DNA of 64,000 bases from Takakia lepidozioides (Eukaryota > Plantae > Bryophyta). Positions 1 to 64,000 of the stretch are shown here, in pieces; the first letter of the stretch is position 1, and each line of letters opens with the position of its first letter. Both the position numbers and the translations under genes were made by a program. The notes below the pieces were generated by a model. That model saw only the letters and a list, made by a program, of their open reading frames with translations. It made no database searches and had not been told where the DNA came from. The stretch lies in assembly GCA_030704615.1 (NCBI GenBank), contig CM060732.1:28520001-28584000 (forward strand), in the 5' to 3' direction.

Positions 1-261
1 GGGTTCCTTGGTAGAGTTCCCGTCCTCACTTCCTATTTGTATCACAAAACTCAAATACGACTCTATTTCCTTTCTTGGACAGAACACAATGTCCTCAGCA
101 GCCCCTGCCTGCATGCAAGCCCCAGCTGGTCATTGCAGCACTTCCCAGAGAGGAGAGAAAGAGAGAATATACTCATAAGACGTTGTTTGCCGTAGCCTTG
201 TGGCCATTGACCCCGCGCCCAGTTTGAGCGGAACACAAGGAGAGAAAGAGAGAGAGGATAC

Positions 262-562
262 GGAAGATGGTCATTGGCTGGGTCCAAATTCACAATCGCG
301 GTCTTCCTGCCAGACAAAATTCCCATGCACAATCAGTCCATTCCAGGTCTTGGCCCTCCACCCTCTGCACGATCTAATGAAGCTGTTACAAAATACTCAC
401 TTATGGTATGTTGAAGGTACACAATAAGGCCAACTTCCAGAGGAGCATACAAGAGGCCAAGGATACAGACCTGCCAATTAGCTGGAGGAACTGTGACATC
501 CCATTGCAGTAGGTGGTTTTCCCAGAGCCCGGGGGACCAATAACCACCTGCCCGAACACCAT
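262..562 (-). CDS. GPN2: GPN-loop GTPase 2 (QQT1-like), exons 1 (562-471) and 2 (306-262); gene continues beyond the window start
   Basis: [30 protein letters not shown] spliced (GT..AG) to [17 protein letters not shown]-loop plus NLDPAND motif typical of GPN2. Confidence 0.9.
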
Positions 563-864
563 TGCCTCTTCTCTTATCCACAATTCTCCTTCCCTCCTAG
601 ACCTCAGTTCTTCACAGAGAGGGCTGATGCTTACTCTCGGACTCAGTGCAGTACTTTGGTCTTCCCAGTCTTTAGAAGAAATTTACCAGTAGAATCTACC
701 TCAAGCTAAACCGACTGCGATGCATCGCTATGTGACCTGCAACCAGCACGCAGATGCAACCTCTTTCCATCAGCGGTGGAAAAATGTCCTCTCAGGACAA
801 GGTTACCGATTATGATACAGTTTCAGAGCTGAAAGTCAGCTCAGATTTAGTCAACCATTGGAAC

Positions 865-3125
865 TGTTAGCTAGGGTTCTGTTAGGGTTTTTTGACGGCT
901 AAGGATGGTTCCTACCAGATTTCCCAGAGAACCTGTGTAGAATTTAAGGAAAGGCTGAGGCAATACCCGAGTACTTCTTCTAGCATGTAGGTTGATGTGC
1001 TATCCTAGTAGACTGCAGAGAGTAGGAGGAGAATTCCAGCATCTACAGTCAACTCTATTAGCTTTCTTTTTGTAGTAGGGAGTAAGGGAGCTTCCAGGCT
1101 CCAGTTCTCTCATCTTGTTAGTACCAGCTAATTCCTGTATTATTGCTTTTGTACTGCTGCTTGTGAATAGAAGCTCCCAGTAAAAATCTCTTGAGTGAGG
1201 ACAGGTCTAATTTTCTAACAGGTTATGGGCCAACGAAATGCTCCAACTACTTGGACAGATGAGCCTTCAGAGGCTGACTTGAAGGCAGCCATATGGAAGC
1301 CAAAGAATGAGCTTGCATTGGCATCTCTGATCATGAACATGAGACCAGAGGTGATAGAGCTGGCAAGGGGCCTTAAATTGCTAATGAGGTCTGGAAGAAG
1401 TTAGACAAACTGTACCAGGCAGATGTGGTAGTTCAAAATCTTGCCTTGTGGAAACAACTCATGAACACGAGAATGGGAGAAAGTGAGAGCGTATCTGCTC
1501 ACATTCCAAAGGTTAGAGGCATGTGTATGGAAACTGTTGCTGCAGGAGAGCAGATTAGTGAGCTGCTTCAGATCATGACCTTGTTTGGCACCTTGCCAAA
1601 GAGTTATGACATGGTGCAGACCGCATTCTCTACTCATGGTGAGAGTAAACTGACTGGGGAGTTCGTCACTGGACAACTTCTCATGGAAGAAAACAAGCTG
1701 AATAGGAGTAGATCTAGTATGGACAGTGCTCTCATGGCTACCTCTCCCAAGAAAGAGAGGACATGCTTCCAATGTGGCAAACCTGGCCATTTCCAAAAGG
1801 ATCGCAAGGTCAAGATTGACAAGCTCAAGAAGGACAACTGGAGAACGAAGAAAGGGAAGTCTGTGCATGCACATGTCGCTGACACAGGTAGCGACATTGA
1901 AGATCACCTATTTATGGCAGATGCAGAATACAGCCGAGATGATGATTATCTACTGGCTGCTGAAGGAGAACGCTGCGGGATGAGTGGCATCTGAAATCTG
2001 GAGCTACTAACCACGTGTGGGAGGAAGGAGTGGTGTTGCAACTTGAAACCCATTCAGCCTAGGAGCGTAAAGATGGGCAACAAGACCTTTTCTGTAAGTG
2101 CAATGATAGGAGAGATTCCTGTACTTAGCAAAAAAATCTGATCTCTGTTAGTGAATGACCTTGGGTATGATGTCATCTTCAGAAACAAGACTTGCAGCAT
2201 CCAAAAGGCAACAAGGAACTCTGCTATGGAGTAAGGAGCAGAGACTTTACAAGCTTCGGAGTACATCTGGAACTGAGGAGGTGGCCAATGTTGGGGACAC
2301 AGTGGACACCACACCATTATGACACAGAAGGTTGGGTCCCGTGGGGAGTTGATACACACAGATGTGTGTGGCCCCACAAAGATAGCATCACTGGGAGCAT
2401 CTAGGTACTTTGTAACCTTCACTGTAGAAAAACCTTCTTGTACACCTTGAGAGGGAAAAGGACAAGTGCTGCAGGCGTTCAAGAAATTTGTGAATGAAGT
2501 GGAAAATCAGTTGGACCAAAGGCATAAAGAGCCAAGTAACAACAAGGGAAAGTCCAGCCCAGAATGGAGTGGCAGAGAGAGTAAGCAGAACATTGGTTGA
2601 GAAGGCTGCATGTATGCTGCAGAAACCAGGTATTGGACCAGAGTCTTGGGGGGAGGCCATCAACACCGCCACATATCTCAAAATTTGAGTCCCACACGAG
2701 CTTTGGAGCAAGCTGGATGCCAAGTCAGTCAACTCTCTGTCTCTTTGACAATCCCTGATCTGGGATTAGAAGAAAGGGAACAACGAGATCTAAGGGTCTA
2801 CACCCAAAGGGAGATGGTGGCAGAGAAACCAGAAGAGGGTCAAGATTTTGAAGATCGGGATTGAGATCCAATGGGTAAGGATATGGGGCCTGGAAGGTCA
2901 GGAAGGATCAGCATAACCCCAGAAAGGTTTGGAGGTAATGTGGTAGAAGAATTTACTGGCCTGACTATGGCAAGCTGATAAGAGGAGGAGCATTGAGCTC
3001 AGCAAAAACCCTGTTCACCATGCATGAACCAAACATGTCGATATCAAACATCATTTCATTAGAGAAAAATTGGTTTGGACTGAGGAGATGGCAGCCAATG
3101 CACTCACCAAAGCTCTATCTAAAGA
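865..3125 (+). mobile_element. Degraded, internally deleted Ty1/copia retrotransposon (putative 5' LTR 865-1220)
   Basis: Candidate LTR TGTTAG...CTAACA followed by a PBS. Gag remnant with zinc knuckle CFQCGKPGHFQKD (in ORF 1425-1994), protease-like SGATNHV (~1997-2017), integrase motifs (DVCGP, SPAQNGVAERVSRTLVEKA, WGEAINTATYL) and RNase H remnant TKHVDIKHHFIREK (~3028-3069). No RT and no 3' LTR seen. Confidence 0.8.
1221..1231 (+). promoter_or_regulatory. Primer-binding site complementary to the internal (anticodon-arm) part of tRNA-iMet
   Basis: GGTTATGGGCC directly after the LTR-terminal CA. Complementary to GGCCCATAACC of tRNA-iMet. Confidence 0.65.
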
Positions 3126-5825
3126 GATTGGGTTAACTCGTGTGTACAATTGCATCAAAACAAAAACAAGACTTCATACCTCTTAGATGCAGATAGATGC
3201 ATAAACCCTAAACCCAGATTGTGAGGCTTAAACCGCTGAAGTTGGCAGGACAGTTTTGACCATACCTTGGCGCAGCTCAACTTGAACACATCATTTGGTG
3301 CTGGTCCATCTTCTTGACAAAGATTGGCATACCTACTCAACAGGAGATTGAGTCAGGAAACACTGCAGCTACGTGCTAATTCAGAAGCTTCCAACATGAT
3401 CATTATTGCACAGACAACGGGTGTTTCCTCCTTTCAAATTGTATTGCGACCAAACCTACCTTAAATATCCAAGACAAAGCCAGACACCCTTTTGCAAATT
3501 TCTCCTGTAACTAAACAAACGGTGAAAGGCATCTGCTCTCTTTCCAGACACCGTATCACTAGTACCAAAACGGGCCACAGTTTCATGTCGACATTCGACG
3601 AAAACTCGTCTAGAATCTGCCTCCCCAAATCTCTATTTCTAACATGATTTTCACTTTCCAGCGTTGTACCTGTTAGACGTTCCAGCACTCCCGAACCAAA
3701 AATCCTTACCGTCCTCGCTGTAGACCGATCCCCTCAATCTTCTATAATAGATTGCAGCACAGCGAAACACGATATCGGAAATGGAAATGTGAAGTCTTCG
3801 GATGCTTTGATAGTCGGTAAGACGTCGAAGGGATTGGAGTTTCACGGTCGGATGCCTCCCCTGAAACCTCACGTTAAATCACCAATTTCTGGATTTCTTA
3901 TGTTATGTCCAATGATGGGAGAAACAAGAGACTAACAGATAAACACACTACCTAGGGGCTCTACAGAAGGGAATGAAGGAGAGCTTGTCTTCCCAGTAGA
4001 TGGATAAAAATGCTGATGGCACAGGCTCAGGGTTCCATGGTGCGATGGCGCAATTGATGAAGCTGTGCACTGACAAATGGAAGTGGCCATTTATCCATGT
4101 GGGTCCCTCTGCATGCCCTCCAACCATAACCTCCTCAACGCAGCAGCGCGGGGAAGGACGCATACGTGCAGCACCAAATTCAGGGGATGGGTGTCGGTTC
4201 TTTGATAGAACCTCAGATGTATGGGAAAGATTTCCCGACGTTGCTCGGTACAACCCGCCAGCTCAGACTCTGCCTCTACCGTTCAAGTATTATGGGCAGC
4301 CCTTCTACAAAGGATACGAATGGGAGAACAAGGTTTGAAGAAGGCCATGGGGATGAAGGGAGAGATATCCCTTGCCGTTGCATGAATTCGATGCGGTCAG
4401 AGTGTGGTCCTAATGGACGACAGGGCATCGCTTGTGTGCTCTTTTTGAAGTGTATGTTAGATTATTTTGATCTGGAGCTTTTCCTCGAAGTGGGGCTACT
4501 GAATGTGATTATGTAAGAACGTATGTAGCGTCTTTGCTCAGAATTAGGTTGAGACAAGGAAACACGTAGATGATACTGCTACTTGGCGTGAACAGACGAG
4601 GAAAGGAAAAGCAGATTTTATTCTAACATGCAGACTGAACAGCCACAGCAGCGATGATTTTCTTAGATTGAGTCAAGGTTGCGGTTCTTGTGGTCAGCTA
4701 ACAACTTTGAAAATCCGATTACTCATAGTTTGGAACCTGAATTCCATTCGAAGGCCATCTTTCTTTCTATCTTTCTCCATGCTGCTTTCGTGGAAGGTGC
4801 AGGGTGCACTTGTAGTCTCTATGGCTGGTGGGTGGCCATGCCGTATTTGATTTTCATGCTTAACCTTAAAAAGTGAGATATTTACACAAACCGAGGTCAA
4901 GAAAAGGGGCTCACTTGGTGAAGAGGGCCGCATTGTGAAGGTCATACGACTGACTGGGTAGTTCGTTTACCCAAAAGCTGTGGTAGGGTTAGGGTTATAG
5001 CAGAATTCCTGTGATCTTCCACTATCACAATCCGAGGCAACATCAAGATTTTCTAACTGATTATGTGAGATGAAAGACATGGACTCGACAATCTTGGACT
5101 GGTGTTCTTGACGCAAGATTTCAATCTTTATCAATTCACACCATTTTCTCTTTTTTGTGTATCTAGCGGATGGTATGAAGTTACAAGGGACCCCCCCACA
5201 GATAACCTTTCCCACTCTCATGCCAGACCTTGTATTGGCCGCTGAGGGGTTCAGAGTGATAGAATGTGGGTTTACGACGCCAGTTTCCAGCTGATCAGAC
5301 ATAGATTATGTCTATTGAGAGGATGGCAACATTGTGAGGGAAAACGTCCATCGAGGGTTTTCATATTCTTCATCACGTGTGTGTTTGACTATGGTAGATC
5401 CAAATGAACATTTTGTACTATTTGGGTGTTAAAAGAAGGGAGTATCCTTAAGACTGTTGAGCTGCAACTATGACACTCTAGCTTGGGTTGGTAAACAGAG
5501 CCCGCCTTATACTTGCGTATGAAATTGGAGATGATAGCAAATTGGAGATGATAGCCTCACCACAGGGGTTTGACTGGAAGCAAAATGTTGACTTCATCTT
5601 GCCATGTAGTCGCGGCATTTCAATGTCCTTTGTTATTGGTATTGGCAATGTCGAATTAGCAGCTGGAAACTGGAACGACATAAAGCTTCACACCTGCGCA
5701 GATTCATTCCCTTCATACCCTATGCATAAAATTTTGTCGCTAATAGGCAGCCCGAGAATATACCTGTTAATTGTTCCCAGACCGATGGTGAAGATGATAG
5801 ATAAGGCTCTTATGGAATACCAAAT

Positions 5826-6215
5826 GCTCGACAATTTTACTATCATCTACGACCCTCAACAAATCATCTACAACCATCGACAAATCATGTAGGACCCTCG
5901 ACAAATCAACCACTAGTGGTTGTAGATGATTTGTCCTGGGTTGATTTTGTGGGCAAACGGTATGCGTTGGAATACCAAATGCCAATGTCTTCATCCCACT
6001 TGTTCAACAAATATTCTCTAATAGATTCTTAGATCCTTCAAATTTATGCTTAGATGCTTTCATCTTTGAGCATTTGGTACACGAAGGAATACCGTATGAT
6101 CCTGTCCCTCGACAAATCAACTTAGTTGTTCACACCACTTGTTGACAACATGGGCGTCAACAGCGTAGGTGGCGCCACTAAGGTAGGTGGCGCCACTAAG
6201 GGAGGCGGCGCCAGG
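5826..6215 (+). repeat. Subterminal modular arrays (21-bp GACAAATCATCTACAACCATC-like and 18-bp GGCGCCACTAAGGTAGGT-like units); mirrored at ~50125-50670
   Basis: Visible tandem units. About 3 of the 18-mers on the left versus about 10 on the right. Local palindrome centred on AACCACTAGTGGTT. Confidence 0.8.
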
Positions 6216-6262
6216 TTGTTGGCACAACTTAGTTCAGATTGGCACAACCTAATTTCTGATAA

Positions 6263-6295
<33 letters not shown>

Positions 6296-6299
6296 CGTA

Positions 6300-7740
6300 G
6301 AGGGTTTAGGGTCATTTGCATAATTCAAATATGATGAGACCTTGTCTTTAAGAATGTTGGACTATAACGTAATAATTTGCTGATATTTAAAGAACAACTA
6401 GATCTAATATGTGGACGTATAATCTACAGTGTTCTAGTTTATTCGTATTACTTAGAATTTTTATATTATGAGATATGCAATAAAATATTGTGAATTAAAA
6501 AATCACAAAGGGGTAGAGATTGAATTAAAATCTATCCTGTAACAGCCTTATTAAATGCATATGAAATATCACAATTCAGTGTTCACTCTTACATGTGTTT
6601 TCTATTATTATATTGGTCATTTATGTGTACAGAGTCTCCTAAGTAGAATATTTTCATTGTCCTGCAATAAGTTATTTTTAATTAAAGATACAAGGATGTG
6701 TGAGACCGGATTATAAAAAAATAACAAATTTATTTTAAAATACAGATAAGATTTCATAATTTAATATTCACTCGTACACGCACTTGCTATTATTATTATA
6801 TAGGTCATTTATTTGTATCCCATGAATTCAAGAAGATTATGAGTAACCTATGCATAGGATGGATGCATAGGAATTGTGATAAAGAACAATTGGATCTAAT
6901 AACATGTGTGCACATATACTCTATAGTTTTATAATTGGTTCATAATACTTGGAATTTTTGTATTGACAGATATACAATGAAATATTTTCAACGAAAAATA
7001 ATTATAAATATGTGACAGATCCAATTAAAATCTATTCTATAACAGCCTTCTAAAATGCATATAAAATATCACAATTCCCTATTCTTACATGTACCTTCTA
7101 TTATTATATTGATCATTTATGTGTACAGAGTCTCATGTAGAATATTTTTCATTGTCATGCATAAGTTCTTTAAATTTTTTTTAAACACATGGATTTGGGA
7201 GATCAAATTGAAAAAATGAATGGCAAATATCATTTTAATATGCATATTCGATTTTATAATTCAATATTCATTCTAAGTTCTAACATGCACCTCCTATTAT
7301 TATATTGGTTATTTATGTGTATCGCATGAACTCAAAAATATCCTGAGTGACTTATACATAGGCTGCATGATTTAGAGATGATGTATAGATATAAAGTCAA
7401 TGCATTTCTGTACTTAAATACTTATAAATGTTTGAAATATTGTGTTCGTAAAACTTAGAATGTTTTGTATTGCTAGACATGCAATGCAATGTTCTCAATA
7501 AAAAATCACAAGGGTGTGACAAACGATAAAAAAATTATATAGCATCATTTATAAATAGGTATATAACAATTTAATTTTCATTTCTACAATGTACATGACA
7601 CATGTACCCCCAATATTATGTAGGTCATTTATAATAAGTATATCATATAACCAAGATGAAGTACTTATACAAACAAGCAACATCACAAAATATATATATG
7701 TATATATATTGCAAATGACAACATGTCACTTGTAAATATT
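6300..7740. repeat. AT-rich region of degenerate repeats (CTATTATTATATTGGTCATTTATGTG-type); mirrored at ~25740-26975 and 49876-50070
   Basis: The motif recurs near 6600, 6790, 7100, 7295 and 7615. Preceded by (CA)n(TA)n and a GGGTTTAGGG motif. Confidence 0.7.
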
Positions 7741-10700
7741 GTGTGCTTTTTCTTCATGGAGTTATTGTCTCCTCCACTAGACTACACAAAGCAATGCCCA
7801 CCCACCTAAATCCCAAAAACAATGTTTCTTTGCACATGGAAGTACTAAAACCCAAAAATAAATGAATGGACGGGGTCTACCTATATCACATGGCTAGGAA
7901 TGACATACAGTTCAATTTAAAAACTCTTCTTCAATTAATGTTACCTCATGGCCCTGTTTAGGTTAATTTTTTCCTTTATCTTTTTAATTTGAGTAACTCG
8001 ACCTTTGTCCCATTTGGATGGAGTTGCATCTGATTGATGCATCTGGAGTTCTCGTGTTGTCTGGACATGTCACAGCTCTCTAGCACTTATGGAAAAGTTG
8101 TTGTAAGCGTGTCCAATCCCATAAAAGATCCACCGACCACAATAGCTTTGCACATGATTTTTGTTTATATGTTTGTTGAAGGAGATAAAATGAGGGATGT
8201 GTGTTTTGCATCTATTAGATTAGATATTTTGAAAAGAGACAATCAATTTTTCTTCATGATTTCAACTCCTCGTGCAACATCCTTTGCATGTGACATTCTG
8301 ATTCACACGCAGCTTGGTCCTCCAACTTTCTGGACGGCTAGAGGCTCTCATATTAATTTGTGGAATTCTTCTACACACCCCGGCGACAAAATCAACTAGA
8401 GACTTAGGCATCGTACAAATATGAACTGAAAACCACGCTGCAACGTGGCGGGTGGTAGTGAAAATGCATTTGAATTTTGAGTCATTCGTAGGAAACACTT
8501 GATGTCTGTCACCTAATCCACTACAATGAATTATTGAGGTTAATAATTTTTTGTAAAGAAAATAATTAAAAATATTTATGAATTCCTTTCTTATGTATAT
8601 AGCATCATTCATAAATACATACAAGACTTAACAAATTCAATTTACATAACGGCGCCCAGTTCAACGTGGACAGGGAACTGGAATTTAAAGAAATTAAATA
8701 GAAGGGAGCATAACATGGTACATCGGCTGCACTCTTTGAATTGGAAATTAACTGCGAAATCAGACCACGCATGAGCCTATATACATAAGATATTACGGTT
8801 TATTGTTAAGGTGTTGTGCAGGTTGAAGGGTTGATCTGGAGCTTCATGATAGGTGAAGAACCTACCTTGAATTTGAGGAAAAAACAACAGCTGTTAGTCC
8901 AAGAATCCGGAAGATGGCTAGGTTGGAAGAACCTGTCCCTATATTTCTACTTCGCATCCCGGAGCATACTGGTATAGCCCTCACCAGCAGTAGTGTGGTC
9001 AAACAGCAGTTTCAAAACTCACTGCTTTTCTGTTGATGAATCATGCATTTTGCTCTAGAGCCTGTGTGTACAGAAAGAGACCAAAAATGCACAATTCATC
9101 AAAGTGATAGTAGTGTGCGTGGCCACCAGTCTTGCAAAGTACAACCTTTTTGTACTATCCGATTCACAAAACTCCGCTGGTTGCCTGCCCACAAACTGCT
9201 CCATTCCAGGGAACTTCTACCAGCACCACTCGGGATGCCCCAATCCGTGAAACTCCCTTCCTCGATGCCTTTGTAGAAGCGCAGTGCACATGGTCGGCTG
9301 ATATAAGTAGCTTCTCCCCAACGGCTTCAGAAAAGACCACCAGATCAAGGACCCAACGCTGATTCATGGCATCTCTGCCACTAATTGAAGGCATCTCTGC
9401 TGTTCGGGTCCGTGCTCAGAAAATAATGCAGTATAAACAACAAATGACACACGATGATGGAGGATCCACCACTGAATGAAGGCATCTTTGCAGTTGGCCA
9501 GGTCTTTTCTCCAAAAAACATGTAGTATAAAAAACAAATGGCACACGATGATAAAGGTGCTTTGGATGTTAAATGTGCGCAAGATGATGTTTGTGCGGTG
9601 GATGATGTCGATGGATGATTGATGATGTCGGTTGATGGATGATGGATGGATGGATGGATGGTCCATGGATGATCTCATGTGATCATCATGATGTCGGTGC
9701 GTTGTATGATGCACATGCGCTGGATGAAAAACGTTGACAGTTAGGGTTTTTACAATGTACATGTACCCCCAATATTATGTAGGTCATTTATAAGTATATC
9801 ATATAACCAATAAGACCTTATATATAACCTCATATAGCAAAGGTTGTCAAAGTTGTAGACGTTGTATACATGTATCATTAATATACAATAGACAATGGTA
9901 GCAATCATCGGCACCTTTGTTGCTTTGCCCATTCGAATTGGTCGGATCACGTACCTAGCATCTTGGAGGTATGCCTGGCATGTTAGTTTTTCTCCTCTGG
10001 ATGATATATCTCACCTTGCTTGATCCATACATTCTTGTGTTTGAGGCATCTACATATTGAGCTACAAAGAAGTCATGATATCGACCATTCTTTATAATCA
10101 TTGCCTTCTTGACTGTCACTAGCAGAGGAATCATGACAGTCTGTTCGTATGTTGAGATTAGTGATGGTGGTTACACTAGTATCACATTTGCAGCTCCCCT
10201 CTCAAGAAATATTACAATTTGAACTACTTTGACAGTCACACTTTCTGCAATTAAATATACCTCTTATGCTTTGGAGCAGGAAGAGAGAATCCCAACCTCA
10301 CCAATAGGAGATTGTAGTCACAACTATGGCAGTTTAATAGAAAAAATCTTACACAATTAGGACGGATTGTATCATGTGGGATCAATGGCCATAAGGCTAC
10401 TGCATGTACTGATGTGTGAAGAATTTCATCTACCAAGGGACTTCACCAGATAGTAACCTGTTAAGCGGTAAACCACTGATGGTACGCAGGAATGAAGGAA
10501 GATGACGTGCTGAATGGTATGATAAAGGATGGTCTGCATTAGTTTGGCATGAGAGTCTGTTTTGATTGTTGGATTTTGTAGTAGTTATCCATGGAAATTT
10601 TTCTCCAATCTGTTTCTAGCAAAGCAGACAAATGGAAGGGGAAATTGAGGGCAAATAATGAGGAGATGGGTTTCCGAGAGATGTAACATTGTAGAGTAGG

Positions 10701-11527
10701 GGCATCTTTGGAATATGATGACAATGAGCTCAAGGCAATGCATGCAAGCCGTATGGAGGCTCCTTTAATGGAAGGAAGCTGATTGATTCACGGTATCTTA
10801 TAGTTGCTGGAAGCATCTCATTCAATACTGTCTGAGACTGTCTTGCAAAGTTCTACAATCCTAGTCATTGTGAAGGTATCTATGGATTTACTTGCAGTTT
10901 TTCCGAGATGCAGGTGCCTTGATGGGTGGTTGGTTGTTTTGTTTAGTGTTGGTACAGACTTGATGGTTGTTTTCATACTCTCTATGAAAACCATGGGGAG
11001 AAAAAGAAATCATTTTTTAATGTTCGCCCACGAGTGTGTAGGGAATGCTGATTATTCCAAACTAGTAAACGGAACAAGTCTTTACACTGAATGGAAGTGC
11101 ATTGGAGCCTTTTGGAAAAGTCGGATTGTATTATGTCATATTTTTCTTACAGGTAGAATAAGATATTCATCATGCCCAGTGAAGCTGGAAGTTGGGTCTG
11201 TGGCCTAGATAAAGTTTCAAATGAGATTTCGCATTTGAATAAGACTAAGAGGGACAGATCGGGGTTTTCAATAACCTTGAATCGTATCCGCTATGCGTCA
11301 GCCCCTCGTAAGTTGGCACATGTATGCTTTGCGAAATGTCCTCTTTAGTGCACATTACTGTTGCATTTGTAGTTGAAAAATATTGTTGTCTACCTGAATG
11401 TGGTGCTCTGGTACTAAACGATGTGTAGACAAAAAATGCGAGATATCAACACACAGCAATCTCTCAAGTGCCTCCAACTTGAACTTGGGGATCCAGTCCT
11501 GACTAGTGTATTTGAGTGATTTGGCAG

Positions 11528-11669
11528 GTTTGAAATGAAACGAGTAGTTCCACTCTATCATGGGCTCGTGAAGTTTATACAAGGATCGTCAATGCGGCAA
11601 TCAGACGTAGAGAGGGTGTCTGCAGCCCGAGCCACGGCCTTCTTCTTGCTTTCCAACCAAGAAGCTGAT
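11528..11669 (+). pseudogene. Captured exon resembling the RCK domain of a BK/Slo-type K+ channel
   Basis: AG/GT-bounded segment FEMKRVVPLYHGLVKFIQGSSMRQSDVERVSAARATAFFLLSNQEAD, similar to the RCK1 pattern (QGS..n..DL.RV....A.A..lL.N). Confidence 0.5.
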
Positions 11670-13929
11670 GTACTATGCTTGCATGTGTTCCTTGAAAAAC
11701 ATTCTCTGCCCACCAGGGTTCCGATATTCATCTGTCAGAGCAGATCCTATGAAGTATTGTTTGTCAACAGATATGGATTTGCCACATGACCTTTGGTTAA
11801 TGTCACTAGGGCATTCTCAAGCTTATTGCATTACATGTCAAGGTCTGCAAAACAAACAGACCTGAAGCAGGGTCCATGGAGGGTCTAAGAAAGTCCTAGA
11901 GAACGATGACACTGCCAGAATATTGGAAGATGTTGCAGGACCCAAAGGTGGAGGATACAGCTCAGATATTGAAAGCATTGGCTGTGCATCGTGGGGACCG
12001 GGTGCGCATCATAATGGATTTCTAGAGCCAGAGTCACATCTAGCGCAGTGTGGGATGAGACCCAAACTGGGGGGGATCGAGTTTATCTGCCCTGTTCAAA
12101 TCCACTACAAAATGCTATCTCGGAGGTTGGATTCACTCCTTTCCTCTTTTCCAGTTTGTTGCAGTTTCAGTTAAAGAAAGCGAGTGGTGGAATCTCTGAG
12201 TCATAAGAATCTTCTATGTTTCCAACAATATGTCTCTCACTTCCACATCTTAAACCAGGTGTTTGTCTACCACCACAATGCTAATGCAAAGCACAGTTTA
12301 CCACTCTCTGCTGTGTCCCTTGGCCATCCTATAGATGTGATTATGTCGAAGATGTAGTACTTCAAAGGTTTTTGAATCGGGGAATGTCTGAAAACTTTTT
12401 TGGGTCGTCTGGGCATGGAGTGGATATGATGAACTTTTTCCCTTGTCTGATGTCTTCTTGGCTTGTCTCTTGCAATTGTACTTTATCCCAATTTCAAAAT
12501 TTTATATGACAAATTCTGAAACATTGCAGTAAATGAAGCTTTGATCACAATCTTGAAAGGGAATTTTACAGCATATGGCCCATTGTCTCCTTTTTCTGCG
12601 CCTGAGTATGGTGGGCTTAGATGCCAAACACAATCACCTGACTTCCTGATTAGTATTTACGATATCTCTGAAGAGCTGACTTCTGTACCCTGTGGATATG
12701 TGGTTGGTTCTATGTTGTTCCACTTGTGTCCCTTGGACACTCACTCAAATTGAACAAGTTTTTCTATAGAATCATGCGCGGCCTAAATAGTATCGGCACC
12801 TTTATCTCCCTCTCTTCTGAGGGCATTGGGGCGATTCTAGGTGGGCTCCCACAATTTACAGGTAGAGACTAGTAAGTGGGAAAACTCGCAGCCTGAAGAC
12901 CGCCTATGGCCACTAAGGCACCGCGCCCAACTGATGCATCAAAAGTGAGGAATACTTCTTCCTTTACTGCCCTCTTTACTATGAGATCCTTAAGAAACTC
13001 CACTGTCTGTTCCGTGAAACTCAATCTCTTACAAACTACTTCCATTCTGAGCCACAGAAATGCTTTCCAGCCTATTTGCACAAACCTTTGACCCTCAGGC
13101 GATCCCTTGAGTAGTAGTTGCTTTTGGGCTGCTTCTGGCTTCACACTCTATCTTTTATTCTCTTTATTGTTTGTTGTTTTCCTTTTGTCCCACAAGCTGT
13201 TTGAGCTTTCTGCGGTTGATCGAAGTTCCATTTCATTTCGTTTCTTTCCACGTTATGTGACTTTCTAGCTCTATTTCTTTTCGTGCTCAAGTATGGGATC
13301 ATCTATTATTGGAATGCTCAAACTATGTCCTGGGTGAGTCTTCCTGTGTTGATAAAAACTCTTGCACCCTTTGTTGCTCCCTAATGAAGTGAGTAGGGAG
13401 TTACAACTGCTGGTCACGGTGATAGAGATAGTTGATTTGGGTAATTTGACCTGCTCAAGTTATTAGATAGTTCATTTTAAGGTTTACTCCTTTATTTATT
13501 GGTTCTTTATCTATGTGAATTTCCTTGATGATCAGTCTTGGTTTTCATCTTTGAAAGCTTTTCCTTACATTTGATGTGGCTATTTCGTTCTATCTTTCTT
13601 AAGGTGAGTTCACAGTTTCCTAGGCTCTCACTCACTGGAAAGGTGTTCCAACACATATGCAATAATCAAATGAAGGACTTACCAGGATACCTACTGCGTT
13701 CAACAAGAGTACATGCACATTTTGGATTTGTTAATTTGGGTCTAATAACGAGTATCCATATATTTGCCCTGGGTAAGTTAAGTACGAGTTATCGAATACC
13801 TGCCAAGTGCTCTTAGCTAGAACGTGCCCCGTTTGTGCAAACTTGATGTTTTCTCCGTAATGCTTGAGATTTGTGAAGAGATCGCAACAAGAGAAAGTGG
13901 AGGAGGCTCACAACCAAATCCCAATACAA

Positions 13930-14868
13930 GAAGTTCCTTGCAGCCAGGGCCTGTCTGGCCTCTTCCCACAATCGCAAACATTGTGTGGCCATCTCCCGAT
14001 GATGAAGTTCCTTTTTGGAAACAAAATAACCCAAAACAAGGTAATTCAAAGGCAGTTGCAGTTGGCATGAGCTCATCAAAGGGCATATGTCTGGATAATG
14101 ATCTGGCATACATAATACACATGACATCGGAGAAGGCCCCCTTGGCCAAAGTGGGGGGGTTAGGGGATGTACTAACTGGTCCTGCTCGGGCATGACTTGA
14201 AAGGGGACATAAAGTGGAGGTGATGCTACCTTTCTATGAGAAGATACCTAAGGATGAGATCGAGGGCCTTGTTCATGTCGTCTCATATTCATCATATCAT
14301 AGGGGAGAATTGGGTGCCCATTCACATTTATCGTGGTAAGGTCTTGGGAGTACACATTCTATTTGGAGCCAAACAACCAATTTTTGAAGGGGTCACAAAT
14401 CTATGGAGGGTCTTATGATGACCTGGAAGCATATTTGTTTTTCAGCTGTGCCAACCTTGAATGGATGCAGGTCTGAGCTGTTGCCCTTCACAATTTGGTA
14501 ACTTGATATGTTTGCTCCATCAACCCCTTGTGAAATCGATTATATTATAATTAGGTCAGAAATGGAATTAATGTTTTCTACAAAGCTAGATACTAGATAG
14601 TGTAAAGATTGTTCAGACAAAAGTGTGGCTAGTTTGATATTGCTGCAGTCCAAAGGCCCAAACATTCAACCTTAGGAACTTTGTTCATTAATGAGACTTT
14701 ATTCATATTTGTTCATATTTGAGACCACTAACCCATCTATCTCACCCCACTTTTATCGTTCTTCTTATACACACAGATCACAAGAACCCAACCAGACATA
14801 ATTCATATCCATGAGTGGCAAATACTTGGCCTGGCAATGCTCTACTGGGACATGTACCACCACATATA
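13930..14868 (+). pseudogene. Starch synthase (SS6-like, GT5) 5' gene fragment with intron, stop and frameshifts
   Basis: WPSPDDEVPFWK; IIHMTSEKAPLAKVGGLGDVLTGPARA*LERGHKVEVMLPFYE; IYGGSYDDLEAYLFFSCANLEWMQ followed by a GT..AG intron and QPDIIHIHEWQ...LYWDMYHH. KVGGL ADP-glucose motif present; the C-terminal half is absent. Confidence 0.85.
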
Positions 14869-15435
14869 TGGTGAATATACCAGTTTCAGGCCCTGCAAGA
14901 CTATGTTGTATGAGTTTAATCAGCTGGAAGTAATCTCTGCACAATGTTTTTTTCAAGAATGTATCTTCGGATATATGGTCGTTATCCTGAATTATATCAA
15001 GATGTTAATGTCCATAGTAAACCTCGAAAATCTGGGCATGTGCAACACTTTAAATTGCAAGATATGCTTTGAATAAAGACAAAATAAATTATGAACGCCG
15101 GAACAAATATGCATTAAAAAAACAACAATATTTTTTTCATAAAAACATTACAAATGAAAATCCAAACAATTTGAAATCTAAACCAATCAAAAGCAAAGAT
15201 AAAAGAGAAATCATGTAAACAACATTCATAATCCAAATCTAGTTGTTATATCAAAACGAGCCACAATTTCTCTCTCTTTTGATGGATCTTTTTTTATATT
15301 TTTTCCAAGGCAATGTCCCCTTTCTCAGCCTCCATGGCTTGTCATGTGAGGTTATTTTTCCCTCAGCAATATATTTTGGTCTATCCCATACATTGTGTTT
15401 TATTTGAAAAGAAAAACGAGCCACATAAGTTACCC

Positions 15436-15660
15436 ACCTAGGGTTGGTAGCTCGGTTGGATAAGTGCACTGTGTGTCACCCTTGCAAGGTTCAAATCATA
15501 CCACTTTGGTCCTGCGGGTCCTGACCGGTTGGTCTGGGGGTGACGTTTCCCCCTAGTGTGCCCAATGCCTTATCTTAAAGGGGGTTAATTTTCCCCTTCT
15601 CAAGGGTCTGAAATGTAAGCAGTCACTCCCAGGTTTCCTTTAAATATAATCTAAAAAAAA
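15436..15660 (+). mobile_element. tRNA-derived SINE
   Basis: A box TAGCTCGGTTGG (15448-15459), B box GGTTCAAATC (15488-15497), A-rich tail. TTACCC on both flanks is a possible TSD. Confidence 0.65.
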
Positions 15661-15982
15661 CATTACCCTAAGTTAGATGGGTGACATGGGCCCAAAGCTG
15701 AAAAAACCATTGGCCCCTAACAGAAAAGTCGATTCAAAAGCTGAGACAGATGCAAAATGGTTTCAACTGGACATGATCTTGTTATCTAACCTCCACCCAA
15801 AAAGACAAGTGCTACCCAATCCAAAAAAATCTTTAAATCCCAAAAATCTTTGTCGTTCAATGTGGAAGAGGATACATATTTATTATTAGGAACACAAATA
15901 TGTGAAGTTTTTGAAGGGTTTGGGATGAAATGATAACAACCATCCATTTTGAGAATTATTGAAAATAATAATTTGTCGATAC

Positions 15983-17040
15983 CCTAGGGCAAATTGGGAG
16001 AACAGTAGTAGTGGTGAAGGGTGCCGCTTGGCACTCGTGGGCCCATGGGTACCAGTGGTACCCAGAGGCGTATGAGGTGCCTAGGAAGCGGGAGGGAGAC
16101 TGGATTCGAGTTTGTTGTTTGTTGGTGATGATTGCAGTGAGGGATCGGAGCGCGGTGAGTGTATTGCTTTGAAACATTTGTGAATAGATGTGATAGGGAT
16201 TTAAAAATTATTTTGAAGGGTAGAGATGTTGGCATTATGGATGCCTCATCTGGTGCCAGTAGATATGATAGTGAGTGGGCCGGTGCCCCACCCTCATCGG
16301 CGGATGCCAACGATTAATGGTGCGTATTTTTTACGTTTTTCTAGAATAGAGGCGTTAGGGAAGCAGTCGTGGCAGTATATGAATTTTATAAAATGTATGG
16401 TGATGTCTGATGATGGTGCATGAGGGGGGGGGGGGGGGAGTTAACGGGGAGGCCCTGGACTATGAGGATGTCCGGGCATAGTTTAGCGGGGCATGTGCAG
16501 GACCCGCAAGGTTGACAGATACATGGAAGGAGCCAAGTACGTACTGTATGGTCTGGAGGCTTACCCTGGTAGGTCCCAGCGTTGATGAGTGTAAACCATC
16601 TGGTTGCACTACATTGTAAGAGAAGTTTGTGGATGTGCCATACGGCGTGATTATGACGAGCGATTCGCAACCCGTGGATGACAGGGTGTGGACATTCGCT
16701 GAGAATACGAGGCCAGGTATCACGTTTAGCATGAAGGTGTGAACAAAGTGGGCAGTGTGGGGATGGGAATAGGGTTGGCCAGAAGGTGTGTTTGCGTTGA
16801 TGGCCCATATATTGGGCGTATCTAAATTTGAGTGTTTGCCTTATTTGTGTATCTGAGGCGGCTTTGGAGTTCCAGAAGTGGTTTGATAATTTATGGTGCA
16901 GGACATTGGAAGGGGTCCATTTTTGGATATGAAGCTTGGTATGGTTGAGAGAGGTTGAGGCGTGTTTTTTGGCTTCTTTAGTGAGGGTTTTAAGGAAGTT
17001 GTGGATTGGACGAGGTGATGAAGGGTCAGGTACTGGCAAA
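15983..17040 (-). mobile_element. 3' fragment of a non-LTR retrotransposon with a restriction-like endonuclease (RLE)
   Basis: CPLC..H....TWPRILSEC zinc knuckle, RHN, PDILIV. After a frameshift in the poly-G run: IHFIKFIYCHD...EKRKKYAPLI...GW..PLTIISTG. Confidence 0.75.
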
Positions 17041-17797
17041 AATGGTGTGCATGACCGACATGAATGGGGTCGACCGGTGGGTCAACTGAGGGTTTGGAGG
17101 CCCCCAGCTGGGCTAAGAGGGGCACTCGTGTATCAGCATGTCATCTGTCTCTCTTACCTTTGGGTTTGGGCTCTACCCCTATAATGCCTCCATGGCGAAG
17201 AAATGGGTTTTTTTTCCCCACCTCAAGGGTCAATTGCTTGGGCTGGTGTTTGTTTTGAAACTAAAAAGAAAAACAATAAGAAAAAAATGATTGACCTACA
17301 AAATCATATTGAAGTTGGCACATATGTCAAAGTACTAAGTGATAAAAATGTGTCAATATGGTTATGTACCTACATCAAATATGATACCACTGTAAGAGTA
17401 TCAACGTATAAGAGTTTGATATATTAAACGTCTATCAAACAGACATCCCAACTTCGACATGATACCTTTATAAGAGTATCGACAAATTATTATTTTCAAT
17501 AATTCTCAAAATGGATGGTTGTTATCATTTCATCCCAAACCCTTCAAAAACTTCACATATTTGTGTTCCTAATAATAAATATGTATCCTCTTCCACATTG
17601 AACGACAAAGATTTTTGGGATTTAAAGATTTTTTTGGATTGGGTAGCACTTGTCTTTTTGGGTGGAGGTTAGATAACAAGATCATGTCCAGTTGAAACCA
17701 TTTTGCATCTGTCTCAGCTTTTGAATCGACTTTTCTGTTAGGGGCCAATGGTTTTTTCAGCTTTGGGCCCATGTCACCCATCTAACTTAGGGTAATG

Positions 17798-18022
17798 TTT
17801 TTTTTAGATTATATTTAAAGGAAACCTGGGAGTGACTGCTTACATTTCAGACCCTTGAGAAGGGGAAAATTAACCCCCTTTAAGATAAGGCATTGGGCAC
17901 ACTAGGGGGAAACGTCACCCCCAGACCAACCGGTCAGGACCCGCAGGACCAAAGTGGTATGATTTGAACCTTGCAAGGGTGACACACAGTGCACTTATCC
18001 AACCGAGCTACCAACCCTAGGT
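17798..18022 (-). mobile_element. Mirror copy of the SINE
   Basis: Reverse complement of 15436-15660. Confidence 0.65.
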
Positions 18023-18588
18023 GGGTAACTTATGTGGCTCGTTTTCTTTTCAAATAAAACACAATGTATGGGATAGACCAAAATATATTGCTGAGGGAAA
18101 AATAACCTCACATGACAAGCCATGGAGGCTGAGAAAGGGGACATTGCCTTGGAAAAAATATAAAAAAAGATCCATCAAAAGAGAGAGAAATTGTGGCTCG
18201 TTTTGATATAACAACTAGATTTGGATTATGAATGTTGTTTACATGATTTCTCTTTTATCTTTGCTTTTGATTGGTTTAGATTTCAAATTGTTTGGATTTT
18301 CATTTGTAATGTTTTTATGAAAAAAATATTGTTGTTTTTTTAATGCATATTTGTTCCGGCGTTCATAATTTATTTTGTCTTTATTCAAAGCATATCTTGC
18401 AATTTAAAGTGTTGCACATGCCCAGATTTTCGAGGTTTACTATGGACATTAACATCTTGATATAATTCAGGATAACGACCATATATCCGAAGATACATTC
18501 TTGAAAAAAACATTGTGCAGAGATTACTTCCAGCTGATTAAACTCATACAACATAGTCTTGCAGGGCCTGAAACTGGTATATTCACCA

Positions 18589-19527
18589 TATATGTGGTGG
18601 TACATGTCCCAGTAGAGCATTGCCAGGCCAAGTATTTGCCACTCATGGATATGAATTATGTCTGGTTGGGTTCTTGTGATCTGTGTGTATAAGAAGAACG
18701 ATAAAAGTGGGGTGAGATAGATGGGTTAGTGGTCTCAAATATGAACAAATATGAATAAAGTCTCATTAATGAACAAAGTTCCTAAGGTTGAATGTTTGGG
18801 CCTTTGGACTGCAGCAATATCAAACTAGCCACACTTTTGTCTGAACAATCTTTACACTATCTAGTATCTAGCTTTGTAGAAAACATTAATTCCATTTCTG
18901 ACCTAATTATAATATAATCGATTTCACAAGGGGTTGATGGAGCAAACATATCAAGTTACCAAATTGTGAAGGGCAACAGCTCAGACCTGCATCCATTCAA
19001 GGTTGGCACAGCTGAAAAACAAATATGCTTCCAGGTCATCATAAGACCCTCCATAGATTTGTGACCCCTTCAAAAATTGGTTGTTTGGCTCCAAATAGAA
19101 TGTGTACTCCCAAGACCTTACCACGATAAATGTGAATGGGCACCCAATTCTCCCCTATGATATGATGAATATGAGACGACATGAACAAGGCCCTCGATCT
19201 CATCCTTAGGTATCTTCTCATAGAAAGGTAGCATCACCTCCACTTTATGTCCCCTTTCAAGTCATGCCCGAGCAGGACCAGTTAGTACATCCCCTAACCC
19301 CCCCACTTTGGCCAAGGGGGCCTTCTCCGATGTCATGTGTATTATGTATGCCAGATCATTATCCAGACATATGCCCTTTGATGAGCTCATGCCAACTGCA
19401 ACTGCCTTTGAATTACCTTGTTTTGGGTTATTTTGTTTCCAAAAAGGAACTTCATCATCGGGAGATGGCCACACAATGTTTGCGATTGTGGGAAGAGGCC
19501 AGACAGGCCCTGGCTGCAAGGAACTTC
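18589..19527 (-). pseudogene. Mirror copy of the starch synthase fragment
   Basis: Same lesions; identical ORF 19262..19633. Confidence 0.85.
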
Positions 19528-21788
19528 TTGTATTGGGATTTGGTTGTGAGCCTCCTCCACTTTCTCTTGTTGCGATCTCTTCACAAATCTCAAGCATTAC
19601 GGAGAAAACATCAAGTTTGCACAAACGGGGCACGTTCTAGCTAAGAGCACTTGGCAGGTATTCGATAACTCGTACTTAACTTACCCAGGGCAAATATATG
19701 GATACTCGTTATTAGACCCAAATTAACAAATCCAAAATGTGCATGTACTCTTGTTGAACGCAGTAGGTATCCTGGTAAGTCCTTCATTTGATTATTGCAT
19801 ATGTGTTGGAACACCTTTCCAGTGAGTGAGAGCCTAGGAAACTGTGAACTCACCTTAAGAAAGATAGAACGAAATAGCCACATCAAATGTAAGGAAAAGC
19901 TTTCAAAGATGAAAACCAAGACTGATCATCAAGGAAATTCACATAGATAAAGAACCAATAAATAAAGGAGTAAACCTTAAAATGAACTATCTAATAACTT
20001 GAGCAGGTCAAATTACCCAAATCAACTATCTCTATCACCGTGACCAGCAGTTGTAACTCCCTACTCACTTCATTAGGGAGCAACAAAGGGTGCAAGAGTT
20101 TTTATCAACACAGGAAGACTCACCCAGGACATAGTTTGAGCATTCCAATAATAGATGATCCCATACTTGAGCACGAAAAGAAATAGAGCTAGAAAGTCAC
20201 ATAACGTGGAAAGAAACGAAATGAAATGGAACTTCGATCAACCGCAGAAAGCTCAAACAGCTTGTGGGACAAAAGGAAAACAACAAACAATAAAGAGAAT
20301 AAAAGATAGAGTGTGAAGCCAGAAGCAGCCCAAAAGCAACTACTACTCAAGGGATCGCCTGAGGGTCAAAGGTTTGTGCAAATAGGCTGGAAAGCATTTC
20401 TGTGGCTCAGAATGGAAGTAGTTTGTAAGAGATTGAGTTTCACGGAACAGACAGTGGAGTTTCTTAAGGATCTCATAGTAAAGAGGGCAGTAAAGGAAGA
20501 AGTATTCCTCACTTTTGATGCATCAGTTGGGCGCGGTGCCTTAGTGGCCATAGGCGGTCTTCAGGCTGCGAGTTTTCCCACTTACTAGTCTCTACCTGTA
20601 AATTGTGGGAGCCCACCTAGAATCGCCCCAATGCCCTCAGAAGAGAGGGAGATAAAGGTGCCGATACTATTTAGGCCGCGCATGATTCTATAGAAAAACT
20701 TGTTCAATTTGAGTGAGTGTCCAAGGGACACAAGTGGAACAACATAGAACCAACCACATATCCACAGGGTACAGAAGTCAGCTCTTCAGAGATATCGTAA
20801 ATACTAATCAGGAAGTCAGGTGATTGTGTTTGGCATCTAAGCCCACCATACTCAGGCGCAGAAAAAGGAGACAATGGGCCATATGCTGTAAAATTCCCTT
20901 TCAAGATTGTGATCAAAGCTTCATTTACTGCAATGTTTCAGAATTTGTCATATAAAAATTTTGAAATTGGGATAAAGTACAATTGCAAGAGACAAGCCAA
21001 GAAGACATCAGACAAGGGAAAAAGTTCATCATATCCACTCCATGCCCAGACGACCCAAAAAAGTTTTCAGACATTCCCCGATTCAAAAACCTTTGAAGTA
21101 CTACATCTTCGACATAATCACATCTATAGGATGGCCAAGGGACACAGCAGAGAGTGGTAAACTGTGCTTTGCATTAGCATTGTGGTGGTAGACAAACACC
21201 TGGTTTAAGATGTGGAAGTGAGAGACATATTGTTGGAAACATAGAAGATTCTTATGACTCAGAGATTCCACCACTCGCTTTCTTTAACTGAAACTGCAAC
21301 AAACTGGAAAAGAGGAAAGGAGTGAATCCAACCTCCGAGATAGCATTTTGTAGTGGATTTGAACAGGGCAGATAAACTCGATCCCCCCCAGTTTGGGTCT
21401 CATCCCACACTGCGCTAGATGTGACTCTGGCTCTAGAAATCCATTATGATGCGCACCCGGTCCCCACGATGCACAGCCAATGCTTTCAATATCTGAGCTG
21501 TATCCTCCACCTTTGGGTCCTGCAACATCTTCCAATATTCTGGCAGTGTCATCGTTCTCTAGGACTTTCTTAGACCCTCCATGGACCCTGCTTCAGGTCT
21601 GTTTGTTTTGCAGACCTTGACATGTAATGCAATAAGCTTGAGAATGCCCTAGTGACATTAACCAAAGGTCATGTGGCAAATCCATATCTGTTGACAAACA
21701 ATACTTCATAGGATCTGCTCTGACAGATGAATATCGGAACCCTGGTGGGCAGAGAATGTTTTTCAAGGAACACATGCAAGCATAGTAC

Positions 21789-21930
21789 ATCAGCTTCTTG
21801 GTTGGAAAGCAAGAAGAAGGCCGTGGCTCGGGCTGCAGACACCCTCTCTACGTCTGATTGCCGCATTGACGATCCTTGTATAAACTTCACGAGCCCATGA
21901 TAGAGTGGAACTACTCGTTTCATTTCAAAC
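21789..21930 (-). pseudogene. Mirror copy of the BK-channel-like exon
   Basis: Identical ORF 21669..21923 on the minus strand. Confidence 0.5.
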
Positions 21931-24900
21931 CTGCCAAATCACTCAAATACACTAGTCAGGACTGGATCCCCAAGTTCAAGTTGGAGGCACTTGAGAGATT
22001 GCTGTGTGTTGATATCTCGCATTTTTTGTCTACACATCGTTTAGTACCAGAGCACCACATTCAGGTAGACAACAATATTTTTCAACTACAAATGCAACAG
22101 TAATGTGCACTAAAGAGGACATTTCGCAAAGCATACATGTGCCAACTTACGAGGGGCTGACGCATAGCGGATACGATTCAAGGTTATTGAAAACCCCGAT
22201 CTGTCCCTCTTAGTCTTATTCAAATGCGAAATCTCATTTGAAACTTTATCTAGGCCACAGACCCAACTTCCAGCTTCACTGGGCATGATGAATATCTTAT
22301 TCTACCTGTAAGAAAAATATGACATAATACAATCCGACTTTTCCAAAAGGCTCCAATGCACTTCCATTCAGTGTAAAGACTTGTTCCGTTTACTAGTTTG
22401 GAATAATCAGCATTCCCTACACACTCGTGGGCGAACATTAAAAAATGATTTCTTTTTCTCCCCATGGTTTTCATAGAGAGTATGAAAACAACCATCAAGT
22501 CTGTACCAACACTAAACAAAACAACCAACCACCCATCAAGGCACCTGCATCTCGGAAAAACTGCAAGTAAATCCATAGATACCTTCACAATGACTAGGAT
22601 TGTAGAACTTTGCAAGACAGTCTCAGACAGTATTGAATGAGATGCTTCCAGCAACTATAAGATACCGTGAATCAATCAGCTTCCTTCCATTAAAGGAGCC
22701 TCCATACGGCTTGCATGCATTGCCTTGAGCTCATTGTCATCATATTCCAAAGATGCCCCTACTCTACAATGTTACATCTCTCGGAAACCCATCTCCTCAT
22801 TATTTGCCCTCAATTTCCCCTTCCATTTGTCTGCTTTGCTAGAAACAGATTGGAGAAAAATTTCCATGGATAACTACTACAAAATCCAACAATCAAAACA
22901 GACTCTCATGCCAAACTAATGCAGACCATCCTTTATCATACCATTCAGCACGTCATCTTCCTTCATTCCTGCGTACCATCAGTGGTTTACCGCTTAACAG
23001 GTTACTATCTGGTGAAGTCCCTTGGTAGATGAAATTCTTCACACATCAGTACATGCAGTAGCCTTATGGCCATTGATCCCACATGATACAATCCGTCCTA
23101 ATTGTGTAAGATTTTTTCTATTAAACTGCCATAGTTGTGACTACAATCTCCTATTGGTGAGGTTGGGATTCTCTCTTCCTGCTCCAAAGCATAAGAGGTA
23201 TATTTAATTGCAGAAAGTGTGACTGTCAAAGTAGTTCAAATTGTAATATTTCTTGAGAGGGGAGCTGCAAATGTGATACTAGTGTAACCACCATCACTAA
23301 TCTCAACATACGAACAGACTGTCATGATTCCTCTGCTAGTGACAGTCAAGAAGGCAATGATTATAAAGAATGGTCGATATCATGACTTCTTTGTAGCTCA
23401 ATATGTAGATGCCTCAAACACAAGAATGTATGGATCAAGCAAGGTGAGATATATCATCCATAGGAGAAAAACTAACATGCCAGGCATACCTCCAAGATGC
23501 TAGGTACGTGATCCGACCAATTCGAATGGGCAAAGCAACAAAGGTGCCGATGATTGCTACCATTGTCTATTGTATATTAATGATACATGTATACAACGTC
23601 TACAACTTTGACAACCTTTGCTATATGAGGTTATATATAAGGTCTTATTGGTTATATGATATACTTATAAATGACCTACATAATATTGGGGGGTACATGT
23701 ACATTGTAAAAACCCTAACTGTCAACGTTTTTCATCCAGCGCATGTGCATCATACAACGCACCGACATCATGATGATCACCTGAGATCATCCATGGACCA
23801 TCCATCCATCCATCCATCATCCATCAACCGACATCATCAATCATCCATCGACATCATCCACCGCACAAACATCATCTTGCGCACATTTAACATCCAAAGC
23901 ACCTTTATCATCGTGTGCCATTTGTTTTTTATACTACATGTTTTTTGGAGAAAAGACCTGGCCAACTGCAAAGATGCCTTCATTCAGTGGTGGATCCTCC
24001 ATCATCGTGTGTCATTTGTTGTTTATACTGCATTATTTTCTGAGCACGGACCCGAACAGCAGAGATGCCTTCAATTAGTGGCAGAGATGCCATGAATCAG
24101 CGTTGGGTCCTTGATCTGGTGGTCTTTTCTGAAGCCGTTGGGGAGAAGCTACTTATATCAGCCGACCATGTGCACTGCGCTTCTACAAAGGCATCGAGGA
24201 AGGGAGTTTCACGGATTGGGGCATCCCGAGTGGTGCTGGTAGAAGTTCCCTGGAATGGAGCAGTTTGTGGGCAGGCAACCAGCGGAGTTTTGTGAATCGG
24301 ATAGTACAAAAAGGTTGTACTTTGCAAGACTGGTGGCCACGCACACTACTATCACTTTGATGAATTGTGCATTTTTGGTCTCTTTCTGTACACACAGGCT
24401 CTAGAGCAAAATGCATGATTCATCAACAGAAAAGCAGTGAGTTTTGAAACTGCTGTTTGACCACACTACTGCTGGTGAGGGCTATACCAGTATGCTCCGG
24501 GATGCGAAGTAGAAATATAGGGACAGGTTCTTCCAACCTAGCCATCTTCCGGATTCTTGGACTAACAGCTGTTGTTTTTTCCTCAAATTCAAGGTAGGTT
24601 CTTCACCTATCATGAAGCTCCAGATCAACCCTTCAACCTGCACAACACCTTAACAATAAACCGTAATATCTTATGTATATAGGCTCATGCATGGTCTGAT
24701 TTCGCAGTTAATTTCCAATTCAAAGAGTGCAGCCGATGTACCATGTTATGCTCCCTTCTATTTAATTTCTTTAAATTCCAGTTTCCTGTCCACGTTGAAC
24801 TGGGCGCCGTTATGTAAATTGAATTTGTTAAGTCTTGTATGTATTTATGAATGATGCTATATAATATTTTATATATAGAAGAAAGGAATTCATAAATATT

Positions 24901-27523
24901 TTTAATTATTTTCTTGACATAGAATTATTAACCTCAATAATTCATTGTAGTGGATTAGGTGACAGACATCAAGCGTTTCTTACGAATGGCTCAAAATTCA
25001 AATGCATTTTCACTACCACCCGCCACGTTGCAGCGTGGTTTTCAGTTCATATTTGTACGATGCCTAAGTCTCTAGTTGATTTTGTCGCCGGGGTGTGTAG
25101 AAGAATTCCACAAATTAATATGAGAGCCTCTAGCCGTCCAGAAAGTTGGAGGACCAAGCTGCGTGTGAATCAGAATGTCACATGCAAAGGATGTTGCACC
25201 GGTCCCACGAGGAGTTGAAATCATGAAGAAAAATTGATTGTCTCTTTTCAAAATATCTAATCTAATAGATGCAAAACACACATCCCTCGTTTTATCTCCT
25301 TCAACAAATATATAAACAAAAATCATGTGCAAAGCTATTGTGGTCGGTGGATCTTTTATGGGATTGGACACGCTTACAACAGCTTTTCCATAAGTGCTAG
25401 AGAGCTGTGACATGTCCAGACAACACGAGAACTCCAGATGCATCAATCAGATGCAACTCCATCCAAACGGGACAAAGGTCGAGTTACTCAAATTAAAAAG
25501 ATAGAGGAAAAAATTAACCTAAACAGGGCCATAAGGTAACATTAATTGAAGAAGAGTTTTTAAATTGAACTGTATGTCATTCCTAGCCATGTGATATATG
25601 TAGACCCCATCCATTCATTTACTTTTGGGTTTTAGTACTTCCATGTGCAAAGAAACATTGTTTTTGGGATTTAGGTAGGTGGGCATTGCTTTGTGTAGTC
25701 TAGTGGAGGAGACGATAACTCCATGAAGAAAAAGCACACAATATTTACAAGTGACATGTTGTCATTTGTAATATATATACATATATATATTTTGTGATGT
25801 TGCTTGTTTGTATAAGTACTTCATCTTGGTTATATGATATACTTATTATAAATGACCTACATAATATTGGGGGTACATGTGTCATGTACATTGTATAACT
25901 GATTAAATTATTATATACCTATTTATAAATGATGCTATATAATTTTTTATCGTTTGTCGCATCCTTGTGATTTTTTATTGAGAACATTGCATTGCATGTC
26001 TAGCAATACAAAACATTCTAAGTTTTACGAACACAATATTTCAAACATTTATAAGTATTTAAGTACAGAAATGCATTGACTATATATCTATACATCGTCT
26101 CTAAATCATGCAGCCTATGTATAGGTCACTCAGGATATTTTTGAGTTCATGCGATACACATAAATGACCAATATAATAATAGGAGGTGCATGTTAGAACT
26201 TAGAATGAATATTGAATTATAAAATCGAATATGCATATTAAAATGATATTTGCTATTCATTTTTTCAATTTGATCTCCCAAATCCATGTGTTTTTTTAAA
26301 ATTTAAAACAACTTATGCACGACAATGAAAAATATTCTACTTATGAGACTATGTACACATAAATGATCAATATAATAATAGAAGGTACATGTAAGAATAG
26401 GGAATTGTGATATTTTATATGCATTTTAGAAGGCTGTTATAGAATAGATTTTAATTGGATCTGTCACATATTTATAATTATTTTTCGTTAAAAATATTTC
26501 ATTGTATATCTGTCAATACAAAAATTCCAAGTATTATGAACCAATTATAAAACTATAGAGTATACGTGCACACATATTATTAGATCCAATTGTTCTTTAT
26601 CACAATTCCTATGCATCCATCCTATGCATAGGTTACTCATAATCTTCTTGAATTCATGGGATACAAATAAATGATCTATATAATAATAATAGCAAGTGCG
26701 TGTACGAGTGAATATTAAATTATGAAATCTTATCTGCATTTTAAAATAAATTTGTTATTTTTTTATAATCCGGTCTCACACATCCTTGTATCTTTAATTA
26801 AAAAATAACTTATTGCAGGACAATGAAAATATTCTACTTATGAGACTCTGTATACAGAAATGACCAATATAATAATAGAAAACTCCTGTAAGAGTGAACA
26901 TTGAATTGTGATATTTCATATGATTTAATAAGGCTGTTATAGGATAGATTTTAATTCAATCTCGACCCCTTTGTGTTTTTTTTTGTTTTTTGTTTTAATT
27001 TTTTTGGAGAAGAGGGCTTAGCCTCAGAGCTTTATTTGAATTATTGAAGGGAAAAAAATTAAAACCCTTTGATGCCCGAAGGCTGCCATAAGGCTTAACA
27101 CACGACAGGGCGTGACGGATGTCCCGATGAACTAAGACTGTACTGCAGAACCTTCCTGCAGGACCAATTACCGAAACCGATGACTGAAACTAGTTTCGAG
27201 AAAGCAGAAATAACGTGGGACAAGCCTAATGCTTGTAGCCTTGAAGAGGCTCTGGAGCTACTTAGTGCATAGTAGATAAGCAATGGGGACCAATCTCTCC
27301 ATGATGAAGATCTCCTTTGCAAAGAACCATTGTAGAGAGCAAAGAAAATCTAAGTGCAGAATTGGAGAGGAGGGGAGATCTATCTGTAGAGCAGCTTGGT
27401 CCTTTTGCCCGTCTTCACATGCTTCCAGTTGATATCCTTATCAAACTCAGGAGAAGCGGAAGAGGAGGGCCCTGTGGTGTTGCCATTGGGGGGGGATTTC
27501 CCCAGGCCAGACACAATCTCCCG

Positions 27524-28185
27524 CTTACTCGGCTAAGAAGGCATATAGGGCCCTTGCAAATGCCAAATCCCTTCCGGGCAAATGGAACGCAAGATGGCAG
27601 CATGAATACTTCCACGAGTAAAATTGGGGAGACATCTGGAAACTCATTTGGGAAAAATCTAAGCCCGCAAAAATTAGCGCCTTCCTCTGGCAGGTAGCAA
27701 ACAGGGTGCTCAAGGTCGGTCACTTTCTCAATTTCCCGGAGGCCCTGCTTTGCTCATGCTGTCAATCAAGGACCATCGAGACACTGGAACAAATGCCTCA
27801 TTCATTGTTAGGCACCCCATTTGTTATGGCCATTTATTGACTCGTTTTATAGTGCTTCATGGGAAGCGTTCCCCTCCAACCAGGTGGTAATACTTCTCAA
27901 CTATGACAGGACTACCAAATCCATAGCAAATGACTGTCCAGTCTATGAAGCCTTGAGGGGATACACTCTATGGCATCTATGGAAAGCCAGATGTTCCTGG
28001 TCCTTGGATAATGTCAACTCCACGGCCACTGCTACACTCACAAACATATTTTTTGATCTTACCATAGCAACTAAACTTGCTTGGGAAAAAGTGCGTGCAG
28101 GCATCGTCAAACACCCAGAGCAGCAACATGCCCTCATCAGTTCCTTCAGGGGCACTTGGGGCAGAAACGACGTCATCTGCACTTG
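27524..28185 (+). pseudogene. L1 ORF2 zf-RVT/C-terminal segment, inverted relative to the rest of the L1
   Basis: YSAKKAY, WKLIW, PAKISAFLWQV, CSCC..ETLE, LWHLWKARC, all on the plus strand. Confidence 0.8.
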
Positions 28186-29303
28186 GTGTCCCCAAATTTC
28201 CACTGCCACTCTCCAGGGTCTATTTGCAGGTCCTGGAGAGGCATGCCACCAATCCAGGCAAAGGAGACAAAGAGAAGCCAAAGAAAAGGAGTTCCCTCCG
28301 GGGCAGAAGGGTTGAAATCTTTGGCAGGGGAGGACCACAGGCAGATTCTTGCCGGCAAGGCATCTGTGCAGCATAGACTTTGGGTAGTGTTTGAGAAGAG
28401 TGTCAAGAACCTTGAAAAGGTATCCGCTTTGAATGCATAGCCAGTTAGTATGCCATGTTTCACTTCTGTAATGTACATTATTGAGTAGGGTTTTCCAGAA
28501 GCCACAACCCAATTATGAGGAGAATGCAGGGGTTGACCATTTTGCATGATCAGTTTCCAGGAGTTTGGGATATTTGTGACAATGGAGTCGATGCCGGATG
28601 TTAGCCTTCTTGCACCCAGGGCCGCTTGAAGGGATTCAGTGGAGCTTGCCCACAGGTGGGCAATATGAGAGTATCCTCTGGTTTCCCACTTTGCCCACCT
28701 CTTGGCCTGAGTGCGCTGCAAGGGGGATGGGGTAGCCTCATTGAGATTGAGGTGTTGCCTCATTGTCTCTTGGAAAGATGTAGGTTCTGATTTGAGTAGG
28801 AAGGGTCTAAATTTATTCCATGCTTCCCAGATTGATACCCAAAGGGGTGAACCAATGGATTTGTGCCTAAACCCTTGAGTTATCCACCTCATAGACGGTC
28901 TCCATTGGGTGTGACTTAGTGGGGAGCTGAGTGAGATAGCCTGTCCAACCAGTAATTTCCACCAACCCCCCTCTGGCCCAAGGAACCTTGGTAACCATTT
29001 TCCCAAGAGTGCCAGGATTTGACTTGCTGGATCGAGCACTCCCAGTCCTCTTTTTTCCTTTGGAAGGCAGATTTGCTTCCATGAGACCTGTGGCCTCTTG
29101 TTTTGGGTGGTCGATTGGGCACCCCAAATGAAGTTCCGGATGCATCTCTTAACCTCTCCTAGAAATTCAGGGTCAGACTTCCAGATGGCTGCGAAATACC
29201 AGATCCCTGCCTGGAGGATCTGATTTGCGATGAGAGCTCTACCTGTTATGGTAGAAAACACGAGCCCAATATGCCGGCTGTCTCTTAAGAGCTGTCAGCG
29301 TAG
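28186..29303 (-). pseudogene. L1 ORF2 post-RT region
   Basis: GRALIANQIL, RNFIW, VSWKQICLPKEKRGLGV, LLGKWL. Confidence 0.9.
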
Positions 29304-29917
29304 CTACGGCGTGAGCCCAGCCTCGTGAGCCTGGGAGCTGAGCTCACGCTTCAGGGAAGCGTGAGCGGCACAAATCTGCTAGAGAAGCAGGTCCTATAGG
29401 CGAGGATTGCAGGAAGGGGGCCTATTACCGTGGACAAAACAAAGGGGGCCACCATGCACCATGTCTGCAATGCCTACACAAAAAAAGGAATATGAAAATA
29501 TGGCAGATTTGAGCTCACAATGATTGACACACTTTATTTCGATTCACAGATAGACGCTTACAATGAATGGCATGTGCGTTTGCCCTGGTTCCGTGAACAA
29601 AATGTATGTGTTTGTCCTAAATGCAAAGTCTTCACACGATAACCTGGAAACCAGCATGGGAAGTGGGCATGGCTTGTATGTGTTCACAGAGAATCTGGCG
29701 GAGCCCTACGTGAGCTGTCTCGCTGCAGAAGGGTGATGACTTCTCCGTAGCCTAGTGTGGCTTGCTGAATGAATTGGTCTCTCTTACCGTCGCAGCACAT
29801 AATTACAAGGTATATGTAATATTGATGCTTGTAGGGGACCCACTTCCCTCTCATGCCGAGAGCGCCCTCACGCATCGTTCTAAAATCCGGACAAGTGCAC
29901 GTAAGGAAATTCCCCAC

Positions 29918-30644
29918 TGTCGCGGCCCTTTGCCTTGAGGGCAAGGGGTCGGGACACAGAAGGGGCTGCCCCTGTGGTGGGGGCAGTAGCAGCGATAGGT
30001 ACGGGGGCTGAAGCACCCTTGAGTGCCCAAGGCACTCAAGGAGGCAGAGGCGCTCACTAGGCGGAGCCCCGCACACCGGGTTGCGGTGGGGGTGGCTCCA
30101 CAAGGGGTGGTGGTAGCTTAAGCGGGACTTAGTGGGGGTGGCATAGGACTCACCATGGGGTGGAGACCTCGTGGTGGGAGTCGTGGGGAGTCTTGGGACT
30201 CATCACGGCCCAAGGGGGTCGTGGTGAGTGGGCCAAGACTCACCGCGACTCACCACCGGGAGTCGAGGGTTTTCGTGGTGGTTCGCCATAAAATGGCATG
30301 GTTGTTTGTGAAACCCCCGCGGACAGCTACAGAAGTATATATAGGGAGTAGTAACCCCGAGAATGGTGCAAGCCCGTTGGTGACCAAAAACTAGTGAGTA
30401 AGCGAGCGAGCCGGAAAGCGACCAAAGAGTGGGGAGCTGTTCCGGACTGCCAACTACCAAAGGGAATTTCCCGCTGGGCCCAAATCGATGGAGGGTTCTT
30501 TGGGAGATCAAAGGGGGACCGTTATGCCCCGGTGAGCAGCCGAAGCTCCAAGTTGGCCCGACGGCCAGGTTGGGAGTCAGGCACGCGCATCAAAGCGAGT
30601 AACTATGACTTGAAGGGGAGCTTACCGAAGTGAGGTGCGCGACA
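29918..30644 (+). repeat. 5' LTR
   Basis: Direct repeat of 36169-36895; about 6 substitutions seen by eye. Confidence 0.97.
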
Positions 30645-30699
30645 CTTGGTATCAGAGCTTAGAGTTCAGTACGCGATCGTCCTTGGGATTGGCCTCATC

Positions 30700-33600
30700 A
30701 TGGGGTCGGGCAAGCCAAAGCGAAAGCGAAACGGCCCAAAAGATGATGATCCTGGTGAGCCCGATGGGGGCGACGTGTCACCGAAGCGGCCGTTTGAGGA
30801 AGCGACGCAGGTTTCTGAAAACGAGGCCGCTCAAGAGCGTAAGGAATCCGAGGAGTTGGAGCCCGAGGAATCCCTGAGAGCTCCGACAGACCAACAGATG
30901 CCTCCCATGCCGACAGCTTTTTGGGAAGAGTTGTTGGCGCAGTTTGGCGGGACGTTGAAAGACGTGTTGAAGGCGGCTAATGCCACTTCCACTAAGGCAA
31001 AGTTTAAGGTGGAGCCTAAGGAACCCAGCACCTTCGAGGGCGTCCGAAATCGGAAGGCACTCAACACCTGGCTCTTGGAGCTAGAGCAGTACTTCCGGGC
31101 GGCCAAGTTGAGTGACGAGGATCGGGTGGAAGTGGCTCCCAGCTATTTGAGGGGCTATGCTCAACAATGGTGGCAGAAACGCCTTCACGACCAAGGTCCA
31201 AGCCCGGAAACCTTGAACTGGAGTGGGTTCAAGGAATTGATGAAGAGACAGTTTGTGCCCCTCAACGCGTCCTGGCTTGCCCGGGACAAGATGAGGAATT
31301 TGAAGCAAACAGACGACATTCGGGGATATGTCCAGGCTTTCAATGTGCTTTTGCTCGAAGTCGCGGACATGGCATAACCGGAAATGGTCTTCAACTTTGT
31401 GGCGGGACTGGCCCCATGGGCCAGGCGGAAGTTGGAGGAGAAGCCACCTAAGACTTTGAACGAGGCAATTGAGAGGGCTGAATGTTTCTCAGATGTCCCT
31501 AAGGGTGAAAGACAAGGCCGTAGGGAGCTGAACCACAAGAAGACCCGGCGGGAAGGTGACTCCTTCCGACCGGAAAAGAAGTGGGATAGGCCACGCGGCG
31601 ACAATGGCACGTGGAAATCGAAGGGAGGGCCTTCACACGTCAAGGCGGCACCCGGTGCTTCGAAAGAAAAAGCGGGTGGAGCGGCTTATGGCGGACAGAA
31701 GGCGACCTTTGATGGAGTGTGTTTCAATTGCGGAGAGCCCGGGCACATGGCCAAGAAGTGCACGAAACCCCGACAATTGAACATGACTCGGGCAACCACG
31801 GAGCTGTCGGAAGATACCATCAGTCGCTTGGTGGAAGCGGTGGTCGCGAGGACTTGCAAGGTAGGCAAATATTCTTGTGAGTTGTATCAGGAAACTAGCG
31901 CATTGCGTAAAGGGAGTCAGTTATTGTTCGTGGATGGGATAATATCCAGAACTAACGTGTCATTGTTGGTGGACACAGGAGCGTCGCGCTCCTTCATGAC
32001 ACTGGCAATGGCACAAAAGCTGGGACTCCCGACAACTGACGTAGGGGCCTCTATTGAGGTGCGTTCTGCCAAAGGAGAACCGCAATTGGCGACGAGGTTG
32101 GCGTTCGATGTTCCTCTTCAACTGGGGAGTTGGGAGGGACGTGAGAACTTCACCGTCTGCGAGATCGATGGAGTGGATCTCATTTTGGGGATGACCTTTT
32201 TGAGCAGATCCGGAGCGGTCATAGATGGCCGCAAGAGGGTAGTCACGCTGCCATGTTGGAATGGTGGCGAGGTCTTACGAGTTTCGGAAACGCCCAAACT
32301 CGTGGGAGGGCGAATAAACCTTCTGTTAGCAAGGGAGTGGGCCGTGGAGGAGGCACACGAGCCCCAGTTTTTGCTCTACATTAGAGAAGTGAAGGGAGAA
32401 GGCGATGGAGAGCCGAGCCCAGATTGGATCAAGGGGATTTTGGAGAAATACCATGATGTGATGCCGGAGGATTTGCCAAGCGGCTTGCCACCGTGAAGAG
32501 GAGTTGACCACAAGATTGAGGTGATACCGGGATCGGAACCGCCTGCCAAGGCGCCCTACCGGTTGAGCCACAGAGAGTTGGTCGAGCTGAAGACTCAGCT
32601 CAAGGATCTAATGTCAAAGGGGTACATCCGGCCGAGTAAGTCACCTTACGGAGCCCCGGTGCTATTTGCAGACAAGAAGGATGGGACGCTGCGGATGTGT
32701 GTCGATTACAGGGCTATGAATAAGGTGACTATAAAAAACCGGTACCCTTTGCCAAGGATCGACGACCTCTTCGATCGATTGGCAGGAGCGAAGTATTTCA
32801 GCCGGATCGACTTGCGCTCCGGCTATCATCAAATTCGGGTGGCGGAAGGAGATGAGGAGAAAACCGCGTGCAGGACAAGGTATGGTTCATATGAGTTCTT
32901 GGTGATGCCTTTTGGGCTCACCAATGCACCAGCGACATTTAGCACGCTGATGAACAGCCTTTTCCAGGAGTGGTTGGATAACTTTGTGATCGTGTACATC
33001 GACGACATCTTAGTGTATTCGAAAACAAATGAGGAGCACTTGGAGCACCTCAAAAGGGTGTTCCAGAAATTGCGGGAAGGGAAGCTGTATGCCAAAGCTT
33101 CAAAGTGCAAATTCGGGGTCACAAAAGTGGAGTTCCTGGGGCATGTGATTACACAGGATGGGATCAAATGGATGACAGAAGGTGAGGGCAATTTTGGACT
33201 GGGAGCCTCCGACTTCGGTCCCGGGAGTGCGATCTTTCTAGGACTCGCCTCCTATTACCGGAAGTATGTGAAAAATTTCGCCAAATCGCGGGGCCGCTGT
33301 CAGACCTTCTGTGTAAATCTAAAGTCTGGGCATGGAACACCTTTTGTGGCCAAGCTTTTGCTGAATTGAAGCAGCGGATGGCGGAAGCTCCAGTCTTGAA
33401 AATCCCGGAGTTCGATCGTCCATTCGAGATACATACAGATGCGTCGGACTTCGCGATTGGGGGTGTACTAATGCAAGATGGACGTCCAGTGGCTTACAAA
33501 AGTAAGAAACTGAATGAAGTGGAGCGACGGTGGCCGACGCACGAGAAAGAGATGAAGGCGGTGGTGCACTGTCTTGAGCTTTGGCGCCACTATGTTGGTT

Positions 33601-35255
33601 CCAACCCAGTGAAGGTGTTCACGGACAATGTCACGGTGAAGTATTTTGCCACGCAGCCCAAGTTGTCCCCAAAACAACTTAGGTGGCAAGATACTTTGGC
33701 GGTGTTCGACGTGGATATCCAGTACAAACCGGGACGAGACAACGTGGTGGCCGATGCTTTAAGTAGAAAGCAGCAGCTCTTGTTGGTGTACAAGGACGAG
33801 ACGGCGCTCCAAAGGAAGATCCGAAAGGCTTGCCGGAAGGATGAGCTGGCGAAGTCCGTGATGCAGGACTTGAGGATGGGGGTTAAATCGCAGTTCCACT
33901 TGCAAAATGGACTGCTCCGGTATAAGCAAAAACGTCTCTACGTGCCGAAGGGAGGGATCAGAGATAGCCTCTTGAGAGAATGCCATGATAGCCCGCTTGC
34001 GGGCCACGGCGGAGCCAATCGCACTGCGGCACTCTTGAAGAAAGAGTATTTTTGGCCCAAACTGAGGGAGGAGGCAAAGGAGTATGTTAAGACATGCACC
34101 ACATGCCAACAAAACCGGAGCGAGTACAAAAAGCAAGCGGGGCTGTTACAACCCTTGCCGATTCCAGAGGGGACTTGGGAAAGCGTCTCGATGGATTTCA
34201 TGACTGCTATGCCGCTGTCAAAGGATTCGATGCAATCATGGTGGTGGTGGATAGGTTCAGTAAAATGGGCCATTTCATCCCCACCAAGGAGACGGCAACG
34301 GCGCAGGAGACAGGGCGACTTTACTTTGCCCACGTCTTAAAGCATCATGGAGTCCCGAAGGATATTGTCTCGGACCGCGATCCAAAGTTTACGAGTAAAT
34401 TTTGGAGGGCACTTTGGAAGAAGATGGGGACGAGGCTGAAGATGAGCACCGCCTTCTGACCTACGACCGACGGCCAAACAGAAAGAGTGAATTCCGTAGT
34501 GAAGCAGATCTTGCGGAATTACGTGTCGGCAGACCAAACAGACTGGGTGGAACACTTAGACGCGGCAGAGTTCTGTTATAATAACACAGAACACTCCGCA
34601 ACGGGAGTTTCCCCTTTTGTATTGGTCTATGGAAAAGCACCTCTGGTGCCGACAAGTTGGGCCGCCCAGGACGTTGAGGAACCGGCAGTAGCGGCGGTAC
34701 TGGAAGAACGCGAGCGTTTGTTGAAGCTCGCAAAGTACAACATTGCCAAAGCTAGGAAACGGTATGAAAGGCAGGCGAATCGGAAGCGGAGGGAAGTGAA
34801 GTTTGAGGCAGGCACGGAGGTCTGGTTGAACATCAAGAATTTTCGACTACCTCCGGAATGAGTCCGAAGTTCGTACCTCCGTATGCGGGACCCTTTCGCA
34901 TTCGGAAGGTTATGAATGAGGATGTGTATGAATTGGAGCTGCCGGCAAACAGCAAGGTGCACCCAGTATTCCATGTCTCCTTTTGAAGCCTTACTTCAAA
35001 GATGAAGCGCGTCCGAATCGGCATCAAGTGTTGCGTCCGCCACCTATGCTGTTGGATCATGAAAATGAACCTGAGTACGAGGTGGAGGCAATACTTAAGT
35101 CGAGGAGGTTCAAGAACCGAGAAACGGAGTATCTCGTCAAATGGAAGGGCTATCATCATGTGGAGGCATCTTGGGTGCGTGCCTCAGAAATGGGAAACGC
35201 ATCCGAGGCGGTTGCAGCTTTCGAAGGGCGACCTCAAAAGCGGAAGAAGCGTTGA
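30700..35255 (+). pseudogene. gag-pol: Gag, CCHC knuckle, protease, RT, RNase H, integrase, chromodomain
   Basis: CFNCGEPGHMAKKC, LVDTGAS, YIDDIL, TDASDFAIG, HDSPLAGH..CTTC, SDRDPKF, EYEVEAIL..EYLVKWKGY..SW. Confidence 0.95.
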
Positions 35256-36168
35256 TGGGGACATCAACCTTGGAGCGTGGGGGAGGAAATGCATGCTTAG
35301 CCCGGCTTAGCTAGCTTAGGAATCCGATTGCAAAAACTTGTATTGTACAAAACGTGCTATAAATGAAATGGCTTCCAAATGTTGTGCGTCCTATTTTGTT
35401 TGGAATGGTGATGCATGGTATGGTGATGCATGGTATGGTTGGCTAGTGTGTAGAATGCATGCTAGCTTATAAAAGTGGGAGAGGTAAATTGGGTTAATCG
35501 TGTGTTTGCGTAAATCGGGTGACCCCCATCCAAGGGGCAAGGAAACTTGCACCTTCTTGGGGAGTTCACGTGCTAGTGCGCACCTGGCGCGTGCGCGTAC
35601 TATAACTGCGCTACCGAGGGGGTTGCCTTGTAGTGCGGGCTAACGCGGAAGCTACGTGCTTCCGTTCACGTACTATAATCGTGTAGCCTCGGGACGAAGT
35701 CGTAGTGCGGCTTCGGCGTGTTCCCGTACCTCAGGCCAGCATTCCAAGGCGGACCCAATTGTAGTGATTGGGGCGCACGGTTGGTTCAAGGTTATCTTCC
35801 TAGTCAAAAAGGGTTCCAGGTGAACCCTTGCTCAAGGTGATGCCAAAAGCGGCATCATGAGCGGTCGCAAGCAATGTTGTTGCAGTAAGGCGATTCGATC
35901 CTCGGGGAGGATCGTTCCTTAGCCTTGAAGTAGGCCAAGAAGAGTGCACTGGGAGGAGCTGGAGAGGCTCCACCCTTGGCCGGGACTTGGAGGAAGTCGG
36001 CCGAACTAGCTAGTGGAGAGTAGAGTCAAGTGTGGGGTTTGGTTTTTTGCCATGGGACGCCATGGTGCGGACACAAACTCCTTGATGTGGGACGCCACAA
36101 CTTGGATGTTCGTTTCTACAAAATGGACAAGTCGATGAGGACATCGACTCCCTGTTGGTAGGGGTGTG

Positions 36169-36895
36169 TGTCGCGGCCCTTTGCCTTGAGGGCAAGGGGT
36201 CGGGACACAGAAGGGGCTGCCCCTGTGGTGGGGGCAGTAGCAGCGATAGGTATGGGGGCTGAAGCACCCTTGAGTGCCCAAGGCACTCAAGGAGGCGGAG
36301 GCGCTCACTAGGCGGAGCCCCGCACACCGGGTTGCGGTGGGGGTGGCTCCACAAGGGGTGGTGGTAGCTTAAGCGGGACTTAGTGGGGGTGGCATAGGAC
36401 TCACCATGGGGTGGAGACCTCGTGGTGGGAGTCGTGGGGAGTCTTGGGACTCATCACGGCCCAAGGGGGTCGTGGTGAGTGGGCCAAGACTCACCGCGAC
36501 TCACCACCGGGAGTCGAGGGTTTTCGTGGTGGTTCGCCATAAAATGGCATGGTTGTTTGTGAAACCCCCGCGGACAGCTACAGAAGTATATATAGGGAGT
36601 AGTAACCCCGAGAACGGTGCAAGCCCATTGGTGACCAAAAACTAGTGAGTAAGCGAGCGAGCCGGAAAGCGACCAAAGAGTGGGGAGCTGTTCCGGACTG
36701 CCAACTACCAAAGGGAATTTCCCGCTGGGCCCAAATCGATGGAGGGTTCTTTGGGAGATCAAAGGGGGACCGTTATGCCCCGGTGAGCAGCCGAAGCTCC
36801 AAGTTGGCCCGGCGGCCAGGTTGGGAGTTAGGCACGCGCATCAAAGCGAGTAACTATGACTTGAAGGGGAGCTTACCGAAGTGAGGTGCGCGACA
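36169..36895 (+). repeat. 3' LTR
   Basis: Direct repeat of 29918-30644. Confidence 0.97.
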
Positions 36896-39800
36896 CCCAC
36901 GGTAACCTGATATTCTTTGCCATGAAGAACTGAGCCAATAGACAACACTATGTAAATCCGTCCATATTCGGGGCAGGGACTTCGGTGATACGAGTCACCC
37001 GAGCCTGCAAAATTCTAGCCGATTCCATCTTGCAGTCGTGATCTGCACCCGAAGCGACACGACACACTGTTTTTCCATCTTTTTTTGTTGGGTGGGAGTC
37101 GGCACCGGGTGGAGGCATTGCCGGAGCATGTGGCACATCTGTGCCCACAGTGCATGAGGGCACCACCCGGGACCGTGCAAGACGGAACCCTCCCTCTTCC
37201 AGCATGCTTATCTCGGTTGATGACAACGACGTCCCAAGTTTCACAGGCCAAATTGCGGGGGGAGGGGGCTTCATTATCACCGAAGGACGAACTGTTCCCT
37301 TGACGCATCGTGCCATATCGTCTAGGTAGAACCAGAACTTGTGGTCCTTTGACTCCCCACTATGATAAGGTTGGAACAACCCTGTGAATGTTGGAGCTGG
37401 AGTCCTCCTGGAGCCTTTGCATATTTTTGATTTGCATTTCTTGAAAGAGGGGGTCCGAATTGCCATGCAAGCCACTCTAGATCCTGGTGGGGTGCGTTCT
37501 ATATGCCACTCATTGTCAATGCAATCTGATTCATGGACACCACCTCCTCCAATGGGATTCCTGCTGCTGTGCTTGCATGATTTGCACCTGCTCCACTGGA
37601 AGAGGACCCACCTAGGAAGGGGCGGGCACACGACTTAGTCTGCACCGGAGACACCTTTGGTACAGAGAAATTGACCCTGTCCGGCCGATGGGAATCTCCA
37701 TCTGACTCTGGAGGAGTGTTCAATTTCCTTTTGCATGATCCAAATCTTTCCTCGCCTTCCAAATGGGGGACCCTGGATTGCAAAGGGGAGCCTTCAGTGC
37801 ACCTGTTCAGAGCTCTAGCTATCTTCAATGGGTCTCCGGACCTACTCGCAGCCCTTAGCATCAACAAAGTCGTATCAAGGCCCTTGCCTCCGCCCTGTCC
37901 CATCAGAAAATTGCGGTATCTGGTTTGTTGTGTAAGTGCCCGCACCATGTCATCAGCAGTGGCCACATACAAGTCACGTCCTGATTTGGTAGACTGCTGC
38001 ATCCACGCGTTGTGAACAGTCTCCGCCAAATTACAGGATGGCATGTCAGCCAAGTCCTCCAAGGACATGTCCTGCAGGAGGCATTGCATGCAAATGTGAG
38101 GAACGAAAGAAAATGGAAGAGGTTCTGCAAGTGACAATCCAACAACCCCAAACGAACAGGCACGATGCAAAGTGAAATTTATGTTTCTGGGATTGAAGAG
38201 GCTTACCGTCGTCATGAAAGCTCCCCACTGTCTGTACCTGAAGTGCCAGACAACCAACCAGTCCTCCAACTCCTTCAGGTGGATACCAGTAGCAGCACCA
38301 GAGGAGAACCACCAAGCCCGGATTGCTTGGTAAGTGCTCTCAGCTTCTCCCATTGAGGTGGCATTTTTGTACCTGAGGCAGAGCCTTCTGTGCTCCAACT
38401 AGAGGTCAGGGCAAATGCAACGCTTTGTATGACGTGCCAGAGATTGACTCCAATGGAAGAGGCATGTGCGCTCCCTATTTTCCATTGGGACCTTAGGATC
38501 CCCCGAACCAAACACGCGCCGCACTGAATTGAAATTTGCCTGTGCACTATCAGCCATGAAGCCCGCAAAATTTGTGTTCTGCATTCCATTGCGCTGCATG
38601 ACGGCCAGGAGCGAATTCCACATGAGCATCTGGGATTCAGTGTCCTCCACTGCATATCACAAATTTCTATGGAGAGCACATGCTGGTACGCTGGATCGTA
38701 CACATGGCACGCCATGGTTATCCAACCCTTCACCCGTAAGCAGTAATCAAACATTAACCAACATTTAGCCAAATCTCCTCCAGGTTGCATTCGGCGGACT
38801 ATGCTCACACCACTGCCTTCGCCCACTATGGACATCTTGAACAAATACACCTTGGATGAGCCCTGGCCAGGGAAGATACTGTTTTGAATGAATTCATAGT
38901 GACTCCTTTGTTTGAGGTCCATAATGTTGTCCATGAATCCAGCACTGCCTGTGCCCATTCTGAGTGCATTCACCTGGTTTCGAATATTGGGAGAGCTCAA
39001 CACGGAGAAATGGTCCATCACTACATCAAGTGAATCTGCATCCAACATTGGTTGTGTCGCATCCCCTTCACCCAGTATGTGTTTTTCTAGGAATGCCTTG
39101 CTAGATGCAAGGGCTATAGCCTATAGCAGAAGGTGTTGCACAAGGGGCATTGTGGAATTCCTGCTTCAGTAGATTTCTAGCGATGTCCACGCTATCCCTG
39201 TAACTTCCTTTTGACACAGGATGCTCGTGTGTACCCATATGAATGCAGGCACGAGTCATTGTCTTGCATCGGTGTGCCACCTGGTACATACGAGTGTGGC
39301 ACACAGAAACACAAGACGGGGAAAGTTTGCAGAACCTGCACACAAAAGTATTGGTCTTGGGAGGGGCAAGCCCTGGGGTAGGATTCAGGGGCACACCTTC
39401 CCACTCACTTTCGTTTGGTTTAGCGCTGTTTCTCAGGCAAGGGCAAGAAATATTCACGCACTTGCAATGCCCAACGCAAACCGACCTTCAAAATTTCAAT
39501 CCAATGTCGTTGTGGATGTTCGATGTTTTTGTCCTGCACCAAGGGTGTTTGTCATGTTTCTTGTCCATGCCTTGCAGAAGCCCAGCTAGTCCATTAGAAG
39601 ATGTGGGAGGGTTGAGCTCAAACAAGATCCCCATCAAACTCTGCAGGCATATATTGAACCCGCTGCACCCGAAGGGACTCCCAATCAACAAAACGCAGTT
39701 CGCTCTTGCACCCAGGCACCCCTGCGAGGGCTTTCAATTTCGGAATGACACTCGTTATCTCCTGCAATTCGTCATCATCCAAGAATGGAGTCGGCACTGG

Positions 39801-41529
39801 CGGAGGAATCTCAGAAACATCCTCCGAGGACGAGTCTGAAAGAGTCACGAATGTAGTGGATGTGCTCACTTCTTGTTTCACATGAACTGTGCCCTTCTGC
39901 TGCACGACCGATGTTGCAGTGCCAGGGGTAACTACTGATCTTGCTGATTGTCTTCTCTCTTTTCCAAGGACCCAGTATGTGCCTGGAAGGACTCTCCACT
40001 TCCTTCCACACTCACCAACCAATGGTCTCTCCAAGTGCTTAGAATCCAAATTCCCATCCTCGTCATACACCTCTTTTTTAACAAGCAGAGAACCCAATTC
40101 CAGAGGGAACACTGTAACCAGCTCATCCTCATGAACAACTGCAAACCCATCCTCATCTGCAGTGGCAGTCAGTGGAAGACTACCTTCATTGGAATGAAAT
40201 CGAGCGAGTCTATCTCCCTCCTTGGACATGTTTTCCTACACTGACCCAAAGTTGCGATCCACAAAGGGTCCCCCGAACTGATAGTCCACAATTCTCGAAA
40301 GGGGATCCACCCCAAACGAACTGAAGTGAATAAAGGTAGCACGACCCAAAGACTGCGGGCGATGCATGCAATGGATGTAAGAATGACATGCACGGCGAAA
40401 GTCTGTACCGAACTTCGCAGTCAGTCACACTGAGAGACACCAACCAGAAAAACTGTTTTCAAAGACAAGAAGCCACAAGAAGCCGTGATGTATTTGGATG
40501 AAAAGAAAACCCTGAACATGACATGAAACCATCCATTATGGAAAGACGGCAACGACCCTGGAGACCAGTAAATAGGAAACCCCGAATCTAATGAGGTTGT
40601 GCTGTGCCAGAAGAGCGCAGCACAAACATTGACACTCCGGGGGACACCTCGCACGAATGTGTGCAACACATCACCATTGCCGATACAAACCTTTATACCG
40701 AATGACCCCATTGCGACGGTGACGACGAAATGCAAACCGCAAGGTAGGCAGTGCAACATACGTGGATGCATATGTGAAGCATCACAATTATTGCAAATAT
40801 GCAAGTACTGCTCGAAATTGAACTAGCAATAGATTTTTACGGCACTTCCGAATTTGAAAGAATGCAAGAAGGCTGGCATGTATTGGTAGCCGGCGAAGTA
40901 CATCTGACATATATCACAAGTACATGCAACGGCATTAGAAGTGCCACCACTTTTTTTCTTGGATAATTCAAAGACGCAGAAATGGATGAATTCCGTTCGC
41001 ACACAATGATGACACCCGCATCCAAATACGGTTAACAATGTCCAATTTTTATTTTGGATACATGCCAAAGTAACCTTTGTTGCAAACGTCAAACTGGAGA
41101 GCTCTAGAGGCAGCGTGGGGAGCCCTTGTTTCCAGTGGAGGAGGAAGAGAAGGAAGTCGTTATACTTTACAAGCACTAGGAACAGGAATAGAGCCAGACA
41201 TAGAATGAGGATGGAAAGAGTAGACGAAGAGGAAAAGGAGGAAGAAGAGGGCAAAGAGGAAAGTTTGGCGATGGAAGAGCCGGATTCTGGAGAAGAACAG
41301 CAGCCCGCCATACTTCCGAGAACAGGTGAGGAGGAACTGCATCCGAGGGAGAGTCGGACGCCGAAGATGATGTTGATGCTGGCCTCACGAAGAAGCAGAT
41401 AGTGGAAAAGATGATGGGGGAGATGTTCCAGAACATGCTCGGCGTAAAAAGCAATCCGAAGCGCAAAGGGTCTCCGGCGATTGTGGAGTCTTCTGGAGCA
41501 ACAAAAAAAAAGGTACAAGTGATGTCCAC

Positions 41530-43530
41530 ACCTATTTGGAAGCTCAAACAGAGTGCGGCAACGCACACTGTTTGAGACCCAGTCTTTGTGCTTCATTTTT
41601 GATGTGAAAATCAGTCAATTTGGGCCTGTCTGTCTGGTTCAATCCACAACTGATTGGAATCTCAAACAGTGTGCGGCAACGCACACAATTTGAGACCCCA
41701 TTTGTGCTTGTTTTTTGATATGGAAATCGCCTACATACGACATCTCTGTCTGGTTCAATCCACCCTTCTTTGCTTGTTTTTTCATGTGAAAATCGGGCAC
41801 CTAGGGCCACTCTGGCAGGTTGAATCCACCACTTATTGGAAGCTCAAACAGTGTGCGGCAACGCACACTGTTTTGAGCCCCCTCTCTGCTTGTTTTTTTT
41901 TAAATGTAAAATGGGGCCAAACAGGGCCACTCTGGAAGGTTGAATCCACCCCTTATTGGAAGCTCAAACAGTGAGCGTACACTGTTTGAGCCCCCCTGTG
42001 TGATTGTTTTTTGTTGTGAAAATAGGGCACATAGGGCCAATCTGGCAGGTTGAATCCACCCCGAATTGGAAGCTCAAATAGTGTGCGGCAACGCACACTA
42101 TTTGAGCCCCCTTCTTTGCTTGTTTTTTCATGTGAAAACCGGGCACCTAGGGCCACTCTGGTAGGATGAATCCAACACTTATTGGAAGCTCAAACAGTGT
42201 GCGGGCAACGCACACTATTTTGCGCCCCCTCTTTGCTTGTTTTTTGATGTGAAATGGGGCCAAACAGGGCCACTCTGGAAGGTTGAATCCACCCCTTATT
42301 GGAAGCTCAAACAGTGTGCGTCAACGCACACTGTTTGAGCCCCCCTGTGTGATTGTTTTTTGTTGTGAAAATAGGGCACATAGGGCCACTCTGGCAGGTT
42401 GAATCCACCCCGAATAGGAAGCTCAAACAGTGTGCGGCAACGCCACTGTTGTGAGCCCCCTCTCTGCTTGTTTTTTGATTTGAAATTGGGCCAGAGAGGG
42501 CCACTCTGGCATGTTGAATCCAACCCTTATTGGAAGCTCAAACAGTGTGCGTTGCCGCACACTGTTTGAGCCCCGTTATTTGCTTGTTTTTTGATGTGAA
42601 ATTCGGGCACATAGGCCACTCTGGCAGGTTGAATCCACCCATTATTGGAAGCTCAAACAGTGTGCGGCAACACACACTGTTTGAGCCCCCTTTTTTGCTT
42701 GTTTTTTGACTTGAAAATCGGCCACATACGGCCACTCTGGTAGGTTGAATCCACCCCTTATTGGAAGCTAAAATAGTGTGCGGCAACGCACACTGTTTGA
42801 GCCCCCTTATTTGCTTGTTTTTTGATGTGAAATTCGGGCACCTAGGGCCACTCTGGCAGGTTGAATCCAACCCTTATTGGAAGCTCAAACAGTGTGCGGC
42901 AACGCACACTGTTTTGAGCCCCCTCTCTGTTTGTTTTTTGATGTGAAAATCGGGCCCTTAGGGCCACTCTGGTAGGTTTAATCCACCCCGAATTGGAAGC
43001 TCAAACAGTGTGCGGCAACGCACACTGTTTGTGCCCCCTTCACTGCCTGTTTTTTTATTTGAAAATCGGCCACTCAGTGCCACTATGCCATGTTCAAATC
43101 ACCCTTATTGGAAGCTAAAATAGTGTGCGGCAACGCACACTGTTTGAGCCCCCTTTTTTGCTTGTTTTTTGATGTGAAATTCGGGCTTGTGAGGGTCACT
43201 CTGGTAGGTTGAATCCAACCCTTATTCGAAGCTCAAACAGTGTGCGGCAACGCACACTGTTTTGAGCCCCCTCTCTGTTTGTTTTTTGATGTGAAATTGG
43301 GCCAAACAGGGCCAGTATGCATGCTCAATACACCCATAGTTGGAAGCACGAACATTGTGCGGCAACGCACACTGTTGGTGCACCCTTCTTGGCCCCCTCT
43401 CTGCCTGTGTTTTGATGTGGTAATGTGCCACATAGGGCCAAATGTCATGTTTAAAACACCCCTATTTGGAAGCTGAAACAGTGTGCGGCAACGCACACTG
43501 TTTTCGGCCACCACACTGCTTGTTTTTTGA
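41530..43530. repeat. Tandem array of 17 ~116-bp units, each with the palindrome AAACAGTGTGCG-GCAA-CGCACACTGTTT
   Basis: Palindromes start near 41547, 41664, 41846, 41966 (deleted form), 42076, 42192, 42309, 42425, 42540, 42655, 42771, 42887, 43003, 43118, 43235, 43351 and 43476. Confidence 0.95.
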
Positions 43531-43630
43531 TGAGAGATTGGGGCACACAGGCCTGTCTGCCATGCTCAAAACACCATCGTTTCTTGCCTCTCTCTTATAT
43601 CAATTTGAATGAACAACCTTACAGGAGAAG

Positions 43631-46600
43631 ATGCAAAGGGTGGCGGATGAGAACCCTTCGGGGCAGGGGAAGGAGATCATTGTTGATGTGGACGATGAGT
43701 TCTATGAAAGCAAAGCCGCTGAGATGCTGGGTAGTCAGAAGGTAAACTCTCAGCTTGTGGTGCAAAGTATGCTTGCCCCGGGTGGGAGGTTGAAGATTCC
43801 CCTGTGTAGGTTTGTTTCCACGCCCGTCGTTCGTCCACCCCTCATCAAGGACATCCTGAAGCTGGAGGCCGAGTTTGTTGCTGGGTATTTGGATGGATCC
43901 GCAGTCTTTTACGTTTCTACTAGGGATTCCAGAGGCAATGAGCTCCTTGTGGATGAGTCAATCGTGGACTCCTGGGATCCCATTTGGAGACAGGTGAACG
44001 AATCCTTCGAACTTCTTCTCTCCAGGAAACCTTCAGCCCAGGCATTATCAGGGAAGATGTTTCACGTATGGGATGACAACCACCGGTTGCTTGCATGGAT
44101 GGCTGTCATTGGGAGGCTGCACTCACAGGAGGAAGAGTGGCATTACTCTGTTCGATCGATGGTGCTGGATTGTGATGGGAACATGATGGGTCTTCTGACG
44201 GCAATGAATGATGTGAACAAGTTGGTTTATCATTGTACATGTTCCAGTTGTGGTTCCGTGGTTCTTTTGTTCCAGTCCTCTGTTGACGGTTCTTCAATTT
44301 CATTCTGACTTTCACACATCATTCTGCAGAGGGACGGAGACATCGAATGTCAAAACGAGTCTGGTAGATACAAATGATCGGGTAGATGCCCTTGACCAAC
44401 TTCAAGACCATCCTTTCAGTAGAGACGTACAAGAAGTGTGAAAGCTCGAAGACATCAGAAACGTGGTACTTGTTGACCCGTGAGGCTTTCATGGAGTATA
44501 TGTACGCCGTGAGATACATCTTCCATCATCTGGCCTTTCGATATTCCTGCTTCCACATGTTTGTTTCTGTTTGTTTCCCTTGCCCTTGGGTTGATGCAAC
44601 TCTCGTGCATTCCCTTACAACAAGACATTGCAGATGCAGGAGAGCGTGACAAACTGGAATACTACAGTTCTACCTCTGAGGAGAGAAGGACAGCAAAGGG
44701 GGTTGAGAGTCACATCCAGAAAGAGATGACCGCCACAAGAAGAACTATTATTAGTGCTTTTGTTAAGCAATTGAGAATTGCCGACCCATCATTCGGACCG
44801 CAGTTTCTTCAAAGGTGAAAAACCATTACAACAAGCCAGGCAAGCCGGAGATGGCCCAGGAGAAGTTACACAGGTTGTCTACCGCCGTTGTGTCTTCAGA
44901 ACAGAAGGTGAAGTGGCTACAGATATGGAACTCCAATCCCACTGTTAGGGATACCCACATGTTCCCCAGGCTGAAGAAAGAGAAGAAGACCCAGCGTGTC
45001 ATTCCTATCAGTGACAATGCACTGGACACATGGCTTCACAAGGCCACTTAATGGAGCCAGGTATGATGTCCTTTGCTGTGTCACTTTCTTTTCGTTTTTT
45101 CTGTCATTCTCTTTCCATGTTACATTGGCTGTGATTGTTTTTGGGTTCATTCTTGCATTTGAATTGTTTTGCAGTTGGAGGAAAGGACCCGGTCGGTTCT
45201 ACATACGTAGCTGGCTGACTATGGGATCACCATGATAGCACCGAAGATCTCCTTCCAAGTATACATGAGGAAATGGAGAGCCACAGTGAGGCAATCTTGT
45301 TTATTCAGAGAGTTCAGCAAGGAGGGTGGCATCAGTTGAACAAATGAGCTTGACCAGCAAGAGAAAGGAGATGAAGCCTGGAAACGATGCCTTTACAAGT
45401 GCGAAATGGATTGTGCTTGTTTATTTTGCAAAGACACACTCTCCTCCATCCAACCTGTTTTAGGCTGGCTCATATGAGTTTGCGGTGCCGCACACTCATT
45501 TATTCTATCCGTGTGTAGTAACACCAACGTGCACACCCTGGGCCCTTCAGGCTATTTTGTGTGCGGTGGTTGTAGTGTACTGTGCCGCATACTCTTTTAG
45601 GAGGTCTTCGTGATGTGGTGGAAAAGCTGGGAGACAATAATTGCATTGTATAATGAGGCTGTCTCTGTTCCTGTAGGTACATAAAGTATGTTCTCATGGC
45701 AGAGAACTGCTTGGACAAACATCCTGATTTCGTGGACTTTTGGCTTGTCCCTGCTGGCAACCAGACCATGTTTACTACGGGGATCTTGCATGACTGGGGC
45801 CCAGACCATCTTTCTGCTTGTGGTTGGTATTTGGATTGCCCTACTTCTGAGACCCCAGCTCAGGAGGTGTCTTTGAGGAGAGAGAATGAGCGTATAGCAG
45901 CTACCGCCGCAGCAGCCGACCTCAACATTCATGATAGAAATTTGAGGACTCTTGCAGAGAAGGAGCCTCCCGCTCAGGATACCTCGGGTAGAGGTAGAAA
46001 GGCAAAAGGAAAGGATGTTGCTGGTGGTGTGGGGAAAGGAAGGGGTAGGGGGAAGGGGGCACAAGGGCAGGTGGGTGGGCAGGGAAGTGTTACAGATACT
46101 GGCCCTGCGGTGGATGTCCTGCAAACTCCACTGCATGGTAGGGGATCCGGGAGAAAGAACAAGGGGGTGGTTGATCCCAAGGACCCGTACCATGCAGTGG
46201 AGCATCCCACGAGGGTCATTCGCCCTACCAGGTTGGAGATGGCCAACGTCGGGTTCTTTGCCATGATGAAGTCCAAGAAATCTGATTACAAGGGCGAGCC
46301 ATCACCAGTGTGGGAGAGGATTGTGGAGTTCCTCGGCACGGTACATGTTGTTTTTTGCTTCTTGTCTGTTGTGGGCATGGATCGTTTCAATCCTCTTGAG
46401 CATTCCATTGCATGCTTGTTTGCAGGCTAAAATGACCAAATCCTGGGTGAACGGGAAGAAGAAGCCATATGCAGCCGAATTCATCATCTTGGACATCCCT
46501 GATGGGTTGCCAGTTCCGGATGTCCCTCCATCGGGTGCTTGTCCAGGTTGGAATGCTTTTAATGAGTGCTACTGGTGGTGGGTTTTCTCCTTTTGCAATT

Positions 46601-47870
46601 TTTTTTTCTGTCCGATGCAGGTGTTTTGGTGCTCATCCAGTCCATCGACCTTCGCTGTCGCCGTGCACTTGCCAGCTATTTGAAAGCCTGCGGTATGAGG
46701 GTCGTGAAGACATGGAATTGTGTGAACAACATGTACTTGACGAAGGGGGATCGTCTGGGAGAGATGGTAAATCTGCTTTCTTATTCCTCTTCTTAGTGGT
46801 TCTCGGATGGAGTTGCATAAGTCGCTCAAATGAATATGTAGGGGCCTGGTTTTCAAGCTTCTTAGTTCCTTGTGGATGTCCTGTTCACAGACTCGTTTGT
46901 TTGAAGTTGTTTGTCTCGTCCGAGTGCATCCACCTACGACTCCAGCCGTCATTAGGGAGTTCGCCATCACTCATGGGGGCAAGTTCATAGACAAGAGGAC
47001 AGATCCTCCCACGGATGACATGCACCACAACTACGTGGACAACAACGTGTGCTTGCGAAGGGGGAATGGGGTCCCTTGGAGAGGGGCCAGGGAGAGGAGC
47101 CCGGCTTTCATTCAAACAATTGTGGAGTGCTGCACCTACACAGACGCCAGAGTTCTGGATTTGTCAATGGGCACATGTTCATCTCTTCAACATTCACATT
47201 TCATGAGGTTTGTTTGAGCTTGCACTTTCAGCACTTCCCACCGTTCCAAATGTGTATTCAATGTCTGTTTCCTTCATTCTATTCCACTGCAGGTGCTTTG
47301 TACCATGCTTGCAAGGCCAGTGCGCGACATCTCTTTGGGATTGAAGGGGATGTTGAGATTTACAAGAACCTCCTGATGGGTTTGGGTGGACACACTTCTC
47401 AAGTCCTTCCGAAGCCCCTTCCCGGTGATATTGATACAGGGGAGACTTCCGACAAGGAGCTGAACTCTAACTTTGCCTGTGAGTAAGTTCAACCTGTGGA
47501 TGTTTGCATTGTTGTTTCAATACCCAGAATCACTGTTCTTAAGGCAAAGTGCACATGAGAGACATCCTCTTCGTTGGACTTGTGCATTGCATCATTGTGT
47601 TCAAAATGGGTTTTTGTCGACTTGTGCAGGAGTCCGCGTGCTTCCACTGACCCTCCAGGGCTATCACACATTTTTGGACTTATTTCAAGTCCTCCTCAGT
47701 CTTACGTGCTACCTGTCAATGCGGAGGCACTCGCAGCAAGCATGTCCGTTCATGACACTCGCAGTCCAAACATTGACGGCCGTGGTAAAAGACGTGGTGT
47801 TGGGGCCGGAATCTTTGTGGATGACATAGCACAGGAGGTCGATACTGATTCTGATGACTGTGACACTTGA
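43631..47870 (+). pseudogene. Multi-exon MULE cargo gene: ParB/Srx-like N-terminus plus beta-class N6A/N4C DNA methyltransferase-like C-terminus
   Basis: Exon 1 contains FHVWDDNHRLLAW (DGNHR-like). Later exons contain EFIILDIPDG (motif IV-like), then RERSPAFIQTIVECCTYTDARVLDLSMGT|xALYHACKASARHLFGIEGDVEIY (motifs X, I, II). About 9 GT-AG exons, with several frameshifts and stops. Confidence 0.7.
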
Positions 47871-48597
47871 TATGAAGTTTTCTTGTGCTTTTATCCGGGG
47901 CCAATTTTGAAATGGGATGGTTGTGTGTCCTTGTTGTCCTCTTTGCAACGTGTGCGTGGGATTTAAATTCATGGGAACAAACTATCGTTGGAGATGGGGG
48001 TTGCATGGACTGCCCGGATTGTTCCTTCAATCTATTTAGTGTTTTGCGGAGCTCACAGGCTTGTGTGCATTGCAAAAACAAACAAACGTCTTTGGTTCGG
48101 GTAGAGCATTCTCCCATCATTTGCTCGTTGGTCTCCAAACCATTCCTGCTAGAAGAATGCTTGGTAAATCCATCATGTTAACGTCCACGTGATCAAAGAG
48201 CGTTCAGGCATTCTCAATTCTGGTAAGCATCCATGATGCTCCCGCACATACTTGGCATGTTCGCAAGGGTGGTGAGTAAGAAAAGATTTCGCAGGGATCC
48301 GCTTTGGATGATGTGAGTGTGCACCTGCTCACGACGTAGCTACATTCCAATGCAGGGGCTTGGTATGTTGATAACGTCTAAATGGATGCAATGGATAGAA
48401 ATGATGGATACAATGGATGTAACACATCCAGTCTGCATTCCCTGGAAATGGCTGATCAACCCGCGATAATAGGTGACACCCGCGGAAATAGGCCCTGTAT
48501 GCATGCTGACGTGGCGTGAGCCTGTGCTGGGCTCACGGTTTCCTGGGCTCACAGGCTCACGCCTCCGGGCTCACGTAATAGCACCCCCTCAGCGTAG

Positions 48598-49875
48598 GGC
48601 CCATTCTCTACTTGTCTGTGAGGTTGATTCCGAAAGTGTGGCCCAAGAGAGTTGTGGGTTCACCCTCCTTCAGCCAGAACAATCCAGAGTCATTTCCCCA
48701 TGTGGGTACCAAGCCTATGGTGAATTTGGATATATCCCCAACCAGAAGGGCTTTGGTTTTAGACCAATTCACTCTGAAGCCGGAAACCTTGCAAAATTGC
48801 CCTAGTGTTTCTTCTGCAGCCTGAAGTGTAGATGGAAGAGTGTTGCAGTAGGATCATGACCCAATTACGGAATGTCTGGGGCATCCCTACCTTAGCCAGA
48901 ATGTCAAGAAGAAAGCCCCAATCTACTTTATCGAATGCCTTTTCAAAATCCAATAACCAGAGTGCCAGAGCCTGTCCTGATGCAGTTGCAAAGTAAGCTG
49001 CCTCATGAGCTAGCAGTACATTATCCAATATGTATCTCCCCTTAATGAAACCTATCTGACCCGTTCTAATCAGTGCGGGAAGGAGAGGCTGCAGACGGAG
49101 AGCCAGAGCCTTGGCAATTATTTTGTAGGCCACATTCAAAAGAGTGATTGGTCTATAGTTGTTAATGTCTGCCCTGTCTCCCATTTTGAACAAGAGAGTT
49201 ATTACCCCTTGGGCCATAGAGGAAGGCATGATCCCGTCAGATTTAATCCTATTGGCCATAGAGCAGAAGTCCTGGGAGATGTGAGGCCATATTGCCTTGT
49301 AGAACTCCACTGGCATGCCATCAATACCTGGGGCCTTTTTGTTATTCATTTTGTCTAAGGCCTTCCCGAGCTCAAGAAGAGTGAAATCAGCTTCTAGATC
49401 CTGAGACAGATGAGGCTGAAGTTTACGGGGCACAGCCGAGAGCACTTCATCCAAATAATCACGATGCTGGGGTTCCTTCGGATCCGCTTGGAAGAGTTTG
49501 GCAAAGTGGTTTGAACGCTGCCTCACTCATAATCTTAGGGTCGGAGGATTTAGTGCCTTGGTTATCCAAGTAGAGCTCATGAACCCTCTGGAGAGACCTT
49601 TTAAGTTTGACTTTCTCGAAGAAGTATTTAGACATTTTTTCACCTTTTGCTGACCAGTTGATGCTTGCTTGCATACGCATTTTTTGCTCTTGCTTGAGCT
49701 GGAACATGTCTAGGTTTTGGCGGGCTTCCAGGTAGGTTTGGAAGGTATGGTCATCGCATGTGTTGTTTTCTATTTGTTTCTGACATACATTCAGGCATTT
49801 TTTGAGGGCCAGAACACGTTCCTTCTGGGTAGCAGATATATCTCTACTCATGTCTTGGCTTGCCTTACATGCTAC
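48598..49875 (-). pseudogene. L1 ORF2 reverse transcriptase region (partly deleted)
   Basis: KAPGIDGMPVEFYK, NYRPITLLNVAYKIIAKALALRL, QIGFIKGRYILDN, LDFEKAFDKVDW, SGFRVNWSKT. The RQG/YADD segment is missing. Confidence 0.9.
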
Positions 49876-50684
49876 TCACAATATTTTATTGCATATCTCA
49901 TAATATAAAAATTCTAAGTAATACGAATAAACTAGAACACTATAGATTATACGTCCACATATTAGATCTAGTTGTTCTTTAAATATCATCAAATTATTAC
50001 GTTATAGTCCAACATTCTTAAAGACAAGGTCTCATCATATTTGAATTATGCAAATGACCCTAAACCCTCTACATATATATATCAGAAATTAGGTTGTGCC
50101 AATCTGAACTAAGTTGTGCCAACAACCTGGCGCTGCCTCCCTTAGTGGCGCCACTAACCTTGTTGGCGCCACCTCCCTTAGTGATGCCACCACCATTGTT
50201 TGTGCCCCGTGCCTTAGTGGCGCCATGAACCTTGTTGGCGCTGCCTGCCTTATTGGCGCCACGAACCTTAATGGCGCCACCTGCCTTAGTGGCGCCACCT
50301 ACGTTGTTGACGCCCATGTTGTCAACAAGTGGTGTGAACAACTAAGTTGATTTGTTGAGGGATGTGGTCATACGGTATTCCTTCGTATACCAAATGCCCG
50401 ACAAATCAAAGATGAAAGCATCTAAGCATAAATTCGAAGGATCTAAGAATCTATTAGAGAATATTCGCTGAACAAGTGGGATGAAGACATGGGCATTTGG
50501 TATTCCAACGCATACTGTTTGCCCACAAAATCAACCCTGGACAAATCATCTACAACCACTAGTGGTTGATTTGTCGAGGGTCCTAGATGATTTGTCGATG
50601 GTTGTAGATGATTTGTTGAGGTTCGTAGATGATTTGTCGAGGGTTGTAGATGATAGTAAAATTGTCGAGCATTTGGTATTCCAT
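49876..50684 (-). repeat. Right arm, outer part (pairs with 5812-~6493)
   Basis: TCACAATATTTTATTGCATATCTC... resumes the arm within ~10 bp of where it was interrupted at 26975. Confidence 0.95.
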
Positions 50685-51133
50685 AGGCTCTTTCGAAAGT
50701 GTTTGATGGCGTCAAACACATACTGTTTTTGAGCTCTGCACTACCATATATTGCGTACATTTCTTTCCCCTCTTCCATATCATGCGTCATGACATTATGA
50801 CTACAAAACTTTAAATGCGGTTGTCTGTACTCCTTCAAGCAATATCATAATAGTAGATATCTTTGGAGGGTTTCATCATACCACCCCCTTGAGACAAACT
50901 CCTAGATGTCCTATGTCTTTGGTCGATTTTATTTTTCCAACGACTTGGGTACATAAAATTAGCCAGAAAATTTATAATGTTTGTGACGTTCAAATTTAGG
51001 GTACAACGCCCAAAACCCTATTCTTGCTAGGGTTTAGAGTTTTTGTATTTGTCCCTCTCTTTCTCTCTCTCTCCCTTTCCCTTTCAACTTTTGCTTTGGC
51101 CCAGAGAGGAGAGTAGATTCAAGGGTCGGGACG

Positions 51134-54100
51134 ATGGCGCGGAATCCCAAGAAGAAGAAGGCGAAAGAATCCAAGGTAGTTGCCGAAACGAGCCGAGCGC
51201 CGACAACCCTCCAGCCCACCAAGGTACGTGGAGAGGGGTGTACTGATTGACCATCAGTCACCAGCTTATCCCAAAATTGCAGGATACAGCTGATGACTGT
51301 CCAGTAGCAAAGTAGCGAGTGTTGGGAGCACCCTTCCCTGGCTACTCGTCAGCTTCATTCCAACCCTGCAACAAGTGGTAAGAGGGGACTAACAAGTGGG
51401 TCCATGACGAGCAGGTGTGGCAGCCAGGTGTGGATGGGATGGAGGATGGTGAGCAGCTGCAATTTGACCCAACTGCATATAATTGCTTGCATGCATTCCA
51501 CCTCGGTTGGCCTTGTCTCAGGTACGCATCTGCTTCCTCAGGTATGCATTTCATTTCTGAAAAAAGAAGCTATGTGTGCATGACAATCAGTCCCTGTCAG
51601 TGCATATGCATTCATGGGTCTACGTACATCTCGTGGTGACAAGTCTATTGCTTCCTTATTCTATGTGAGTATATTTCTTAGTGACTCTCTGTCTAGCAAG
51701 GCAGAAGGAGGAAATCTCTCCTCCTGGACTATTTTGGTCAGATTTGACGCAGTAGTTCTACTAGTGAAGTGGTTGAATAATTCAGAGGAATTCAAGAGCT
51801 CACGTTATATCAGTTCAATTCTGCAAACTCGGTTTATTGTTTGATTCATGTTTACTGTCATCAAATTAAAATTGAAACCTGTAGCTCAGCAAGAGTTCAA
51901 AGGAAGGTGGATATTCTGACGGGTGCAGCTTTGACATCATGCGCGATTCCTTAGGGCTTTTGCGAAAAGATTTTCCTCACTCGCTCTTCTGTGTAGCAGG
52001 CACTCAGGTTTACACACCTGCCTTTGAAATAGTAAAACCCTCCAATTACGAGTATGGATATACTGTAGAATGCTAGCAGCAGTTGCGAGTTGCTTGTGTG
52101 TAATTGGTAGCACCTTATCTCTGCCAAAAGTGGCATTCGAAAAAAAATCCACCTTATGCCTCTGCAGTTTCTGGATACTGCCTCTAGTCGGTACCTCTTG
52201 CAGAATAGTCTCTGGTAGTCACCAACTGCTTTTGTTGACAATGCAACCTTGGGGAATTATCCGCCTTGGAGCCTTCAGAGGTATTTTCCTTGTCTATTCC
52301 CACTCTTGTAGATACTGGAAGGTGCACTTCACTAGTTGACAGGCTGCCACTGGCATGCTCTCTGTCAGAGTTCCTGAGTAGAGAGCCAGTAATTTGAGAC
52401 TGTAGTACCAGGTAGTAGGAGATATGTGAAATGAAAAAATTCAATTTCTGGATTTTTAGGCGGATATGCCTGGGAGCAATGCATTGGCGGTGGTACGATT
52501 GTCAAACATATCCGGCCAACGGCGCAAGCTCAGGTCTGAGGACATGGAGGAAAATGAGAGTGAGAGTGAGAGCGAAAGCAGTAGTGAGGACGAAGATGAC
52601 ATGGATGCCCAACCTGACCTTCCAGCTCAGTCAAAACAACCTTCTCTGCAGGTCTGTTTCCAAAAGAGACTCACTTTTCAGCACTTCGATTTGAAATTTC
52701 AACTAGCGAGTCCACTCAATACCTTCCAACAAGGATTACTTCTACAGTTTGCTTTCTCAGGACAAGTTTCAGGTCCTACTTCATAATTCTCATGCTAAAG
52801 TATACATACTTACCATGTTGATTAGCCTTGCCTGAGTTTTCCTGCTACTTCCGCAAAAAGTGGCACAAACTCGGCAGATTTGGACCATGGTATGCCGATG
52901 AATTTGAGCATAATTTTCTGATTAACCCACTGTCCCGAGCTGATGAAGTCAGTGGGGAGTGGTCACTCACTTGTCACTTGGGACTGGTCGCTGCCTCAGA
53001 TAGTGGAGTTGATGGTCCAAGACTCTGTGACTGACAGCGCAATGTTCCAACTGCTCTGTGTGTTGTGCTTGTTGAGGCTTTAACTTGGACTGGTGCAACA
53101 TCTGTTTGCTTATATTGACTGTATGTAAATAGATGACTGCTCCAGGGGGGAATTAAGCTGGAAGTTGTCTTTGCCTACCATCTGTCATGCTTACGATCCG
53201 TCATTTGACATATTGTAGGCAAGTGGTCAGGCAATCTGGACACACTGTAGGTACTCCTGGCTTCACCACTTTTAAGGAAGTGTCCGCATCCATCATTTAT
53301 GTGTCTGCAGTTGTCCCAGGTCCCTTCCCCTGCCTGATTGCCCATTGGAGCGCACTCATAGGGTGAAAGGTCATGCACTTTTCCGCAAATCATCTTTGCT
53401 CATGGTGAATCTGTGTGGTTCCTGTAGGTACGGTTAGTGGCGCATCAAGGCTGTGTGAATAGAGTGCGTGCCATGCAGCAGCAGCCCCATGTTGTAGCAT
53501 CCTGGGGTGACTCTGGCTATGTCCAGGTACTGCCCTTCATTCTTCTCTTTCTCTTCAGGTCGGCCAATTTGCTAGGCTTACTATTTTTAAACACTAGTGG
53601 ACTCGTATAGGAAATGTTCTTCCAGTCCAACAGAAGGGATATCTTAATCGCCATTGCTGCAGGTTAACAATTTCAGTGGGGCACTCCTATTCACATATTT
53701 CACTTCATGATCTTAGGAACCACAAATGACATTTAATTTCAAGAATGCTTTCATTCGGAAAACTCATATGCCAAGACAATAACATTGGTGACCAATTGAA
53801 AGAAACATCAAGGCAGAAGAGGTCAGGCAAGAACGAGAAAGCAAGAAGAGCAGCAACAAGAATGCAAGGAGCCATACAGAAGAATGCTTGAATAGGGCTG
53901 CTTTACACATTTGGCCACATTAGCACTTCTACCTTGTTGTATTTTGTCATTTACGTGTTCTAGAACCTACCATCATGAGGTTTCTTTGCCAAGTCGGCTC
54001 CCCAAATTGTCTGTCAGTACTGTTCCACATTAATCCCTTTTACATTGCCATCTAACCATGACGTGTCAAATATGTGAAAAAGGATCGCCAAGGGTGGATA

Positions 54101-57100
54101 TCTCATTGGACTATTTTTAGTTTTTCTTAAACTTGCGATACATATATCCACAGCTAACAATGTCCCGTTGGCGCAAGGCAAGCTAACTCTATGTGTTCTC
54201 CAACTTGGCCGTGATAATTGAGTGGCGAATGAGTCACAGAACTGACAACTTTGATACTACACTTTGAATCCTACCACAGCCCTTTGCATTCCAAAGTCTA
54301 CAAGCACATAGAGTTCTACCCTTCTAAAACTTGTACTGGGCAGGTATGGGATATGGGCGCACATGTTGGTTCGCTATCGGCTGGGGTTGCAGAGCCCAGC
54401 TCAGGTCCCCGCAACACAGTACACCAGGCACCCCTGCAGATTTTTACAGGTCATAAGGATGAGGGGTTTGCCCTTGATTGGAGCCCAATGACCCCGGGCC
54501 GTCTTCTGTCTGGTAAACTTTGATTTTCCTCTTTGATCTGATGTCTCTTTGTACTTCTGGAAGTATATACCTTACTATTTGGGAGAGACTACATACTGAC
54601 ATATGAAGTCAGTATTCTGTCATTCTGTTAGGCACTCGTCAGTCTGCTCTGCCCTGGTTGAGCTGAGCCAAGTCAACACCGATTTTTCTTGCGTTGTTAT
54701 GGTGCTCTTCTTTCCTATTGACTACTAACACAGGCCTCCATGACTTCTCAAAGAATAACAATTCATGTAAATATCAACCACGTGGGTTCCAGGCATACAT
54801 CAAGCTCATTGGTTCTATAGAGATCAAGCAGGATTTGTTTCAAGGCAAGGGATGGCTTACTGATTGTTGCTTCTCTCAGGCGATTGCAGGAAGGCAATCC
54901 ACTTGTGGGAGCCGACGTCTGGAGGCAAGTGGACGGTGGAGAAAACCCCCTATCAAGGTCATTCTGCCAGTGTTGAAGACTTGCAGGTATTCTTGCTTAC
55001 CTGGACTGCCTTCATACACACAGGAAAACAGAGAGAGAGAGAGAGACGTATTTTTGTCACCCAAAAATTACAAAGAGATAGACTCTCTAATTGCTGACCC
55101 AGATTTGTCAGCATTTCTTGGTTTGCCAGGGATATGATCAATGTTCTTGTTGCTCTCCCTATTCCTTGCACCCAAAAGAGGGAGAAGAGAAAAGTGTGTA
55201 CCGTTTCCCTGTGAGTGATTGCTATGATATTCCCTATAGAGAAGGATTATAACAACCATTGATAGACGGTTTCGATTGACATGTGGGGACCAGTGGAGTC
55301 CAACGGAGGCTGATGTGTTCGCTTCATGCTCTGTGGATAAGACTCTCCGTATCTGGGATACACGCAGACGTGATCAGTCAGCAATCTCCATTAAGGCACA
55401 TGATGCTGATGTCAACGTCATTTCGTGGAACAGGTGCTGACCAATTTTCTGTTGAAATTAAGTTTTGGTGCGTGAAGGAAGACCTGAGCTCTCTGAGCTT
55501 GGCAGAAGTCTAATAAGTCATTTTCCCGAGTCCCCCTCTCAGTGACACTCGCTCTCTCCACTCATGTCATGTTCATTACCAACTCAAGTAAAGCTTCATT
55601 GGCATGTGGGCCATCTTTTGGCTGGCAGAGACCCAGGGCAGTTCCAAGTCGTTTAATCAGGGCATTTAATCAGGGTAATCCAGCTGTGTCAATGACTGCA
55701 AAGCTGCAGTATGTATGTATGGTAGACCTTCTGAAACTGGAGTAACATTATCTCAATAGCTACTGGCCTAAGTGACTAGGGTAGGTCTCTGATTAGCTTT
55801 GAACCAGCCATAACTTCCTGTGGTTAACTCAGTCCCACATGATCATTGCAATTTGCCCCAGATCCAATGTGGTGCTCAGAAGTTTCTTTCCCCAAGAATT
55901 TCTGGGTGTTCTTCTCAAAAAAGTCAACAGATATTTGTCAGGGCCAATGGGTTGAGGGCAAGTCTCCTGCCCATCCATGATTCAGGTGCCAGTGCCTCTA
56001 TGGAGGAACACCCAGAAGCTCTGTTTTGAGTTGGGCTCCATTCACTTGATGGGCAGGCATTCCGTGGTTGGATTGGATGAAAATTTGTGAAATTTGGACA
56101 GAGTTTCCAATGTGGTTGGGCTGCAGTGGTGCAAAAAGGGTGTGAAATGACCCAGCAGGATTCTAGATCAGCCATGGGTATCCATCTTTTGGATATCCAA
56201 AGGTTCTGAGTTTTGTGCTCCAGTCACACATTATCTGTCAACTGCAATAGTCAATCAGGCTGAAATCTAGACAGATAGCAGATAATGGTACTAGCAACAT
56301 GTTGAACCTAGTGGATGAATACTGGAAAAATTGTTTCAGGAGTTAGGGTGCAAACAGTTGTTGGTTTTGGGGCTTGTTGGTCAGAAACTGCTTAGGCAGT
56401 CAAAGGTGAAGGACTGATGGAGTGGGGTTTGGCATTGAGGGACAGGTTAGCCAGTTGCATGATTGCAACAGGCTGTGATGATGGCACTTTCCGCATCTGG
56501 GATCTTCGGTCTCTCAAGGTTTCGGTCTCACTCACAAAACTTGGCAGTGATTATTATCATCCTTTCTAACAAATTGGGTACTGTGCTGAAGGAATGAATG
56601 CACATGAGGGATGGCACAAATGGGTGCTAGAATTGTCATGTATGTTTTGCAACACATCCTCCCAATGAGAATTTGTTGAACTAACCCTGGTCATTACTGC
56701 AAATCAATCCAAATTAAGACTGCCGGATGTAGGACAACTAATTGGTGTCAGAAAGCCCAAAAGTCGTTAACCCTGCAAGCCTGTGTTCATATTCTTACAG
56801 AGGAACTGGACTGGAATGGGTACAGGACGATGCATTTGTGGCACATTTCAAGTACCACAAAGGGCCTATCACATCCATAGAGTGGAGCCCACACGAGGCA
56901 TCGACGATTGCAGCCACCTCAGCAGATCACCAGCTAACGTACTGACCTGCTCTCCCATTTGTTGCTTCCACCTTGCCGCACTCAGTGTTTGGCTCATGCA
57001 TGCTGTGTGTGGTCTCTCTCATAGCCCATTTGTTAGGGCACTTCAACCAAAGTGTAGGTCGTTCTGGGGCACAAATCCATGTTTGCATTTGTTGGAAACG

Positions 57101-58183
57101 CTTTACCAAGTCTTAATACCCAGGGGCTTCGGGGTTTCTTTGGGAAGCCATGAGCATTGCAATCAGCTGTTCCGGGATGGCGGGTCAGTGAGCTGATGAA
57201 AGTTTGGGTCGGATGTGGTGGACACAGGATATGGGACTTGGCATTAGAGGCTGATGCAGAAGAAGAGGTGCAGTATCAGGCTCAGCTCAAAAAGCAGCAA
57301 GCCCAGGCTCCTGACGATTTACCTCCCCAATTGCTCTTTGTTCACCAGGTACGCTTGTGCTCCCTTATCCTTTCTAGTTGATTTCTGTTTTTCATAATTT
57401 GATGCCAGGATAAGTGCAAGAGGTCAGTATTCTCCAGTCTATACTAGAAAGTGTACATTAGGCTATATGCAGGATGCTTTGCAGCTCGTTGCCACGTATG
57501 ACTTCGGGTAAAAGCTACAATATGCCAGGATAAGTGCAAGAGGTCAGTATTCTCCACGGTCTATACTAGAAAGTGTACGTTAGGCTATATTCAGGATGCT
57601 TTGCAGCTCGTTGCCACGTATGACTTCGGGTAAAAGCTACAATAGCTGTACCCAAATTAAGATTTTGATTTCTGGTATGTATAACAAGGCAGCCTGCAAA
57701 TTACCTTTGTGTATCAGTCTGTAATGGATGTCCTTCAATTCTGTAACCGGATTTTGGTGAGTTACTTTCAAGCCGGGCAATCTCAGGATAATAGAGCTCC
57801 CCAAGCAACAATAGAATGAACCCACTGGTGACTACTCTACAGCAGATGAGCTTCTCGCAGTCTGAAACTCTGCCAGGTGGCGACCACAGTCACTTGAGAT
57901 TATTCTTTGCATGGAACCATGCCCTCAAGAGTTTGTTGTGCCTGACACTAAGGAGGAATGCTGCCTCTTGCTTGCTTCCTCACTCCTCTCATGCAGCTCA
58001 GGCCATAGGATACTGAATCTGGCTGTTATTTCACCGGAGTTTCAGGGACAAAATGATTTGAAGGAAGGCCATTGGCATCCACAAATCGAGGGCTTGCTCA
58101 TATCGACAGCTGCGGATGGCTTCAATGTCTTGTCGCCATCAAATTTGGACCATATAGATGGGAAAAATGGAAGAATGCACTAG
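51134..58183 (+). CDS. GRWD1: Glutamate-rich WD repeat protein 1 (RRB1/HTD1-like), ~12 exons
   Basis: [11 protein letters not shown].. | [29 protein letters not shown] | acidic tract | [11 protein letters not shown] | [13 protein letters not shown] | [13 protein letters not shown] | [12 protein letters not shown] | PPQLLFVHQ | [22 protein letters not shown], with GT-AG junctions. Confidence 0.93.
57402..57643. repeat. Two-copy ~120-bp tandem duplication in the last GRWD1 intron
   Basis: ATGCCAGGATAAGTGCAAG...AAAAGCTACAAT at 57402 and 57522. Confidence 0.9.
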
Positions 58184-59189
58184 TTGGGGCACATGTAGAG
58201 GATCTTAGTGTTTAGTGCATAGTATTGAATGTTGCTGACTTAATCTGGAGATGAACTAAAGCTATGTTTTTGGATGCAAGTGTGCATACCTTTTCAAGGA
58301 GTTTGTATATAGAGCCATGTTATGGCCAACTGTATCCTCAAGCCTGCGTAAACCCTATCCTTTGGTGGAAGGGCAATGAGGGGAGAGGGGCTTGCCAACT
58401 TCTGCCTATCCTTATTTCTTGTTGCAGACCATCTTTTCATGAATTGTTGCTGGTTGTGAGGCTATGTTGGAAGCATGCCTGATACAGTAGGCTGCATTTA
58501 CACAACTCTAGTTGATCGTCAGCAATTCTGGAGTTCATGTCTGCTAATGATTGACCGAGTGGGGTCAGCCCTGGGTGAGTGTCTAGCTACTAAGGGTGCA
58601 TGAAACCGATGATTTGCAGGGGGTATAGTCTGGTGTGTAGTATACTGCAATGCTCACAACGTTTTGGTGGAGAAAGTGTAGCTGTGAGGATGTATCTCAT
58701 AGTCGATGCACAGTAAGAACTAGGCAACATCTCCCATCTATATCTTAGCCGATACCCAACCCAACCAAAGCTGGAATTCTGTAATCGGATTCTGAGAACT
58801 GTGGAACAGCACCTATTTTCTGGTGCTTCATGATTTTGTAGAGCACTACATTCACTTCAAAAATTATCAAGTGGGGTCCCTTCGCGGGTGGAGATCTAGG
58901 CTGTCGGATCTGCGAAGGGGTGATAAAGACACTGAAGTAAATGGGAAACAAAATAAAGATGTCACGAGAAACACCCATTTACACATAAGTAACTCAAAGA
59001 CCTCCCATGCTCGCATCTTTCGGTTATTTTGTCTATGAATTCCAAGTTCGGCGGCATGGGCCATCAGGACCTTGAGATATTCCTCCTTTTCATCTCGGTT
59101 TCTCGGCCACGGATAGTCATGGCATCTAAAGAATTTAACTGCAGGATCCTGGTAGAAGGTATCATTTGGACTACCAAAAGGATTTAGTT

Positions 59190-59620
59190 CATTGAATAGC
59201 CATGTGTCAATCTTTGATTGCCTCAACATCTCAAGATGAGGCTTCAGATGACCCATTAAAAAATCACCCTTGTATCGAGTGCTTCATATTTAGGGAGGAA
59301 GATGACCAGCCTTAGAGGATTGAGGTAAGACTTGTACATGTTGTTAACTCTGTTAAAGCCCGGGTCCACAAAGATGTCGTAAAGTGGTTTAAGACATATG
59401 GTGGTCCTAGGAGCCTTAGGCCATGAGTCGTTGAACGTCAGTTCTCCTCGCTACTGTAATGCATGCTTGAGGGCGTTCTTCCCGACAAGGCTGATTTGAA
59501 ATCCATGAAATCCATGACCGTCTCTTCTGTTCCAGCGTTCCAAAGGATGATAATGAACTTCTTGACGACCCAATTGAGGAAGTCTCCCACCCCATGCCGC
59601 ATCGCTAGCTTAAATCTTCC
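59190..59620 (-). pseudogene. Degraded FCP1/NIF (HAD-like) phosphatase-domain sequence
   Basis: AMRHGVGDFLNWVVKKFIIILWNAGTEE resembles KRPG..EFL....FE..vWtA. Also CLKPLYDIF...YKSYLNPLRLVIFLPKY...DFLMGHLKPHLEML. Frameshifted. Confidence 0.45.
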
Positions 59621-61050
59621 AGCTGGCTGCAGAGCAACTACAGGAGTTGGATCTAGAAGATGGAGATCCTACTTTGTGTGAAGGGCTTCTGGTCAACACA
59701 AGGCTGCATAGCGGGAGGTATTAGGCTAAGTTTGGAGATTCCCATGCTCAAATACATGAAGGTTCAATTTAAGAACCTGAAACTTTAAGGGTAGGTTTCT
59801 ACCAACCAGGCACCGTACATGTATCATGCAGTTGGTTGCATATCCATGGATCTAGATCTTGCACGTCTTGTCCTCGGGAAAAAGCGGCATGGAGATGCAT
59901 TCCATGTCCGGTTAAGTGAACAGTAGTAATTGAAGGCTCCTTGCTAAGTTTATTGTGAACATTGCATTGTGGCACCAAACTAATTGCATAATTATCCCGA
60001 GCTGGCATGTTCTACTGTAGTTCAACATTCAAACATGACTGTCGAAGAAATAGCTCGGCACCTAGGGTCCCAATCTTGGCTCTTAGAGCGGATGAGAGTC
60101 TGAGACTCAAATGATCAGGACTGTTGAAAGCACACTTTTCATGTTGATGTTGCCTAGGGTATGCTGCAACAGGAGGAGAATGAATCGGGACGCGGGCTTG
60201 CTCCGGCCACTTGAAGCAACCTTCGCCTCCATTGTGCGCAGAGAGTACAGGTTCCGTTCTCAAAACTAAGATTGCACTCTTTGGAGGAACACTTCACGTC
60301 GACCAGCTCCCAAATTCAGGGCTGTTTCAGCGGATCTCAAGTGAGAAGGAAAATCTTGAACCATTTCCACCAACGCCGCCTGGAAAAGCTCACAAACATA
60401 ATCGTGACTGCAAAGAACAAACCAAAGCATGTTCATGCTTAGTTCATGCAATTGATATCAAGCTCAAAGGGAGAAAAGGAGGACCCGACATGCAAGCGGA
60501 AGGTAGCCAGTATTTACAGGATTCATGATCACACGCTCGGCTGATGCCTACATCACTAACTTCCCCAAAACGTCTAGCACATGCTTCAATGTTCCGCACC
60601 CTCGCATGCAACGCATTCGCACCCCCGATTTGCCACACGATCGCTCCAGCAAGAATAGAAGATTGTATATGCATATCGTGCACTCTCTGATCAGCATCTA
60701 GAAAGATCGGTGCAGGTGTTAGTAAGCTTGGTGCGCTTGTCTGCCTCCATGATCTCTCCGGACCTCTGTGAAAAATACAAGCTGATATGCAACACGCTAA
60801 TTCTACACACTTGTGGTCTTGTGACGCTCAAGTCCGGAGCCCAACAACTGTAGAGCCCCGATGGGAGTGCGTCACCCCACTTGGGTGCTTGCCCTCTCGG
60901 CGCATGGATGGTCCACCGTCTTGCACTCCACGCCACACAAGTCTAACTTAACAAGCTCGCTGCCACAAGACAACCGAAATAAAAAGGACCCCGCGCGGTA
61001 CATACTGAACGAAACTTAACCGAGGGCGGAGGAAAACGAGAAGTAGGCAC

Positions 61051-61678
61051 CAGTGTTGGACTGGTATACCGATAAGAAATTGGTATCAATACTGGTATGT
61101 ATACTGGTATGAAGTACCAGACCAGTCTGGTATCGCCTCATGCCACTACCTAGCATATATCCGTATTGGCCTGGTATGTGCTTCCTAATACTGTGGACGA
61201 TACCCTACCAGTCTGGTAGGTGGTTGAAAATCTGGTACTTGGTACCAGTACCAGGTCCATTTTTGTCAGGAAAACCTAGGTATCAATATCGACGGCGCAG
61301 TATGCACTATGCACGATATGGATGCAGCTTTCAATAAGCAAAATAAAAACCAGGCCGGAAGATGAAATATGTGAAGCTGGATATTTTGAGGAATAATATC
61401 AATGAGTAACATGCTTGTACATATTTATATGAGAAGTGAGAGTTTTTTTGATATTACCAGTATTACCAGTATTGATATTACCCTGGTATCGATTTCTAAA
61501 AACTCTTGCTATTGATACCCGTAAAACACCATACTAATCATGTATTATTGATACCACCATGGTATCAAAATCTTAGATTTTGGCCAATACCAGTACCTTC
61601 CTAGTATCACAATTGGACGGAGGCCTATATACCAGTACCAGTCTGGTGTGTTCAAAATACGATACTAGTCCAACAATG
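61051..61678. mobile_element. Non-autonomous hAT element (MITE-like)
   Basis: TIRs CAGTGTTGGACTGGTAT / ATACTAGTCCAACAATG, 8-bp TSD GTAGGCAC, dense subterminal CTGGTA/TACCAG motifs. Confidence 0.88.
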
Positions 61679-61967
61679 GTAGGCACTGATGGGGCAATGA
61701 GATCTTTTATTCTTAATATTTTGAGAATAGAGCGACCGCCAGTACAACGGTCGCTTTTAATTTTTATATTTTTAAGTTTAAGCGACCACCGGTGTGACGG
61801 TCATTTATTTTTATTTATTTTTGTTTATATATATATATATATAATGGTAGGCACTGATGGGGCAATGAGATCTTTTATTCTTAATATTTTGAGAATAGAG
61901 CGACCGCCAGTACAACGGTCGCTTTAATTTTTATATTTTTAAGTTTAAGCGACCACCGGTGTGACGG

Positions 61968-62022
<55 letters not shown>
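61675..62022. repeat. Tandem duplication (period 168 bp) ending in a (TA)n microsatellite
   Basis: AATGGTAGGCACTGATGGGG... at 61675 and 61843; (TA)n at ~61970-62022. Confidence 0.9.
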
Positions 62023-62023
<1 letters not shown>

Positions 62024-62415
62024 CGAACGCGACGCTTGTTTTTATATATTTATAGATTTAAGCGACCGCCATATGACAGTCGTTTGTTTTTTTAATATTT
62101 TCAAAATTAAGGCGTTCATATATATACGGTCGCTTGTCTATATATATATATATATATAACGACCGCCTTATGGCGGGGCCGCTTGTTTTTTTTATATTTT
62201 TAAAATTATTCGACCTCCAATACGACGGTCGTTTTTTAAAAATAAAAAATAAAAAATAAAAAATTAGGTGACCGCCAATTTTTTTTAAAAAAAAATTAAG
62301 CAACCGCCAATATAGCGGTCGCTTTTATTTTTTAAATTTCGAAATATAAAGCACCGCCAGAATTGGCGGTCGTTTTTATTTTATTATTTTTCAAAATATA
62401 TTTGCCACCGCCACC
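61730..62415. repeat. Iterated GCGACCGCC...GGCGGTCGC hairpin motifs in an AT-rich background (probable DNA-transposon subterminal region)
   Basis: Multiple GACCGCC/CGGTCG inverted pairs separated by A/T tracts. Confidence 0.55.
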
Positions 62416-64000
62416 GTGTGGGCGATGTGGCTGCTTAAGTGACAACATTTTATCTAGTACTCTTTTTACGAGAACATTCTTGGAATCTGACGTGATGGAG
62501 GTCCTGTCAGCGTCAGGTCTAACATGACCTGACTCTGACTGATGGATATGACGCTGATAACCGGGGTGACGAGCCCCTAGAGAGAAAAGATGAGGTAGGA
62601 AAGCAACAATCCCCACAAGAGAGGTGAGCTTCTATCCCTTTCTCTAGGTTTTGGTAGTCCTCTTAGCCAAGTGAAGGCACCCTAGGATGGAGAGAGGGTT
62701 TCTTGGTCTCTGTTCAAAGTTTTGCTTTGTTCTTTTGTGTTTTGTTGTTGAAAGTTCTTTGTACTAACCCTAGCTTGGTCCTACTAACAAGAGAGTAGTA
62801 TGAGCTTGGGAAGGTGAGAAAACTTACTCTCCTTAGTGGCCAAGAGGCCCAAGGAGTTGTCATATTGTTCTTTGTTTTGCTTTTTGTCTTAAGAGTGGAA
62901 AGATAATCCTACAGTGTTATCCATGCAGTGGAGTAGCTCTAAAATGGGTGGGGATTCTTGGCCACTGGGCCTTTTGTGTTGTTGAAGTTGATGAACCACT
63001 AACCCTTGACTTCCAAGACTAACCATGCAAGGGTTAACTTAGTTCAAGCTTGGAGTCAATATGAATGTTAGTTTTGTCATTTGAAGTTGAGAGGAGTGAA
63101 GCCTAGAGCAACTATGTCTAAACCTCATTTGTCCTCTCCACTAGACTTCATTTTCCTTCATGAAAGAGAGGGAAAACAAAGAAGGTTAGGGAGAATGATT
63201 TTTTTTTTGGCAAGTGTAATTTTTCTTTGTTCCAGGTCGCTGGAATTTTAAACACCTTCCCAACACAATTTTTCAGAGCTTGATTCTATTAAGTTTGGGC
63301 CCCCAATAGCCCATATAAAGCTTGGGGGACCTTATTCTTGAAGAAGCTAGTATATTTTTTGACTAACCCCAAAGGTTTTGGCATGTTATGGGGGATGGGT
63401 TGTTCTTTTTCAGGCATGATGGATTTAAGTGGGACATGGTGATGGGCCTTTATACCTAGGTCAATAGCCAGCTTTGGCTATTTGTGTGTAACTAAGCACG
63501 AACCACGAGAAGGTGGGGTGGGGTGGGGTGGGGTGGGGGGGGGGGGTGACTGGCGTCAGGCCTGCACGGCTGTAGGGCTGTGCAGCAAGCTTAAGAAGCG
63601 TGGGGGATTTCCAAATCCCGTTCGGATCCCCTGATTCCAGCTTTTACCTGTCGGTTTGGACAGCTGGAGTTGGTGCGGGACCCGCGCCAGCGCCAATAGC
63701 GCCGCGCCACCAGTGTGTGGCAGGCCCAACGTCCGCCGAAAAAAAAAACATCTTCATATTAACCACTGCTGGTCCCTGGTACGGGTATTTTAAGGGGGGT
63801 TTTCTCCCTATGCCTTTGATTTCTTGTGCACTACTCTTGGTGTTCTTCTTACATGGGAATGAATGCGTGTTTTAACAAAAGATAAGAAATGGTTGGTACC
63901 ATTGGATAGGCCCGCTTGAAGCCATCAGTTTGATATGTATCCCGGGGCTTGTGAAAGCACGACTCGCGGATGGATGCCATAGGCAGAGAGAGAGAGCCCA

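Follow-up and report, generated by a model that had tools for sequence, protein, structure and literature searches.

Galileo (P superfamily), FB and Tetris of Drosophila have, like the element described here, long inverted ends with tandem arrays that are unequal between the two ends, and the longest-armed copies of Galileo and foldback-like elements are comparably non-autonomous and flanked by duplications of 7–8 bp (PMC3573991, PMC4079207). In Galileo, growth of the TIRs through inverted duplication of internal sequence has been documented (PMC3573991). MULEs have long TIRs (100 bp or more) and duplications whose range is given as 8–11 bp (PMC5225508) or as 8–10 bp, and both Pack-MULEs and foldback MULEs (Tm1) are likewise non-autonomous, with long TIRs and fragments of unrelated host genes (PMC5225508, PMC5861414, PMC3310237, PMC3169594). 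In the hAT group, Ds-like elements share with it the 8-bp duplication, the short perfect TIR and short subterminal motifs in both orientations (PMC3260210). Aberrant transposition, such as the alternative transposition of Ac/Ds, can produce inverted duplications of transposon DNA that yield hairpin RNA (PMC3260210; preprint 10.1101/2020.01.07.897926). Sex-chromosome palindromes likewise consist of kilobase inverted arms and a spacer, with identities above 99.9% that are younger than neighbouring insertions (PMC8981503, PMC7023750).

The 64-kb stretch of Takakia lepidozioides DNA analysed here (the window) contains a genuine but dead class II cut-and-paste (TIR) transposon that is built as a 22-kb mirror image. 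It is an extreme case within the long-armed foldback and Pack-type transposons, and thus belongs to a kind already known rather than to a new one. The locus can be read as a dated record of a cut-and-paste transposon growing 10-kb inverted arms, in the order old inverted ends, nested insertions and recent arm-to-arm copying. Its features are listed in Table 1.

Table 1. Features of the element, its insertions and its target site (positions in the window)
Feature	Position	Strand	Remarks
Left TSD copy AGGCTCTT	5804-5811		8 bp
Left arm	5812-15985	+	
Left terminal region	5812-6496	+	TIR, motif GGAATACCAAATGC, 21-bp and 18-bp arrays, (AC)n/(TA)n
Left 39-bp TIR	5812-5850		
Motif GGAATACCAAATGC, left end	5814 and 5969		
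21-bp array, left	5842-5908		
18-bp palindromic GGCGCC array, left	6165-6213		
Degenerate internal direct duplication, outer left arm	6388-6999 / 6880-7506		~490 bp
Outer left arm, old tier	6497-8595	+	2.4% substitutions against partner; AT-rich
Inner left arm, young tier	8596-15985	+	
Candidate CASTOR/POLLUX-type ion channel exon	11565-11666	+	Mirror copy ~21792-21893 (-)
Starch synthase IV-like fragment, decayed	14110-14905	+	GT5 profile; mirror copy ~18552-19347 (-)
Unique centre	15986-17472		1,487 bp
5'-truncated retroelement pol tail	16093-17075	-	3' end adjoins left-arm tip
Right arm, in two parts	17473-26982 and 49876-50684	-	
Inner right arm, young tier	17473-24863	-	
Outer right arm, old tier	24864-26982	-	Begins with 12-bp indel TATATAAAATAT
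12-bp indel TATATAAAATAT	24864-24875		Marks identity step
Later insertions splitting right arm	26983-49875		22.9 kb
A-rich tail	~26983-27012	-	
Ty3/gypsy LTR retrotransposon	29918-36896	+	gag, protease, RT, RNase H, integrase domains
RT fragment	48762-49526	-	
Right terminal region	49876-50684	-	TIR, 18-bp and 21-bp arrays
18-bp array, right	50128-50314		
21-bp array, right	50567-50654		
Right 39-bp TIR	50646-50684		
Right TSD copy AGGCTCTT	50685-50692		8 bp

Structure and ends of the element

Both arms lie within a few bases of where a preliminary description of this DNA had placed them, and the flanking direct repeats that it reported are found as 8-bp copies of AGGCTCTT, each directly against a 39-bp TIR that is perfect at both ends. 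The chance of an 8-base match at two fixed positions is ~1.5e-5. The terminal bases read ATGGA, or TATGG with a one-base shift. End motifs are strongly over-represented and occur only in the outermost ~550 bp on each side, and the arrays do vary in copy number, as had been noted: the 21-bp unit is present 3.2 times on the left and 4.2 times on the right, and the 18-bp unit 2.7 and 9.6 times, respectively. Inside the element, neither the TIR nor the full subterminal motifs recur; a core of the subterminal motif is present at the inner tip of either arm. Since homology between the arms ends at the 8-bp duplication, the TIR is perfect and the motifs are confined to the ends, we interpret the element as a cut-and-paste TIR transposon.

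In agreement with the earlier statement that no transposase of its own was seen, a screen of 113 stop-to-stop ORFs covering the centre and one arm detected no transposase domain, and the arm ORFs reach 136 aa at most. No relatives were found for an outer-arm ORF (8034–8396), an exact-protein look-up for three ORFs of the window returned no match and an exact 23-mer from the TIR had 0 matches in metagenome contigs.

The flanks had been taken to indicate a clean empty site, on the argument that joining them gives a continuous reading frame. The frames are indeed open as described, with 108 codons that finish at 5811 and another 35 that begin at 50693, but stop-free stretches of this length span 4–18% of flank positions and such frames are therefore not unusual here. 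The left-flank ORF (5482–5811), which was the piece queried, belongs to no Pfam family, and a word search found no relatives. Given the absence of both and the frequency of such open frames, we rejected an exon in the flank and regard the continuous frame as weak evidence for an empty site.

Captured gene fragments

The arms carry Pack-type cargo in the form of decayed host-gene pieces. The starch synthase IV (SSIV)-like fragment covers GT5 profile positions 2–162 in four collinear pieces and matches starch synthase 4 in the PDB. Its decay is common to both arms and comprises an in-frame stop (14193–14195) and two frameshifts; there is also an intron-like gap at 14474–14784. A CASTOR/POLLUX-type exon may have been captured as well, on the strength of a sub-threshold Pfam match to the Slo-like RCK family (23.0 bits, cut-off 24) for which a PDB sequence search gave no confirmation. 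With its TSD, subterminal arrays, captured gene fragments and lack of a transposase, the element answers to the non-autonomous, gene-capturing transposon proposed earlier, and it provides an example of gene-fragment capture in a seedless plant.

Later insertions and the centre of the palindrome

Within the DNA that splits the right arm, the A-rich tail and the RT fragment suggest a LINE that was later invaded by other elements. The Ty3/gypsy element in this nest has 728-bp LTRs with six differences (0.82%) and a TSD of CCCAC. The nest also holds a palindrome-array element, for which no TIR pair was found within the nest and whose ORFs had no Pfam match.

The ORF in the unique centre has no match in Pfam or by word search. 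A full search returned 378 relatives, the long ones of which carry a zf-RVT-like tail and have RNase H just upstream of the matched segment; the centre ORF is therefore part of a retroelement, and its identification as a transposase was rejected. A single LINE family as the source of both the centre and the nest was also rejected because the two sequences have no similarity. By eye, a 6-bp repeat (GATACC) can be seen at 15978–15983 and 17461–17466. It is possible that this repeat is a duplication and that the whole centre inserted later into a palindrome that had no spacer, but the retroelement homology stops ~390 bp before the right GATACC copy.

Two tiers of arm identity

Divergence between the arms is 2.58% in the outer 2.8 kb and 0.054% in the inner 7.4 kb (Fisher p = 1.2e-35), where four substitutions and three homopolymer indels were counted on the assembled sequence. 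The step near 8595 coincides with the 12-bp indel and a mismatch cluster, and lies inside continuous homology. The divergence of the gypsy LTRs falls between the values for the outer and inner arms (p = 8e-5 and 3e-3, respectively). If AT-rich outer arms, inner arms and LTRs have mutated at equal rates, as dating by divergence presumes, then the ranking of inner arms (0.05%), LTRs and outer arms (2.6%) indicates that the outer 2.8 kb predate the gypsy insertion and that the inner 7.4 kb were copied from arm to arm after the gypsy element had entered the right arm. Inner arms that were re-copied after landing imply that the present 22-kb palindrome need not equal the inserted unit. The earlier claim that a 22-kb foldback inserted as one unit is not supported in that form by this comparison, since a structure whose inner 7.4 kb appear to have been homogenised after the gypsy insertion is no proof of what was inserted.

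A model for the history of the locus

We consider it reasonably probable that the locus reflects one landing of a non-autonomous TIR transposon, followed by insertions in situ and by later arm-to-arm copying of the inner palindrome. The single landing would have generated the 8-bp TSD, with mobilisation in trans by the transposase of a partner element located elsewhere. This transposase probably reads the end-restricted motifs, namely GGAATACCAAATGC, GATGATTTGTCGAGGGT and the 18-bp palindrome CTTAGTGGCGCCACTAAG. The old part of the inverted ends would extend over 2.8 kb or more, and the right arm would have been entered in situ by the LINE first and then by the gypsy element and other DNA. One later copying event, running from the centre out to the heterology at 8595, would have left the inner 7.4 kb near-identical. 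This copying could have occurred in an intrastrand hairpin, through conversion or mismatch correction, or by fold-back or template-switch repair primed in the old repeats, and the retroelement tail in the centre may have inserted late or may represent filler DNA at a fragile hairpin tip. Counting against this model are the observation of one copy only, no second copy of the element or of its ends being found within the window, and the terminal bases ATGG, which do not fit the usual hAT or Mutator ends.

Between its tips and the centre the inverted repeat is unbroken, and both its ends and the duplication are intact, as would be expected if the whole 22-kb palindrome with its 10-kb arms predated the insertion and moved as a unit, with ongoing conversion keeping the inner arms alike. 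Arm-to-arm conversion that holds palindromes >99% identical is well known (PMC8981503). We nevertheless find this history unlikely: it leaves unexplained how the 2.1 kb at 6497–8595, which adjoin the inner arms directly, were spared from conversion, neither an empty site nor another copy speaks for it, and the last homogenisation appears younger than the in situ gypsy insertion, so that the arms are no record of the inserted state. An identity of 99.95% in the inner arms as against 97.4% in the outer arms, with residual differences that are mostly homopolymer lengths, could also point to an assembly artefact, in which a chimeric fold-back read or mis-join created the inner palindrome (8596–24863) and the real element has 2.8-kb inverted ends and another interior. 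Such an artefact is quite improbable. Fold-back read chimeras lack a 1.5-kb unique spacer, the identity step falls at an indel within continuous homology and not at a join, and the arms are separated by four real substitutions and by independent homopolymer calls, the three length differences arguing that the inner arms were assembled independently.

Alternative transposition of paired ends can make large inverted duplications (preprint 10.1101/2020.01.07.897926), and the motif core found where each arm meets the centre would be compatible with a macrotransposon of two complete inverted elements or with a non-transposon inverted segmental duplication of host DNA. Both seem highly improbable to us. 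A composite of two whole elements was rejected because internal copies of the TIR and full motifs are absent, and homology that ends exactly at an 8-bp direct repeat is unexpected for a plain segmental duplication. The element might also be a self-homogenising palindrome, corrected from the centre outwards by hairpin pairing and mismatch correction, that makes dsRNA and silences its own family and perhaps SSIV. We regard this as a long shot; if true, the 7-kb near-perfect hairpin locus would yield dsRNA, like Mu killer or Ac composite insertions. The locus would be a natural trigger for transposon silencing if hairpin-derived siRNAs are real, and is otherwise, if none are made, a lone, dead element that has no apparent effect on its host.

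Comparison with known transposons and palindromes

The 8-bp duplication would fit hAT, P-like or Mutator elements. It agrees in length with the 7–8 bp of the P superfamily, and the likeness to Galileo shown here is structural. The arms are mostly unique cargo DNA, unlike the repeats of Galileo, FB and Tetris, and the host is a plant. FB arms consist almost wholly of short tandem repeats and are flanked by 9-bp duplications, whereas here each 10-kb arm contains <0.3 kb of arrays and the TSD measures 8 bp. The description of the arms as exceptionally long is accurate against published foldback elements: at 10 kb, compared with at most 1.25 kb in Galileo, they widen the size range of foldback-type arms about eightfold.

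Mutator ends are usually G-rich, and hAT TIRs usually start with a YARNG-type consensus. The terminal bases of this element are not G-rich and do not show the YARNG-type start. The 8-bp target-site duplication is that of hAT elements, but no hAT transposase (BED, DDE or hAT dimerisation domain) was found in the 113 ORFs of the arm and centre. Inverted ends of at least 2.8 kb together with an 8-bp duplication are within the range of Mutator-like elements and Pack-MULEs, although the commoner MULE length is 9 bp. Host gene fragments without a transposase, as in Pack-MULEs, are represented by the SSIV-like fragment, the RCK-type exon being sub-threshold; the cargo differs from that of Pack-MULEs in being itself duplicated in inverted order. 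Compared with sex-chromosome palindromes, the arms span ~10 kb rather than tens to hundreds of kilobases and contain no functional genes, only their inner three quarters have been homogenised, and the whole palindrome lies inside a transposon.

Organization of the element

Self-comparison of the window, by a seed-and-extend scan and by BLAST, recovers one large inverted repeat (see table). The preliminary description of the structure is accurate to within a few bases. The two arms terminate in a perfect 39-bp inverted repeat starting ATGGAATACCAAATGCTCGACAA, and the 8-mer AGGCTCTT lies immediately outside each end. Because this 8-bp target-site duplication records it, we conclude that a single insertion event brought both ends to the site. 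No internal copies of the ends were found in the motif counts described below, and the structure is therefore one element rather than two. Indirect searches for further copies elsewhere, including one of metagenome contigs, came back empty. It is a real foldback-structured transposon, dead and non-autonomous, with gene-fragment cargo. The arm length is extreme, yet the element is of a known kind, and its informative aspect is a dated two-step history rather than a new mechanism.

Features of the element, its insertions and its left flank (window coordinates)
Feature	Coordinates	Strand	Details
Left arm	5812-15985		10,174 bp
Right arm	17473-26982 plus 49876-50684		10,319 bp
Unique centre	15986-17472		1,487 bp
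Flanking 8-mer	5804-5811 and 50685-50692		AGGCTCTT
Arm comparison, terminal 690 bp			~20 substitutions plus array and microsatellite indels; ~3%
Arm comparison, outer	6497-8595		51 substitutions; 2.4%
Arm comparison, inner (7.4 kb)	8596-15985		4 substitutions plus 3 single-base homopolymer indels; 0.054%
GT5 profile positions 2-24	~14110-14192	+	left arm
GT5 profile positions 31-59	14196-14336	+	left arm
GT5 profile positions 80-123	~14350-14473	+	left arm
GT5 profile positions 126-162	~14785-14905	+	left arm
ATTTGTCGA at inner arm tips	15971-15979 and 17479-17487	+ and -	
Ty3/gypsy LTR retrotransposon	29918-36896		apparently complete, young; 728-bp LTRs, TSD CCCAC
Tandem array	41542-43528		116-bp units
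RT fragment	48762-49526	-	
Copia-type gag with zinc knuckle	1377-1991	+	left flank

Two tiers of arm identity

Base-by-base alignment divides the arms into an old outer and a young inner tier that differ strongly in divergence (Fisher p = 1.2e-35). The step between them coincides with a 12-bp indel (right arm, 24864-24875), beside which eight mismatches are clustered in 114 bp. The LTRs of the gypsy element inserted in the right arm (6 differences over 728 bp; 99.2% identical) provide an intermediate divergence of 0.82%, distinct from both the inner (p = 8e-5) and the outer (p = 3e-3) arms. If mutation rates are similar, the sequence of events was inverted ends of at least 2.8 kb, then nested insertions in the right arm, then copying over the inner 7.4 kb. 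The inner arms were homogenised late. It is quite improbable that the inner palindrome was instead created during assembly, because a unique 1.5-kb spacer is present between the inner arms, the identity step is situated inside continuous homology and homopolymer calls are independent between the two arms.

The AT-rich outer arm also contains a degenerate direct duplication of ~490 bp (75% identical; 6388-6999 and 6880-7506, mirrored at 26107-26956), which is common to both arms and therefore older than the inverted duplication. A 55-bp direct repeat (~93% identical) has one copy in the old tier (7600-7654) and one in the young tier (9759-9810), and is mirrored in the right arm.

Cargo of the arms and identity of the centre

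One arm and the centre together yield 113 stop-to-stop ORFs (minimum length 45 aa), none of which matches a transposase family, in agreement with the earlier remark that no transposase of its own was seen in the element; the longest ORF within an arm is 136 aa. The element is incapable of moving itself. Gene capture, also proposed previously, is borne out by four collinear matches to the starch-synthase catalytic domain (GT5), the first of which is also matched by Arabidopsis starch synthase 4 in the PDB. The reading is interrupted by an in-frame stop (14193-14195), two frameshifts and one intron-like gap, and the downstream remainder of the domain was not found after the fourth piece; the fragment is thus a decayed partial gene copy. 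The arms are identical across it, so its decay is older than the last arm-to-arm copying. At least one host-gene fragment is therefore aboard. A second piece of cargo is possible only: ORF 11520-11786 matches a Slo-like RCK domain at 23.0 bits, just under the cut-off of 24, and presumably resembles the CASTOR/POLLUX gating ring, a likeness that a PDB search did not confirm.

The element has a single ORF of appreciable size, situated in the centre (16389-17081, minus strand). It has no Pfam family and zero relatives by word search; a full search returned 378. In the long relatives the matched part is directly preceded by an RNase H domain, and in one of them it contains a zf-RVT hit; on these grounds a DNA transposase was rejected as the identity of this ORF. 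Homology by tblastn runs from 17075 to 16093 on the minus strand, nearly reaching the C-terminus of the relatives, and no RNase H portion was found in the window. The centre holds the tail of a retroelement pol, truncated at the 5′ side and most likely derived from a non-LTR element. The 3′ end of this tail adjoins the tip of the left arm, and ~250-390 bp of unassigned AT-rich DNA then follows. A 14-G run at 16424-16438 breaks the reading frame, and the resulting frameshift may be a homopolymer sequencing error instead of true decay. The 6-bp sequence GATACC, at 15978-15983 and 17461-17466, encloses nearly the whole centre, and taking out the bracketed DNA leaves an almost spacer-less palindrome, ...TCGATAC CTTTATAAGA GTATCGA...; the repeat may be either a target duplication from a late insertion or chance.

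Subterminal motifs and superfamily

Both ends contain subterminal arrays that differ in copy number between left and right (21-bp array, 3.2 versus 4.2; 18-bp array, 2.7 versus 9.6). The 18-bp unit (6165-6213 and 50128-50314) is a perfect palindrome, CTTAGTGGCGCCACTAAG, with a spacing of 18 bp, and GGCGCC occurs three times in the left array and six times in the right one. Strong over-representation is seen for three motifs, which are restricted to the terminal ~550 bp at both ends: GGAATACCAAATGC (4 exact matches, all terminal; 6 versus 0.7 expected with up to two mismatches), GATGATTTGTCGAGGGT (12 versus 0.1 expected; 11 of 12 in the two ends) and GGCGCCAC (13 versus 0.7 expected; 12 of 13 in the two ends). 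A transposase or accessory protein usually lands on arrays of this kind.

The terminal ATGG is not known to match any consensus ends of the candidate superfamilies. A duplication of 8 bp is consistent with hAT and P-like elements, and Mutator-like duplications span 8-10 bp, a range that includes 8 bp (PMC5225508). In a rough split, P-like, hAT and Mutator affiliations are almost equally likely, with P-like slightly ahead and the other two level.

The core of the subterminal motif, ATTTGTCGA, occurs 8 times in the window versus 0.4 expected, with six copies in the terminal arrays and one at the innermost tip of each arm. Post hoc, the inner copies may mark a pseudo-end involved in palindrome formation, and they hint at aberrant transposition of the sort that generates Ac composite insertions (preprint 10.1101/2020.01.07.897926).

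Nested insertions and flanks

The right arm is split by 22.9 kb of later insertions (26983-49875). The gypsy element encodes gag, protease, RT, RNase H and integrase, with pol divided among four ORFs. An A-rich tail at the low-coordinate junction is on the same strand as the RT fragment, which suggests that the first insertion was a LINE, subsequently invaded by other DNA. Each unit of the tandem array contains a 36-bp palindrome, GCTCAAACAGTGTGCG-GCAA-CGCACACTGTTTGAGC, the loop being flipped (GTTGCC) in one unit; Pfam gave no family for the ORFs flanking the array.

The preliminary description had also read a continuous frame across the joined flanks. The frame is open, but such stretches are common and a clean exon is not shown; its left-flank part has no family and no relatives. 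The insertion site may lie within or next to an old copia retrotransposon. Exons in the flanks match WD40/CAF1C, GPN-type ATP_bind_1 and NIF/FCP1. A pair of 168-bp tandem units occupies 61675-62018, with long (TA)n tracts after it, and a similar 122-bp duplication is found at 57402-57644.

Proposed mechanism and relation to known systems

We propose that the element would have been mobilised in trans by a partner recognising the end motifs. The late copying could have occurred by intrastrand hairpin mismatch correction, proceeding from the centre outward until blocked by heterology, or by fold-back/template-switch repair priming in the old repeats. Either would leave a tract that extends outward from the centre and ends sharply, and the evidence favours neither. 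As for the retroelement tail found at the hairpin tip, it could have been inserted late or could represent filler DNA from a break. Growth of TIRs through inverted duplication of internal sequence is known from Galileo, whose longest-armed copies are non-autonomous too (PMC3573991), and arm-to-arm conversion is established in sex-chromosome palindromes, where it maintains >99% identity (PMC8981503).
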